Source of the DNA: Octopus vulgaris | Taxonomy: Eukaryota | NCBI GenBank assembly: GCA_951406725.2 | Contig: OX597818.1 | Coordinates: 1,984,001 to 2,048,000, forward strand | Direction: 5' to 3' | DNA: 64,000 nt | Shown here: piece after piece, positions 1-64,000 of the stretch | Numbering within the stretch: the stretch's first letter is position 1 | Layout of the letters: the number at the start of each line of letters is the position of its first letter | Notes under the pieces: model-generated | What the model saw: only the letters and a program-made list of their open reading frames with translations | Told to the model about the DNA's origin: nothing | Databases searched by the model: none | Translations under genes and position numbers: made by a program

Positions 1-240
1 AATTAAGAACTAGAAAGCATCCAACTCGGTGCTCTGTCTTTTTTTACCAATGAAGCAAGTAAGATTAATGTAAACATCCTTTTCATTGCAAAAGTCCTGC
101 TGCATTCTCCAACTGGACAAACGAACATCTCAAGAAAACTTAAAAACTTTAATATATTACTCAAATACGTAAACATGCTTTTTATTGCAACAACACAATT
201 GAATTCAGAAATTCAAAAATCCAACGACGTGAATGTCAGA

Positions 241-460
241 GGCAAAAACAGCACGCCGGGCGAAATGCGTAGCCGTATTTCGTATGCCGTTACGTTCTGA
301 GTTCAAATTCCGACGAGGTCGACTTTGCCTTTCATCCTTTCAAGGTCGATAAATTACATACCAGTTACGCACTGGGGGTCGATGTAATCGACTTAATCCG
401 TTTGTCTGTCTTTGTTTGTCCCCTCTATGTTTAGCCCCTTGTGGGTAGTAAAGAAACAGG
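241..460 (+). mobile_element. tRNA-derived SINE, first monomer of a dimeric copy interrupted by the 24-kb TIR element
   Basis: B-box-like GAGTTCAAATTCC plus the GACTTTGCCTTTCATCCTTT..GGTCGATAAA core; collinear with the uninterrupted dimer at 34441-34835. Confidence 0.85.
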
Positions 461-730
461 GGATCTTTGCCTTTTGAAAGCCAGATTTTCCTAGTTAACT
501 AAACAATTTGAAACTTCGTATACTGGTAGATTGTGTCAAATGAAAACATAATAGTAAACCAAAATGAAAACGGAATTGTAATTTTTAAGTTTAACGTTGT
601 TTAAAAATTGGAATTTTAACCAATGATATTCTTTCTTTCGGCCTCATATTATTTACTGCTTCTCAAAATATTGTTACTGTGACGTAAACAGCTATTTTGT
701 GACGTAGCTAACGTATCAAAATGTAAACAT
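461..730 (+). repeat. left TIR (~270 bp)
   Basis: Shares blocks such as TTTGAAACTTCGTATACTGGTAGA and GTGACGTAAACAGCTATTTTGTGACGTA with the reverse complement of 24404-24681. Confidence 0.85.
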
Positions 731-784
731 CCGCTTATCGTTGCTGGTCTGGTTGCGGAGAAGAAGCAATAAGCATTTTCTGAT

Positions 785-1095
785 TTTCATTAAAATTTGT
801 CGAGCTTTTTTGATTTTCTGATTGCATGCAAATGGTTGCAGGCAGCTTTCTGGTTAACTTGAAGTTCTTTTGCCAGTTCTCAAGTGGTTTTATATGGATC
901 TTTCTCAATGACAGTCTCTACATAATGCTCACAATCTGCAAAATCATTTAAACCATTTTCAAGCTGACCTCTCACTGGTCATTTCCCCACCAAATGTTTC
1001 ATTGATATCATGAACAGTTTTAGCTGCTTTACATCTTTTTTTGAAGTTGAATAGCAAAACTGCTCAAATATCACACTTTCACAGTTCCATTTCAG
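785..1095 (-). pseudogene. degenerate mariner transposase N-terminal (HTH) fragment
   Basis: Manual minus-strand translation with stops: ..AVLLFNFKKRCKAAKTVHDINETFGGEMTSERSA*KWFK.. and ..IEKDPYKTT*ELAKELQVNQKAACNHLHAIRKSKKLDK, mariner-like. Confidence 0.65.
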
Positions 1096-1636
1096 ATGAT
1101 TGTAACAATGGGGAAAAAAAATATATAAATGTTAATTTATTGATGCATTTGGGTAAGTTTATATCTGTATTATCAGACAAATGCAAAAAAATGTTTAACA
1201 AAAATTCAAAACCCTGCAAAAATCTGGTACAAATTCTTCATGGTTCAAAACGTTGCTTATTTTTTATTCAACCTGATAATTGATTCGCTGTCTGAGGAAT
1301 TTTTAATAAGAGATATTTTATCATTTTCTCTTACATGTATAATATTCTAACTCCTACTAGCAAATGAAACATGTGCAATGGTGAATAAATAATACTAAAA
1401 ATATTTTCCAGTCTACTGTTTTGATGCGTAATTACTCTGCAAATATTATTTTCCAATATTTTTCTACTCTTATACATGCCTCACACAATTATAACATCTA
1501 CATACAATGTTGGCATACTGGAATATACAGGTGTGCTTCACGAGGACACGGCTTCGATTACAACCCTATCTACATACTATATATGTGTGTATGTATATAT
1601 ATATGCACGCATACATATGTACAAAAAGACTGATAG

Positions 1637-1785
1637 AAGGCACAGGCACATAGTTCCCTTCTTAATCATATGGTTTTGAGTTCAGTCCCAGTGCATGGCA
1701 AATTCGCCAAGTATCACTTATGATAGCCAAGATTGACCAAATCCTTGTGAGTGAATTTGATAGATGGAACCTGTAAGAAACCCAT
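1637..1785 (+). mobile_element. degenerate CORE-type tRNA SINE
   Basis: Similar to the copy at 44009-44172 (CCTTGTGAGTG.ATTTG.TAGA.GGAA.CTG..AGAA.CCC). Confidence 0.6.
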
Positions 1786-2122
1786 CTATATAATATGTGT
1801 GTATATCTGTTTATGTTTGTGCTCTATAAAAGTTGCAAGCTACAAGGTTTGTTGTTGTCATTTCTCTGGTTGACAAATTGTCTGCTTACTTCAAGCCTTT
1901 CAAGGCATGTGTAATTAAGAGATTCCTTATTTAAAACACAGTCAAGTGTTAATGACAGAAAAGGCATCTGGTTGTGAAAGAATACTTCAATCATTTTTTC
2001 ATTTAAAACATACTTGACTCGAAAAACGTGTAAATCAAACAAGACATATTTTAATACATACATGTATTTGATGATATTTATATGTATATATACATATGAT
2101 ATATGTATATATGATTGAAATA

Positions 2123-2175
<53 letters not shown>

Positions 2176-2177
<2 letters not shown>

Positions 2178-2858
2178 TTTTTTTATCTAGTTTCAGCTCA
2201 CAGCTGCAGCCGTGCTGATGCACCACCGTTTTGTGCTACACTGTTATTATGACGAACCTCGTCTAATATGTGGCACTTGGTGAAGAATGGAGTTTGATAT
2301 AGCTACTCTCATTTGCACCTCTTGCTGTGAGGTAGGTTCATCTGGGACTCTTGACAGGAAGATGTCCAGCTTTGATTTAAAAACCGCTACATCTACTTTG
2401 TGCAAGTTCCTCAGACTCTTTGAGAGAATATTAAAAAGCTGTGGGCCTTTGAAACCTAGGCTGTTGCATAAGCTGGTCCTGAAGCGTGATGGCATTGCTG
2501 GGATCTTTGGCACTATGCAGTGTCGTCCCGTTCTAGCATTGGTGTAGCTTACAATGCCAAATTTTGGCACAATTCCTTCCAGGATCTTCCAGACATATAT
2601 TACTGCATATCTCTCCCGTCTTCTCTCCAGGGATTAGAGTCTTAGCTGTTTCAACCTTTCCCAGTAGCTGAGCTGTTGCAAAGGGATGATCTTCTTTGTG
2701 AATCTTCTCTGGATTGCTTCAAGGTCCGCTGTTAATTTTACACTGGTGGGTGACCATAGCTGTGAGCAGTAATCCAGGCGACTGAGGACAAATGTCCGCC
2801 AGAGGACCATCATAGTTTCCTTATCTCTGGTTCTGAATGTTCTTAGGATCCACCCAGC

Positions 2859-2860
<2 letters not shown>
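2176..2860 (-). mobile_element. 5'-truncated CR1-group LINE (RT C-terminus and 3' UTR)
   Basis: GWILRTFRTRD..SRLDYCSQLWSP..LEAIQRRFTK and GPQLFNIL..VPDEPT; homologous to 7699-8713 and 47696-51286; flanked by (TA)n. Confidence 0.85.
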
Positions 2861-2895
<35 letters not shown>

Positions 2896-3887
2896 GAGAC
2901 TTTAATGGGCATGTTGGGCGGGAATCGGGTATCTTCACTGGGGTTCACGGTGGCCATGGTATTGGCACCAGAAATGAGGAGGGAACTAGACTACTGGAAT
3001 TCTGTGATGCATGTAACCTTTTAATCTGCAACACTAACTTCAGGAAGCCTGACTGCCACCATATAACATATCAGTCAGGGGACTCCGCTAGCCAAATAGA
3101 CTTCATCCTCACCAGACAGCGGGAAGCAGGGTCGCTCTTAAATACAAAGACCCTCCCGGGTGAAGAGTGTATCCCTCAGCATAGGCTAATAATTAGTGAC
3201 TTTAGGCTTGAGGCCAGAAGGACTCCAAGAAACAGACCAATCCAGAAAAGAAGGATTTGGAAGCTAAAGAACCCTTCACATGGTCAGAGATTTAGGGATA
3301 TCCTCATCAAGAAATTTAATGAGAGGGAGGAGGAGCTACAGACGTCGGATGTAGAAGGCAGCTGGAAATTCCTACGGGACAGCTTGCTGAGTGCCACAGA
3401 CCAAGTCTGTGGATGGGGTAAAGTTCCTTCCAGACCTAGAGTTACGTGGTGGTGGAATAGTGCAGTAGACAAAGCCATTAGTTCTAAGAAACAGGCCTGG
3501 AGAGCCTGGAGGGATGGGGGTAGCAGGGAACCGTACCAAGTAGCCAAAAGGGAGGCCAGGCGGCAGGTATACATAGCCAAAGATATAGCAGAAAAGAAGA
3601 AGTTTGCCAATGTCCAGCGACGTGAGGACCAAAGAACTGAGGTATTTCGGATTGCTAGACAGTGTGTGAGAGAAAATAGTGATGTTACAGGAGAGAAATG
3701 TGTCCGCATGGATGATGGGGCACTTGCCTTTAATGTTGGTGAAAAGAAAGAGGCTTGGAGAAGCCATTATGAAAGACTGCTGAATGTGGAGAATGAATGG
3801 GAGGAGGAGAGCCTGCCAAATGTTGACCCAGTAGAGGGACCAGCTATCTGAATAGACGGCTCCCTAGTAGATAAAGCAATTAAGGAT

Positions 3888-5396
3888 ATGAAACCGGGTA
3901 AAGCCCCCGGCCCATCAAGAATCACTGCTGAGATGCTTAAAACAGCTGGCTATGTGGGCTATGGCCTAGTCACCCGTATTGTTAACCAGGTAGTTCACAA
4001 TGGAGTCATACCCAATGACTGGCGTAGCAGCACCATAGTCAACTGCTACAAGGGTAAGGGTAAGGGTGATGCTCTAGATAGAAATAACTACAGGGGTATT
4101 AAACTGTTAGATCAGGTGATGAAGACCACAGAGAGGGTCATAACCCATCTCATTAGGGAGAGAATTTGCTTAGATGAGATGCAGTTCGGTTTTGTGCCAG
4201 GTAGAAGCACCACTGATGCTATATTCCTGGTCCGACAACTGCAGGAGAAGTACCTAGCTAAAGATAAACCCCTCTACATAGCTTTTGTGGACTTGGAGAA
4301 AGCCTTTGACAGGGTTCCCCGATTCCTTATCTGGTGGTCGATGCGGAAACTGTTGATTGACGAATGGCTAATAAGGGCTGTACAGGCTCTATACAGAGAG
4401 GCTGTCAGCAAGGTTAGGATTGGCAACGAATATAGTGAAGAATTCCGGGTTGAAGTAGGTGTACACCAGGGCTCGGCCCTCAGTCCCCTTTTATTCATCA
4501 TAGTCCTCCAGGCAATAACAGAGGAATTCAAAACAGGTTGCCCCTGGGAGCTCCTCTATGCTGATGACCTGGCCCTCATAGCAGAATCACTACCGGAACT
4601 AAAAAAGAAATTTTGGGTGTGGAAACAAGGGTTAGAATCTAAGGGCCTTAGAGTAAATGTAGCGAAGACCAAAGTTATAGTATGCAGAAAGGCGAACTCA
4701 GCACACACCCCATCGGGCAGGTGGCCCTGCTCGAGCTGTAGGAAAGGTGTAGGTAGAAACTCCATAAGATGCACCCAGTGTAAGCTATGGACGCATAAGA
4801 GGTGCAGCAACATCAAAGGGAAATTAACTGATAAGATAGCTTTCATGTGCGGCAGATGCACAGGGACAATAGACACCACAGACACTAAAAAAACAGATTC
4901 CATCACACTCCAGGGGGAGAAACTAGAAGTAGTTGATAGTTTCCGCTACCTGGGTGACCAAGTTAGTAGTGGGGGTGGATGCACAGAGAGTGTCACCACT
5001 AGAATACGAATAGCCTGGGCAAAGTTTAGAAAGCTCCTACCCCTACTGGCGACAAAGGGTCTCTCACTCAGAGTGAAAGGTAGATTGTATGATGCATGTG
5101 TGCGAACTGCTATGCTTCACGGCAGTGAAACATGGGCCGTGACTGCAGAGGACATGCGTAGACTTGAAAGAAATGAAGCTAGCATGATCCGCTGGATGTG
5201 CAATGTCAGTGTGAATGCACGACAGAGTGTAAGCACCCTGAGAGAAATGCTAGGCATAAGAAGCATCAGATGCGGTGTGCAAGAGCGACGCTTGCGATGG
5301 TATGGTCATGTACTGCGGATGGATGAGGAGAGATGTGTGAAGAAGTGCCACTCCCGAACAGTTGAAGGAATCAGGGGGAGACATGGGATGAGGTAG
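3888..5396 (+). pseudogene. RTE reverse transcriptase ORF segment with a Cys/His (PHD-like) insertion; separated from the upstream part by a stop at 3849-3851
   Basis: 502-aa ORF in the track with RT motifs and CSSC..CTQC..H..C..CGRC. Confidence 0.85.
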
Positions 5397-5539
5397 TCAA
5401 GCATGACCTCAGAGCGTTGGGCCTCACTGAGGCAATGGCGAAGGACCGAGATCTCTGGAGATGTGCTGTGACTACTAAGACCCGAGATGCTTCCGGCACC
5501 AGTTCCGCATACCCCCTGCCCATCCAAAGCACCTTGGAT

Positions 5540-6890
5540 CCCGGAACATCTCGCTGTGCTTGAGGAGACCTGTTGAGTCAAGTGCATGTACCGGAACATC
5601 TCGCTGGGCTTGAGGAGACCTGTTGAGTCAAGTGCATTTACATGAACATCGAACCAAATATCAATGGAAACAGTAGTTGTGATTCCTGTGCCGGTGACAC
5701 ATAAAGAGCACCATCCGAACATGGCCATTGCCAGTGTAGCCTCCCCTGGCTCCTGTGCCGGTGGCACATAAAAAGCACCATCCGACCGTGACCGATGCCA
5801 ACCCCGCCTCGAATGGCTTCTGTGCCGGTGGCACATGAACATCGAACCAAATATCAATGGAAACATTAGTTGTGAGACCTGTGCCGGTGACACATAAAAA
5901 GCACCATCCGAACGTGGCCGTTGCCAGTGCAGCCTCCACGCCTCGAATGGCTTCTGTGCCGGTGACACATGAACATCGAACCAAATATCAATGGAAACAG
6001 TAGTTGTGATACCTGTGCCGGTGACACATAAAAAGCACCATCCGAACGTGGCCGTTGCCAGTGCAGCCTCCACTGGCTTCTGTGCCGGTGGCACATAAAA
6101 AGCACCAACCGATCGTGGGATCCCGGAACATCTCGCTGGGCTTGAGGAGACCTGTTGAGTCAAGTGCATGTACCGGAACATCTCGCTGGGCTTGAGGAGA
6201 CCTGTTGAGTCAAGTGCATGTACATGAGAATCGAACCAAATATCAATGGAAACAGTAGTAGTTGTGATACCTGTGCCGGTGACACATAAAAAGCACCATC
6301 CGAACGTGGCCGTTGCCAGTGCAGCCTCCACTGGCTTCTGTGCCGGCGGCACATAAAAAGCTCCATCCGAACGTAACCGATGCCAACCCCGCCAGCACCA
6401 TCCGAACGTGGCCGTTGCCAGTGCATCCTCCACTGGCTTCTGTGCCGGTGGCACATAAAAAGCACCAACCGATCGTGGGATCTCGGAACATCTCGCTGTG
6501 CTTGAGGAGACCTGTTGAGTCAAGTGCATGTACATGAACATCGAACCAAATATCAATGGAAACAGTAGTTGTGATACCTGTACCGGTGACACATAAAAAG
6601 CACCATCCGAACGTGGCCAAGCACCATCTGAACGTGGCCGTTGCCAGTGCAGCCTCCACTAGCTTCTGTGCCGGTGGCACATAAAAAGCACCATCCGAAT
6701 GTGACCGATGCCAACCCTGCCTCGAATGGCTTCTGTGCCGGTGGCACATAAAAAGCACCATCCGAACGTGGCCGATGCCAGCACCGCCTTGACTGGCTTC
6801 TGTGCCGGTAGCACATAAAAAAAAAAGCACCAACCGATCGTGGCCGATGCCAGACCCCTCTGGCTCCTGTGCAGGTGGAACGTAAAAAGC
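5540..6890 (+). repeat. modular tandem repeats (~50-65-bp modules) in the RTE 3' UTR
   Basis: Recurring CCGGAACATCTCGCTG.GCTTGAGGAGACC, CATGAACATCGAACCAAATATCAATGG and GTGCCGGTG.CACATAAAAAGCACC modules. Confidence 0.9.
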
Positions 6891-7064
6891 GCCCACTACA
6901 CTCGCGGAGTGGTTGGCGTTAGGAAGGGCATCAAGCTGTAGAAACACTGCCAGATCAGACTGGAGCCTGGAGCAGCCCCTGGCTCCCCAGACCCCGGTCG
7001 AACCGTCCAACCCGTGCTAGCGCGGAAAACGGACGTTAAACGATGATGATGATGATGATGATAA

Positions 7065-7066
<2 letters not shown>

Positions 7067-7121
<55 letters not shown>

Positions 7122-7487
7122 ATATATATATATATGATATGTATATATATATATAATATGTATATAGATATATGATATGTATATATATATATATGATATG
7201 TATATATATGATATGTATATATATATATATGATATGTATATATATATATGATATGTATATATATAAATATGATATGTATATATATATATATGATATATAT
7301 ATATATATGATATGTATATATATATATATGATATGTATATATATATATGATATGTATATATATATATATGATATGTATATATATATGATATGTATATATA
7401 TATATATATATGATATGTATATATATATATATATATGATATGTATATATATATATATGATATGTGTATATATATATATATATATATG

Positions 7488-7525
<38 letters not shown>

Positions 7526-7698
7526 TATATCATATGTATATATATACACATATCATATATATATATATGTATATATATGTATATATATATGATATATATA
7601 TATGTGTCTATATATATATATATATAATATATGTATATATATATATTATATATGTATATATATATATGATATGTATATATATATATATGATATGTATA
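7067..7698. repeat. compound (TA)n/TATGATATG microsatellite
   Basis: Direct reading. Confidence 0.95.
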
Positions 7699-8713
7699 TG
7701 ACCACCCTTGCTAGCTATGCAGATGACACAAAAGTCTCCCATGCAATACAGAACCCTGAAAATATTGCGCATCTGCAACAGGAGTTGGACACAATATACA
7801 GGTGGGCTGAGGACAACAACATGCAGTTTAATGCAAGTAATTTCCAGGCCCTGCGCTACTGGCACACAAAAGTAAACGACGTGCAGACTGGATACACTGG
7901 CCCAGGAAGAATTGCAATCTCTGAGTCAAAATCAGTGCGTGACCTGGGCATTGACATGAGCAATGATGCATCTTTCCAAGTGCATATTGCTAATCTGGTG
8001 ATAAAATGCAGACAGCTAGCTGGATGGATTCTCCGAACTTTCAGAACAAGAGAAAAGAAGACACTGATGGTCCTATGGAGAACATTCGTCCTCAGCCGCT
8101 TGGACTACTGCTCCCAACTGTGGTCACCATACAATATAAAACTAACAGCAGAACTCGAAGCAATTCAGAGAAGCTACACAAAGAAAATCGTCTCAATGCA
8201 AAATATCAGCTACTGGGAAAGACTGAAGGTATTAAACCTCTTCTCCCTAGAGCGGAGGCGGGAGAGATATGCGGTGATATACATCTGGAAAATCCTGGAG
8301 GGTCTTGTCCCAAACTTTGGCATTCAAAGTTACCCCAACCGCAGAACGGGGCGCCACTGCATGGTGCCAAGGATTCCAACATCACCATCAAAATACAGGT
8401 CCAGATACTGCAACAGCTTAGGTTTCAGAGGACCACAGCTCTTTAACATCCTCCCTAAATGCCTGAGAGACTTACATGGTGTGGATGTGGGTTTCTTTAA
8501 AACTAAACTGGATCTCTTCTTGTCGGGAGTCCCAGATGAACCTACCTCGCGACAGGAGACACGGATGCTGGCAGCAGCATCGAACTCCCTTGTTGATCAA
8601 GTGCCACATATCAGAGGTGGATTCACAAATTAGTGTAGCTCATTCAGCGGTGGTGCCCAGCATGGCCGCGGCCTTCGGCTAAAACATTTTTAAGGATTTA
8701 AGGATTTAAGGAT
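7699..8713 (+). mobile_element. 5'-truncated CR1-group LINE, RT C-terminal ORF open, (TTTAAGGA)n tail
   Basis: YADDTKV..VRDLGI..LERRRERY..PDEPT; 3' stem-loop followed by tandem tail; within TA tracts. Confidence 0.9.
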
Positions 8714-8731
8714 ATATATATATATATATAC

Positions 8732-9203
8732 GCGAGAAAGAAGCAACAAGAATGGTTAAGTTTTTAGTACAATCGTTTCATACAAAGACAGGCTTTATTA
8801 AAAGTTGCAAAAATTGCAGCATATAAACGTGTCCCGTACTCATCAGCTAAAATACATGTGAGTTCCCTAGACATCTTAGTGGTTGAGGCTATACTCATGA
8901 AGTAATGTAGATAATTAAGTAACACAAACAGATTTCCAAATTTCATTAAAGTTCTTTAAAGACTGTGCATCATCTTTAAAGAACTTTAATGAAATTTAGA
9001 AATCTGTTTGTGTTACTTAATTATCTACATTACTTCATGAGTATAGCCTCAACCACTAAGATGCCTAGGGAACTCACATGTATTTTAGCTGATGAGTACG
9101 GGACACGTTTATATGCTGCAATTTTTGCAACTTTTAATAAAGCCTGTCTTTGTATGAAACGATTGTACTAAAAACTTATCCATTCTTGTTGCTTCTTTCT
9201 CGC
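8732..9203. repeat. ~230-bp-arm inverted repeat (PLE pLTR-like), each arm with a hammerhead
   Basis: 8732-8962 is the reverse complement of 8973-9203 with few mismatches; near-identical 60-aa pseudo-ORFs on opposite strands in the track. Confidence 0.9.
9083..9173 (+). ncRNA. type-I hammerhead ribozyme with long stem II (mirror copy at 8762-8852, minus strand)
   Basis: TTTTAG-CTGATGA-GTACGGGACA..TGTCTTTGTAT-GAAA-CGATTG-TA-CTAAAA; GUA cleavage triplet. Confidence 0.75.
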
Positions 9204-9454
9204 TTATAATCACCCCACATTACTGTATGGTTAAAACCGTATAGTTTTTTGGTGCATCTAAGTTAGGTACCATATTCAAGTAAATTCATTAAAATTGACT
9301 TGAATCTTTATTGCTTTTTGTATATATATATATATATATATATATGATATGTATATATATATATATGATATGTATATATATATATGATATGTATATATAT
9401 ATATATGATATGTGTATATAAATATATATGATATGTATATATATATATATATAT

Positions 9455-10558
9455 TGTTACGAGGGGGACCTCCGAAAACTGTACGGAATCCCTCAGACAG
9501 GCCCGACTCGATCAGCGAATATTCCCGCCACGGAAACTCGTCGGAGAGAGGAGAGGAGAGACACAACAACAACAACCGCAGCAGCACAGAGAGATACAGA
9601 GGCACAGAGGCAAGGCAACACTGGCTTATATTTAACAACAGTTTATATGACAATCAATGGTTACAACATCAAAGCATTTAAGGCAAACAACAAATCAATA
9701 CATCATACGAGTATACCACAGATCAAAGCATTTAACAACATGCATGTAACAATATATCAGTCCGGAGACACAACAAGTCATATACAGTATTTCAAAGGTA
9801 CACGTCCGAAGACACAGTTCTTTTTCCAAATCACATCAACAGATAACGTTCACAGTTCTTTATAATCTTTTTCTACACATATCAACACAATTCTGAACAT
9901 AAATACCACAACTCGATAATCGACATATCGACAAGTCCTTGACTGTTCTTTTCACTGTTCAATACACCGTGACACGTATCAATACACAATCAAATACCTT
10001 AATTCCTAATTAGAATCGCCAGTGTCCCATTCTGCACTCATCTCTCCGTACCGCTAATTCCAGCTCGCCAGCTCTCGCATCCCAATCGCTTGCTCCTAGA
10101 ATTCCACCGCTTGCTCCCAAGATTCCGTCTGTGTTCTCTGACGACCGACTCCCAACTGCCAAAACCTCACTTCGTCTCTCTCCTTCCCACTGCCCTCTAC
10201 CGCCTATACCCTCTCTATTTGCTCTCTGATTCCCTACTCTATCTCTATCGCCCGCTGCCTATCACCCTCTCATGACAGCTCTACCATACTCTCTGCCTGT
10301 CCTTCTCTGCCCCCCTCGTCCTCTCTCACTGCTAATTCTTCCTCACATCTGTCCCTTAGCCTTATACTCTATCTCTCTCACTACTTTTCTTCCTCTTCTT
10401 CAAGGGATGTCTAGAACGACCCCTAATCGACCGCACAATGCCAGAAAGGTCCCATTAATCTCCCATTAAACAAAGGACTGTCACTTTTTACTCCAGGCCT
10501 GCCGGCGCCATTATTCCAAGGTGGGTCACCAATACTGCACTAGCCAAAATCCATAACA
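9455..10558. mobile_element. probable solo LTR (~1.1 kb)
   Basis: TGTTA...TAACA termini, ATAT on both flanks within a TA tract, no coding remnant. Confidence 0.6.
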
Positions 10559-10567
10559 ATATATATG

Positions 10568-10632
<65 letters not shown>

Positions 10633-10697
10633 TATATGATATGTATATATATACACATATCATATATATATATATACATATCACATATATATATATA

Positions 10698-10731
<34 letters not shown>

Positions 10732-10911
10732 CATATATATACATATATATATATATGATATGTGTATATATATACATATCATATATGATATATATATATA
10801 TATATATACATATCATATATATATATATACATATCATATATATATATACATATCATATATATATATATATATATACATATCATATATATATATATACATA
10901 TCATATATATA

Positions 10912-10977
10912 TCCTTAAATCCTTAAAAATGTTTTAGCCCGAAGGCCGCGGCCATGCTGGGGCACGACCGCTGAATG
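10912..10977 (-). mobile_element. very short CR1-group 3' tail copy
   Basis: Reverse complement matches 8641-8713 (CAGCATGGCCGCGGCCTTCGG..CATTTTTAAGGATTTAAGG). Confidence 0.8.
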
Positions 10978-11063
10978 TATATATATATATATATCATATA
11001 TATATGTATATGATACATATATATATATATATGATAATATATCATATATTTATATGCAATATG

Positions 11064-11144
<81 letters not shown>

Positions 11145-11164
11145 GATATGTATATATATAGATA

Positions 11165-11335
11165 TATAGTTAATCCAAACATGAAAACAAAGACAAAACA
11201 CAACAACGCGAGGACGTGGAACAAGTAAAGTGTCATTGAACACTGCAGAAAAGAAAGAAAGAAAGGGGATTTAACATTTTGATTGGAGCTCTTCATCAGA
11301 AATATAGGAAAGGGAAAGATATACACACGGTCACA
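11165..11335 (-). mobile_element. PLE-derived repeat with a decayed minimal hammerhead
   Basis: Homologous to 43780-43958; minus strand reads ATATTTCTGATGAAGAGCTCC. Confidence 0.6.
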
Positions 11336-11670
11336 TATATTTAAAATTATAATTTAGGGTATCTAAGAGAGACCACCACGCAGAAATAGCAGTCAAAAAT
11401 TGACTCTAAAACCACATTAAATGTTCATAGAGCACCAGGAGGGAAGACAAAGTAAACGAGCAAAAAAATGATATATATATATATGATAATTATATATGAT
11501 ATATGTTTATATATATATATATGATAATTATATATGATATATGTTTATATATATATATGATAATTATATGATATATACATATGTATATATATATGATATA
11601 TGTGTGTATATATATATATGATAATTATATATGATATATGTTTATATATATATATATGATAATTATGATA

Positions 11671-11797
11671 TTTCTGTGCCAGTGGCACATAAAAAGACTG
11701 GAGCCTGGAGCAGCCCCTGGCTCCCCAGACCCCGGTCGAACCGTCCAACCCATGCTAGCACGGAAAACGGACGTTAAACGATGATGATGATGATGAT
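11671..11797 (+). mobile_element. RTE 3'-tail fragment
   Basis: Matches 6955-7060, with (GAT)n tail. Confidence 0.8.
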
Positions 11798-11959
11798 ATA
11801 TACATATGCATATATATATCATATATGTGTGCATATACATATATGATAATTATATATGATATATATATGTGTATATGTATGTATATATATGTATATGTAT
11901 GTATATATATGTATATGCATGTATGTATATGTATGTATATGTATGTATGTATATGTATG

Positions 11960-12018
<59 letters not shown>

Positions 12019-12052
12019 GTATGTATGTATATGTATGTATATATATATATGT

Positions 12053-12086
<34 letters not shown>

Positions 12087-12524
12087 ACGTTTAAATATTT
12101 GTTGTGCAAGATTTTTTATGTGAAGTCGTGTGTTGAAACAGATGTTGTTATATTTCAGAATGGTCATTTTGCCAGTTTAGCCAATAAATACACACACACT
12201 ATATATTTGGTGTTATTTTGCTTCAGTGTTATTTATTTTTTACATTAATCTTAATCTTATTTCGGCAAGAGTTCTGTCGTCACGCTCCTGTGACCGCATC
12301 AGTGGTCCTTTGTTTTCTTCTTTCTTATTTGTGTCTCTCCTTACTAACCATCAGCCATTTTGTATTTCTATTGTATGTCTTCATTTGCGCATGCTTATAT
12401 CTCTATGTATATATATATGTATATATGTATATATATATATGTATATATATATATGTATATATATTTATGTATATATATATATATATATATATGTATATAC
12501 ATACATATATATACATACATATAC

Positions 12525-12569
<45 letters not shown>

Positions 12570-12585
12570 CATATACATACATATA

Positions 12586-12815
12586 TAAATGAACATTGGA
12601 GACAACTCAAGGAAGGTAAAAGCTCATCGATTCTGTACCAACACGCCGAACAGGAACACGGGGGATCAATTAATAACATAGAAATTAAAATATTGTCCAC
12701 ACATAGAACAGATGCAACAATTAGACAAATTACAGAAGCTACACGCATAATAGAAAATAAACCTAGCCTGAATAGAAAACTAGAATGGAGCACTAGCACA
12801 CACCACAACATATGA
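12586..12815 (+). pseudogene. PLE GIY-YIG endonuclease C-terminal fragment
   Basis: [38 protein letters not shown]. Confidence 0.65.
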
Positions 12816-12873
12816 CGATAGAGGATCCCAAAAACAGAATAAATACATGGATAAATAAACAAATAGAAATAAA

Positions 12874-12938
<65 letters not shown>

Positions 12939-13186
12939 GTACACACATATATATATACAAAATAAGAAAATGGAGAAATACATCAAATCAAATATCAATT
13001 ACCAGATAATACTCAATCACATACTTTATTAAACCACTACATAAGAAACTATAAGGTTAAACATAATAATGCAGGGTAAAACAGTGTACATGAAGGAGTG
13101 TACATAAAATAGTAATGTTATACAATAAGTAGAATACGTATAATAGAACACAAATATAAGTACACATAAATATAAATATAGACTAT

Positions 13187-13313
13187 ATCTTACAGCTGTT
13201 TCGGCCATGTAGATAAGCATGTCTCATTCAACTCATATTAGCCATTTATGGTAGGTCAATATGTAGTTATAAATGAGACATTTACAAAAACATCCTAAGG
13301 CCTCTTCTGAGAT
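13187..13313 (-). ncRNA. hammerhead-like motif with U4A change and ~100-nt stem II
   Basis: Minus strand ATCT-CAGAAGA-GGCC..GGCC-GAAA-CAGCTG-TA-AGAT. Confidence 0.55.
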
Positions 13314-13634
13314 TACAAATTAGATTACATATATATTTATAAAGGTGTGGGTATATACCCATAATAAAACATGAGTGCATATACTCATACTCATATACAT
13401 ATAAATATACATAATGATATAAATGATAAAAATTAATAAACATACATATGCTCCACATTCAATGTTACAGTTTCTTAACTTAATGTTGTGATAATTACAA
13501 TGTAGAAAAACATACACATATTAATATCCAAATGCAGATATAGAGAGTCAAGGTTACTTTCTATTAGTTCTTATTAATTTCCAAAATGTCAATAATGCTA
13601 GCATCACTATCATTGTCGTTACCACTAATGCTCG

Positions 13635-13770
13635 TACGGCAAAAGAGACTAATAGAATAAGTACTGGGCTTACAAAGAATAAGTCCCGGGGTCGATTTGC
13701 TCGACTAAAAGGCGGTGCTCCAGCATGGCCGCAGTCAAAATGACTGAAACAAGTAAAAAGAGAAAGAGAA
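13635..13770 (+). mobile_element. SINE 3' portion with CR1-like tail
   Basis: GGCGGTGCTCCAGCATGGCCGCAGTCAAAATGACTGAAACAAG; homologous to 37784-37985. Confidence 0.75.
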
Positions 13771-14022
13771 TACACGCACACATACACCCACAGGTGTGTG
13801 TATATATATGTGTGTATGTATGGCAGTAACAACATTGGCAGCATTAGTAACAACATAAAGAAGTGCTTTGCTGGTAACATATGCAGGGGCAGTAACATTA
13901 CCGATGCAACCACCACTAACACCAGCAGCCCTTGCTTTGACATAGCAACAGCAGCAGCAGTTACAACTACATCAATAGCAGCTACAGTGGCATGAACAAC
14001 AATAATAGGTACAACACCGACA

Positions 14023-14600
14023 TTGCAAGTCTACAGAAATATATTTGTTGGACCAGAAATTCATTTTCCCAACCATGGATCCTTCAAAGTCCTGGAAAGG
14101 AGATACATAACATCGCTGGCCAGCCACATATGGCAACTAGAAGACGACAGAGTTCCACACTCCATCTTATGGAAAATCCTCAAAAACTCAGACCTCTACA
14201 TAAATGGGATGAAACGCTGCAAGCTATGCATAGCTGAATGCATGAGAATCCTAAGGGACTCATTCGAACCAGGGGCTATACTTAACTCCAGAATGGAGAT
14301 TCTTGGGCCATGCTTGCACTTTAGGAGATTTCTACTGGCCTTTTGGGAACTGCTAGAAGGTGATAGCTAACAGGAGAGGGAGATAATCCCCTATTATTTA
14401 CCCTCAGCTGAATGATGGCATTATGGTTGGAAGCTATTGGCGAAAGGAGATAATTCAGACTTTCCCTTCCATATTTTAAAGAGGTCATAGGTCATCGGGT
14501 TTTGGAGTCTGACGATATACCATAAAATTAAACCCTTTATGGATAGGAAACCCAGGATAACCCCATAAATCGGCCTTCACCAGGAAAAATATAGACCACT
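14023..14600 (+). mobile_element. PLE fragment: GIY-YIG C-terminus and downstream decayed hammerhead
   Basis: TSLASHIWQL..WKILK..RCKLCIAE..LNSRME..CLH; CTGACGA..GAAACCCAGGATA at 14509-14559. Confidence 0.7.
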
Positions 14601-14654
14601 CTACTTCTTAGAGTGTGCTTTGCTGGATTTATGTTTTTCTAAAAACGATATATA

Positions 14655-15062
14655 TACCTCCTCCAGGCATTTAATGTAAGCCTCTGTGTTCAGTCTGAGA
14701 CCATGTGGGAATATGAATGGAAGCATAACATTGCCATTGCTAATGATCACTCCAAACACCATGATGTTGGCTGGATGTTTGATTTTTATCACTCTCGGTA
14801 CATATTTTGGGGACATGGCAAGTCAGTGATTCTGTGCATTCACCATCTGTTTTTATTGGAGCGTCCGGCACGAATGCCAACCAGTAAGGCATCTCATTTC
14901 CAAATTTCTGGCAGAGTAAATTGTGTCATGGTACTGTTTTTCGCACAGATGGTGCTCAACTGACCCTACTATACTGTGTAATTAACAAAATCAAAGACAA
15001 ACAATGCACATGTGTAAAATTAAAACTATGAAATGGTGACAATTTACCCATCACACCCTGTA
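14655..15062 (-). mobile_element. Tc1/mariner-superfamily relic with one TIR
   Basis: KHPANIMVFGVI..PFIFPHGLRLNTEAYIKCLEEV; terminus TA-CAGGGTGTGATGGGTAAATTGTCACC on the minus strand. Confidence 0.7.
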
Positions 15063-15378
15063 TATATGCTGAAAAAATGATTAAATGCAAGTTTGTTTTC
15101 TCCATACATTTTAGTTGTGGTTATTTTCAAATTTTTAGCCTTTGCACTAAATGTTCCAAGTGCAGTTGGTTACTGAACACCACAGTATATCATCAAGACA
15201 ACACTTTATTGCATTATTTTATATATGTTCAGTAACACTACTAAGTATAGTAGTAACCACACCACTTTACTGGAAGCAGATTGGATGCTGATATTCTGCA
15301 TGGAGTTTGAAACTCAACAGTAGCAGTTGTGCATCTAACTGTACACACAATATATACATATGTGCATGTGTGTGTGTG

Positions 15379-15413
<35 letters not shown>

Positions 15414-16007
15414 AGAATTTACAAAAACACAACAGACGAACTCAGGTGGTGTAGACAACAGATGTATTAGTTTAATGCTCGGGAAGTGAAAAAGTCTTTA
15501 ATATTTAGTCTTTCCACAGAAAGAAACGGAGAGAAAATACAGTGTAGTGGCTAGCGATCTATCATGGTGAATGCCGGACAAAGGGGTCACACAGGAGAGC
15601 TAGGAAGAAGGTAAGATAATAAAGTAGTGGTGATCCCAAAATGAAGGTGCACGTGCGTGTGTATATGAGAGCATATATGGGTGTGTGGATGATGGTGTGG
15701 GTGCTGGGAAGTAGTCAGTGCTAGTGTGTGCATGGTGGTGTGGTGTGGAGGGACAGGTGAGAGTGGGGAAAGCAAGGGTGGGTTGTGGGTTAGGCTGATA
15801 TATATATATGTAGGCAAGTAAAAATCAAAAATAGGAAAAACAACAAAATTCAAAAGGATGTACACAGCGAATATATGAGATTGATGCTCAGAGAAAGTAA
15901 GATGAAAAAAAGATGGGGGTGTGACATTTCAAGCATGGTTCTTTGTCAGAAAGGAAAGCGTAAAATGACTGGAGAGAAGGAAAAGGATAGTCCGAGAAAA
16001 GCATACA

Positions 16008-16406
16008 TCTTTATATATAAAAGTGAGGTTGTGTGCTGTCTGTCTCCTATGATTTAGATTCCTAACTACTCCCACATTTTGCAGTGCAGTTTAACCGAAA
16101 CCGGGTATCTTATAGTCGTGATTCATATCGAGCCCTTCTGGGTATAAGCGCGCGTCTACGATGAGGCTACGATTTAAAAAAAAAATTAACTTCAATTATT
16201 CCCATTTTTAATGCATTTTTTGCATATATAAGGGAAGTAACTCTCTAAAAATTTATTATTAAATCTCAGAACGTAAAAAGCTACAGTAACACCCCCCCCC
16301 CTTTGTGGTTAGCCATATTGAGATGGCTATTATACTTTACATCTCTAAAAATGCTTATATAGTTATTTCCCTTACAAACCCGAGCAACGCCGGGCGATAC
16401 TGCTAG
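16008..16406 (+). mobile_element. non-autonomous Helitron
   Basis: A|TC..CTAG|T junctions and subterminal GC hairpin CCCGAGCAACGCCGGG. Confidence 0.8.
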
Positions 16407-17054
16407 TATATATATATATATATATATATATGCATGTATAATTATTTTCTTGTTAATTAATGATTCCTATTAATATAAATATTCCCCCATTACATGTCTT
16501 AAAAAAGAAACAAAAATCTCAATGTTTTGGGCGAATGATTCAACCATTATGAAACCAAAGATTTTTTACTGTTGTCTCTGAAGGCAGCTGTGCACCTCAC
16601 CAACCCACCCATCCCACTTTACATGACACATTCACTTGCATTCTTTTATTTATTCTGATCTCCCACCCAAAGAATATTCATCCTAATAATTTCCATGACT
16701 TTTGTTTCGGGTGAACTTCTATTTAGAAGGAAATTCCATTTATGCATGTATGCATACATTTACACCGAGAAAAATCATTTAACATTGTCTTTACATTTGG
16801 ATGTTTATCATTAAAAAATGTTTTGAAACCTAGAATTGCTTCTTCTTTTATTAATTTCAGTCAGTGTGCTATGACCATGCTCAGGCACTGTCTTTGGGTG
16901 TCTTTCATTGACCCTATCAATATTAGAGGTAATTTCAAACATAGGGCAGGGTCCCATTTTAACGATGCCTGTTCATTGAAAGTAACCTTTGATAGCCTAG
17001 TATACTAGAGCAGTAAACATGTAAATGAACACACACACATACACACAAACACAC

Positions 17055-17210
17055 CTTGCGGGCTTCTTCATAGAATCATTCTCCCAATTTGACTCACATG
17101 ACATTGATCAACCTAAGACTACAGTAAAAGACACTTACCCAATATACCACACAGCAGAATTGAACCCAAAAACCCATGGGTGTGAAGCAAATTTTTCAAC
17201 CACAAAGCTA
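17055..17210 (-). mobile_element. degenerate CORE-type SINE
   Basis: Weak collinearity with 44009-44172. Confidence 0.5.
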
Positions 17211-17494
17211 TCCTTTATATATATTTTTATCAAAATTCTTTTGTTTAAAAGAAAAAGATCAAAGCCTTTTAATTTTTTCTTCTTTATTATGAAAATGTCC
17301 TGTGTAAGTTATCTGGTGTTAATATTGACTGGGGTTGGAAGTTTCTGGTACAAGAAAATTAAAGGGGATGAGTTCAGTTATGAATATTATCTTTGTCACA
17401 TATTCTAATGGAACTTGTAAATTAGAACATGTTTCATGTACTAACAAAATTTGTAAATAATTTCAATATTCATTTCATCCAGTATTGTTTAAAG

Positions 17495-19080
17495 CAGTGA
17501 TTCCCAATGTGGTCCCTGGAACCTACCAGTGGTCCCCCAGAGAATTCGTAGCCGTAAAAAATTGAAGCCATTTCAGATCTACACAATATTGTTCGATAAT
17601 AAAGACACTGTTAGTTAATAATAATTTATATGAAGACAGAATAATAATAAGAAAACAAAATTCAATAATTATTCCATAAGAATCAATAATGTATAATATA
17701 TAATCAATGATATATTACAATCAAGAACTACATAATTTAAATTTTATAATCACAACAGTTTCATAATAAATTCGATATTTTTAATAGATCACTACATAAT
17801 ATTGTTTAATAATAAATTTGATACTTTAAATTTATAGAAATAAAATATTTATTATTTTTATTTTTTTTATGATCAGTTGTAATAATATCTGAACCAACTG
17901 CTAAAAAGGCAAAACTGAAGAAATGCAAAGAAGATTTTATCGTGTTTGGTTTTGTATCTGTAGACTCAAAACCTATGTATCTTGAATGTAATGCCATCAT
18001 GACAAATTATTTCATGAAGAAAGTTAAGCTGGAGCAGCACCAGAAATTAAGGCATCCATCATTTGTTGGTAAAGGTCGGGAATATTTTGAGAATAAAAAG
18101 AAAATACAGCTAATCAAACTACCTGACTTTGTAAAGAAGATAAATATTGAAAAAGTAAAGATACTCAAACCAAGTTATTTGGTTTCTGAAATTATTGCCA
18201 AGGTTGCAGCACCTCAGATTTAAGGTGAGAATCTTGTCAAGCCTGCTATGATAGCTTGTGCAAATGAGGTTCTGGGAAAAGATGCTGAACCTACTCTGAG
18301 TACAATTCCACTTTCAAATAACACAATTACAAGAAGACAGGATGAAATGTCTAATTTTGTTGAGGAGAAAGAAGATTGTGGAAATTCTCCAAACGACCAA
18401 TTTTTCTATCCAGGTTGATGATAGCACAATTCATAAACAAGTTATCCTTCAGATTCAACCATGAAGATGATATAAGGGAAGAAATGTTATTCATTAAAAG
18501 TTTTTTTTGAAACAACTAATGGAGAAGATATATTCAATGAAGTAATGCAGTATTTTAATGATAAAAATATTCCATCGACTAATTTGATCAACACTGCATC
18601 AGATGGAGCTGCAGCCATGACTGGAAAAGTGAAAGGCTATGTTTCTAGAATGAAATCAGTTGCTCCTCACATTTTTAATATACGTTGTATTATCTACAGA
18701 CAGCATGTGGTTGCTAAGAATATTGGAGGACACATGGAAAATGCATTCAACACTTCCATACATACAAATAACATTGTCAAATCAAACTCTGTGAATAATA
18801 GATTTTTTATGCAATTCTGTGAAGATGAAGATTTTAAAACCCTATTGCTTCACACACTAAGATGGGTCAAAAGGCATGAGCCTTGAAAGACTAGTGAATT
18901 TGTGGGAGCCATTAATCCACTTTTTCATGTTCAAGAGTCAGATGACTCATTACAACTCCAAGACAAACTGATACAGCTAAGAAAATTTTGGAAAGACTTT
19001 CTGAGTTTAAAATAAATATTATACTTGAGTGATATTTTTAAAACAGTGAATCTGCTTAACTGCAAGGTAGAAAATCAGAT
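17495..19080 (+). mobile_element. degenerate hAT (Buster/Charlie-like) DNA transposon
   Basis: CAGTGATTCCCAA terminus; fragments KPMYLECNAIM..KLEQHQKLRH, IPLSNNTITRR, SDGAAAMTGK..CIIYRQH. Confidence 0.8.
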
Positions 19081-19114
19081 TTGGTCACCTGTATACTGCT
19101 AGTATACATATATA

Positions 19115-19592
19115 CTAGCAGTAAAACCCATTGTTGATCAGGTAATTACTTTTACTGTTAATCGAGAGCCACATTTAAAGTATTATATGTATAATTTACT
19201 TCTCCTGTATGCGTGTATTTTTATAAGAGAAAACCATGTAATAATTGAAGTAGAAGAAAGATTAATATCATACATGAACTTGTGTTTGTTTATGATAGCT
19301 AAGGCGGTGATAGACAGCTAATGTGTGCATGAATGCGATGTGATCTCTGTCCAGTATGCCGAAGTGAAGAATGCATTAAGTAAATAAAAAGCAAGCAATT
19401 ATTAGAGAGCAATAGCCGCCTTAGCCGCGTGCATAAACGCGATGCATCCGTGTGTTACGTACGCTACCGGACACACACCCACAGGCGATATCGATCGATC
19501 GCGTCGCCGGCCGCCAACTCTTTGCTCGCTCCAAACGCTATTGCTCTCTACTACAAATCGCTTGTCTGCACACAACTTTATTACTAATATAA
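19115..19592 (-). mobile_element. probable non-autonomous Helitron
   Basis: Minus-strand 3' end CCTGATCAACAATGGG..TACTGCTAG|T resembles the end of 16008-16406; 5' boundary uncertain. Confidence 0.45.
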
Positions 19593-21856
19593 TCATCGTC
19601 GTTGTCGTCGTCGTCGTCGTCATCATCATCATCGATTAACGTCCGTTTTCCATGATGGCATGGGTTGGACAGTTTGACTGAAGTCTTGGAGAGCCAGCTG
19701 CTGCAACAGGCTCCAATCTAGTCTAGCATAATTTCTACATCTAAATGCCCTTCCTAACGCCAACTATTCTGAGAGTGTAGTGGGTGTTCTTTATGTCTCA
19801 TCAGCACAGGAGCCAGCTAGAGGGTCACTGGCCCCCAGCTACGGTATTGGTTTTACTTGACTCAAGCATACTGCAAGCTTACGCATGTCCTCGGCATTCA
19901 TGGCCCATGTTTCACTACCGTATAGCATGGCAGTTCACACACATGCATCATACAGTTCACCTTTCCCCCTGAGTGAGGGGCATTTAGCTGCCAGCAGAGG
20001 TAGGAGCTCCCTGAATTTGCCCAGGCTATTATTACTCTAGTTGCTACACTCGCAGAGCAATCACTCCCACTACATACTTGGTCGCCTAGGTAGTAGAAAG
20101 TATTTACTACTTCTAGTTTCTTCCCCAGGCATGTAATGGAAGCTGTTTTCTGAACACCTTCAGTGTTTATTGCCCCACTGCATCTGCCACACACAAGAAA
20201 TAATTTTCCCAGTTAACCTTCCTTTGATATTGCTGCACCTTTTATGTGTCCATAGCTTACACCAGGTGCATCGTATGGAGTTTCTACCAATGCCTTTTCT
20301 ACAGAGGAGTTTGTGATTTGACAGCCTACACACTAACTAAAACTTTGGTTTTGGCTAGGTTAACCCTAAGGCCATTCAATTCTAGACTTTGCTTCCACGC
20401 CCTAACCTTTGGCTCCAGTTCCGGCAGTGACTCTGCTATTAGTGCAAGGTCATCAGCATAGAGGAGCAGCCTGTCTTGAATTTCTCTGTTATTGCCTGGA
20501 GGACTATAATGAATAAGAGAGGGCTGAGGACTGATCTTAGGTTGACCCTTACCCCTACCCAATATTCTTCACTGTACTCGTTGCCAACCATCACCTTACT
20601 GTACATGGCTTGTACAGCTCTCAAACATTCATCCATCCCTAGTCTCCTCATTGACCACCAGATAGGGGATCGGAGGACCCTGTCAATGAAAGCCAGGTAC
20701 AGAGTTTTATCTTGGACTAGCTATTTCTCCTGCATCTGTCTTATCAGAAATATAGCATCAGTGGTGCTTTCCCCTGGCACGAACCGAAACTGCATCTCAT
20801 CTAGACTGCCTCTCTCCCTAATTACTTGGGCTATGACCCTCTCCGTGACCTTCATTACCTGATCCAACAACTTGATACCTCTGTAATTATTTGTATCTAA
20901 TGCGTCACCTTTACCTTTGTTAGCAGTTGACTATGGTGCTGCTACACCAGTCATTGGGTATGACTCCTTCATGTATCACCTGGTTGACTAGGCTATAGCC
21001 GACACCGCTAGATAGTTTGAGCATCTCTGTGGTGATTCCTGATTGTCCGGGGGCTTTCCCTATCTTCATACCCTTAATTGCTTTACCTACCAAGGCACTG
21101 TCAATTTAGATAGATAGCTGGTCCCTCTGTTGGGCCGGCATTCGGCAGACTCTCTTTCTCACATTCATTCACTTTATTTAGCAAACTTTCATAATGGCGT
21201 CTCCAAACCTGTCTCTTTGCAGCAAGTGAACCGTCACCCATGAGGACACATTTCTCTCCTAGGATATCGCGATTCTCTCTCACACACTGTCTGGCAACAG
21301 GAAAATACTTCAAGTCTTTGGTCATCACGGCACAGAACATTGGCAAATTTTTCCTTATCTGCTTCCCCTCTGGCCAAATAAACCTATCTCCTAGCTTCCC
21401 TTTCGGCAGTCTGATACAATTCCCTGCAATCACCGGTCTTCCAGTCCTTCAAAGCCTGTTTCTTTTCCTTACTAGCCCTGTCAACAACATTGTTCCACCA
21501 CCACGTTACCTTGGGTTGAGAGGAGACTTTGCACCATCCACAGATCTGGTCACTAGCCCTCAAAAGGTTGTCCTGTAGAAAACTCCAGTTGTCTTCCACA
21601 GCTTTGAGTAATATGTCTCTCAATCTCTTTTTGCAGAATCCTTAAGCTTCCAGACCCTTCTCCTCCATTCTGGTCATCTTCTGGGCATCCATTTAGCCCT
21701 GATCCTGAAGTAGCTAACTACTAATCTATATTGTGGGGTACATTCTTCACCTGGGAAGGTTTGGGCATTTACAAGTAGTCGTCTTTCCTGTTTCCTAGTG
21801 AGGATGTAGTCAATTTGACTAGTGTGTCTACCAGATTGGTGGGTGACTAAATGGCC
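19593..21856 (-). mobile_element. older degenerate RTE LINE copy (same family as 2896-7066)
   Basis: Frameshifted fragments TWWWNNVVD, LLYADDLALIAESLPEL, MCGRCSGAI; (GAT/GAC)n tail at 19593-19633. Confidence 0.88.
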
Positions 21857-23459
21857 CTGAATATGCTAATTGATTACCATTTAGTAATTATGATACTTCT
21901 ACAATTGAAGATAATTTTAATAAATAATGAATTTATGTATTATGGCATTTGATACTTGTCAATTGTCTACATTGTTCACATAAATGCCAGTACCAGGCAG
22001 AGGTGGTTTCTAGCAGTAAGAGAAGCTTAAGAATAAATAAATGGAAATTTGTCGGCAGAACAAAGTTAGTAACCCCTTACACTCTCAGTGTTGTGATGAG
22101 AGCCAAGGTACCCTCTTGTGAGGAATGGACTGAACCGAGAGAGTGTATATAGTTTGTGTTATTTCATAGTGAAGTTCGAGAGTGTGGGTTGGTTTGTTCA
22201 TTTGGAATATTTGTTGGTTCTTGAGAAATAGTTATGTTGTTATTGCTGCTGCATTATCTTATTTTATCACACTGGTACCACATATTTCAGGCCATTATCG
22301 CAATAGTGGTGGTACTACTATATTGGATACAAACCATGTTACAGCATCTGGCGACAAAAGGCTCGAAGATCACGTAGCATGTAATTCACCTGCAAACTAA
22401 GCATTAAATTCTTTCTTACCAGATTGTCAGTCTTCTGAAATTCCCTTGTCCATGTTATTTCCTCTGCAGCCATCCACACATTTTATTCAAGATCAACTAC
22501 GTCAATCTTACCAGTTTTGAAGGCACAGCTCTTGTCTCAGAAGGAATGCAAAAGGCAAGGATACAGCCCCCTTTATCCAGCCAAATTGTTCAAATAAAAC
22601 ATGGGAAAAAAAACCCTAACACCCACTACTATTCCTGTGAATTAGTAAGCTGTAAACTATATCAAAACTGAGCCCAAATCATCATCTTTAACATGTCTCA
22701 CAGCTAGAACCCTTTTACTAAATATTTTAGCCAATCATTTATCTCCAGAATGGCAGCTTCTACATGGAATCACATTCTCATCAGACATTAATTTACACAA
22801 GTTGAAAAAAGACATCATCTACATTCACATTAACAGTTTAGGAAAGCCTGTAGATGTTCTCTTGCTCGCACTTTATATTAATACAAATAAGAATTTCTTA
22901 GAAAGGTACATAGCCAAAAATTTTATAGGAGGAAATAATGTCAACTATATTGACCCACTCCTTATCTAGTGTTTTATTTCATTGACCACAGAAACAGAGA
23001 AATGTGAAGTGTGTTGACAATGCTAACTAAATTCTGATAGGTAAACTGTTTCATTAAATCTCTAGTGCCAGTTTAGCATACAGTAAACGTGGCCATTTAC
23101 AATTTAGTATGCTATCTGTTGCCAATTCTAGACCATAGCTCTAACCCTAACATAAACCATAACAAGGCATGCACACAATGTAAACAAAAACAGAAACAAA
23201 ACCAAATAAAGAGTAAATCAATTTTAATGCAGGATATTACAATTTGTGATGCAAATGCAAAGTACACAAGAATTATGCAACAGGTGTGTAATACATTTGA
23301 AAGTAGGGTACATAGATGCAAGCAGGATATTACAGTTTGTGATGCAAGATCCTATATGGATCTTTTAGAAAAGATCCCACTACCTGTTTTCAGCGTAACA
23401 AAAATCCTAATCCTAAACCCTAACCCCAAACACTAGGTGTACGTATTCTTTACTTTCAC

Positions 23460-23493
<34 letters not shown>

Positions 23494-24403
23494 TCCGTAA
23501 ACATAAATCCGAAAAAAGAAGCCCACTCTAAGTTATAGAATGGTATATATTAAAGTTAGATAAGGCCAATTTATGGGATTGCCTTGGGTTTCACGCCCGT
23601 TCCCTACAAATATATAACATACTCGAGATGTTTTCAGGTTTACATATATATGTTTATTAAGTTCAAAATATACCAGTTACAGGTGGGTCGATAAAACGAG
23701 TACAAGTTGAGCTGGAAATCTACAGCAACAGGCATTGGCCTATGCCAGAAGAATAATGAACCAATGTTAATATAATTACGGTGCTACTGCAGTGCACTCA
23801 ATTATCCTGTTTGTTTACAAAGCAAATGATTCGGATGTGCACGAGTAAAATTTTATCAAAGTAAATGATACGAGTCCACGTGTGTAAAATATTAAGAACA
23901 TGTGGATACATGCGAAGAAAATAAAACAATATTCAAATCAGTTTAGTTATTTCGTGTTGCATATACGTTCATAATTACCAATAACTGTCATGTTCCCAGA
24001 CAATTCTTAAGAACAAAATAAAAACTTTGATATATAGTGTCAGTTATGAGGGGACGATGTCATTTGCCCGCTTGTTTCAGCCTGGCTTTTTTTGTCTATG
24101 TCATGAAGGAGGGTTGCGTGGGTGAATGATATCGTATACCAATATCAAAGGATTTCTGTTATTACTCGAATTGTTATTATGATTTTAGGATTGCAGCTGA
24201 AAATTGAACGTGGGTTCCCAAACGGTGCGTTACCACATATTGAAGTTTCGTAAGATATAGAGGTGTGGCGAAAATATAAAAATTTTATTTTGTAAATGAA
24301 AATTACAAACTGAAATTCTAAATATACAATGCTTCATTTATTTAGTAAAGATCTCAATATCTAATAATTTGCTATAGTATAAAAGGCTTACTTGTTACCC
24401 ACA

Positions 24404-24681
24404 TTGTTTACAATTTTCAAACGAACGTTAAGTACGTCACAAAATAGCTGTTTACGTCACAGTAACATTATGCAGTTACTGATTTCAAATGAAAACAGAC
24501 AATACGATTGGTTAAAATTCGCAGATTTAAACTATGTTTAAACTTATAAAATACATTTTTGTCAAAAAAACTACTTGAAATTATTGTTTTCTTTTGACAC
24601 ATTCTACCAGTATACGAAGTTTCAAATTATTTAGTTAACTAGAAAAATCTTTAAAATCTGGCTTTCAAAAAGAAAAGATCC
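24404..24681 (-). repeat. right TIR of the 24-kb element
   Basis: Reverse complement of 461-730. Confidence 0.85.
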
Positions 24682-24856
24682 GAAACAGGTATTTCGCCTG
24701 CCGCAACGTTCTGAGTTCAAATTCCGCCGAGGTCGACTTTGCCTTTCATTCTTTCGGGGTCGATTAAATAAGTACCAGTTACGTACTGGGGTCGATATAA
24801 TCGATTTAATCCGTTTGTCTGTCCTTGTGTGTCCCCTTGTGGGCAATAAAGAAATA
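24682..24856 (+). mobile_element. second monomer of the interrupted SINE
   Basis: GAAACAGG|TATTTCG..GAGTTCAAATTCCGCCGAGGTCGAC continues the 241-460 copy as in the 34441 dimer. Confidence 0.85.
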
Positions 24857-24871
24857 ATATATATATATATA

Positions 24872-24876
24872 TATTA

Positions 24877-24919
<43 letters not shown>

Positions 24920-24959
24920 CATTATTATTATTATCATTATTATAATTATTATTATTATT
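24872..24959. repeat. (TTA)n microsatellite
   Basis: Direct reading. Confidence 0.95.
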
Positions 24960-25552
24960 GTCTTTTTTCTACCAGTAATTACAAATAGAACAGGTTGAAT
25001 TGCTTCTTTTCAAGGCAGCGCTCCCAGTATCCACTGGTAGTAGTAAACACATTTGACCTCTGCTGACCTAAAAAGTGCGAAGAGTCCTTTGTCTCTATGG
25101 CTGACCTCCCTACCATCTGCCGAATCTATTTATAGACCTGTAGAATATGATCTATTCACCAAACTGCAACCCAACCTTTCCCTAAAACAATGGTGGTGGT
25201 GATAATGATAAAAATTAGTTATAATAATATGCTGCAGCTGTTAATACTCAATACTACTAACACTACATTAACACTACAACTACTACTATTATGATAGCAC
25301 AGGATTCTGAAGCCCAACAACCACCCCTACCACTACCCCACCCACGCTACTGTTGCTGTTGCTGCAACCACTGCTGCTACTACACATAAAAACAACAATA
25401 TCAGAGTTATCAGTGATTATAATAATGATAATAATGAAAGGAAACGGGTGGAGCCTCCTCCTCATCATGGGTTGATTAATGATACATCTAATGATGGTGT
25501 CACAATAAAAACACTGGTAATTGCACAACTTGATAATCGCTACCTCATATGA

Positions 25553-25945
25553 GTGACAATGAAAAAACAAAATATCGTGAATAACGGTGGTAATGAAACT
25601 GAAGCCAATGATGGTGACAGTGTTACACCCGGTAGGCTCAGAGATTCTGGTCCGGCTCCAGCCTTTCGATATCCAGAAAGGGACCATCACACACGGCGTA
25701 GATGGAGCAAGCAAATTAATGCTGTGGTCATGAAGTGTTACTACCTGAGCAGCCCAGTAGATGAAAATGGTGCTCAAATTAGGGGTTACCGACAACGTAT
25801 ATATGATCATTGGAGAGAAAAGGGATTGTTTCAACTCACAGATAAGAGACTATGTAATCAAGCTAGAGCAATAAGGAAAAATTGTTGGTTCACAGAAGTA
25901 GAGCTTGAAGCTATCAAAAGACGGGTCATGGAAAATAGCAGCTGA
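25553..25945 (+). pseudogene. R4/Dong-like LINE N-terminal fragment
   Basis: RRRWSKQINAVVMKCYY..GYRQRIYDHW..KRLCNQARAIRKN.WFTEVELEAIK. Confidence 0.65.
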
Positions 25946-25979
25946 GATAACAGTGAAAATACAGTTCTTACTAAACTTC

Positions 25980-27450
25980 GATAGAATGCTAAAGTGGAAC
26001 TACTGCCGATTGCATCGCCCGCCTAGTGGAGGGCTGTGAGCGTTTCACGACACTCGAGGGGTGCCAAGCGCCCTTCTTCAGTCTACGCCTAATCCAGGAT
26101 TGCAGCTCAATCAAAGAGCGTCTCTTGATAACAGATGAAACGCCTGACCAGTGGAACGTGACCTTTCCACAGAGAGCGAAAGAGTAAGCGCACCAGCTTG
26201 GTCAACCGGCAAACAAAGCAAGGGATGATGGTCAAACAGTAATAGATGACGAATGTTATGTACGCATTCGCTACCTCCACGTGACCTTTCAGGGACAGCT
26301 TCCTCTCGACCCATTTCTCGGTGAGATTGGCCCGTCACCACGTCCCAGTTTTTCTCCACCTGGAGGTCCGGACCTCGAACAATTTAATAGGACCGTCTGT
26401 CCAGCGCCCGACGATGCTGTTGGACGGCATGGGCTTGCCTCTTCAGGTGCCGAATTGCGAGCCCAGTGACTTTTCCGCGTTAATTTTGGCTCCTGCCACC
26501 GTTTCATATTCTTGTAGTGTGTCGCTAATCATGCTCGACACTATCGCGGTAACATCATCGGCGTAAGTAGACACGCTTCTTCCATGCCCTAGATCATGCA
26601 AGACACCCCTCAAAGACACCAACTTCCGCAGCAGTGGCTCAAGAGCCAGTACATACAGAAGGGAGGAGAGGGAGCACTCTTGACGGACCGAGCACAAGAT
26701 TCTGAATAGTTGTGAAAGGTAACCATTCACCGGAACAACCTAATAGATGCTGCTGTACAAAGCAGCGATCCAACCACGAAAGGCCGGACCGAAACCGGTT
26801 GCTCTGAGAACAGCTGCCAAATATGATGGTAGACCTTATCAAAGACTTTGGATTGAATTAATTTGATCAAAGCCCCACCCATGCCAACTTCATTACCCAC
26901 CCTCTCTATGATGTAACGCATGAGGTGAAGATTGTTGTGAATAGCCCTGGTTGGATGGCGCATATTTGCACCTTGCCAATCAGCTGGTTCACGACAAGCC
27001 CCAACCTCTTGGCTAACACCTTGGTCAAAATCTTTAACTCTGCATTGAGCAGAGTGATGGGCGTAAAATTTTCTATAACATACCCCTTGTTTGGGTCCTT
27101 TCTCAGCAGTTCCACCACTCCTCAACAAACAAAAGTGGAGATTCTCCCATTGTGTTGCCAGTTGAGGTCTGGCCTTTCGTGGTTGGATCGCTGCTTTGTA
27201 CAGCAGCATTTGTTAGGTTGTTCCGGTGAATGGTTACCTTTCACAACCATTCAGAATCTTGCGCTCGGTCCGTTAAGAGTACTCCCTCTCCTCCCTTCTG
27301 TATGTACTGACTCTTGAGCCACTGCTGCGGAAGTTGGAGTCTTTGAGGGGTGTCTTGCGTGATCTAGGGCGTGGAAGAAGCGTGTCTAATTACGCCGATG
27401 ATATTACCGCAATAGTGTCGAGCATGATTAGCGACACACTATAAGAATTG
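25980..27450 (-). mobile_element. degenerate L1/Tx1-clade LINE RT region with an internal inverted duplication
   Basis: PITLLNAELKILTKVLAKRL, IHNNLHLMRYII, SVRQECSLSSLLYVLALEPLLRKL, YADDVT. Confidence 0.75.
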
Positions 27451-27645
27451 AGGTAGACGTCTGCAAAGAGGCCCGCAAACAAGACTGGCATTGAAGTATA
27501 AAGCTCGTAGGGCAGTAATAATAATAATAGACACAGAAGGTAAAAAAAATTAACCCAGATTGAAAAAGAAGAAACCCCGAGCTTATTGCAATCAGTTTTT
27601 GAAGACATTTTATTGTCTTCTTCTTCTTATTATTATTATTATTAT

Positions 27646-28915
27646 TGAGAGAATGTTATCGCAGAGTAAGAGCAATACTCAAGACAGAGCTGAATGCAAG
27701 AAACAGGATCGAAGCGATCAATGCTTTAGCCATACCAGTAGTGACTTACAGTTTCAATATCGTTAACTGGTCAATTACTAAAATATGTAATCTTGACAGA
27801 AAAATATGAAAACTGTTGACAATGCATAGAATGCACCACCCTAAGGCAGATATAGATCGACTTTATCTACCAAGAAAAGAGGGAAGCCGTAGGCTTTTAC
27901 AACTGGCAATAACAATGAAGGTTGCTACAATTGGCCTAGACACCTACCTGAAAAACTCTGAGGACTGGATGTTAAAACTTGTCTCAAAACATGAAAACAA
28001 GAAAGAAAGCATCATACTCAGTAACAAAACAGGCAAAGGAATATCTAAGTGAATTCCGAATACAACAAATTCCAGAATTAGACACACAAGAAACAAGCAC
28101 AGAAAAAGCTAAGCGCTTGAAAACCCGTGCTAGAACTGCTGCCTTAGATATCCTGAATGATAAATGGCAAGAAAAACCTCTCAATGGCAAATACACAAAG
28201 AGAGTGAATAATGCAGATGTTGACAAAGCCCTGACCCATCAATGGCTAATGGCCTCTGGCTTAAAATCTGAAACAGAAGGGTTTATCATAGCAGCTCAAG
28301 ATCAATGCCTACCTACAAGAAACTACCAGGCCAACAAATTAAAGAACGGCAGTAGCCCAACATATAATGTATGTCAACAACAAAATGAAACCATTGATCA
28401 TGTTGTCTCCAAGTGCAGTCTTCTTGCGCCTACAGAGTATCTCAATAGGCATAATAGAGCTGCACAATATATCCACTGGGTAATTTGCAGAAGCCTGGAC
28501 TTGCCCCATGATAAAAACTGGTGGGAACACAAACCACCTCCAGTGCTTGAAAATGATCACATCTCACTCCTCTGGAACTTCACCATTCAAACTGACAGAA
28601 AGATAGACGCGAATAGGCTAGACATCATAGTAAAAGACTTCAGACAAAGAACATGCCTCCTCATTGATATGACTGTCCCAATCGATATAAATGTATTTGT
28701 CAAGACCTACCAAAAACTGAGCAAATATAAAGATCTGGAAATAGAAATCAGCAAAATGTGGAACCTGAAGACTAAAACAATATCTGTTGTCATCTGGGAA
28801 TGATAGCAAAAGGGGCTGATTGCTACCTAACTCAGATACCAGGAAACCCCAAAATGGCAGAAATTCAAAAGATAGTGCTCATGGGAACTGCTCATATCCT
28901 ACGCAAAATACTTTA
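27646..28915 (+). mobile_element. R4/Dong-clade LINE 3' part (RT C-terminus, zinc knuckle, REL endonuclease)
   Basis: HHPKADIDRLYLPRKEG, LKSETEGFIIAAQDQ, ETIDHVVSKC, YLNRHN, NRLDII..DMTVP..KY; preceded by (TTA)n. Confidence 0.85.
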
Positions 28916-29489
28916 GAAGGAGCAGTTTATATATCTACCACATAGATTATATATGCTTTATCATACCATGATACAGTGCAGACAGAGATCCTCGTTGCTG
29001 GGTCCTGATATTATATGAAATGTTAAACGCATACGGTATGCAAGTTAGTGTTCTATAGCTTCTAGATATGTCGAGTAGATAAACAGCATGACTGCCTTTT
29101 CTTTTTTTTTGCTCTCTGGGATTGGTCAAATTGACGAAGACACTTCCGATAAGAATCCAATAAGGTTCGAAAATCGATTGAGGCTGTTCCTCATCTTTTT
29201 CAGTCCAGAGAGAAATTAGTCACATTTGCTTTCTTTGTATTCCTACTACATAGGTTTCATGTAAATACACATATATATTATATATATGCAGGCGTGGCTT
29301 TGTGAATGGATTTGGTACAGGGAAATTGAAAGAAGCCCATCGTGCGTGTATGTGTGCATATATTTATGTGTATACACACACACACACATATATATGTATA
29401 GGTTACAAAATTAATGAGTGCGAGCGTTACATAAATAATATTTTCAGGATTACGTAAAAAGATAAGAAACGAAAAATATGACATATCTA

Positions 29490-29538
<49 letters not shown>

Positions 29539-29602
29539 TCGGGGTGAGTACTTGATAATTATAAGCACCTGTGTATACCGTTTGGTGGTGTAGGTGGTGG
29601 AG

Positions 29603-32600
29603 TAAATTGATCAAAATAAAATAAAAACATGATGCGAAGGATTCAGCGGTACATATGTTTCGGGCCTTTATTAGACAGATTTATAACAATGCATAATGTA
29701 TGTCTGTGGCCTTCTTCAGCCGCGCACAACAGCTTCCACAAGGACATGTGTTACATCAAAATTCTTGGTTGGGGATGCAAATCTTCTCATTCACGTACGA
29801 CATAATGCGGCAGCAGCATAGAATTGAAGCGTCCATCTCTTTCTTCTCTCAATGTAGAATGAGGAAAATTGGATGTTGAGGTAATGTAAATAAATAAATA
29901 CATATATAGAGGTGAAGATGGAGGGGCGAGAGTTCGGGACGAGGGATAAAAATGTATAAAAAGTGTAAGTATAGAATAATATAAAAATGTAGAGGATAAA
30001 GATATAAAGAGTTGTAAGGGGATGTAAAGGGGGTATAAAGAAATATAAAGAAATATAAATAAATGTAAAGGCATAAGGTTATAAAGTAAAAATAGAAATA
30101 GAAATAAAAGAAAAAAAACCTGATAAAAACATGATAAAAGTGTAAAAGAATGTAAAGATAAGGGATGTATAGAGGTTACGGACCAAGCATGGTGGTCAGG
30201 AGATTAATAAAATTTAGTTGTAGAATTGTCAGTAAATCAACAGTTTCGTCTGGGGACCTAATGCGTTGTAAATCAGAGCTGATGAGCATTTAATCTGGTT
30301 CCTTGAATTAAACGGACTTCTAGTACATACATATCATCATGGATACATACACCCACATACACGCGTACATATGCGCCTCCAAGCCTATAAGCATACACAC
30401 GCACTCGCATGTAAACACGTACATAAACACACACGCACCCAACGCACGCGCGTACACACACATACATACAACAGAATATCCGCATGTATACACGGACATT
30501 ATACGCGTACACACTCACATGTATATACGCGCGCCCATCACTACATACACACACGTATATGCCCACGCCTCTAGGTCTAGGTATAAGATATTAAAGGATG
30601 TGTATGAGAACGTATGTAAAGAATCCCGTACTCATGTCTATACGTGCACGCACACACGGCTGTGTGTCCGTATGTGCGTGCACATATACACTCATATACA
30701 CACACAGAGACACACGCGCCCATGGGTATAGCTATAAGATATCGAAGTATGCATGTACATATATGCGCGCGCATATGTATGTATGCGTATACACACGTAC
30801 GCGGACGCTCGTATAGTCAAAAAGTGGATCCATAGGTAAGTAAATAAACATATATAGAGGTGTAAAGCGATAAGTTATGGGTAAGAATGAGGGTGAGGGT
30901 GAAGATTAGAAATAAAAAATACAGTATAAAATAAGAAATACAATGTAATAGTTAGAAATGAAATATAAGAATTATAAAAATTATAAGAGTTAAGGTAAGG
31001 GATGAAAATAAAAATGAGAATAAATGGAAGTAGAATAAAAGTAAAAATAAAATTAATAGAGCAGGATGCCAACTATGTTGTGTAGAACTCCTGAACATCT
31101 TGAAATTCAAAGACAAACACAATCTTATTAACAAAAGGTCAGAGTTCAAACCATCCTGTATACATAAACTTATTAATACTTTCAAATACTACAATGCTTA
31201 GGTCTTATACCAACTCCCCCATGCAATTTCCTCCCACCCGGTGCAACCTGTCGGCTCCAGCACATCCTACTTTCCTATATGTGCGTGTATATGTGTATGT
31301 GTGTGTGTGTGCGTATGTATGTGCACATACGTGTACGTATGTGTACATATATATATATATGTACATGTGCGTGTGTGTGTGTGTGTGGGTGTGTGTATGT
31401 GCATATACGGTTCCCTGCATTTTCCTCCTATATATACAAATTTTGTCTCCCATATATGACTTCTTTTCCCTAAATATTTCTTTTCCCTAAATATTTCTTC
31501 TCCTACACCCATATCCTCCCTATGTAGTCTCTTTAATTCCCTATATCTATACCCTTTCACATTTCTAACTCGGATGTTGAACGCACACCGCCAAACTCCA
31601 CTTCCCACCCTTCCAATTTTCAGTTCCCCCCGCCCGCCCCTACGTTTAACACACACCTCTAACTTTCAACCACCTTCATCTCATGTTAAACTTTACCAAA
31701 TTATATTTTTATCTTATTTTATTTTATTTTTATTTTTATTTTTACTTTTATTTTTACTTTTATCCTACTTCCATTTATTTTTATTTTTAATTTTATTTTT
31801 ACTTTTATTCTACTTCCATTTATTCTCATTTTTATTTTCATCCCTTACCTTAACTCTTATAATTTTTATAATTCTTATATTTCATTTCTAACTATTACAT
31901 TGTATTTCTTATTTTATACTGTATTTTTTATTTCTAATCTTCACCCTCACCCTCATTCTTACCCATAACTTATCGCTTTACACCTCTATATATGTTTATT
32001 TACTTACCTATGGATCCACTTTTTGACTATACGAGCGTCCGCGTACGTGTGTATACGCATACATACATATGCGCGCGCATATATGTACATGCATACTTCG
32101 ATATCTTATAGCTATACCCATGGGCGCGTGTGTCTCTGTGTGTGTATATGAGTGTATATGTGCACGCACATACGGACACACAGCCGTGTGTGCGTGCACG
32201 TATAGACATGAGTACGGGATTCTTTACATACGTTCTCATACACATCCTTTAATATCTTATACCTAGACCTAGAGGCGTGGGCATATACGTGTGTGTATGT
32301 AGTGATGGGCGCGCGTATATACATGTGAGTGTGTACGCGTATAATGTCCGTGTATACATGCGGATATTCTGTTGTATGTATGTGTGTGTACGCGCGTGCG
32401 TGTGGGTGCGTGTGTGTTTATGTACGTGTTTACATGCGAGTGCGTGTGTATGCTTATAGGCTTGGAGGCGCATATGTACGCGTGTATGTGGGTGTATGTA
32501 TCCATGATGATATGTATGTACTAGAAGTCCGTTTAATTCAAGGAACCAGATTAAATGCTCATCAGCTCTGATTTACAACGCATTAGGTCCCCAGACGAAA

Positions 32601-33237
32601 CTGTTGATTTACTGACAATTCTACAACTAAATTTTATTAATCTCCTGACCACCATGCTTGGTCCGTAACCTCTATACATCCCTTATCTTTACATTCTTTT
32701 ACACTTTTATCATGTTTTTATCAGGTTTTTTTTCTTTTATTTCTATTTCTATTTTTACTTTATAACCTTATGCCTTTACATTTATTTATATTTCTTTATA
32801 TTTCTTTATACCCCTTTACATCCCCTTACAACTCTTTATATCTTTATCCTCTACATTTTTATATTATTCTATACTTACACTTTTTATACATTTTTTATCC
32901 CTCGTCCCGAACTCTCGCCCCTCCATCTTCACCTCTATATATGTATTTATTTATTTACATTACCTCAACATCCAATTTTCCTCATTCTACATTGAGAGAA
33001 GAAAGAGATGGACGCTTCAATTCTATGCTGCTGCCGCATTATGTCGTACGTGAATGAGAAGATTTGCATCCCCAACCAAGAATTTTTGATGTAACACATG
33101 TCCTTGTGGAAGCTGTTGTGCGCGGCTGAAGAAGGCCACAGACATACATTATGCATTGTTATAAATCTGTCTAATAAAGGCCCGAAACATATGTACCGCT
33201 GAATCCTTCGCATCATGTTTTTATTTTATTTTGATCA

Positions 33238-33242
<5 letters not shown>
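29603..33242 (+). mobile_element. PLE 3' fragment with a 1.45-kb inverted duplication (arms 29603-31056 and 31787-33242)
   Basis: Arms are near-perfect reverse complements; spacer encodes the GIY-YIG tail GCQLCCVELLNI..NLINKRSEFKPSCIH; hammerhead near each outer end. Confidence 0.85.
33122..33199 (+). ncRNA. type-I hammerhead ribozyme (mirror copy 29646-29723, minus strand)
   Basis: GCGG-CTGAAGA-AGGCC..GGCCC-GAAA-CATATG-TA-CCGC; palindromic stem III. Confidence 0.7.
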
Positions 33243-33326
<84 letters not shown>

Positions 33327-33889
33327 TAGAAAAACGTATAGTAAATAAACATACGAACATATACTAAGTACACTAAGTACACAGACGAACAGGAAACACA
33401 GGTCACCAGCTCCTCTTCAGTTATCGGCCAGAAGATCAAGTGCAATTTCTGCCGTTATCGATAATATTGCTTCCACTCTGGGGGTACCGGCAAGAAACTT
33501 GCCGGGAATAGGACCAAATCATAACAAAACGAGACACGCTCGAGACGGACGAGGATAAAAAGGATAAAGGCTTAGGGCCACAGGAAGACAACGATTAAAA
33601 TGATAATAATACATATACAGCAAAAACAAAGTCTTAGGGCTGCAAGACAGGACAAAAATGAGTAACGCGAAGGAAAAATGAAAACTGTCCTAAAGGACTA
33701 TAGGCACGGGAGGGGTAGAGCGAGGAGCTCAGAAAATCGTGACCAGCCCGGTCAAAGGGAACGCGAAAAAGAATGACACCGCCTTAGGCCGTCACGGACC
33801 ACGTGATAGTAGAAGGAAGGTAACAGAGAAAGACAGACAGCGAGAGAGAAAGGAAATTAAGAGAAGAGAGGAGCTCAGAATATTCGTGT

Positions 33890-34310
33890 GTGTTTTTGTG
33901 TCCATGTTTGTCCCCACCCTGTGTCCCCTTGACAACCGATGTTGGTGTGTCTACGTTGCTGTAACTTAGCAGCTCAGGAAAAGAAACCGATAGAATAAGT
34001 ACCATGCTTTAAAAAAAGTAAGCCCTGGGGACGATTTGTTTCATTAAAACCCCTTCGAGGTGGTGTTCCAACATGGCCGCAGTCAAATGACTGGAACAAG
34101 TAATAGGAGAAAAGAATGTGAGTGTGTGTGTATGTAAGTGAGTGAGTGAATGAGTGTTTCTGTTCATCCCCCTCCACCGCTTGACAAACGATGTTGGTTT
34201 GTCTACATTCCCGTTTCGGCAAAAGAGACCCATCAGAATAAGTATCAAGCTTCAAAAAACTTAAGTACTGGGTTCAATTTGTTCAACTGAACCCTTCACT
34301 AAAAAGATAA
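33890..34310 (+). mobile_element. tandem SINE fragments with CR1-like tail
   Basis: TTGACAACCGATGTTGGTGTGT..AGAATAAGTAC..CATGGCCGCAGTCAAATGACTG. Confidence 0.75.
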
Positions 34311-34440
34311 AAGATACATGCAACTGACGTTGCCATTTAGATAGTAATAAAAGGCTGATAACTTTAAGCAGAGAATTTAACAATATCCTGAGGAAGTAAA
34401 TGAATCAATCAGTTTAATATCGATAATACTTGGATAACAA

Positions 34441-34835
34441 GGCGGTGAGCTGGCAGAAACGTTAGCACGCCGGGCGAAATGCTTAGCGGTATTTCGTCTG
34501 CGTTACGTTGTGAGTTCAAATTCCGCCGAGGTCGACTTTGCCTTTCATCCTTTCGGGGTCGATAAATTAAGTACCAGTTATGCACTGGGGTCGATGTAAT
34601 CGACTTAATACCTATGTCTGTCCTTGTTTGTCTCCTCTGTGTTTAGCCCCTTGTGGGTAATAAAGAAATAGGTATTTCGTTTGTCTTTATGTTCTGTGTT
34701 CAAATTCCACCGAGGTCGACTTTGCCCTTTTGGGGTCGATAAATTAAGTACCAGCCGCGTGCTAGGGTCGATGTAATCGACTGACCCCCTCCCTAAAAAT
34801 TTCGGGCCTTGTGCCTAGAGTAGAATAGAATATTA
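34441..34835 (+). mobile_element. full dimeric tRNA-derived SINE (Meta-domain-like core)
   Basis: A-box-like TGGCAGAAACG and B-box GAGTTCAAATTCC; GCCTTTCATCCTTTCGGGGTCGATAAA.TAAGTACC core present in both monomers (second with a deletion). Confidence 0.85.
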
Positions 34836-35559
34836 CTTGGATAACATCCCTACTTATAAACAAGCAGCTTCCATTTGAGAGGAATGTAAGGGAGACTACT
34901 GCATTGCTTCAGTAGCTTTAATAATCTTCTAACTACTGCCCTCGTAACACACACACAGTTGCAGTTGTGACATCTTGGACAAGTATCTTCTACTGTAACC
35001 TCATATGGTGAAAGCACTTGCCCCAGTTGTAAGAGAATTTGGTCTTATAATCGGAAGGTCATGGGCTCGATTTTTCGACTGAGACATTCATTATAAAAAT
35101 GAGGAGGCACTCTGGTGCAGTTCCCCCTTCATCTATTATTTCCTCGATGTTCCACAGTGGGCTAGACGAGAGAGTGTTTATGTCTGATCGCGAATATACA
35201 TAGCTACCTAAAATACTTCGTAAAAGCCTGGTAGCAGCTACCGAATGATACCGTCTTGCGACTGACAACTAAACTTATGCTGGCATCGTGTAGCTGATGA
35301 TCCTTACTGCACTTACGTATTTTACACCTTTATATTATGAACGAAAAAAATTAAAAATTTATCGTCACTGATCTGTGTATTAAGTGTATGCATGCATGTG
35401 TGTATATGTATGTGTGTGTATGTAAGTGCGTATATAGATATATATTCTTCATACTTAGCTGGGAGTTTACAGGCGCAAATTTGTGAAAATATGAAAGTGG
35501 TACTTGTAAATAATGTATGGTGAATTTAGGGAATGAAGTAGCATGTACCCCATCAATTT

Positions 35560-35634
35560 TGTTTAAAATGGAGGAGACAAGTTGTTAAAATTTATAAAAA
35601 GTTTAATTCTTGCAGACGATCGTTTCATATAGAG

Positions 35635-35696
<62 letters not shown>

Positions 35697-37765
35697 TAAA
35701 TCCCTGATTGAATTAAATTGATTAAATATCGACGTACTCTTCAGTGCAGGAAGGAAAGAAACCATAATACAAGGAACTTAAAAAGGAATAGTGCAGAAAA
35801 AATTGGATTTAGGAGAGTCATATTGGTAGCCATGTGAGAAAGTGATGGGAGTCATATTGGATATTTAACCATAACTAACGGCTTCAAAGGTTATTTGTGA
35901 ATATAAGTAAAGAGGTATCGGAGACGTTCCCTTTATAGATGAGTATGGAAATTAGAATTATAGCTTCATATAAGCAGCGTAGGGCAAATAAGTTGTAGAA
36001 ATGTCCAATGGGAAGACAATACTGAATTTAAACTAAAATTAAAACTAACTGTTGGAATCAGTGCATAGTATAATGCATTGTTTTTTTTTTAAATCTGTAC
36101 AGAGGAATGAAGTTTAGCGCAAGGAAGTTGTATATAAGAAGCAAATACTAGACGGTTAATTTAAACAAATGTCAAAATATAGAGGAATGAGAATGAATTA
36201 AAGAGAGAAGATGATGTATATAAAGGACTCATGTTTGCATAAAAAATCATATTAGGTAACGCATATTAATAATAAAGGAGAAAAAATAAGTAAAAACAGA
36301 AAAGCAATAGTTAATATTACGATTAAAATAGTATGTACTTGCTGTGTTTATAAATATGAAAAAGTGAATTTTAAAATGACCAAAATAAATGTAGGGGAGA
36401 TAAATGAGCAGAGAAATAAATGAGTTAAAAAATAAAAATTTGGATAGGGATTTGTTGGTGTATTAGAGTATATATATAAAAAGATTATTTCAGAGGAAAT
36501 AATCCAGTTAATTTTATGTGAGAAGGATATGGAATGGCAGTTTGGTCGTAATGGTCGAGTTGTTGGGGTGTCGTGCCAGTATAAATATATGAAAAAATAC
36601 GAGTAGAAGGGTACACATAAGTGTATAAAAATTGACACGTAATATAGAAGAAATATAATCTAATAAGGAGAAGACTTGAATGTAGACATGCAGATCACCT
36701 TACAGTCGTACATGTGCATACATGTATACATATGCCAGCATTAAAATATACGTAATTATAAGGTATAGTAACTAATAACATAAACAAGTCATTGTTAGAA
36801 TAGGTATGTTGAGAGGGGGGGAGGTACAAGAAAGGGAGTACATGGACACAGTATGCAAATAAAATACAAAAAAAGTATAGGTATATTACATACTAAGGAA
36901 AATATAATTTCCTTTATCCAAACATGTGGAGAGAAAAAGTGTAGGAAGACATGATAATGATGGCCCTATATGTAGTGGGTCATGCATTTGTCAGAAGGAA
37001 ATGTTAAAGAAAAGATGTACAAAGATAGTAATGTAAAGGGGATGTGATAAGTAATTATATTCCATAGTAAAGGGTAATCTATAGATATATATATTTTTTA
37101 AATATCAAACTAAGCAAAAGGAGAGTGAAAAGTTATTTTAGATGAATGAATAGGAATCTGGTCATGTTTTCATTAACGAAATTTCCATTCATTCTCATTG
37201 TGTTATCGCTTTCTTCTAAACATAACCAACTTAATTTTATTATTGTTTCTGTAAGAGGGGACAGAAGATAGGATTTTCCAAGAAATGGAGAAATTAATAT
37301 TGTTTCTTTTGAGGTGCCCAATTTTTTTAGACGGTCCTGTACTATTCTCTTTTCGATGGTCCCTAAAAGAAGATTTAAGGTTATAAATTCTCGATTTAAT
37401 AGAGTTTTGTATGCAACCTATGTATATGTATCTAGAGGAGTCCTGAGTTGCTTGGTATACCACTTCTTTCATTTTACAATTTCTCTCTATTTCACAGGTA
37501 TTAGGGTCTCGACAATTACAATTTACATGGTTGTGTGATGGTGTTATATCTATATTTTGTTGGATTAATAGAGTTATGGTTATTAACAGTATTGTTGTTG
37601 TTAATAGTAGGATTATTGGAGATACTAGGTATAGTTATGGTAGTTTTTTGTTTTTTTTATTATAGAATAGATCCAGTTTCTTATTGTTAAAAGAAATCCT
37701 AAAAAGATTTGGAGAAACTGAAAATCCAAATCTAATTTTTTTATTATTAAATATTTTGGCATTCT
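35560..37765 (-). mobile_element. degenerate PLE (GIY-YIG remnant plus long 3' region)
   Basis: EVVYQAT..YIYIGCIQNSIKSRIYN..SFR at 37203-37472; hammerhead at 35611-35748. Confidence 0.7.
35611..35748 (-). ncRNA. hammerhead ribozyme whose stem II loop contains a (TTA)n microsatellite
   Basis: Minus strand TGCA-CTGAAGA-GTAC..ATAT-GAAA-CGATCG-TC-TGCA; GUC triplet. Confidence 0.65.
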
Positions 37766-37783
37766 TTTTTCTTGCTTTTATTC

Positions 37784-37985
37784 TTTTACTTGTTTCAGTC
37801 ATTTGACTGCGGCCATGCTGGAGCACCACCTTTAGTCGAACAAATCGACCCATGACTTATTCTTTGTAAGCCTAGTACTTATTTTATCGGTCTCTTGTGC
37901 CGAACCGCTAATTTACGGGGATGTAAACACACCAACATCGGTTGTCAAGCGATGGTGGGGGACAAACATAGACACACACACAAAT
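37784..37985 (-). mobile_element. SINE with CR1-like 3' tail
   Basis: Reverse complement of the family at 13635 and 33890. Confidence 0.8.
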
Positions 37986-38444
37986 ATATACATTCCCCCG
38001 GTGACATCTCTGTGTTTGGTCTCGCCCCACACAACGGACCTCCACAATCCGGGCTTCACCTGGAACAACGATTTATATTTAATTTACAGACTAATATCCC
38101 GCACGGACTTAACACAGCCCCCTCCTCTTAGTGTCTGCCTCTACACCTCCCGCAACAAGCAACTTTATTTCTTCTTTCTTCTCTTCTCTTTTTTTCATTT
38201 TCTTTCCTTACGTGCAATTACGTCATTTTTATTGTTTTATATTTTTTATTGTTTATAATTTTATTGTTTTTATAAATTATTGTTTTTATACACGAACACA
38301 TAAACACACATATTCACGTACCCACGAACACACACATACCTCCCACACACCACATACATACATGCACATATACGCACACATACTTCCACACACATATACA
38401 CACACCCACATACATGTGTACACACATACGCACACACCACCAAT

Positions 38445-38861
38445 TGTAACAGGATCTGGTATCGGTATCACTGAAAGGGTGTCGATCCGATCCCGTCACA
38501 TACAATTTAGTTAGATATAACAGACGAAGTCAGGTTATCGGTGAAAGACAGCAGTTTGTTTATTAATCGTGATGGTGTACGTATCTCTGAAGGGAAAACG
38601 ACAGCCGAATCTGTTGTACAGCTTCTTGTTCGTTGGTTGAAGTGGTTCGATGTCGTCCGCGGCTAAGTCGGTGTGGTTATCAGAGACTACCAAATGCACG
38701 TCTGTTCACGATGGCTGAAACGCCCAGAGAGAATGAATAAGTGAGTGTGCCTTAGGGGGTCAGTTTCCCGCACATGCGCATGGGGAAGACTTCCTGTGGC
38801 CACCCGGAAGTAGTCCCATTCTGCGCATGCGCGCTGAACCTTACACAGTAGCATCACTACA
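38445..38861 (-). repeat. Gypsy LTR (TG..CA, ~417 bp)
   Basis: TGTAGTGATG..CTGTTACA on the minus strand following the PPT. Confidence 0.9.
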
Positions 38862-38929
38862 TGGCTCCCCCTCGAGTGCGGAAGTACGAAAACAAGAAAT
38901 TTTGTAGTGATGCTGCAGAAAAACAGATG

Positions 38930-41785
38930 CGACCAAGTGTCCATATCCGGTGGGAGATGGGATGGTGGAGATTGCTTCCTGGAAACCATGGGTGGAAGAT
39001 TCGAGAAATATGCACGCAGTCTGGCGACATAGGTCGCCGGATCATGGGGCTGGGAAGTGTCTGGCACCAACATCGTACCAGGCAATGCCAGTGTGGTACC
39101 ATACAGCAGCTCTGCAGAAGAAAACCCCAGGTCTGCCTTGACAGCAGTCCGACAACTGAGAAGCACAATTGGCAGAAATTCAATCCAGGACTGTCGGTTT
39201 GAAGAGGCACGAAGAGCGGCCTTGAGCTGTCTATGGAACCGTTCAACTAATCCATTAGACGCTGGGTGATAGCTGGTAGTGTGGATATGATGCACACCTA
39301 AAATGCGCAACAATTCGCGAAATAGCGAAGCTTCAAACTGACGTCCACGATCAGTAGTCAATCGGGACGGGACTCCGAAACGGGAAATCCAGTTTGAAAC
39401 GAAAGCTCGCGCAACAGTCTCAGCAGAAATGTCTGCTATCGGAATGGCTTCTGGCCTGCGGGAGAAGTGATCGACACAAGTTAACAGATAAGAAAACCCG
39501 CGACTCACAGGCCATGGTCCAACCAGATCGATGTGGATATGGCGAAAACGGGCCTCCGTAGGGGGAAAATGTTCAAGCGGGGCACGAACGTGCCGTTGAA
39601 TCTTGGACCGTTGACACTTGGAGCAGGTGCGTGTCCAAGAAGTAATAGTGCGACGCATATTCGGCCAGAAAAACCGAGCAGTGATTAGTTTAAGGGTGGC
39701 AGCGATGCCAGGATGTGATAAGGAGTGCAGTGCTTCAAACACTGAGCGTTGATGATTCTCAGGCACGAGTGGCCTGGGAGAACCAGTGGAAGTATCACAA
39801 AGAATTGTGCCTTCGGCTGACGGAAGCGGAAGGTAGGAAAACTGGCAACAGGAGAACTTGGGAGAAGTTAAGTCTAACGACGCCAAAGGTGGCTGCTCCT
39901 GCGAGATGGCAGTTAAGTCGATAGCAGCAGGAGACGAAAGGGCGCAGACTGGAAGGCGAGAGAGAGCGTCAGCAGGAACGTTCTCTTTTCCAGGTATGTG
40001 TCGAATGTTACTAGTGAATTGAGAGATAAAATCCAGGTGCCGGAAAGCACGAGGTGGGAGTTTGTCCGTTTTTGAACACAGGGCAAACGTAAGGGGCTTG
40101 TGATCCGTGTAGATCACAAAATCTCGCCCTTCAAGTTGATGCTGGAAATGACGAACCGATAGATAGATCGCTAGGAGCTCACGATCAAAGGTGCTGTATC
40201 GTCGTTCAGCTGGTTGCAGTTGGCGGGAAAAGAAAGCCAGAGGTCGAATATGATCATCCACTGTGTGTTGTTATAACAGCGCCAATCGCAGTGTCCGATG
40301 CGTCTACAGTCAAAGAGAGAGAAGCACCAGGAACCGGATGTGCAAGCAAAGAAACAGAAGCCAGCTCCTTCTGAATGGACTCAAAGGCTGTCACTGCCTC
40401 AACAGAGAGGGTGACTTGACCGTCCTTTCTAGGAGTGTCCTTTAATAGCCTGGTGAGAGGTAGTAGCTTATCTGCACAACCGGGAATAAAACGTCTGTAG
40501 AAATTGATCATCCCTAGATAATGCCTGAGCTGGCGCAAGGAAGTGGGGGTGCGATGCGTTGAATGGCATCGACCTTTGACGACAGAGGGCTGATTCCACT
40601 CGAATCAATATGATGGCCTAGAAAATCTAGGGAAGAGCGTCCGAAAACACACTTGTCGGGATTTATACGTATACTATAAGCACAAAGACGCTGAAAAAGC
40701 TGAGAAAGGTGCTGGAGATGATTTTCACGTGTGTCGCTCGCAATGAGTATATCATCGACATAGGCAAACACAAAATCAAGACCGCGGACAACCTCATCAA
40801 TGAAACGCTGGAAAGTGCTAGTAGCATTCCGCAAACCGAAACTCATATACAAAAACTCAAAACACCCAAAAGGGGTAGTGATCGCAGTTTTCGGAACGTC
40901 GGCTGGGTTGACCGGTATTTGATGGTACGCGCGTATAAGGTCGACCTTCGAAAAAATGGTACAACCATGAAGATTTGCCGTAAAGTCCTGTAGATTTCTG
41001 ATTGGATATCTGTCGGCTATTGTCACGGCATTGAGGCGTCGATAGTCTCCAACCGGGCGAAAATCAGACTCGCCCTTTTGCGCCAAATGAAGGGGAGACG
41101 CCCATGGGCTGGTGGAGGGGCGTATAAGACCAAGTTGAAGCATGTGCTCAAACTCGGCCCTGGCCGTTTTTAGTCGGTCAGGCGCAAGGCGCCGTGGGCG
41201 CGAAAATACAGGCGGCTCAGTGGTGGTGATAAAATGGAGTGTCGAGTCGGTAGGCTTTTCCGGTTGAAAGGCAATGTCCACTAGCTCCGGAAATGAAGCC
41301 AAAAGAGAGTGAAAAGCGTCTCCAGAGGTGGCAACAAAGTATGTCGGGCTAAGGACCGCATTGGTGGAACTCCCAGTCGGCGTAGAGACAGACGTCGTGC
41401 TATCAAGAAGCCTCCGACGCCTGACATCCACCAATAGATTAAACTTATCCAAGAAATCAGCGCCGAGAATAGGATGCGGGATGTCAGCGATGACGAAAAC
41501 CCATTGAAAATCTCGACGAAGGTTGATGTCGAGGCGCAGCGAAATCTGACCGAAGGTGGTTATGGGAGACGAGTCAATGGCATGCAAGACAATTGAAGAG
41601 CGCTTGGGCTTGTCTGCAGCCAGACGAAGGGGCCAGATGCTGCAACAAGAGCCGGTGTCCACCATGAAGAATTTCTTCGACACAAAGAATGCACGATTTT
41701 GGGGAAACGAGAAGGAAGAAGGTGACGTGCTCACCTCCTCCGGATTTAGTTTTCCGAGGGCTGGAAAGTGCGCGGCTGGGTACAC
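38930..41785 (-). pseudogene. Gypsy pol (protease, RT, RNase H, integrase), frameshifted
   Basis: [73 protein letters not shown]. Confidence 0.92.
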
Positions 41786-42431
41786 CGTTCTGCCTTTTCG
41801 GCAGAGCCACTGCGACTACGACTGCGTGGTCGGCGCCCGATTTCACGGCACAGATCATCGATTCGCCGCGTGAGCGCATCGAGCCGCTCGGCTAATGAAT
41901 TTTGCGTCGGAGAAACTGTCGGAGGGGCTCTATACATGCGCACAGGCCTCGCGATGGAGATGGATTCGGAAATTCCAATATTTTATCGGCCATCGTGGCA
42001 ATCTGGTCTACTGACACAGACTCCAGTACCGTGGCCAACATTGTCTGCACGTGGGCAGGCAACCTGGAGAAGAAAATCCTCCGTAAGAGCGGCGCGTCCG
42101 CTGCGTTCCCGCTCAGCTCCCGTAGGTGGCGCAAGAACTGGGATGGAGTCCTGTATCCCAACAGTTCCTCGGCCATCAGCTCCTTAAAATTACTCTCCTC
42201 CGACCGCGTGTTGCGGCGGCGGATTTCGGCTTTCACGGACGCGTATGTCGCGTCCGGGTGGGGACTTATTATGAGATCCCTGATCGATGCGGCGAGTCGG
42301 GGATGTAAACTTGAATATAGCAGATGCAACTGCTGCTGTGGAGGAACGGCATGTGCGTCAAAATGCCACTCCACCTGGGCAAACCACAGACCCACATCCC
42401 CTGTGAAGGAAGGCAAACCTGATGCAGCCAT
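41746..42431 (-). pseudogene. Gypsy gag, frameshifted
   Basis: LPSFTGDVGLWFAQVE..LGYRTPSQFLRHLRELS..LPAHVQTML..MADKILE. Confidence 0.8.
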
Positions 42432-42803
42432 GTTTTTGTTCGGGACGACTCTGTCAAGGGGCCACTTGTTTCTCCCTATAAAGGACCTTTCCGTGTGCTT
42501 TCTCGCACACCAAAGGTTTTCACTATTGAAATAAATGGTCATTCGGAGACCGTTTCCGTAGACCGATTAAAGAAAGCATACTTTGAGACGTCTTCATCTT
42601 TTGATGACAACCTTGCCACACCCACCTATGCACCTTTAACAACACCTTCACCTGCACAAACACCTTCACCTGCACAGACACCTTTGCTTTCACCGGCTCC
42701 TACAACACCACCCTCGCCGTCAACGGGGAATACACCGTATATTACAAGATCGGGCAGAACAGTGCATTGGCCCAAGAAACTTTCAAGGACAATCTATATT
42801 TAA
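42427..42803 (+). pseudogene. Gypsy integrase C-terminal (GPY/F) segment in opposite orientation
   Basis: SHVFVRDDSVKGPLVSPYKGPFRVL..VSVDRLKKAY..TRSGRTV. Confidence 0.85.
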
Positions 42804-42937
42804 CTTTCTTTCAAATTTCTTGTTTTTTGTATGATATTATGTACCGAATCTTCTGGGGGATCGGCAAGCCATCTGTTTTTCTGCAGCACCACTACAAATT
42901 TTCTTGTTTTCGTACTTCCGCACTCGAGGGGGAGCCA

Positions 42938-43353
42938 TGTAGTGATGCTACTGTGTAAGGTTCAGCGCGCATGCGCAGAATGGGACTACTTCCGGGTGGC
43001 CACCGGAAGTCTTCTCCATGCGCATGTGCGGGAAACTGAGCCCCTAGGGCACACTCACTCATTCATCCTCTCTGGCCGTTTCAGCCATCGTGAACAGACG
43101 TGCATTTGGTAGTCTCTGATAACTACAACGACTCAGCAGCGAACGACATCGAACCACTTCAACCAACGAACAAGAAGCTGTACAACAGATTCGGCTGTCG
43201 TTTCCCTTCAGAGATACGTACACCATCACGATTAATAAACAAACTGCTGTCTTTCACCGATAACCTGACTTCGTCTGTTATATCTAACTAAATTGTATGT
43301 GACGGGATCGGATCGACACCCCTTCAGTGATACCGATTCCAGATACTGTTACA
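42938..43353 (+). repeat. Gypsy LTR (TG..CA, ~416 bp)
   Basis: Inverted, slightly diverged copy of 38445-38861. Confidence 0.9.
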
Positions 43354-43699
43354 CAGTAAGGCATAGTTATTCGCCACACACAAACTCTACGCATACACAC
43401 ACGAACACACACATACACACACACACACACTACAAACAAAACACACACAATACATATACATACACGCACACACACACATAATTCAATCTAGCAGTACTCT
43501 CACTGACCATGGGTAGACACAAGAGCTACTCCTAATTCCTTCTTCCTTGACCTTAAACAATACTAAGCCCTACAACACACATAGATTTACAGCCACAACC
43601 ACATACACACACACGCACACACACACACGTGTTATCATTGCACACATACACACATACACACACACGCACACGCAGACCTTCGCGCACGCACATATCCAC

Positions 43700-43953
43700 A
43701 CTTACACACACATACCTCCTCTTGCACTCTCCTGTCTTTGAAAGAACTTTTCTTCACCCATTTCCTTCCGGTCATTCAAAATGTGACCGCGTGTGTACCG
43801 TCTTCCCTTCTCTGGATCTTTCCTTTTCCTATATTTCTGACGAAGAGCTCCGCTCGAAAGGTAAAATCCTCCTGCTTCCCTTCCTTCCTGAGCGTCCAAT
43901 AATACTATATTTGTTCCACGTCCTCGCGTTGTTGCGTTTTCATGTTTGGATTA

Positions 43954-43958
<5 letters not shown>
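43700..43958 (+). mobile_element. PLE-derived repeat with a minimal hammerhead remnant (43833-43867)
   Basis: ATTT-CTGACGA-AGAGCTCCGCTC-GAAA-GGTA-AAAT; stem III C-to-G change likely disables it. Confidence 0.6.
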
Positions 43959-44008
<50 letters not shown>

Positions 44009-44010
<2 letters not shown>

Positions 44011-44172
44011 GACGGGCTTCTTTCAGTTTCTGTCTACCAAATCCACTCACAAGGCTTTGGTCGGTCCGAGGTTATAGTAGAAGACGTTCATCCAAGGCGC
44101 CACGCTGTGGAACTGAACTCAGAACTATGTGGATGGTAAGCAAGCTACTTACCACACAGCCATTCCTGCGTC
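44009..44172 (-). mobile_element. CORE-type tRNA-derived SINE
   Basis: Minus strand TGGCTGTGTGGTAAG (A-box-like), GAGTTCAGTTCC (B-box-like), GTGGCGCCTTGGATGAAC CORE-like segment. Confidence 0.75.
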
Positions 44173-44759
44173 TATATTTAGAGTTTTTGAAAATTTCATT
44201 AATTATTATTCTAACGAATCTAATAAAGTTAAATTTTAAATGTCTGGCAAAAGGGATTATAATCCAAGTAGTATTATTGTTGTTTGCTTTATTAAAAGTT
44301 TGAGTTGTGTTTAGAGGGTCAGCTATTCTCATACAAGGTATTGGTTTCTTTTTTGCTATTTTATTCTCATCCTTATTAATTTGAGCACTATGGCTATGCA
44401 TGTTGTTGAAATTATTTGGCGTGTTTAGATGTTTTTTCTGTTTATTGGCTTAATGTTCCTATTTTTATCTTTAATTATACAGTTGTGGTGTTTGTTGTCG
44501 ATATTCCTAGGTTTATTTATATTAGTTCGGTTAGGAAGGTGGTAATTACTAAAAATTTTTTTTTTTTTTCCTTAGTTAAATTTCAGTTGTGGTGCTCGTA
44601 TTGGTTGTATTTTTCAGTATCGTTATTGTAGTGATAATTATCGTGTTTTTTGTTGATGTTATGTTTATGACTCTTATTGAGAGTTTTCATTTGTATGTTT
44701 ATTAGAGTGTACTAATTCATCAGATGACTTGGATTCACTAATATTATCTATGTTTGTTT

Positions 44760-45472
44760 CATAATATATAATGAAATTATTGTATACAGTGCTCAGGTGC
44801 ACCACAACTTGTCAGAAAGTGCATATAAAGTACATGCAGTAATGTAGAAATGTCTGGAAAGCGAACAATGTATGAGTCAGATACATGCTTGTGTGTGTAT
44901 GGAGGGGAGAAAATCAAGTGTAGTGTTGGCGAATCTCAGGAAGCATGGAAGTTTTGAAGGATGCAGTGCTCCGACAACTAACAACTGATGCCGGAAGTTT
45001 GTTCCATGCTTCAGCAACTCTCAGCGGGAAAAAATGTTTCCTGAAGTCATGGGAGCTGTGCTGTTTTCTTACTTTGTAAATATGTCCACGGGTGTTAGAT
45101 GGGTGGAGTTTGAAAAGGTGCTCAGAGTTATTGTTTGTACGATGGTTGATAATTTTATGGGTGTCTGCCAAGTCAGCTGCCAGATGTCGGAGTTTCAATG
45201 TGTCCATGCCCAGGGAAGTAAGGATATGGCAAATGCCTGATGGAGGGTATTCTTTTGGTTGCACGTCGCTGAACAGCTTCCAGACGATTGATATCCTGGG
45301 CAAGATAGGGGTTCCAGACCGGTGATGCAAATTCCAGGTGTGGTCTTACCATAGCTATATAAAGCCGCAGATAGATAGCCGGAGAGCGGCTCACAAAGGA
45401 TTTGGTGAGTGATGCCAAGATACCCTCAGCCTTCTTGACAATTTTAGCGATGTGTTTTGTCCAACGCAAATC
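44760..45472 (-). mobile_element. CR1 LINE 3' fragment inserted into a PLE relic
   Basis: MVRPHLEFASPVWNPY..LEAVQRRATK, NTRGHIYKV..FFPLRVAEAWNKLP. Confidence 0.85.
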
Positions 45473-45950
45473 ATGATTATGTTTGATATGATTAGTACTA
45501 TTGTTGTCGTTTTTATTATACTTAATTTCATATTTGTATTCCGCCTTCTTAAGTGCCATGTTATAATAGTCCTTATGTTTGTTAAATATTTCCTCGTTAG
45601 ATGAAAGTACATTTATTCTTCTCTCTATGTTAGTGGTCAGGTTTTCTATAATGTTATATGGGTGATTGCTTTGCAAATTTATGTATGTAATGTTGGTGTT
45701 AGGTTTATAGTAAGGTTAGTGGGTAGAAGTATTAAGGTTGAAGTTGATGTCTAGGGAGATAACATAGTTGTTATCGTTCTCAATGGCAATAGATAGTTCT
45801 TGGTTTTCAAAAACAAGTATGTAGTCTTTTTTTTTTTTTTTGTAGAGTTCTAGTTTTCTATTAGAAGTGTTCCTAACTAAGAATAGAGCATCGTCCCGTG
45901 ATAATCCACGTTCTAATTCAGGGGATTCTTCTTTAAATTTGTACGGTATA
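45473..45950 (-). pseudogene. PLE RT C-terminal/thumb remnant
   Basis: RDDALF, LDINFNL, PYYKPN..YINLQSNHPYNII..IERRINVLSSNEEIF..YNMALKK. Confidence 0.75.
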
Positions 45951-45964
45951 TATAAATTAGTGCA

Positions 45965-46023
<59 letters not shown>

Positions 46024-47281
46024 CATGTACATATATATATGAGTTTGTGTGTGTGTATGTATTATTGTGTGCATGTTTGTCTGTGTGTGTGTATGTGTTT
46101 TATATATATACACAAACATATATCTCATGTTTGTGTGTATATACGTATGTATGTATGCATGCATACATACATACATACAGTTGAAAACTCCTTCCCCCAC
46201 ACCGTGACAAAGAACCCTGTAGCTTCGATTTTCAACTCTGTATAAACCAAATTAGCATACCCCAGTGCACCTATTTGGCAATATGTATCTGTGGAATCAC
46301 ACTGGAAGACAACTGAGTATGATCTAGCATCTGTACAGTAGTTTCTCATATTCACTTCCACTGGCATGAAAAAGTTTTGGAAGCTATTTGAGAACACAGT
46401 TAACAGCATATATCCGAATTGCATCCCAAAGAGATCTTTGAACGAAGCTAGATGCGGTCGCCAAGTGAGAGAGAAAAGAAAACGTGAGAAAACTGTCGAC
46501 TAAAACATAGCGACGGCCACTTTTCAAAGGCAATATCTACAATAGAGTCGGTAAAACCGGAACAATACGAGATCTTCCAATAATAACCAAAGGCCGCCTG
46601 TTAAAAACTGAGCCACTGGAGAAAAAAAAACATTGAACGCACTCGTAAAGTCTTTTATTCTCTACTAAAAACATAGTGCTACAGTTTCATCCAACGGCCA
46701 AATGATTGATGGACAAAAAATCCTTCACGATGATGCTGAAGAAATAAGAGAGATTCTACAGAAGCAATACTGCTCTGTTTTCGTTGCTTTTAATTGGTAT
46801 GATCGACCCATGTAGTATCGCTGAAATAAATCCTTAGATATCTTTACTAATATAACATTCGGCGGAATTCCTTGCAGCAATTAATAACATTAAATTCAGT
46901 TCACTCGCTAGTGTCTTGAACGATTGTCAACAACAAATGACACAATGTTGACCTCTAACGACTCTGCCCATCGAATTCTTTCGTGTGTACGTATGTATAA
47001 ATATCCTGATTGCTACAAAACTGGCAAGTTATAAGGGAGACAAATCGTCTTGCCTAAATGTCTTCTTTTCAAATACAAGACAATGTATTATATGAATTAT
47101 TTCCCTTCTATGGAATTTTAAATTGGGAATTAATTTTTACTTTCTCTTCCGTAACATAACGTGTGTTGATGCGTAGGTTTATACAAACATAGTATAATGT
47201 AAGAATTGTTAAATAAACTGAAATATAATTTACATAGCTCAAAGGCTATCTATGATATACATGTGTGTGTGTGTGTAGATG

Positions 47282-47326
<45 letters not shown>

Positions 47327-47327
47327 G

Positions 47328-47402
<75 letters not shown>

Positions 47403-47469
47403 TGGAGAGAGAGAGAGAGAAAGAGAGAGAGAGGGGGGAACAAAGTATACGTTCGTCGCTATATATATA

Positions 47470-47686
47470 TAAAACAAAATACAAAATGGGACAAGAACGC
47501 AAAACATCCGGACAACAAAAAGGGACAACGGGCTGGCCAGATTGGAGCAATCTCAAGATTAATCAGCCGAAATTGCGAGGATGATCCGGTTCTTGACTGA
47601 AGATTGAAGGCTTCAAATGTCCCGTCCGTGTTTTTTGTATCGTCTTCTAAATGTTTTGCGTTCTCGTCCCAGTTTGTGTTTTTTTA
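47470..47686. mobile_element. short hairpin/MITE-like element in a TA tract
   Basis: GGGACAAGAACGCAAAACAT ... ATGTTTTGCGTTCTCGTCCC imperfect inverted ends. Confidence 0.55.
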
Positions 47687-47695
47687 CATATACAT

Positions 47696-48301
47696 ATGGT
47701 AGACGCCCAGGAAGAAAACTCCAGTGAGAAACCTGCCCGGGAGATAAACCCAAGTGCGGGTGCTCCTACCGGCACCAAAAGCCATGGACATGGAGATGAA
47801 AGAACCAAAAAAGGAGGAAAAACTAAAACTAAAACTCAGGCAAAATCAAAAAACGAAACAGCCAAAGATAGAAGCAAACCTAACTATCCATATGCCAAAA
47901 AGGATGGAAACAAGCAGCGCACACGGGTATGTAGGTTCTACCTGAGAGGTGCCTGCCGGCATGGAGAGGAAGGTGCAGGCTGCCGTTTTGCACATCCGGG
48001 ACCCTGCCGCAGAAACCAACCACCGAAAGGAAAAGGGATGGACCACGCACCACCTGCTCCAAAACGGAGGTACGCAGATGTGGTGCGTGTCACAAACCGC
48101 CAACGTGTTGTTGAAAGGGCAGCTGCTGAGCAAGAATCTTTTTTGTGCATGGCACAAAAGATTGTACAGCAGCTAACCTGGCTCCATCAAACTCAAGATC
48201 GCAGATGGGACTACCCACAGTTCACAAGACCACCACAGCAGATGGACCCAGGGTGGACACCACCGGCAACAGCATACACCTCACCTCGATGCTCCTACTG
48301 A
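47696..48301 (+). CDS. LINE ORF1 (possibly 5'-truncated) with CCCH zinc finger
   Basis: Open frame with C-x7-C-x8-C-x3-H, overlapping the start of the APE frame. Confidence 0.55.
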   Translation: MVDAQEENSSEKPAREINPSAGAPTGTKSHGHGDERTKKGGKTKTKTQAKSKNETAKDRSKPNYPYAKKDGNKQRTRVCRFYLRGACRHGEEGAGCRFAHPGPCRRNQPPKGKGMDHAPPAPKRRYADVVRVTNRQRVVERAAAEQESFLCMAQKIVQQLTWLHQTQDRRWDYPQFTRPPQQMDPGWTPPATAYTSPRCSY

Positions 48302-51286
48302 ACATTAGAGGACTACTAACACACAGTAACAGGACAAAAGTCCCGTTCTTGAAAGACTTTGTTGCATGCAATCAAGCCTTATGCATAGCACTTACGGAAA
48401 CACACCTGAAACCGGACATAGCGGATGCGGAATTACACATACCACAGTATGTTGTACTACGGACCGACAGAAAAGAAAGGAGTCATGGAGGAGTTGCTAT
48501 GTACATCCGTGAGGACCTCACACCCCAGGTCCTTTTGTCATACTCAAACTCGGTGTGTGACACACTAATTGTACATGTAAGGCAACTTGGTGTAGTTGTG
48601 TGTGCTACATATCGCCCTCCAGATGCCCCAAGCCATATGGGCAAGTTTGAAGACTGCCTTATAAAAATAGAAGATCTAGTCACACTAGAACAGCACATAA
48701 GTGTACTTCTCATGGGAGACTTCAACCTACCCAATGTCAGATGGCCCGAGGGCCTTTCTCTCCCAGCAATGACACGATGTGAACGGGGACAGGCGAGGTC
48801 CCTCCTGAACCTCATCAACACCCTGTACATGGAGCAAGTAATACTCCAACCAACCAGGGCAGGTAACACACTGGACCTCTGCTTCACAAATAATATGGAT
48901 CTCATCCATAATGTGAAAGTGACACCGACACTACTCTCGGATCACAACATGGTAGAGCTGACTATGTACGGGCCAAAGGAAAGCATGGACATGCAGCCTA
49001 CAAGAAGCTCTCAGAATCTTTCCAGCTTGAACTTCAATAAGGCAAACTGGAAACAAATTAAGAAAAAGATCCTCAAACAAAACTGGCCTGAATGTCTCTC
49101 CTCGCCGGACATCGACATGTAACTTCAACAATTCATGTCTGTAATGCAAGCCATATGCTACAAATGTGTCCCAGAGAGAAAGGCCACTGTACACAAGAAC
49201 AAAATCCCCAGAGAGAGGAAAATTTTAATGAGACGGCGTACAAAAATTTCAAATCGCCTAAACAAACAAATTGAAAGCAGTGAAAAGTCCCGCCTGAAAA
49301 TAAAACTGTTGGAAATTGAAAAATGTCTGCAACTCTCCCATGAAATGGAGAGCAGACAAAGAAGCCTGGGCTATAGACAACATAAAAACTAACCCCAGAT
49401 CTTTCTACAGGTATGCCAAAGAAACAGCTACGGTGCACTGTAGGATAGGGCCACTCCTTGAAAAGGATGGCACACTCACAGGAAAACCAATGAGAGTAAG
49501 TGAAATACTGAATGAGCAATTCAAGAGTGTTTTCACTCCACCCCTTGGGCATTTCCAAATCACCAATCCAACTGACTTCTTTACCACTGCAGATATAAAA
49601 TCAGAGGCGGCGATGATAAATTACATCGATATAAAGGAAGACGATGTAATAAAGGCTATAGATGAAATGAAAACAGACTCAGCTATTGGCTCCGATGGAT
49701 TCCCGGCAATCCTCCTAAAAGTATGTAAGAGAGTCCTAGCAAGACCACTGCAGTTCCTCTTTCAGAGCTTCCTTGCAGCTGGCAAACTTCCAAGAAAACT
49801 GAAAGAAGGTAAAATATGCCCTATTCATAAAGGAGGTAGCAGAGCGAAGGCCAAGAACTACAGACCTATCTCTCTCACCTCATACATCAGCAAGGTCATG
49901 GAACGAATAGTCAGAAGGAAACTAATCACCTTCCTTGAAGAAAATGACTTGCTGCCTGACACCCAACATGGTTTCCGACCAGGAAGAAGCTGTTTAACTC
50001 AGCTCCTACAACACTATGACTGGGTGCTGAAACAACTGCTCAACCACTCAAATGTGGAAGTCATATATCTCGACTTTGCAAAGGCCTTTGATAAAGTCGA
50101 TCATGGAATGATATGTCACAAACTGCGTGATCTTAGCATAGTTGGAAAACTGGGAGAATGGCTTCATGACTTTCTGAAGAATAGAAGTCAGGTGTTCCGC
50201 AGGGCACTGTTTTGGGACCACTACTGTTCATAATGGCCCTCTCAGACATGCCCTCAGCCACGCAGAGAGCCACGATCACAAATTATGCAGATGATACAAA
50301 AGTCTCACAGGCAATACAGAACCCTGAAGACACTAAGCACCTGCAATGTGAGCTGGACGAAATATACAAGTGGGCTGAAAAGAATAGCATGCAGTTCAAT
50401 GCTGAAAAGTTTCAAGCTTTATACTATCAGCATGCAAAACTGAATGCAATACCCAATGAATACACTGGACCCGGAGGGATTGCAATCCCAGAGGCACAAT
50501 CAGTGCGTGACCTGGGTATTCAGATGAGTGATGACGCGACCTTTCATGTACATGTTGCTAAACTGACAATGAAATGTAGACGGCTGGCTGGATGGATTCT
50601 TAGAACCTTTAGAACAAGAAAACAAGAAACCATGATGGTCCTCTGGAAGACACTTGTCTTAAGCCACTTTGACTATTGCTCTCAGCTATGGTCACCATCC
50701 AGTGTCAAGTTGATCACAGAACTTGAGGCGATCCAACGAAGCTACACGAAGAAGATAGCCTCTGTGCAGCATATGAGCTACTGCGAAAGACTCAAGAGAT
50801 TAAAGCTCTATTCCCTGGAGCGTAGGCGAGAAAGATATGCCATAATATATCTGGAAGATCCTGGAAGGTCTTGTCCCAGACTTTGGCATCGAGAGTCACA
50901 CAAATGCCAGAACCGGACGCCACTGCGTAGTACCAAGGACTCCAAATTTGCCATCAAGATGTAGGACAAGATATTGTGATAGCCTGGGCTTCAGAGGCCC
51001 ACAGCTCTTCAATATCCTCCCGAAGAACCTGAGGGACCTGCATGGTGTAGATGCGGATGTCTTTAAACTAGGACTGGATCTCTTCCTGTCAGGTGTCCCG
51101 GATGAACCAACTTCGCGGCAGGAGGTGCAAATGAGGGCAGCTGCATCGAACTCTCTCATGCATCAGATGGCGTTTGCTAAAAAGCATCCGTGAGATAAAA
51201 TCGTGTAGCAAACCAAATGGCGGTGCCCCAGCATGGCCACAGCTCATTAGCTGAAACTGGAAAAATCAAAATCAAAATCAAAATCA
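47696..51286 (+). mobile_element. near full-length CR1-group LINE (ORF1 CCCH finger, APE, RT; disrupted), (AAAATC)n tail
   Basis: ORF1 CRFYLRGACRHG..CRFAH; APE LNIRGL, LTETHL, YRPP, MGDFN, LDLCF, SDH; RT YRPISLTS, QHGFRPGRSC, YLDFAKAFDKV, YADD; stop at 49120-49122 plus frameshifts. Confidence 0.92.
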
Positions 51287-51561
51287 TATATATATATTAG
51301 AAGAAATGAGGTAATCAGAAGATCGGATGGTTCATATTTATAGATATTTATTTATATATTACATTTTTTACATATATATATCATATCATTCAGATCATAT
51401 CATTCAGATTATTAGCACTTTCTCCCATTCTAGTGGGGTTTTCAAATCAAATTAATTTCTTTGTGGGGAATTTGATCATTTTATAGAGTTTCGTAGTAGT
51501 GGGGAGGAACAAGACAGTATAAGAGGGTGAGGTGGATGAGGAGGAAGTGAGAGAGAAAACA

Positions 51562-51570
51562 TGTGTGTAT

Positions 51571-51620
<50 letters not shown>

Positions 51621-51720
51621 TTGTATCTGAGGTTAAAGAGAAAGAGGGGAAGGGAGAGGGAAGAAGAAGAAGAAGAAGAAGAAGAAGAAGAAGAAGAAGA
51701 AGAAGAAGAAGAAGAAGAAG
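51562..51720. repeat. (GT)n and (GAA)n microsatellites
   Basis: Direct reading. Confidence 0.95.
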
Positions 51721-52154
51721 GATTTCCTTTGGCCTGTTGGACCCCCTAGAGAGTTCTAAGAATTTTAGCTCTCTGTCCATTCTGGTGTCACTGAGTGTGT
51801 GTTGGTGGGTAGGCTGGCCATAAATTACACCTTTTATGATTTTGAGGATGGTCAAATGCCATTTGGAGTCAAAGAACTACTTTGTATGATCGTTTTGTGG
51901 AGGTGTGTGTGTGTGTGTGTGTCTCTGTGTGTCCGTGTGTGTTTGTGTGCGTGTGTGTCTCTGTGTGTTTGGAGAAGGGGAGAGAGACAAAAAGAGAAAA
52001 GGGAAAATAAAAATAAAAATAGGTATAAAAATAAAAATAAAAATAAAAAATAAATAAAAATAAGGGAGGAAATGGAGAAGAAAAAATTTTTTTTGTGTGT
52101 TGATATTTATACCACTACATATATATACACACAGATTTATACATAAAATATTTG

Positions 52155-52200
<46 letters not shown>

Positions 52201-52261
52201 AAAAAATGAAGTTTGAAAATGCTGCTATATTAGACAAATTTTAATTTTTATATATACATTA

Positions 52262-52303
52262 TTTAACATGTTTCGGTTCCTGAAATGACGAACCTTATCA
52301 AAA
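52262..52303 (-). ncRNA. minimal hammerhead with U3:A8 core variant
   Basis: Minus strand TTT-TTGATAA-GGTTC-(10 nt)-GAACC-GAAA-CATG-TT-AAA. Confidence 0.55.
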
Positions 52304-52684
52304 AAAATTATCATGCTATATGTTTAAAGAGTATGATGTAATAGTTCATAATTGTGACATATATTCAATAGAGTCAAATATAAAAAATTCATATATAATA
52401 TTCAATAGAGTCAAATATAAAAAATTCCTATATAATAAAGCGAGTCCATGCTATATGTTTAAAGAGTATGATGTAGTAGTTCATAATTGTGACATGCATT
52501 CAATAGAGTCAAATATAAAAAATTCATGTTCTTGAAAAAGCGAGGAATTCATTTTGGATTTTACCTTGTGTTCCTATGGGAGCAACTGTAATGATTTTTG
52601 GTTGGTGTCTGTTCGTATAGTTTTGGTGAATTTTGTGATTTTTGGGGTTTATATCAGCTCAGTTTAGCTGTCTCACTTGCACTT

Positions 52685-53225
52685 TTCACTGACGTCATAT
52701 AGTTCCAAACCAATCAAAACCCAGTCTCAACGAATGTATCCTGTTAGGAAACCAACCAAGCGGAACGACAGTTTGGCCACGGAAGAAATACGTCATCCTT
52801 TTTTTTGACGAATTGAAATTAGATCTGATCCATGACTGTATCCTGTTAGGTGGCTAGTCCAGCGGAACGAGACGTCATCAATGTTTTGACCAATCATCCC
52901 GTTAGGTGGCTAGTCCAGCAGAACGAGACGTCATCAATTTTGACCAATCATCCCGTTAGGTGGCTAGTCCAGTAGAACGAGACGTCATCAATGTTTTGAC
53001 CAATCAGAATCGAGTCTGACCTATAGCTGTATTAGATCTGACCCATGACTGTATCCTGTTAGGTGGCTAGGCCAGCGGAACGAGACGTCATCAATGTTTT
53101 GACCAATCAGGATCGGGTCTGACCCATAGCTGTATCGTGTGGGGAAACCGACCAAGCAGGTGACAATAGCTTGCCCACTGAGGTAATACGTCATCAGTTT
53201 CTTGACGAATCAGGATTAGATCTGC
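52685..53225. promoter_or_regulatory. tandem repeats rich in CRE-like (GACGTCA) and CCAAT motifs in the PLE 3'/pLTR region
   Basis: Four GAACGAGACGTCATCAAT..TGACCAATCA units plus a perfect TGACGTCA at ~52690; function inferred. Confidence 0.45.
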
Positions 53226-53457
53226 TCGTAGAGATCTTTTTATAAATTTTTCCTTCCCTAAGACATGTCTTTGTCAGTGTGAGTGACTGTTTAAGGATCT
53301 GAGAAATTGTAATTCGCCCCACTTCCATTATTATAATTCTCTCACTGTGGCCGTAGCAGCAGTGACCACGGTGGTTGTAGTAGTAGTGCAAGCCAGGGCA
53401 GTCGCAGCGGCCGTGGTAGAATTTCGCTTCTCCTTTTCGGAGGACCAATGTTTTGTT

Positions 53458-55752
53458 TTAATATTCCTGGCCCAGGGTATTCAAACTTGGTCTAAATTTT
53501 TTAATGAGATAAAGTTCTTTATTTTGGCGTTGCGTGAAGGTTACGCTGTCACTGAATTTATAAAGCAGGTAAGTTGTAAATATCGGATTTACATTTCCAG
53601 CACATCTATCTATGTGTCCGCTGACCGGTATTTTCCGGTATTCAGGGTTTCTAATTTGTGATTTATGTACCGCCATCCTGTTACGTAAGCTATTTTTTGT
53701 ATGGCCTATATACTGCCTATTGCAGCCTGCGCATGTTAAGACGTAAATTAAGTTTTCTGATGCGCAGGTGAAGTTAGCTCTAATGGTGAACTGATGGCCT
53801 TGTTCTAGTATAAATTCTGAACCTTCTATCAAGATGACACAGATTCCGCAGTTGAGCCTTCCACATTTTCTAACTGCTGGTTTTGTGGTTGATGTTGAGT
53901 GCAGTTTAGCTTGGGTTAAAATCCTTTTCAAGGATTTTGGTTGCCGTTTACCTTTAATGATGGTGTGTGTTTCGAGGATCCGGTTCATCTTTGGGTCTCC
54001 CTTTAGTAGGGCTGTGCTTTGTAGTATGGTGCTGAAGGCCTCATTGTTGAGTGGGTTGTGTGTAGAGATGTAGGGAAGGGTTTTTAATTGTTCTTTCTTT
54101 TTTGGTTTTGTTTGTCTCAGGTCTTCTATACTTAATTTGAGTGCCCTTTGGATTGCACTGTCTATTAGGGGCTGTGGATAGTTTCTATTTGTGAGTGTGG
54201 TTCTAAGTTCCTGGAGACGTGTGTGTCGGGTGTTTGTGTCTGATATTATGGTGCAAATCCTTCTAGCTAAACAAAAAGGGACATTTATTCTAGTGTGTCG
54301 TGGGTGGCATGAATCAAAGGGTAGGTACTGTTTGGAGTCTGTCAGTTTATAGTAGATATCTGTCTCTATTTTGTTGCCGGTTTTCTTAATGAGGATGTCT
54401 AAAAATGGTAATTCTTCTTCGTTATGATCCATCGTGAATTGTATATTATCATTTATTCCATTTAATAGTATTTTAAATTCCTCAAGTTTCTCTATACTTT
54501 TATCCCAGATGATGAAACAGTCATCGAGGTATCTTTTCCAGTTGTTCTGGATATAGGTGGAGAAGGTGTTTCCAAATTTCTCGAGTGTTATCTGGTAGAG
54601 TATTTTCTCGAGGTATCCCATCACTAGGTTGGCAAAAGATGGTGCAGTACGCGTGCCCATCGCTGTTCCCGATCTTTGTCTGTAGAAATTATTGTCAAAA
54701 ATAAAGTAATTGTTTTCTAAAATAAATCTAAGTCCTTCTATTATAAGGTCTTTGTTTATGCGAGTTGGGAGTTCAAAGGGGTAGTTATTCAGCCAGGTGA
54801 TCGCTTCTATTCCTAGGTTGTGAGGGATGTTAGAATAAAGATTAACTACGTCGAATGATACTAGAAGGGTTTTCTCATTGACTGTTTTAGGGAGGTGGTT
54901 GAGCATATCTATATCGTCTCTTACGTAGCTTTTGATGTGTTTTAGGAAAGGTTTAAGAAGTGTGTCTAAGAAATTGCTGAGGCGGTGAGTCTCACATGCT
55001 GGCCCTGCTATTATCGGCCTAAGTTTAAGATCATTTGGTGAAGGGATTTTGATGAGTATATCGGTAGATGTTTTGCATGTTTCTCTAATTATTTGGCTTT
55101 TGTGTACTTTAGGGATACCATAGAACAAACTCGATTTGCATTTGAAGTTAGTGATGTATTCATACTCCTTGTCCGTGAGTCCTTCTCGGTATGTGTTGAT
55201 TAATGTCCTAAGGTTAAACATTATTTTTTGCTGATTATACTGTTGGGCCCTTTCATAATACGTTTCATCTCTTAATAGGGATAGCACTAAATTTTTATAA
55301 TCGTTTGTATTCATTAATACTATCGCGTTGCCCTTGTCTGCCTCCTTAATTGTTATTGCTTTGTCTTCTCTTAGTTTGATGAGGTCGTTCCATTCTCTTT
55401 TGTTAAAGTTAGGGCTGTGTTTTTGTTTCTTGATGAATTGAAACGGGAAATTAGTTATGTAGCCACAATAGCGGTCTAAGGCTTTATTCTTTCCTTTGGT
55501 GGGGGTGTAATTGCTCTTGTTTCTAGCTATTGAATCCTCATCTATTTGTTTGCCTTGAAATTCCTCGGTAAGTCTTAGTTTCCTGCAAAATTCCGAAATA
55601 TCATCTTTCATTTCATAGTAATTAGAACGTTGTGGGGTTGGTGTAAATTTAAGTCCTTTGGAGAGTATGCTTATTTCGTTAGGTGTAAGTTCTTTGTTTG
55701 AGAGATTGATTATCTTAATTACCTGAGGTTTCTTTTGTTTGTCCTTTGCCAT
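53458..55752 (-). CDS. Penelope-like RT + GIY-YIG endonuclease polyprotein (764 aa, uninterrupted)
   Basis: LSKGLKF, ADKGNAIV, FYGIPKVHK, LRPII, SFDVVNLY, GTAMG, RYLDD, LPFLDI, SCHP, linker CGRLNCGIC, NLIYVLTC..QYIGHT..R..H. Confidence 0.92.
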   Translation of the reverse strand: MAKDKQKKPQVIKIINLSNKELTPNEISILSKGLKFTPTPQRSNYYEMKDDISEFCRKLRLTEEFQGKQIDEDSIARNKSNYTPTKGKNKALDRYCGYITNFPFQFIKKQKHSPNFNKREWNDLIKLREDKAITIKEADKGNAIVLMNTNDYKNLVLSLLRDETYYERAQQYNQQKIMFNLRTLINTYREGLTDKEYEYITNFKCKSSLFYGIPKVHKSQIIRETCKTSTDILIKIPSPNDLKLRPIIAGPACETHRLSNFLDTLLKPFLKHIKSYVRDDIDMLNHLPKTVNEKTLLVSFDVVNLYSNIPHNLGIEAITWLNNYPFELPTRINKDLIIEGLRFILENNYFIFDNNFYRQRSGTAMGTRTAPSFANLVMGYLEKILYQITLEKFGNTFSTYIQNNWKRYLDDCFIIWDKSIEKLEEFKILLNGINDNIQFTMDHNEEELPFLDILIKKTGNKIETDIYYKLTDSKQYLPFDSCHPRHTRINVPFCLARRICTIISDTNTRHTRLQELRTTLTNRNYPQPLIDSAIQRALKLSIEDLRQTKPKKKEQLKTLPYISTHNPLNNEAFSTILQSTALLKGDPKMNRILETHTIIKGKRQPKSLKRILTQAKLHSTSTTKPAVRKCGRLNCGICVILIEGSEFILEQGHQFTIRANFTCASENLIYVLTCAGCNRQYIGHTKNSLRNRMAVHKSQIRNPEYRKIPVSGHIDRCAGNVNPIFTTYLLYKFSDSVTFTQRQNKELYLIKKFRPSLNTLGQEY

Positions 55753-56074
55753 TGTGTGTCCCTGTTCCTGTGTGTAAGGTCTAAATAATGGTTGGTGTAG
55801 TTATGTTCAAAACTACTATTTATCTGTCTCATGTTGTTATAATTGTCAGAGTGAGTTTGTGGTGCTCTGTTCTGGAGTCTGTTGTTGAACCTAGTGTTAC
55901 GTCTTAGTTCCTCAGGTGTATTGTGTTGGTAGTTGTTTCCTCCGTAGTGCATTTGTTGTTTGTTAGGTTTGTATGGTTGGTTCTTAGGGTGGATGTTTGG
56001 TAGTAGAGTTTTAGTTTGGTTATGTGGATTGTATTTCCTAGTATTGTATGTTGTAGCGCTTTGGTTCGTGAAAT

Positions 56075-56332
56075 GGTGTGGTGGGCCCCTGTAAGTGTTT
56101 TGGGGTTGGTGTAGGTAGTGTGGGGTGCTTTTTAAATGTATTTTTCTGGTGTAGAGTGTGTTTGGATTTCTTGGTGGTTGTTCTGTTCTGTTGGAATATC
56201 TATTCTCGAACTGGTGTGGTGGGCCTCTGTAGGTGTTTTGGGGTTGGTGTAGGTAGTGTGGGATGTGTTTTAAGTGTATTTTTCTGGTGTAGAGTGTGTT
56301 AGGATTTCTTGGTGGTTGTTCCGTTCTGTTGG
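56075..56332. repeat. ~138-bp-period direct duplication upstream of the PLE ORF
   Basis: GTGTGGTGGGCC.CTGTA.GTGTTTTGGGGTTGGTGTAGG.. occurs twice. Confidence 0.8.
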
Positions 56333-56357
56333 TATTTGGTTTTGTTTTATATGTATG

Positions 56358-56393
<36 letters not shown>

Positions 56394-57155
56394 TGAATAT
56401 ATGTATATATATGCATGTGTATATTTTTATGCATTTGCAAACGCGTGTGTCTGTATGCATATATGTCTATATCTATGTACGACTCAAAAGATATTTCAAG
56501 TTATACAATATAGTTTTCTTATATATTTTTACTTCTAAAGGCAAATTCACTGCAATTCCCGTGGAAAAGTAATTCTTTTCTTTTTATGGAAAAACATTTC
56601 GAAACGCCAAACCCGCCAACTCTTCCCCACTACCCAAAAATGTATCTATATATGTTTAAAATGATAAAGCATTTGTGCATCTATTCATATATAAGTGCAC
56701 GTATTTATGTGTGCATGCCTCTGTGTGTGTGAATGACATCTAATAGTTTGGGGTTCTTTCGCTTGCACTTGAGATTATTGGCACGGGATACCTCGCTGGG
56801 ACCTGTCTCTGGATCCTGTCAGGAGAGTGAAAAGGATCCCAGAGGTGTTATGCAGGCCTTTATGGATCTAAAATTTTAGTTCGCATAATCACTGACGAGG
56901 GGACTTAAGGATGAGTAGGAGGATACTTTGGCGAGGATACAATGGCCACGAATCTGGGTAAAGCCGACCATGAATGCAATGGTAATTAGCACGGACATTG
57001 CAGGCAATGTGGACGATGGTCAGCGACCGCCTTCTTCGATCAGGAATGGACAGCCTTCATCATCATCATACATACCTACATACCTACATGCAAAAACACA
57101 TATGTCAATATGTACCCATATATATATCCATACATATACACATATATATATGCAT

Positions 57156-57240
<85 letters not shown>

Positions 57241-57407
57241 CATACATACATCCACGCATACACAGATATATACACATATATACAAACCAGTACAAACATC
57301 ACATACACAAAAGTGTACTGAAGTCTATACATAATATCTAATATACAAGAAAGATAACATAAAATAATACTTAAAACTACCACATGCATGCACACAAATA
57401 AACCTAC

Positions 57408-57438
<31 letters not shown>

Positions 57439-57448
<10 letters not shown>

Positions 57449-57905
57449 GAGGGCATTATACATACATGCCAAACGCTAAGAGGGACAATTAGTCATTTCT
57501 ACCAAAAATATTACTAATCCCACCGAATGCAATTTTTCAAAGTAAGACATTTAAAAAATATAGACCTGTATCACAGTGATTTCATACTTACGTACTCATC
57601 AGCAGGCCTGAATGTATTATAAATAAACAACGACCCTGCCCCGCTTAAGCCGATCAGCTAACTGATCAACATCAACGAAGCACATGGGTGAGTTTACATA
57701 TATTACATCCAGATAAATGGCAAACTTTTACGAATTGCATTTCGGGAGAGGAAAAGTTTTTTCGGAATAAAAATTTAGCAATTAAGGACAACTACTTAAT
57801 AAGGAAAACTTAACAAGAAATTGTCAGGTAGATAGCGTAAAAACCTCATAAGAGAAAAAATTTCGAAAATAATTATTTCTTATTGAACATATTAATTTAT
57901 ATATA
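57439..57905 (-). repeat. single inverted monomer of the hammerhead repeat
   Basis: Reverse complement of the array unit, lacking the internal TGGCATGTATGTATAATGCC duplication. Confidence 0.92.
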
Positions 57906-60900
57906 GGGTCGTTGTTTATTTATAATACATTCAGGCCTGCTGATGAGTACGTAAGTATGAAATCACTGTGATACAGGTCTATATTTTTTAAATGTCTTAC
58001 TTTGAAAAATTGCATTCGGTGGGATTAGTAATATTTTTGGTAGAAATGACTAATTGTCCCTCTTAGCGTTTGGCATGTATGTATAATGCCTTCTGGCATG
58101 TATGTATAATGCCCTCTATATATAAATTAATATGTTCAATAAGAAATAATTATTTTCGAAATTTTTTCTCTTATGAGGTTTTTACGCTATCTACCTGACA
58201 ATTTCTTGTTAAGTTTTCCTTATTAAGTAGTTGTCCTTAATTGCTAAATTTTTATTCCGAAAAAACTTTTCCTCTCCCGAAATGCAATTCGTAAAAGTTT
58301 GCCATTTATCCGGATGTAATATATGTAAACTCACCCATGTGCTTCGTTGATGTTGATCAGTTAGCTGATCGGCTTAAGCGGGGCAGGGTCGTTGTTTATT
58401 TATAATACATTCAGGCCTGCTGATGAGTACGTAAGTATGAAATCACTGTGATACAGGTCTATATTTTTTAAATGTCTTACTTTGAAAAATTGCATTCGGT
58501 GGGATTAGTAATATTTTTGGTAGAAATGACTAATTGTCCCTCTTAGCGTTTGGCATGTATGTATAATGCCTTCTGGCATGTATGTATAATGCCCTCTATA
58601 TATAAATTAATATGTTCAATAAGAAATAATTATTTTCGAAATTTTTTCTCTTATGAGGTTTTTACGCTATCTACCTGACAATTTCTTGTTAAGTTTTCCT
58701 TATTAAGTAGTTGTCCTTAATTGCTAAATTTTTATTCCGAAAAAACTTTTCCTCTCCCGAAATGCAATTCGTAAAAGTTTGCCATTTATCTGGATGTAAT
58801 ATATGTAAACTCACCCATGTGCTTCGTTGATGTTGAGCGGTTAGCTGATCGGCTTAAGCGGGGCAGGGTCGTTGTTTATTTATAATACATTCAGGCCTGC
58901 TGATGAGTACGTAAGTATGAAATCACTGTGATACAGGTCTATATTTTTTAAATGTCTTACTTTGAAAAATTGCATTCGGTGGGATTAGTAATATTTTTGG
59001 TAGAAATGACTAATTGTCCCTCTTAGCGTTTGGCATGTATGTATAATGCCTTCTGGCATGTATGTATAATGCCCTCTATATATAAATTAATATGTTCAAT
59101 AAGAAATAATTATTTTCGAAATTTTTTCTCTTATGAGGTTTTTACGCTATCTACCTGACAATTTCTTGTTAAGTTTTCCTTATTAAGTAGTTGTCCTTAA
59201 TTGCTAAATTTTTATTCCGAAAAAACTTTTCCTCTCCCGAAATGCAATTCGTAAAAGTTTGCCATTTATCTGGATGTAATATATGTAAACTCACCCATGT
59301 GCTTCGTTGATGTTGAGCGGTTAGCTGATCGGCTTAAGCGGGGCAGGGTCGTTGTTTATTTATAATACATTCAGGCCTGCTGATGAGTACGTAAGTATGA
59401 AATCACTGTGATACAGGTCTATATTTTTTAAATGTCTTACTTTGAAAAATTGCATTCGGTGGGATTAGTAATATTTTTGGTAGAAATGACTAATTGTCCC
59501 TCTTAGCGTTTGGCATGTATGTATAATGCCTTCTGGCATGTATGTATAATGCCCTCTATATATAAATTAATATGTTCAATAAGAAATAATTATTTTCGAA
59601 ATTTTTTCTCTTATGAGGTTTTTACGCTATCTACCTGACAATTTCTTGTTAAGTTTTCCTTATTAAGTAGTTGTCCTTAATTGCTAAATTTTTATTCCGA
59701 AAAAACTTTTCCTCTCCCGAAATGCAATTCGTAAAAGTTTGCCATTTATCCGGATGTAATATATGTAAACTCACCCATGTGCTTCGTTGATGTTGATCAG
59801 TTAGCTGATCGGCTTAAGCGGGGCAGGGTCGTTGTTTATTTATAATACATTCAGGCCTGCTGATGAGTACGTAAGTATGAAATCACTGTGATACAGGTCT
59901 ATATTTTTTAAATGTCTTACTTTGAAAAATTGCATTCGGTGGGATTAGTAATATTTTTGGTAGAAATGACTAATTGTCCCTCTTAGCGTTTGGCATGTAT
60001 GTATAATGCCTTCTGGCATGTATGTATAATGCCCTCTATATATAAATTAATATGTTCAATAAGAAATAATTATTTTCGAAATTTTTTCTCTTATGAGGTT
60101 TTTACGCTATCTACCTGACAATTTCTTGTTAAGTTTTCCTTATTAAGTAGTTGTCCTTAATTGCTAAATTTTTATTCCGAAAAAACTTTTCCTCTCCCGA
60201 AATGCAATTCGTAAAAGTTTGCCATTTATCTGGATGTAATATATGTAAACTCACCCATGTGCTTCGTTGATGTTGAGCGGTTAGCTGATCGGCTTAAGCG
60301 GGGCAGGGTCGTTGTTTATTTATAATACATTCAGGCCTGCTGATGAGTACGTAAGTATGAAATCACTGTGATACAGGTCTATATTTTTTAAATGTCTTAC
60401 TTTGAAAAATTGCATTCGGTGGGATTAGTAATATTTTTGGTAGAAATGACTAATTGTCCCTCTTAGCGTTTGGCATGTATGTATAATGCCTTCTGGCATG
60501 TATGTATAATGCCCTCTATATATAAATTAATATGTTCAATAAGAAATAATTATTTTCGAAATTTTTTCTCTTATGAGGTTTTTACGCTATCTACCTGACA
60601 ATTTCTTGTTAAGTTTTCCTTATTAAGTAGTTGTCCTTAATTGCTAAATTTTTATTCCGAAAAAACTTTTCCTCTCCCGAAATGCAATTCGTAAAAGTTT
60701 GCCATTTATCTGGATGTAATATATGTAAACTCACCCATGTGCTTCGTTGATGTTGAGCGGTTAGCTGATCGGCTTAAGCGGGGCAGGGTCGTTGTTTATT
60801 TATAATACATTCAGGCCTGCTGATGAGTACGTAAGTATGAAATCACTGTGATACAGGTCTATATTTTTTAAATGTCTTACTTTGAAAAATTGCATTCGGT

Positions 60901-61603
60901 GGGATTAGTAATATTTTTGGTAGAAATGACTAATTGTCCCTCTTAGCGTTTGGCATGTATGTATAATGCCTTCTGGCATGTATGTATAATGCCCTCTATA
61001 TATAAATTAATATGTTCAATAAGAAATAATTATTTTCGAAATTTTTTCTCTTATGAGGTTTTTACGCTATCTACCTGACAATTTCTTGTTAAGTTTTCCT
61101 TATTAAGTAGTTGTCCTTAATTGCTAAATTTTTATTCCGAAAAAACTTTTCCTCTCCCGAAATGCAATTCGTAAAAGTTTGCCATTTATCCGGATGTAAT
61201 ATATGTAAACTCACCCATGTGCTTCGTTGATGTTGAGCGGTTAGCTGATCGGCTTAAGCGGGGCAGGGTCGTTGTTTATTTATAATACATTCAGGCCTGC
61301 TGATGAGTACGTAAGTATGAAATCACTGTGATACAGGTCTATATTTTTTAAATGTCTTACTTTGAAAAATTGCATTCGGTGGGATTAGTAATATTTTTGG
61401 TAGAAATGACTAATTGTCCCTCTTAGCGTTTGGCATGTATGTATAATGCCTTCTGGCATGTATGTATAATGCCCTCTATATATAAATTAATATGTTCAAT
61501 AAGAAATAATTATTTTCGAAATTTTTTCTCTTATGAGGTTTTTACGCTATCTACCTGACAATTTCTTGTTAAGTTTTCCATATTAAGTAGTTGTCCTTAA
61601 TTG

Positions 61604-61606
<3 letters not shown>
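57906..61606 (+). repeat. 480-bp tandem array (~7.7 units), each with a type-I hammerhead ribozyme; retrozyme/pLTR-like
   Basis: Unit starts at 57906, 58386, 58866, 59346, 59826, 60306, 60786, 61266; full units differ at only three positions. Confidence 0.97.
57933..57980 (+). ncRNA. type-I hammerhead ribozyme (first of 8 on +, repeated every 480 bp; a ninth on the minus strand at ~57562-57609)
   Basis: AGGCCTG-CTGATGA-GTAC-GTAA-GTAT-GAAA-TCACTGTGA-TA-CAGGTCT: 7-bp stem I, GNRA-capped stem II, near-palindromic stem III, AUA triplet. Confidence 0.85.
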
Positions 61607-61654
<48 letters not shown>

Positions 61655-62939
61655 TCTACATATATACAAATCCAATAGTGACCTCAATATGTTTAGTACA
61701 GTGACTCATACTTTGTGCATAACATATACTAAAAAACAAAAGTAAATACATATCAATATACATAAATATAAAGATATATATACAAACAAGTATCAGTATA
61801 TAAAAAAATGTACAAATATGTACACACAAATAAACACTTATATTAAAATATATAATTATATAAACACATTCATATACAAATACATATATTATACACTTAT
61901 ACATACATATACAAAAAATGATATACCCATAACCCATTACGATGTTGTACTCCTAAATATTATAAATTAAAAAAGCTCATAATAACTATTTGCATCTATT
62001 TCAAAGGGTTTTTTGTACTAAAGGGTATTTTGTACTAAAAATAAAATATTTCCACTTTGCAAGGTTCGAGTCGAGTACTCCCTTGCACGCTCCGTTGACT
62101 CGAACTTTGCTTTTATTGTGGCGAATTTACCGCCTTTGGTTAGATACTTGATATCTTTCATAGTCGCACCAAGGCACATTTCGATGGTGCTTTCCTCCAG
62201 GTGTTCAAATCTTTTTTTTCTCTACATGGTATACTTTATAGACAATAGTCTTTTCTTTAATTTTATTTTTATTTCGTTTGGTGGTGTTATCCTAGATTCA
62301 CCGTCTTTGTCGGTGATCAATCCGAAATAAGTTTGTATTTCTTCCATTTTAATTTTAATGAGTTCACGCCCGCCGACGGCTACAGCGAAATTCATTTTTG
62401 GACTTTCTTCTATCGAAGGCATTTTAACAAAAGTGCTTCCGTATAAATGGTGAAAATATTGTCAATTTCCCCAAACAGTGACACAATTCAATTTTTAAAC
62501 AATAAGCAAAGCTCCTTCTCCCTAAGGGGGAGGGTTACGGTTAGAAGCGGCTGTTCGAGAAAACAGACATTACATACAGCCAAACTTCATATAGATACTT
62601 AATGCTAGCTAATTAGCAGATAATCTAATGTAAAAGCTGTGGTAAAGGGTATGTGCACAGCTCCATCTGGACTATTCCATTTCTGCGCATTAATTTTACT
62701 TTTAATTTATTCCCATTCATGTGAAACCACTTATTCAAGTTCAAATCATTGATGCAATTTTATACCAATTGCTATTTTTACTTTTGTTATGTTACGATTA
62801 TATTATACTTTAGTTTGATTTTAATTATTACTTACTACATATAATTCAATTGTTATTATTATCTCTAATTTTTATTGTTAAAGTGAAAGTATCTGACATA
62901 AAATAGAGAAATGTTTTTGTTTCACTTATAACACATAAT

Positions 62940-63150
62940 ACTGAAATAGTGGAGAAGATATGATATTGCTATGGGCTCGCCCTAGGCAAGAAGTTGAACA
63001 TTCTTTTTGCCCATGAAACTACATGGACCCTAAGTAAGGCATATGTAAAATTTGAATGAAATTGGTTGTGTAGTTCTCAAGTTTTAGGGATACACACAGA
63101 CAGACAGACAAACAGGCAGACACACATTCTCAGTTTTATATATAAAGAGA
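62940..63150 (-). mobile_element. Helitron-like 5' portion
   Basis: Minus strand A|TCTCTTTATATATAAAACTGAG..(TGTC)n resembles the 5' end at 16008; 3' end not identified. Confidence 0.55.
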
Positions 63151-63379
63151 TGTATTTGTATATGAATGTGTTTATATATTTATATATTTTGATATAAGTG
63201 TTTATTTGTGTGTACATATTTGTACATTTTTTATATACTGGTACTTGTTTGTAAATATATCTTTATATTTATGTATATTGATATGTATTTACTTTTGTTT
63301 TATAGTATATGTTATGCACAAAGTATGAGTCACTGTACTAAACATATTGAGGTCACTATTGGATTTGTGCATATGTGGA

Positions 63380-63446
<67 letters not shown>

Positions 63447-63678
63447 GTAGGTTTATTTGTGTGCATGCATGTGGTAGTTTTAAGTATTATTTTATGTTAT
63501 CTTTCTTGTATATTAGATATTATGTATAGACTTCAGTACACTTTTGTTTATGTGATGTTCGTACTTGTTTGTATGTATGTAGGTGTATATATGTGTATAT
63601 ATCTGTGTATGTATGTATGTATGTATGTATATATGTGTGTGTGTGTGTGTGCGTGGATATATATGTTTTTGCATGTAG
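63151..63678 (-). repeat. inverted paralog of the flanks of the hammerhead array (empty site)
   Basis: Reverse complement of 57084-57420 joined through (TA)n to 61640-61885. Confidence 0.9.
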
Positions 63679-64000
63679 TAATAAACTAACGAATTAGCCA
63701 ATTGGAAATAGCCAATGATTTAAATGACCGCTCCCTGACCCCCAATATAATTTTAAATATTTAATATGCATAAACATAAGCATAAACTTTTGGACTATAT
63801 TCAGCTTTGACATAGAGTTTGAAGTTGCTACTTTGGTTTTTAAAATTGAATTTGTTAGAATTACGTGGATGTATTAATTTTAATATGCATATAACGGAAA
63901 CGTAAACATTGCGAAAAGTTTGGATTTACTTTCTGGATTCTATAGTTGGATTTGTTCGCGTAACATGGATGTATTAAATAATATCTAGACAAATTTAATA

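What the first reader, a model, noticed from the sequence alone, without database searches (positions are those of the whole stretch)
453..24689. A 24.2-kb TIR-bounded element with a perfect 8-bp TSD splits a SINE: giant Merlin-like or cargo-carrying transposon
Seen: ~270-bp imperfect inverted repeats at 461-730 and 24404-24681 both start GGATCTTT, and GAAACAGG is duplicated on both sides. Joining the flanks rebuilds the junction AAGAAA(C/T)AGGTATTTCG found in the intact dimeric SINE at 34441-34835, so everything between is one insertion. Known: GG termini with 8-9-bp TSDs are typical of Merlin (IS1016/ISXO2-like); hAT and P elements usually start CA or TA. Inference: even after removing nested LINEs, PLEs and Helitrons, several kb of unassigned DNA remain (e.g. 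1300-2060, 16410-17490, 21860-24400) with no visible transposase, which suggests a Pack-like element carrying captured DNA. Several internal relics look more decayed than the host SINE, which would fit transport as cargo.
Basis: partly seen in the sequence, partly recalled or inferred. Interest (0 to 1): 0.75.

Follow-up and report, generated by a model that had tools for sequence, protein, structure and literature searches.

The report
Giant Merlin transposons carrying other transposons
This 24-kb insert is one of at least 56 oversized relatives of a Merlin jumping gene; it has no jumping enzyme of its own and was likely moved by enzyme from related copies, it carries other jumping genes as passengers, and no host gene was found in the parts checked.

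Summary
Observation confirmed: ~270-bp TIRs, an exact 8-bp TSD and a split SINE. The element belongs to a family of large non-autonomous Merlin elements. At least 55 other loci share its cargo junctions. Of 31 copies with both ends located, 16 have their own perfect 8-bp TSD (7.8-27.9 kb), so copies moved whole. Merlin identity is shown: a broken IS1595/Merlin transposase sits 500 bp inside a TIR 95% identical to the window's right TIR, and the 'unassigned' 21858-23253 is Merlin's own 3' sequence. The cargo is mostly other transposons added in layers and then copied as DNA: mariner, hAT-like, a LINE already dead before amplification, and, in relatives, a LINE with up to 993 open codons. No host exon or donor locus was found, so Pack-type capture is unproven. 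The window copy has a unique left junction and 8.2 kb of private later insertions. Two relatives moved using a nested small element's end. TIR tips diverge about tenfold faster than the cargo yet match between the two ends of a copy.

The parts
241..460 (+). 5' half of the host dimeric SINE (not part of the element)
   Evidence: 89% to intact SINE 34452-34672; maps to positions 11-232 of it
453..460 (.). Left 8-bp TSD GAAACAGG
461..731 (+). Left TIR (GGATCTTT...), the 3'-side end of the parental Merlin
   Evidence: 95-97% to the best 39 other loci of 1284 candidates; best among large copies 95%
732..744 (+). Ten bases of subterminal sequence plus a junction unique in the genome, where 6-10 kb of the family's left arm is missing
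   Evidence: 24-mer across it has 1 match at <=1 mismatch; alignments
745..1280 (-). 5' half of a dead mariner passenger, cut by the left junction
   Evidence: its continuation in other copies hits Pfam Transposase_1, E 1.4e-18
1330..2131 (.). Shared core DNA, not assigned
   Evidence: 92-95% in most large copies; junction with mariner in 33 regions
2149..2895 (-). 3' fragment of a young LINE that inserted into one sub-lineage and was then carried
   Evidence: 96-97% to 39 other loci, mostly outside the family; same junction in 4 other copies
2896..11128 (.). Private block, read as later insertions into (TA)n: RT/PHD LINE 2898-7060, LINE 7700-8730, 236-bp-arm palindrome 8727-9208, TGT...ACA segment 9455-10558 (solo-LTR label recalled)
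11129..16406 (.). Cargo shared with a subset of copies: SINE, dispersed repeat 12940-13630, mariner-like and PLE-like remnants (labels recalled, no Pfam hit)
16407..17496 (.). Shared core DNA, not assigned
17497..19092 (+). 5' part of a hAT-like DNA transposon, 3'-truncated (superfamily label from its TIR and 8-bp TSD; no Pfam hit)
   Evidence: free copies 87-91% identical, one complete with TSD CTTTAAAC; 78% aa; junction in 33 regions
19620..21857 (-). Dead RT LINE passenger, broken before the family amplified
   Evidence: RVT_1 hits; 9 stop positions shared by 17-19 of 19 copies that differ by 2.5%
21858..23253 (-). Merlin's own internal sequence 3' of the transposase
   Evidence: 75-84% to a 3.4-kb TIR-bounded, transposase-bearing Merlin at G000:C18:48.99 Mb
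23229..23491 (.). 114-bp repeat unit, expanded to a >5-kb array behind the transposase at G000:C18:64.46 Mb
24425..24681 (-). Right TIR, the 5' (transposase-proximal) end of the parental Merlin
   Evidence: 95% over 245 bp to the TIR 500 bp upstream of a PF12762 transposase
24682..24689 (.). Right 8-bp TSD GAAACAGG
24682..24856 (+). 3' half of the host SINE

Best explanation
The insert is a copy of a large non-autonomous Merlin DNA transposon family whose 8-28 kb members moved as whole units, likely cut and pasted by transposase made from related copies, and which carries other transposons as passengers. Shown: Merlin ends and Merlin internal sequence; own TSDs on 16 of 31 copies; passengers at the same junction in 4 to 44 copies. 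Inferred history: a roughly 3.4-kb Merlin (5' TIR, transposase, repeat, 3' region, 3' TIR) gained a large insert in its 3' region and lost its transposase; further LINEs, SINEs and DNA transposons landed in it at different times and each was multiplied by later jumps; internal deletions gave both shorter large copies and the abundant 1.1-1.7 kb elements. Ends are exchangeable: two copies moved with the outer end of a nested small element. The window copy lost 6-10 kb of left arm (deletion or end replacement), sits in a SINE, and later took 8.2 kb of private insertions. Whether the oldest core was captured in one step or built up piece by piece is open.
For: Transposase link: (TIR 95%, PF12762 53.7 bits, 3 stops); C32 keeps residues 152-198 in its right arm and C14:71.38 Mb has shared sequence next to the transposase; old 3.4-kb Merlin. 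Whole-unit moves: 16 of 31 perfect TSDs, 1 of 928 control pairs; core p-distance 2.3% over 27 copies on 23 contigs. Layered passengers: junctions in 44, 33, 33, 16 and 4 regions; free copies of the passengers at 87-97%; shared stops. Small elements are deletion derivatives. Composite moves: G000:C3:51.1 Mb and C3:119.76 Mb share an inner junction and have different perfect TSDs.
Against: 14 of 31 large copies with both ends have no TSD match, so recombination and rearrangement also shaped the family. No intact closely related transposase was found among 40 scored of 541 candidates, so the helper is not identified. The window's left junction is single-copy, so this exact structure is not shown to have jumped. 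About 2 kb of core in the window and about 2.5 kb of the left arm of other copies have no free relatives in the 1.8 Mb fetched and could be captured host DNA. Loci were chosen by similarity to the window, so the sample is biased to close copies.
Confidence: 0.8

Rival explanations
1. Pack-type capture: the oldest core (left-arm block, mariner, 1330-2131, 16407-17496, hAT-like piece, dead LINE) was copied in one step from an ordinary host locus by gap repair or template switching, and may include intron or regulatory DNA; only the younger passengers were added later.
For: The core pieces keep one order in most copies; the LINE was dead and the hAT-like element truncated before amplification; 17220-17488 has no relatives outside the family among 40 scored of 87 candidates; 10 of 52 marker hits cluster at C4:93-99.5 Mb, a possible birthplace.
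Against: No TIR-free donor was recognised among the loci fetched; the most divergent copy (C14:34.59 Mb, 5.6%) is truncated inside the hAT-like piece and starts at a breakpoint shared with TIR-bearing copies. No credible host-gene Pfam hit in the element ORFs among 40 and 31 scanned. Younger passengers plainly arrived one by one.
Confidence: 0.3
2. For this copy only: a 1.2-1.7 kb small element first inserted in the SINE and made the TSD; its interior was later replaced in place by DNA copied from a large family member, so the 16-kb unit never jumped.
For: The left TIR is closer to small elements (95-97%) than to most large copies (80-95%); the outer right TIR carries small-type variants; the junction is unique; single-copy Pack-TIRs arise this way (PMC8277862, section 8 read).
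Against: The same ten subterminal bases follow the left TIR in large copies that are sisters of the window in the core tree, so a simple internal deletion explains the junction; TIR variants are exchanged freely in the family; 16 kb is a long repair tract (judgement).
Confidence: 0.25
3. The two TIR sequences are independent MITEs or the region is a segmental duplication bounded by chance.
For: TIR-like ends are very abundant (1284 and 1534 candidates).
Against: Neither end has an inner partner TIR or own TSD in the window; the SINE halves join at the TSD; the interior is found between the same ends at many loci with different TSDs.
Confidence: 0.02
4. The element belongs to Mutator or hAT rather than Merlin.
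For: Long G-starting TIRs and 8-9 bp TSDs also fit Mutator; 8-bp TSDs fit hAT (recalled).
Against: The transposase found inside these TIRs, in several loci, is PF12762.
Confidence: 0.03

Closest known systems
Merlin (IS1016/IS1595-related) DNA transposons (PMC8101967; passages and supplement look-ups read)
   Same: 5'-GG ends, TIR within 24-462 bp, 8- or 9-bp TSD, imperfect TIRs, internal tandem repeats, DDE_Tnp_IS1595 transposase in relatives; Merlin is abundant in an octopus (191 sequences).
   Different: Size 8-28 kb with stacked passengers; no cargo-carrying Merlin in the passages read. From memory only: some Merlins were said to exceed 10 kb (Feschotte 2004 not held).
Pack-TIRs / Pack-MULEs (PMC8277862; abstract and sections 7-9 read)
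   Same: Non-autonomous TIR element with foreign interior, multiplied with distinct TSDs.
   Different: There, 4 of 370 were multicopy, most are hAT or mariner, the worked example is 291 bp, and the word Merlin does not occur. Here there are at least 56 loci, 5-25 kb interiors, the cargo is mostly other transposons, and no parental locus was found.
Macrotransposons and composite insertions of maize Ac/Ds (PMC4270019; passages read)
   Same: Ends of two different elements move the DNA between them as one unit with an 8-bp TSD; inverted duplications next to ends.
   Different: Here seen as fixed, repeated copies in an animal genome, with a nested small element giving one end.
Giant eukaryotic transposons (review PMC6431247; passages read) and TE hitchhiking on fungal Starships (PMC13004909; search listing only)
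   Same: Over 20 kb; other transposons ride along.
   Different: The review does not mention Merlin and notes that natural cut-and-paste cargo is usually small; Starships use a tyrosine recombinase and carry genes.

Membership tests
Merlin, non-autonomous derivative | TIRs begin 5'-GG | tested here: met
Merlin, non-autonomous derivative | TIR length 24-462 bp | tested here: met
   about 255-270 bp; range from PMC8101967
Merlin, non-autonomous derivative | 8- or 9-bp TSD | tested here: met
   window 8 bp; 16 of 31 large copies perfect 8 bp; 7 of 13 small copies perfect 8 bp, 2 of 13 perfect 9 bp
Merlin, non-autonomous derivative | Shares ends and internal sequence with an element coding a DDE_Tnp_IS1595 transposase | tested here: met
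   TIR 95%, PF12762 over cut-off, D/D/E blocks visible in the translation; internal 75-84%; L162 ORF over cut-off
Merlin, autonomous | Own transposase ORF between the TIRs | tested here: not met
   tblastn of the relative's transposase finds nothing in the window
Merlin, currently active family | Intact closely related helper transposase in the genome | tested here: inconclusive
   40 of 541 candidates scored, 25 read: close ones are broken; the longest open relative (356 aa) is 63% identical and has no such TIR nearby
Pack-TIR (PMC8277862) | Internal non-TE sequence with a parental copy at a host locus | tested here: inconclusive
   no donor or host exon found; about 2 kb unassigned; searches score only 40 candidates
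Pack-TIR (PMC8277862) | Multicopy form: same interior, distinct TSDs, distant loci | tested here: met
Macrotransposon / composite transposition | Outer ends from two different elements flanked by one TSD | tested here: met
   two relatives on C3, same inner junction, different perfect TSDs; not shown for the window copy
Mutator (MULE) | MULE transposase inside related TIRs | not tested
   no PF10551 search was run

The most novel reading that the evidence does not exclude
Merlin here works as a freight system for other transposons: non-autonomous carriers above 20 kb repeatedly copy whole retrotransposons, including a LINE with a 993-codon open endonuclease-RT frame, to new chromosomes without an RNA step, recruit new ends from nested small elements, and their two TIR tips are rewritten in step with each other by the transposition or repair reaction itself, which would be a sequence record of how Merlin ends pair, a mechanism not yet studied biochemically as far as I recall.
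Probability: 0.3. Interest if true: 0.72.

Novelty: new variant of a known kind. Interest (0 to 1): 0.52.

Why it matters
It shows that a little-studied cut-and-paste superfamily moves 17-28 kb loads repeatedly in an animal, well above the usual natural cargo, and that young-looking LINE, SINE, mariner and hAT copies can be DNA-level passengers, which distorts repeat-age landscapes and 'active LINE' counts. It gives a natural series for how non-autonomous elements grow, shrink and swap ends. The impact on the host looks small: roughly 0.8 Mb in 2.8 Gb (estimate) and no captured gene found.

Tried and rejected
Chimera between a separate small family and the large family: first favoured, weakened when small elements proved to be deletion derivatives and large sister copies showed the same subterminal bases. 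The 24-mer used as a cargo marker (52 hits) turned out to lie in Merlin's own 3' region and also hits two old cargo-free Merlins, so it is not a clean cargo count; junction counts replace it. 2190-2860 as an ancient relic: rejected, it has many 96-97% free copies. The 30 best PF12762 loci mostly belong to other Merlin families with GGCAC ends. Empty-site test with public contigs: swamped by SINE and TIR copies, no piece spans the junction; summed depth at 749-782 is 38-58 times that at 1-34 in four runs, in line with about 50 copies but not a copy number. Whether the unique left junction occurs in other individuals is untested. No RNA run was found, so expression is untested. An 8-mer shared between the left flank of C1:207 Mb and the right flank of C1:9.5 Mb could not be tied to a rearrangement. 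Atlas look-up of the hAT-like protein gave no result. Literature: searches found no large or cargo-carrying Merlin; Repbase, Dfam, subscription papers, and the supplement and deposited library of PMC13282606 were not seen and may hold this family.
Full report
Observation. The ends, the TSD and the split SINE are as described. GAAACAGG flanks both ends, both ends read GGATCTTT, and the TIRs align at 74.7% over about 260 bp. The two SINE halves map to an intact dimeric SINE with an overlap of exactly the eight duplicated bases. The genome is a 2.8-Gb animal genome; earlier scan notes call it octopus (not checked here).

The ends are common. The left and right TIRs gave 1284 and 1534 first-look candidates, 40 scored each, at 92-97%. 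Of 20 such loci read, 13 held both ends within 1.07-1.68 kb; 7 of these 13 have a perfect 8-bp TSD, 2 a perfect 9-bp TSD, 2 one mismatch, 2 no good match. Their interiors match the arms of large copies, so they are deletion derivatives.

The interior is also a family. I fetched these and later hits and compared them in scripts. Diagnostic junctions of the window's interior occur in 44, 33 and 33 regions, 55 different loci together, on 23 contigs (69 regions examined, which include five free hAT-like loci, cargo-free Merlins, and three duplicates that were dropped). Both outer ends were located in 31 cargo-bearing copies: 16 have a perfect 8-bp TSD (7.8 to 27.9 kb; ten of them 17-22 kb), 1 has one mismatch, 14 have none; among 928 non-cognate pairs 1 matches at <=1 mismatch. 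The shared core differs by 2.3% on average over 27 copies, down to 0.1%. With the octopus rate of 0.0036 per million years used in PMC13282606 this would be about 3 million years, with some copies much younger (inference). In the window, 15,353 of 24,221 bp are collinear with other copies and 8,233 bp (2896-11128) are private; the piece tested is a young LINE with 39 free copies at 96-97%.

It is Merlin. A genome search with PF12762 found 150 scored matches, one of them 700 bp from a right-TIR hit. At G000:C18:64.46 Mb a TIR 95% identical to the window's right TIR is followed after 500 bp by a Merlin transposase with three stops and visible D, D and E blocks, then by an array of a 114-bp unit also present at 23229-23491. 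One large copy keeps transposase residues 152-198 in its right arm, and two other loci join family sequence to this transposase. An older 3.4-kb TIR-bounded Merlin at C18:48.99 Mb carries a 75-84% match to window 21858-23253 directly 3' of its transposase, so that tract is Merlin's own. The window has no transposase remnant. No intact close helper was found: 40 of 541 candidates scored, 25 read, the close ones broken. Terminal GG, TIR length and 8-9 bp TSD match the definition in PMC8101967 (passages read).

The cargo is mostly other transposons, added in layers. Shared by most copies: a mariner (Pfam Transposase_1), the 5' part of a hAT-like element whose free copies are 87-91% identical (no Pfam hit), and an RT LINE with nine stop positions shared by 17-19 of 19 copies that differ by 2.5% (some shared stops reflect shared frameshifts). 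That LINE was therefore dead before it was multiplied, which confirms transport as cargo. Shared by sub-lineages: a young LINE fragment at 2149-2895 (4 other copies; free copies 96-97%) and, in the left arm that the window lacks, one LINE nested in another at the same junction in 16 copies at 97-100%, with open frames up to 993 codons in one copy. Against a host-gene cargo: the element ORFs among 40 and 31 scanned gave only RT hits or weak sub-threshold hits. About 2 kb of core in the window has no free relatives in 1.8 Mb of fetched DNA, and 17220-17488 hits only family loci among 40 scored of 87 candidates. No TIR-free donor was recognised; a few loci had no TIR within the fetched range, and the most divergent of them looks like a truncated copy. 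Capture of the oldest core remains possible.

Ends are exchangeable. At C3:51.1 Mb and C3:119.76 Mb a whole small element forms the left end of a cargo-bearing unit; both share the same inner junction and have different perfect TSDs, so the composite jumped at least twice. Other copies have the same arm at both ends, and one is an inverted duplication that includes its flank. In 22 of 22 copies aligned, the mariner runs on where the window's left TIR joins it, and the window's junction is unique. Deletion in a large copy and replacement by a small element's end both fit; filling of a small element in place is the rival for this copy.

TIR tips behave oddly. Over 21 copies the first 200 bp differ by 11% (left) and 19% (right; one rearranged end included) against about 2% in the core; among ten related copies the excess stops at the inner TIR edge. 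At positions 11-24, which differ by 29% between copies, the left and right ends of the same copy match better than shuffled pairs: 42 mismatches against 69 +/- 6 for 17 copies, and 39 against 52.8 +/- 4.7 (P = 0.005) after collapsing a young clade to 12. Copies are related, so this P is generous. Conversion between the two ends, or swapping both ends with one small-element subfamily, would explain it; concerted TIR evolution in Galileo and S elements is recalled, not checked.

Comparison. Works like a multicopy Pack-TIR or a macrotransposon; is a non-autonomous Merlin. PMC8277862 (abstract, sections 7-9) found 4 multicopy cases among 370 animal Pack-TIRs and does not mention Merlin. The giant-transposon review PMC6431247 (passages) has no Merlin and treats large natural cut-and-paste cargo as unusual. 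An octopus repeat annotation, PMC13282606 (parts 1-2 of 3 read), lists two recently active Merlin families with 11 insertions and 28,998 bp, and no large Merlin; its supplement and library were not seen. PMC4270019 (passages) describes two-element composite insertions in maize. PMC2874221 only names Merlin. Nine searches found no cargo-carrying Merlin; that some Merlins exceed 10 kb is recalled. Earlier scan notes do not cover this family.

Verdict. Real, well supported and more than one odd insertion: a new variant of a known kind. It would interest transposon specialists for its size, copy number, passengers and end dynamics. It carries no host gene as far as tested and its helper looks lost.

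Noticed in passing
TIR positions 11-24 of 17 large copies (regions from L047-L155, L221-L222): Tips differ by 29% between copies whose cores differ by 2%, yet left and right tips of one copy match each other more than shuffled pairs.
   Followed up: partly
G000:C4:93.1-99.5 Mb (L055, L067-L071, L080-L084, L138-L140, L190, L213-L217): 10 of 52 marker hits, about 8 elements, cluster in 6.4 Mb, including the copy with the fullest interior and one with a transposase; possible birthplace or local hopping.
   Followed up: partly
L074/L103 (G000:C32, left arm): Passenger LINE keeps a 993-codon open endonuclease-RT frame; the same insertion is in 16 copies.
   Followed up: partly
L188/L265 (G000:C13:23.06 Mb): 11-kb element whose left flank is the reverse complement of its right flank, with the same arm at both ends: inverted duplication typical of aberrant transposition.
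   Followed up: no
L148/L056 (G000:C26:14.0 Mb): A 17.45-kb copy sits inside a small GGATC element 40 bp from its right end; both have perfect 8-bp TSDs.
   Followed up: no
L145 (C1:207.2 Mb) and L282 (C1:9.5 Mb): Two TSD-less copies on one chromosome share the same 8-mer at opposite ends; could mark an inversion or be chance.
   Followed up: partly
L137:4845-10000 (G000:C18:64.46 Mb): 114-bp unit expanded to over 5 kb inside a Merlin, open in several frames; a Merlin-borne proto-satellite.
   Followed up: no
window 29603-33242: Long near-perfect palindrome: nested arms of 615, 415, 195 and 172 bp at 97-100% around a 730-bp centre; recent fold-back or assembly artefact.
   Followed up: no
window 38571-43230: Ty3/Gypsy-type RT, RNase H and integrase ORFs bounded by 337-bp inverted, not direct, repeats at 96%.
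   Followed up: no
window 57448-61600: Eight 480-bp tandem units at 100% identity with an inverted copy at 57448-57906.
   Followed up: no
window 53461-55800: 780-aa RT plus GIY-YIG ORF, a Penelope-like element.
   Followed up: no
L118-L135: Other Merlin families with GGCAC ends, 8-bp TSDs and 305-320 aa open frames coexist in the genome; one is nested in a GGATCTAG-ended element.
   Followed up: no

What the first reader, a model, noticed from the sequence alone, without database searches (positions are those of the whole stretch)
38441..43357. Gypsy element with two inverted, outward-facing 3' LTRs and no 5' LTR or PBS
Seen: both LTRs are preceded by the PPT and 3' UTR and point outward, giving TGTAACAG...CTGTTACA termini like TIRs. 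The minus-strand pol lacks the integrase C-terminus after DTWSH, and exactly that missing segment (SHVFVRDD..) appears on the plus strand abutting the gag ATG. The breakpoints share a CAT(CT)GTTTTT-like microhomology. The flanks are CAAT and CAGT (3 of 4 match), inside the same CA-rich sequence. Known: Gypsy LTRs are direct repeats, while Ginger DNA transposons use Gypsy-like integrases with TGT..ACA TIRs and 4-bp TSDs. Inference: an aberrant template-switch or recombination product possibly integrated as one unit through two U5 ends, a structural intermediate between an LTR element and a TIR element. LTR mismatches argue against a trivial misassembly.
Basis: partly seen in the sequence, partly recalled or inferred. 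Interest (0 to 1): 0.7.

Follow-up and report, generated by a model that had tools for sequence, protein, structure and literature searches.

The report
Two half-retrotransposons fused head-to-head, once
This is a single dead copy of an ordinary Gypsy jumping gene in which the tail ends of two related copies are joined back-to-back, likely because two half-made DNA copies primed each other during reverse transcription and the product was then likely inserted properly at one end only.

Summary
The architecture is confirmed: 485-bp inverted arms (3'UTR part, PPT, LTR; 96% alike), gag-pol on the minus strand ending at an integrase His codon, and the integrase tail on the plus strand starting at that same codon. 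Intact relatives in the genome are ordinary direct-LTR Gypsy elements with a tRNA-Trp PBS and a 4-bp TSD; both internal junctions occur once in the genome. Three corrections. (1) The arms come from two source lineages, not one. (2) 'CAAT' is probably not a decayed TSD: it is part of a 7-nt stub matching the start of the family's PBS region (tRNA end). (3) Paralogues of the host repeat show about 20-25 bp lost at the site, not duplicated. The layout equals that of L1 twin priming, with a second tRNA-primed minus strand as primer; this is my best reading (0.55), against rearrangement in the chromosome (0.27). It is not a Ginger element or a TIR family: one copy, integrase split. Reads gave no test of the junctions. 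The scan noted a similar head-to-head chimera in another genome (e1-7529357, unchecked). A rare, well-dissected accident; modest interest.

The parts
38438..38444 (-). 7-nt stub: the 2-nt spacer plus first 5 nt of the family's PBS; on the + strand it reads as the last 5 nt of a mature tRNA-Trp followed by the spacer
   Evidence: identical to the 7 nt after the 5' LTR of intact copies; only LTR with both PPT and this stub among 26 PPT and 30 PBS exact hits; 7-mer occurs once in 13,087 positions of paralogous host tracts; tRNA with CCA anticodon and matching 3' end
38445..38861 (-). Left LTR (417 bp), U5 end facing outward; haplotype shared with L012, L066, L071, L079, L080
38862..38873 (-). Polypurine tract of left arm
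38874..38929 (-). Last 56 nt of the 3'UTR, left arm
38927..38929 (.). Junction J1: 3'UTR joined to the integrase His codon; 3-nt perfect microhomology inside a 9-of-11 imperfect match
   Evidence: unique in genome with up to 2 mismatches
38927..42431 (-). gag-pol segment from gag ATG to integrase His codon (gag DUF7041, RT, RNase H, H2C2, rve); pol in three ORF pieces
42429..42435 (.). Junction J2: antisense gag start joined to sense integrase tail; 7-nt microhomology between leader end and His codon region, inside a longer imperfect inverted match
   Evidence: unique in genome with up to 2 mismatches
42429..42803 (+). Integrase C-terminal coding part (contains a GPF motif read by eye as GPY/F; no Pfam hit)
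42804..42925 (+). 3'UTR; the inverted repeat begins at 42870
42926..42937 (+). Polypurine tract of right arm
42938..43353 (+). Right LTR (416 bp), ends exactly at CA; AATAAA at 43234; haplotype shared with L002, L005, L078
37991..38290 (+). Left part of the multicopy host repeat in which the element sits (continues as a CA-rich tract to the element)
43354..43960 (+). Right part of the same host repeat, same orientation

Best explanation
This single copy joins the 3' ends of two sister Gypsy lineages head-to-head around one gag-pol segment, likely formed during reverse transcription in a particle holding two different RNAs and likely inserted by integrase at the right end only. Inferred steps: both RNAs were primed by tRNA-Trp and made the first strand jump. 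Strand A copied LTR, 3'UTR and integrase tail and stopped at the His codon. Strand B stopped early in the 3'UTR, and its 3' end paired (9 of 11 nt) with RNA at that His codon, the first place not yet copied by A, and went on to the gag ATG. The 3' ends of A and B are complementary there (7 nt perfect), so they primed each other into double-stranded DNA with two U5 ends and no 5' LTR. With no PBS on either strand's 3' end, the second jump could not occur and tRNA-derived bases stayed on the ends. The right end was cut at CA and joined; the left end kept 7 nt and was joined by host repair with loss of about 20-25 bp of target. The copy cannot move itself.
For: Shown: both junctions use the same His codon, so the internal region is present exactly once with a 3-nt overlap; two independent breaks would fall within 3 nt with p about 0.0016. 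This is the twin-priming layout (two cDNAs on one RNA, annealed at short complementarity; PMC2912911, passages). Arms are two haplotypes: 8 of 15 substitutions are non-CpG polymorphisms shared with 3 or more other copies, against 0-1 in each of 10 true 5'/3' pairs; AU test rejects them as sisters, p=0.026; four linked sites split the 10 nearest copies 5 left-type, 3 right-type, 2 mixed. The 7-nt stub matches the PBS start and tRNA-Trp end; 1 hit in 13,087 host positions. Both flanks belong to one host repeat; the last ~25 nt of the left flank lie 28 nt before the right anchor in 12 of 16 paralogues, against 5 nt in the window, so both ends sit at one site. All four pieces have similar private divergence, 0.6-1.4%. 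Precedents: co-packaged different RNAs give chimeric inserts (PMC1950507, whole text); one end inserted by integrase and the other by host enzymes with host deletions (PMC5041404, passages); Ty1 inserts at breaks carry cDNA-only extra bases (PMC11372161, passages).
Against: No read support: 0 reads laid on J2 in three raw runs and no spanning contig piece in a fourth; the tool calls it no test; best run holds 0.49 of the words. By the criteria of PMC1950507, no TSD plus unlike outer LTRs point to post-insertion recombination. The source lineage of gag-pol could not be assigned: integrase core is nearest L095 (right type, 11 differences) but others follow at 12-15, and gag is nearest copies with distant LTRs. 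The pairing sites are good but not unique: J2 ranks 4-7 of about 190 windows at 15 nt, 22-36 of about 115 at 25 nt, 1-16 of about 85 at 35 nt; J1 ranks 7-10 of about 260 at 12 nt and 32-40 of about 157 at 20 nt (6 copies). The right end shares 4 nt with the host paralogues, so it could be a microhomology join rather than an integrase join. A separate ~830-bp gap in the host repeat lies about 27 nt left of the element and may mean a larger repair event. The empty site is read from paralogues 80-93% alike, not from an allele. 2 of 27 complete-ended copies have a one-mismatch TSD.
Confidence: 0.55

Rival explanations
1. Chromosomal rearrangement: an ordinary element, or two neighbouring or nested elements of sister lineages in opposite orientation, were fused later by microhomology-driven deletion and inversion or by replication template switching, which removed the 5' LTRs, leaders and a little host DNA.
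For: Two haplotypes and no TSD are the classic marks of recombination between independent insertions (PMC1950507); internal deletions are common among copies; family copies do nest in related elements (L151, L158); a second host deletion lies close by. A reciprocal inversion would also put both junctions at one codon.
Against: Needs both insertions within about 25 bp of host; an inversion model moves the coincidence to the gag ATG; the LTR followed by PBS start and preceded by PPT needs a further LTR-LTR exchange; 0 of 40 fetched family stretches hold any inverted piece.
Confidence: 0.27
2. One reading: the same chimeric cDNA was integrated normally through both U5 ends, and CAAT/CAGT is a 4-bp TSD with one later mutation.
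For: Family TSD is 4 bp; 2 of 27 complete-ended copies show one mismatch; both LTR ends are intact at CA.
Against: The 7-nt PBS match would be chance (1 in 13,087 host positions), whereas a 3-of-4 match arises by chance about 5% of the time (arithmetic, uniform bases); about 20 nt of host would still be missing against 12 of 16 paralogues.
Confidence: 0.08
3. Assembly artefact or chimeric long read joining pieces of two family copies.
For: Junctions are unique in the assembly and no read was found across J2.
Against: Joins at 3-7 nt matches are not what overlap or k-mer assemblers make (general knowledge); a fold-back read would give identical arms, not two family haplotypes; the flanks are collinear halves of one host repeat; the assembly is chromosome-scale, 227 contigs for 2.8 Gb.
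Confidence: 0.07
4. A member of a mobile TIR-bearing family (Ginger-like derivative of Gypsy) moved as a unit by integrase in trans.
For: Termini fit TGTNR and are inverted, as in Ginger (PMC2836005).
Against: One copy only; only one opposite pair among 26 exact PPT-LTR hits; no TSD; integrase split; RT retained.
Confidence: 0.03

Closest known systems
Complex LTR retrotransposon insertions made by template switching (Sabot and Schulman 2007, PMC1950507; whole main text read, supplements not seen)
   Same: Chimeric single insert from two co-packaged, slightly different RNAs.
   Different: Theirs are head-to-tail with three direct LTRs, identical outer LTRs and a TSD; this one is head-to-head with two unlike inverted LTRs, no 5' LTR and no TSD.
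L1 twin priming, 5'-inverted L1 copies (described in PMC2912911; passages read)
   Same: Inverted 5' segment and forward 3' segment that meet at one point of the RNA; microhomology at both junctions; two cDNAs annealed at short complementarity.
   Different: An LTR element; the second primer is another LTR arm, not cut target DNA; no poly(A) tail, no long TSD; right end is a full U5.
One-ended (aberrant) retroviral integration in ASLV and HIV-1 (PMC5041404; passages read)
   Same: One normal end, one odd end, host deletion instead of a short duplication.
   Different: There the cause is a mutant end, drug or weak integrase; here a retained PBS/tRNA stub is inferred.
Ginger1 DNA transposons and the proposed route to their TIRs (Bao et al. 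2010, PMC2836005; passages and Discussion read)
   Same: TGTNR inverted termini; two opposite LTRs from two different elements around an integrase region is exactly the precursor they propose.
   Different: Arms 485 bp not 40-270; no CCGG/CCGT TSD; integrase split; RT present; single copy.
Ordinary Ty3/Gypsy LTR retrotransposon family of this genome
   Same: All pieces are 92-97% identical to intact copies; domain order gag-RT-RH-INT; PPT; LTR TG...CA.
   Different: Intact copies have direct LTRs, a 12-nt tRNA-Trp PBS, a leader of about 380 bp and an exact 4-bp TSD (25 of 28).

Membership tests
Ty3/Gypsy LTR retrotransposon (source family) | Domain order gag, RT, RNase H, integrase | tested here: met
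   (protease not hit by Pfam)
Ty3/Gypsy LTR retrotransposon (source family) | Two direct LTRs, PBS after the 5' LTR, PPT before the 3' LTR | tested here: not met
   Met by intact copies but not by this copy: inverted LTRs, two PPTs, 7-nt PBS stub
Ty3/Gypsy LTR retrotransposon (source family) | 4-bp target-site duplication | tested here: not met
   25 of 28 two-LTR copies exact, 2 one mismatch, 1 truncated end (two pairs are segmental duplicates); here 3 of 4 only if the PBS stub is counted as host; host bases missing
Ginger1 DNA transposon | TIRs of 40-270 bp starting TGTNR | tested here: not met
   Termini fit the pattern but arms are 485 bp of LTR, PPT and 3'UTR
Ginger1 DNA transposon | CCGG or CCGT 4-bp TSD | tested here: not met
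Ginger1 DNA transposon | One transposase ORF with zinc finger, DDE, GPY/F and OTU/Ulp1, no RT | tested here: not met
   Integrase split across strands, RT and RNase H present, no OTU/Ulp1 hit
Ginger1 DNA transposon | Several copies with the same ends | tested here: not met
   J1 and J2 each once in the genome; right host junction once among 40 scored of 980 candidates
Template-switch complex (Sabot and Schulman) | Internal third LTR, near-identical outer LTRs, TSD | tested here: not met
Twin-primed (5'-inverted) insertion | Inverted and forward segments meet at one point of the template, microhomology at both junctions | tested here: met
Twin-primed (5'-inverted) insertion | Target-DNA primers, poly(A) tail, L1-type TSD | tested here: not met
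   Right end is U5-CA, about 120 nt past AATAAA; no tail; no TSD
One-ended integration | One precise CA end, one aberrant end, host deletion or long duplication | tested here: inconclusive
   Pattern present, but the empty site is inferred from paralogues and the right end shares 4 nt with host
One-ended integration | Direct comparison with the true empty allele | not testable with these tools
   No second haplotype or related genome is held; read laying gave no test

The most novel reading that the evidence does not exclude
LTR retrotransposons have their own twin priming: two tRNA-primed minus strands in one particle prime each other and yield, in one step, an insertable DNA with inverted LTRs and two integrase-ready U5 ends. 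This is a direct route to the inverted-LTR precursor proposed for Ginger1 DNA transposons, and such molecules recur at low rate across genomes.
Probability: 0.3. Interest if true: 0.7.

Novelty: new variant of a known kind. Interest (0 to 1): 0.4.

Why it matters
If the reading is right, the copy records an error path of LTR reverse transcription (mutual priming of two minus strands) whose footprint is specific and searchable: inverted U5 ends, internal region present once, two haplotypes, tRNA stub. It also shows that the inverted-LTR precursor imagined for Ginger1 can arise without two lucky neighbouring insertions. It is still one dead copy with a split integrase, with no sign of function or spread.

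Tried and rejected
Family-level TIR structure (leader replaced by an inverted 3' end in relatives): rejected, intact copies have ordinary 5' LTR, PBS and leader. Read test of J2 with a 53-base stretch: nothing laid from three raw runs of 1.9 Gb each, six half-matching contig pieces from X1; no test; the host-side junctions and J1 were not read-tested. Assigning gag-pol to the left or right lineage: unresolved, copies are mosaic and the left arm's nearest relatives are solo LTRs. ARAGORN found no tRNA in 4 of 4 loci; Rfam found one in L165 of 2 tried; a first tRNA pattern found nothing. Rfam on the whole window: 0 hits. Pfam at E up to 1 for the integrase tail and a host ORF: only sub-threshold noise. 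Paper searches for a described head-to-head or inverted-LTR product of LTR reverse transcription (listings only) found none; the library lacks most subscription journals, so this is not proof of absence. PMC8264403 (passages) lists inversions as a class of defective HIV proviruses without mechanism. Scan look-ups near this place and by sequence returned nothing. Rows dropped: window self-loci; L006 and L025 (truncated LTRs) before the tree; 13 of 29 host paralogues without both anchors.
Full report
Observation. The window is G000:C5:1984001-2048000 of a 2.8-Gb, 227-contig animal assembly (earlier scan notes call it an octopus, not checked). The described structure is there. Arms 38445-38929 and 42870-43353 are inverted, 485 columns, 96.3% identical. 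Each has the end of the 3'UTR, the PPT and a full LTR with its U5 end outward. Between them, the minus strand carries gag, RT, RNase H, zinc finger and integrase core from the ATG at 42431 to a His codon at 38927; the plus strand carries the integrase tail from the same His codon at 42429 through the 3'UTR. Pol lies in three ORF pieces.

The source family is ordinary. Fetched copies show direct 416-bp LTRs, a leader of about 380 bp, contiguous integrase and no inverted piece in 40 of 40 stretches. Of 28 two-LTR copies, 25 have an exact 4-bp TSD, 2 one mismatch, 1 a truncated end (two pairs are segmental duplicates). After the 5' LTR they read a 2-nt spacer and a PBS of up to 12 nt that matches the 3' end of a genomic tRNA with CCA anticodon, tRNA-Trp. 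J1 and J2 each occur once in the genome with up to 2 mismatches; similarity searches scored 40 of 248, 40 of 517 and 40 of 980 candidates and only the window spans J2, J1 or the right host junction. So this is one copy, not a family.

The junctions are coupled. J2 has a 7-nt perfect match between the end of the leader and the His-codon region, within a longer imperfect inverted match that ranks 1-16 of about 85 windows at 35 nt but 22-36 of about 115 at 25 nt. J1 has 3 nt perfect within 9 of 11, ranking 7-10 of about 260 at 12 nt and 32-40 of about 157 at 20 nt. A family copy holds 587 inverted and 1070 direct 7-mer pairs, so microhomology alone does not single out the His codon; two independent breaks would fall within 3 nt with p about 0.0016. 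The internal region is present exactly once.

The arms have two sources. Among 42 other LTRs (44 found, 2 truncated ones dropped), 8 of the 15 substitutions between the arms are non-CpG variants seen in 3 or more other copies on both sides, against 0-1 in each of 10 true 5'/3' pairs. Nine of those 10 pairs are sisters in the tree and the tenth groups with its duplicate; the arms are not sisters, and an AU test rejects holding them together (p=0.026; hypothesis fixed beforehand, test run after seeing the tree). The left arm is 6 differences from solo LTR L071 and 15 from the right arm. Four linked sites split the 10 nearest copies into 5 left-type, 3 right-type and 2 mixed; three other 'shared' sites carry right-arm letters found only in more distant copies. 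Private letters are 0.74% (gag-pol), 1.36% (tail), 0.62% (left arm) and 1.03% (right arm) against 20 stretches, in the range of true LTR pairs (4-13 differences per pair), so the pieces are of similar age; no clock was applied. Which lineage gave gag-pol is unresolved.

The ends. The right LTR stops exactly at CA. The left LTR runs on for 7 nt (38438-38444) identical to the spacer and PBS start; it is the only LTR with both a PPT and this stub among 26 exact PPT-LTR and 30 exact LTR-PBS hits. The 7-mer occurs once in 13,087 positions of paralogous host tracts, and 0 times in 9,834 positions of an overlapping set. Both flanks are parts of one multicopy host repeat in the same orientation. In 16 of 29 paralogues with both anchors the window lacks 120-962 bp overall, but tiling shows that most of this is one gap about 27 nt left of the element; the last ~25 nt of the left flank sit 28 nt before the right anchor in 12 of 16 paralogues, against 5 nt in the window (8 if a TSD is assumed). 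So about 20-25 bp of target are missing and both ends attach at one site. This rests on paralogues, not an allele. The right end also shares 4 nt with the paralogous host sequence.

Mechanism. Read on the plus strand, the element starts like a tRNA-primed minus-strand cDNA (tRNA end, spacer, U5, R, U3, PPT, 3'UTR), jumps to the His codon, runs antisense to the gag ATG, then turns into the sense copy of a second minus strand that had stopped at that His codon. That is the layout of L1 twin priming (PMC2912911, passages) with a second tRNA-primed strand as primer. I infer two co-packaged RNAs of sister lineages, a stalled strand A, a strand B that re-primed at the first RNA not yet copied by A, and mutual priming through the 7-nt complementary ends. 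Lack of a PBS at either 3' end would block the second jump and leave tRNA-derived bases, as cDNA-only bases are seen in Ty1 inserts at breaks (PMC11372161, passages). One good end joined by integrase and one joined by host repair with a deletion is documented for ASLV and HIV-1 (PMC5041404, passages). All of these steps are inferred; only the layout, haplotypes, stub and host spacing are shown. Confidence 0.55.

Rivals. Rearrangement in the chromosome (0.27) fits two haplotypes and no TSD, the marks that PMC1950507 (whole text) gives for recombination between independent insertions, and an inversion also couples junctions; but it needs two insertions within about 25 bp or nesting plus exact deletions, and an extra LTR exchange for the PPT-LTR-PBS stub. 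Two-ended integration with a decayed TSD (0.08) needs the stub to be chance. Artefact (0.07) is not excluded by reads: no public run holds more than 0.49 of the words and the J2 test laid no raw read (flagged as no test). A mobile TIR family (0.03) fails on copy number.

Comparison and novelty. It works like a template-switch chimera and a twin-primed insert but belongs to neither class as defined. It matches the precursor that Bao et al. proposed for Ginger1 TIRs, two opposite LTRs from two elements around an integrase region (PMC2836005 Discussion), yet fails every Ginger1 membership feature tested and has a split integrase. Six paper searches (listings only) showed no description of this head-to-head product; supplements were not read and most subscription journals are not covered. 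The scan noted one similar chimera with two outward U5 ends in another genome (e1-7529357; unchecked), which led me to PMC1950507. The mutual-priming idea was in my notes; the twin-priming comparison followed scan notes on other elements of this genome.

Verdict. Observation confirmed, interpretation partly supported. New variant of a known kind; one dead copy; interest 0.4.

Noticed in passing
window 57448-61615: 7.7 tandem copies of a 480-bp unit, 99% alike, plus an inverted partial copy (57448-57906), between TA runs; looks like the ~485-nt retrozyme arrays noted elsewhere in this genome; Rfam gave no hit.
   Followed up: partly
window 29603-31056 and 31787-33242: 1457-bp inverted repeat, 99.7% identical, ending at a TA run, no coding sign in a quick ORF look.
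   Followed up: partly
window 8727-9208: 482-bp near-perfect palindrome (97%) beside a TA run.
   Followed up: no
window 26508-26798 / 27158-27448; 57222-57448 / 63406-63634; 61605-61885 / 63150-63429: Further inverted repeat pairs of 230-290 bp, 93-97% alike.
   Followed up: no
window 43837-43859: Hammerhead-core-like motif (motif recalled) in the host repeat, which with its CA-rich tract suggests a Penelope-like 3' region; not confirmed by Rfam.
   Followed up: partly
L099 (G000:C22:13026250-13026680): A lone LTR followed by 12 nt of the PBS region, then the last 4 LTR letters and an intact 4-bp TSD: a minimal copy whose whole interior is gone.
   Followed up: no
L151, L158, L108, L159 (G000:C14:37.98-38.09 Mb): Family copies repeated with identical flanks (segmental duplication); two sit inside the pol of a 77-79% related Gypsy.
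   Followed up: no
L153 (G000:C24:18968800-18969360): LTR fragment, then PPT region and a full LTR in tandem with no coding part.
   Followed up: no
L165 1372-1570: A tRNA-Trp gene lies 10 bp upstream of a 5S rRNA gene on the same strand; a cluster of tRNA-Trp-like ends lies at G000:C6:58.38-58.46 Mb.
   Followed up: no
window 43128-43142 (right LTR positions 191-205): Four differences from the left arm within 15 bp, three shared only with distant copies: possible short conversion tract.
   Followed up: partly
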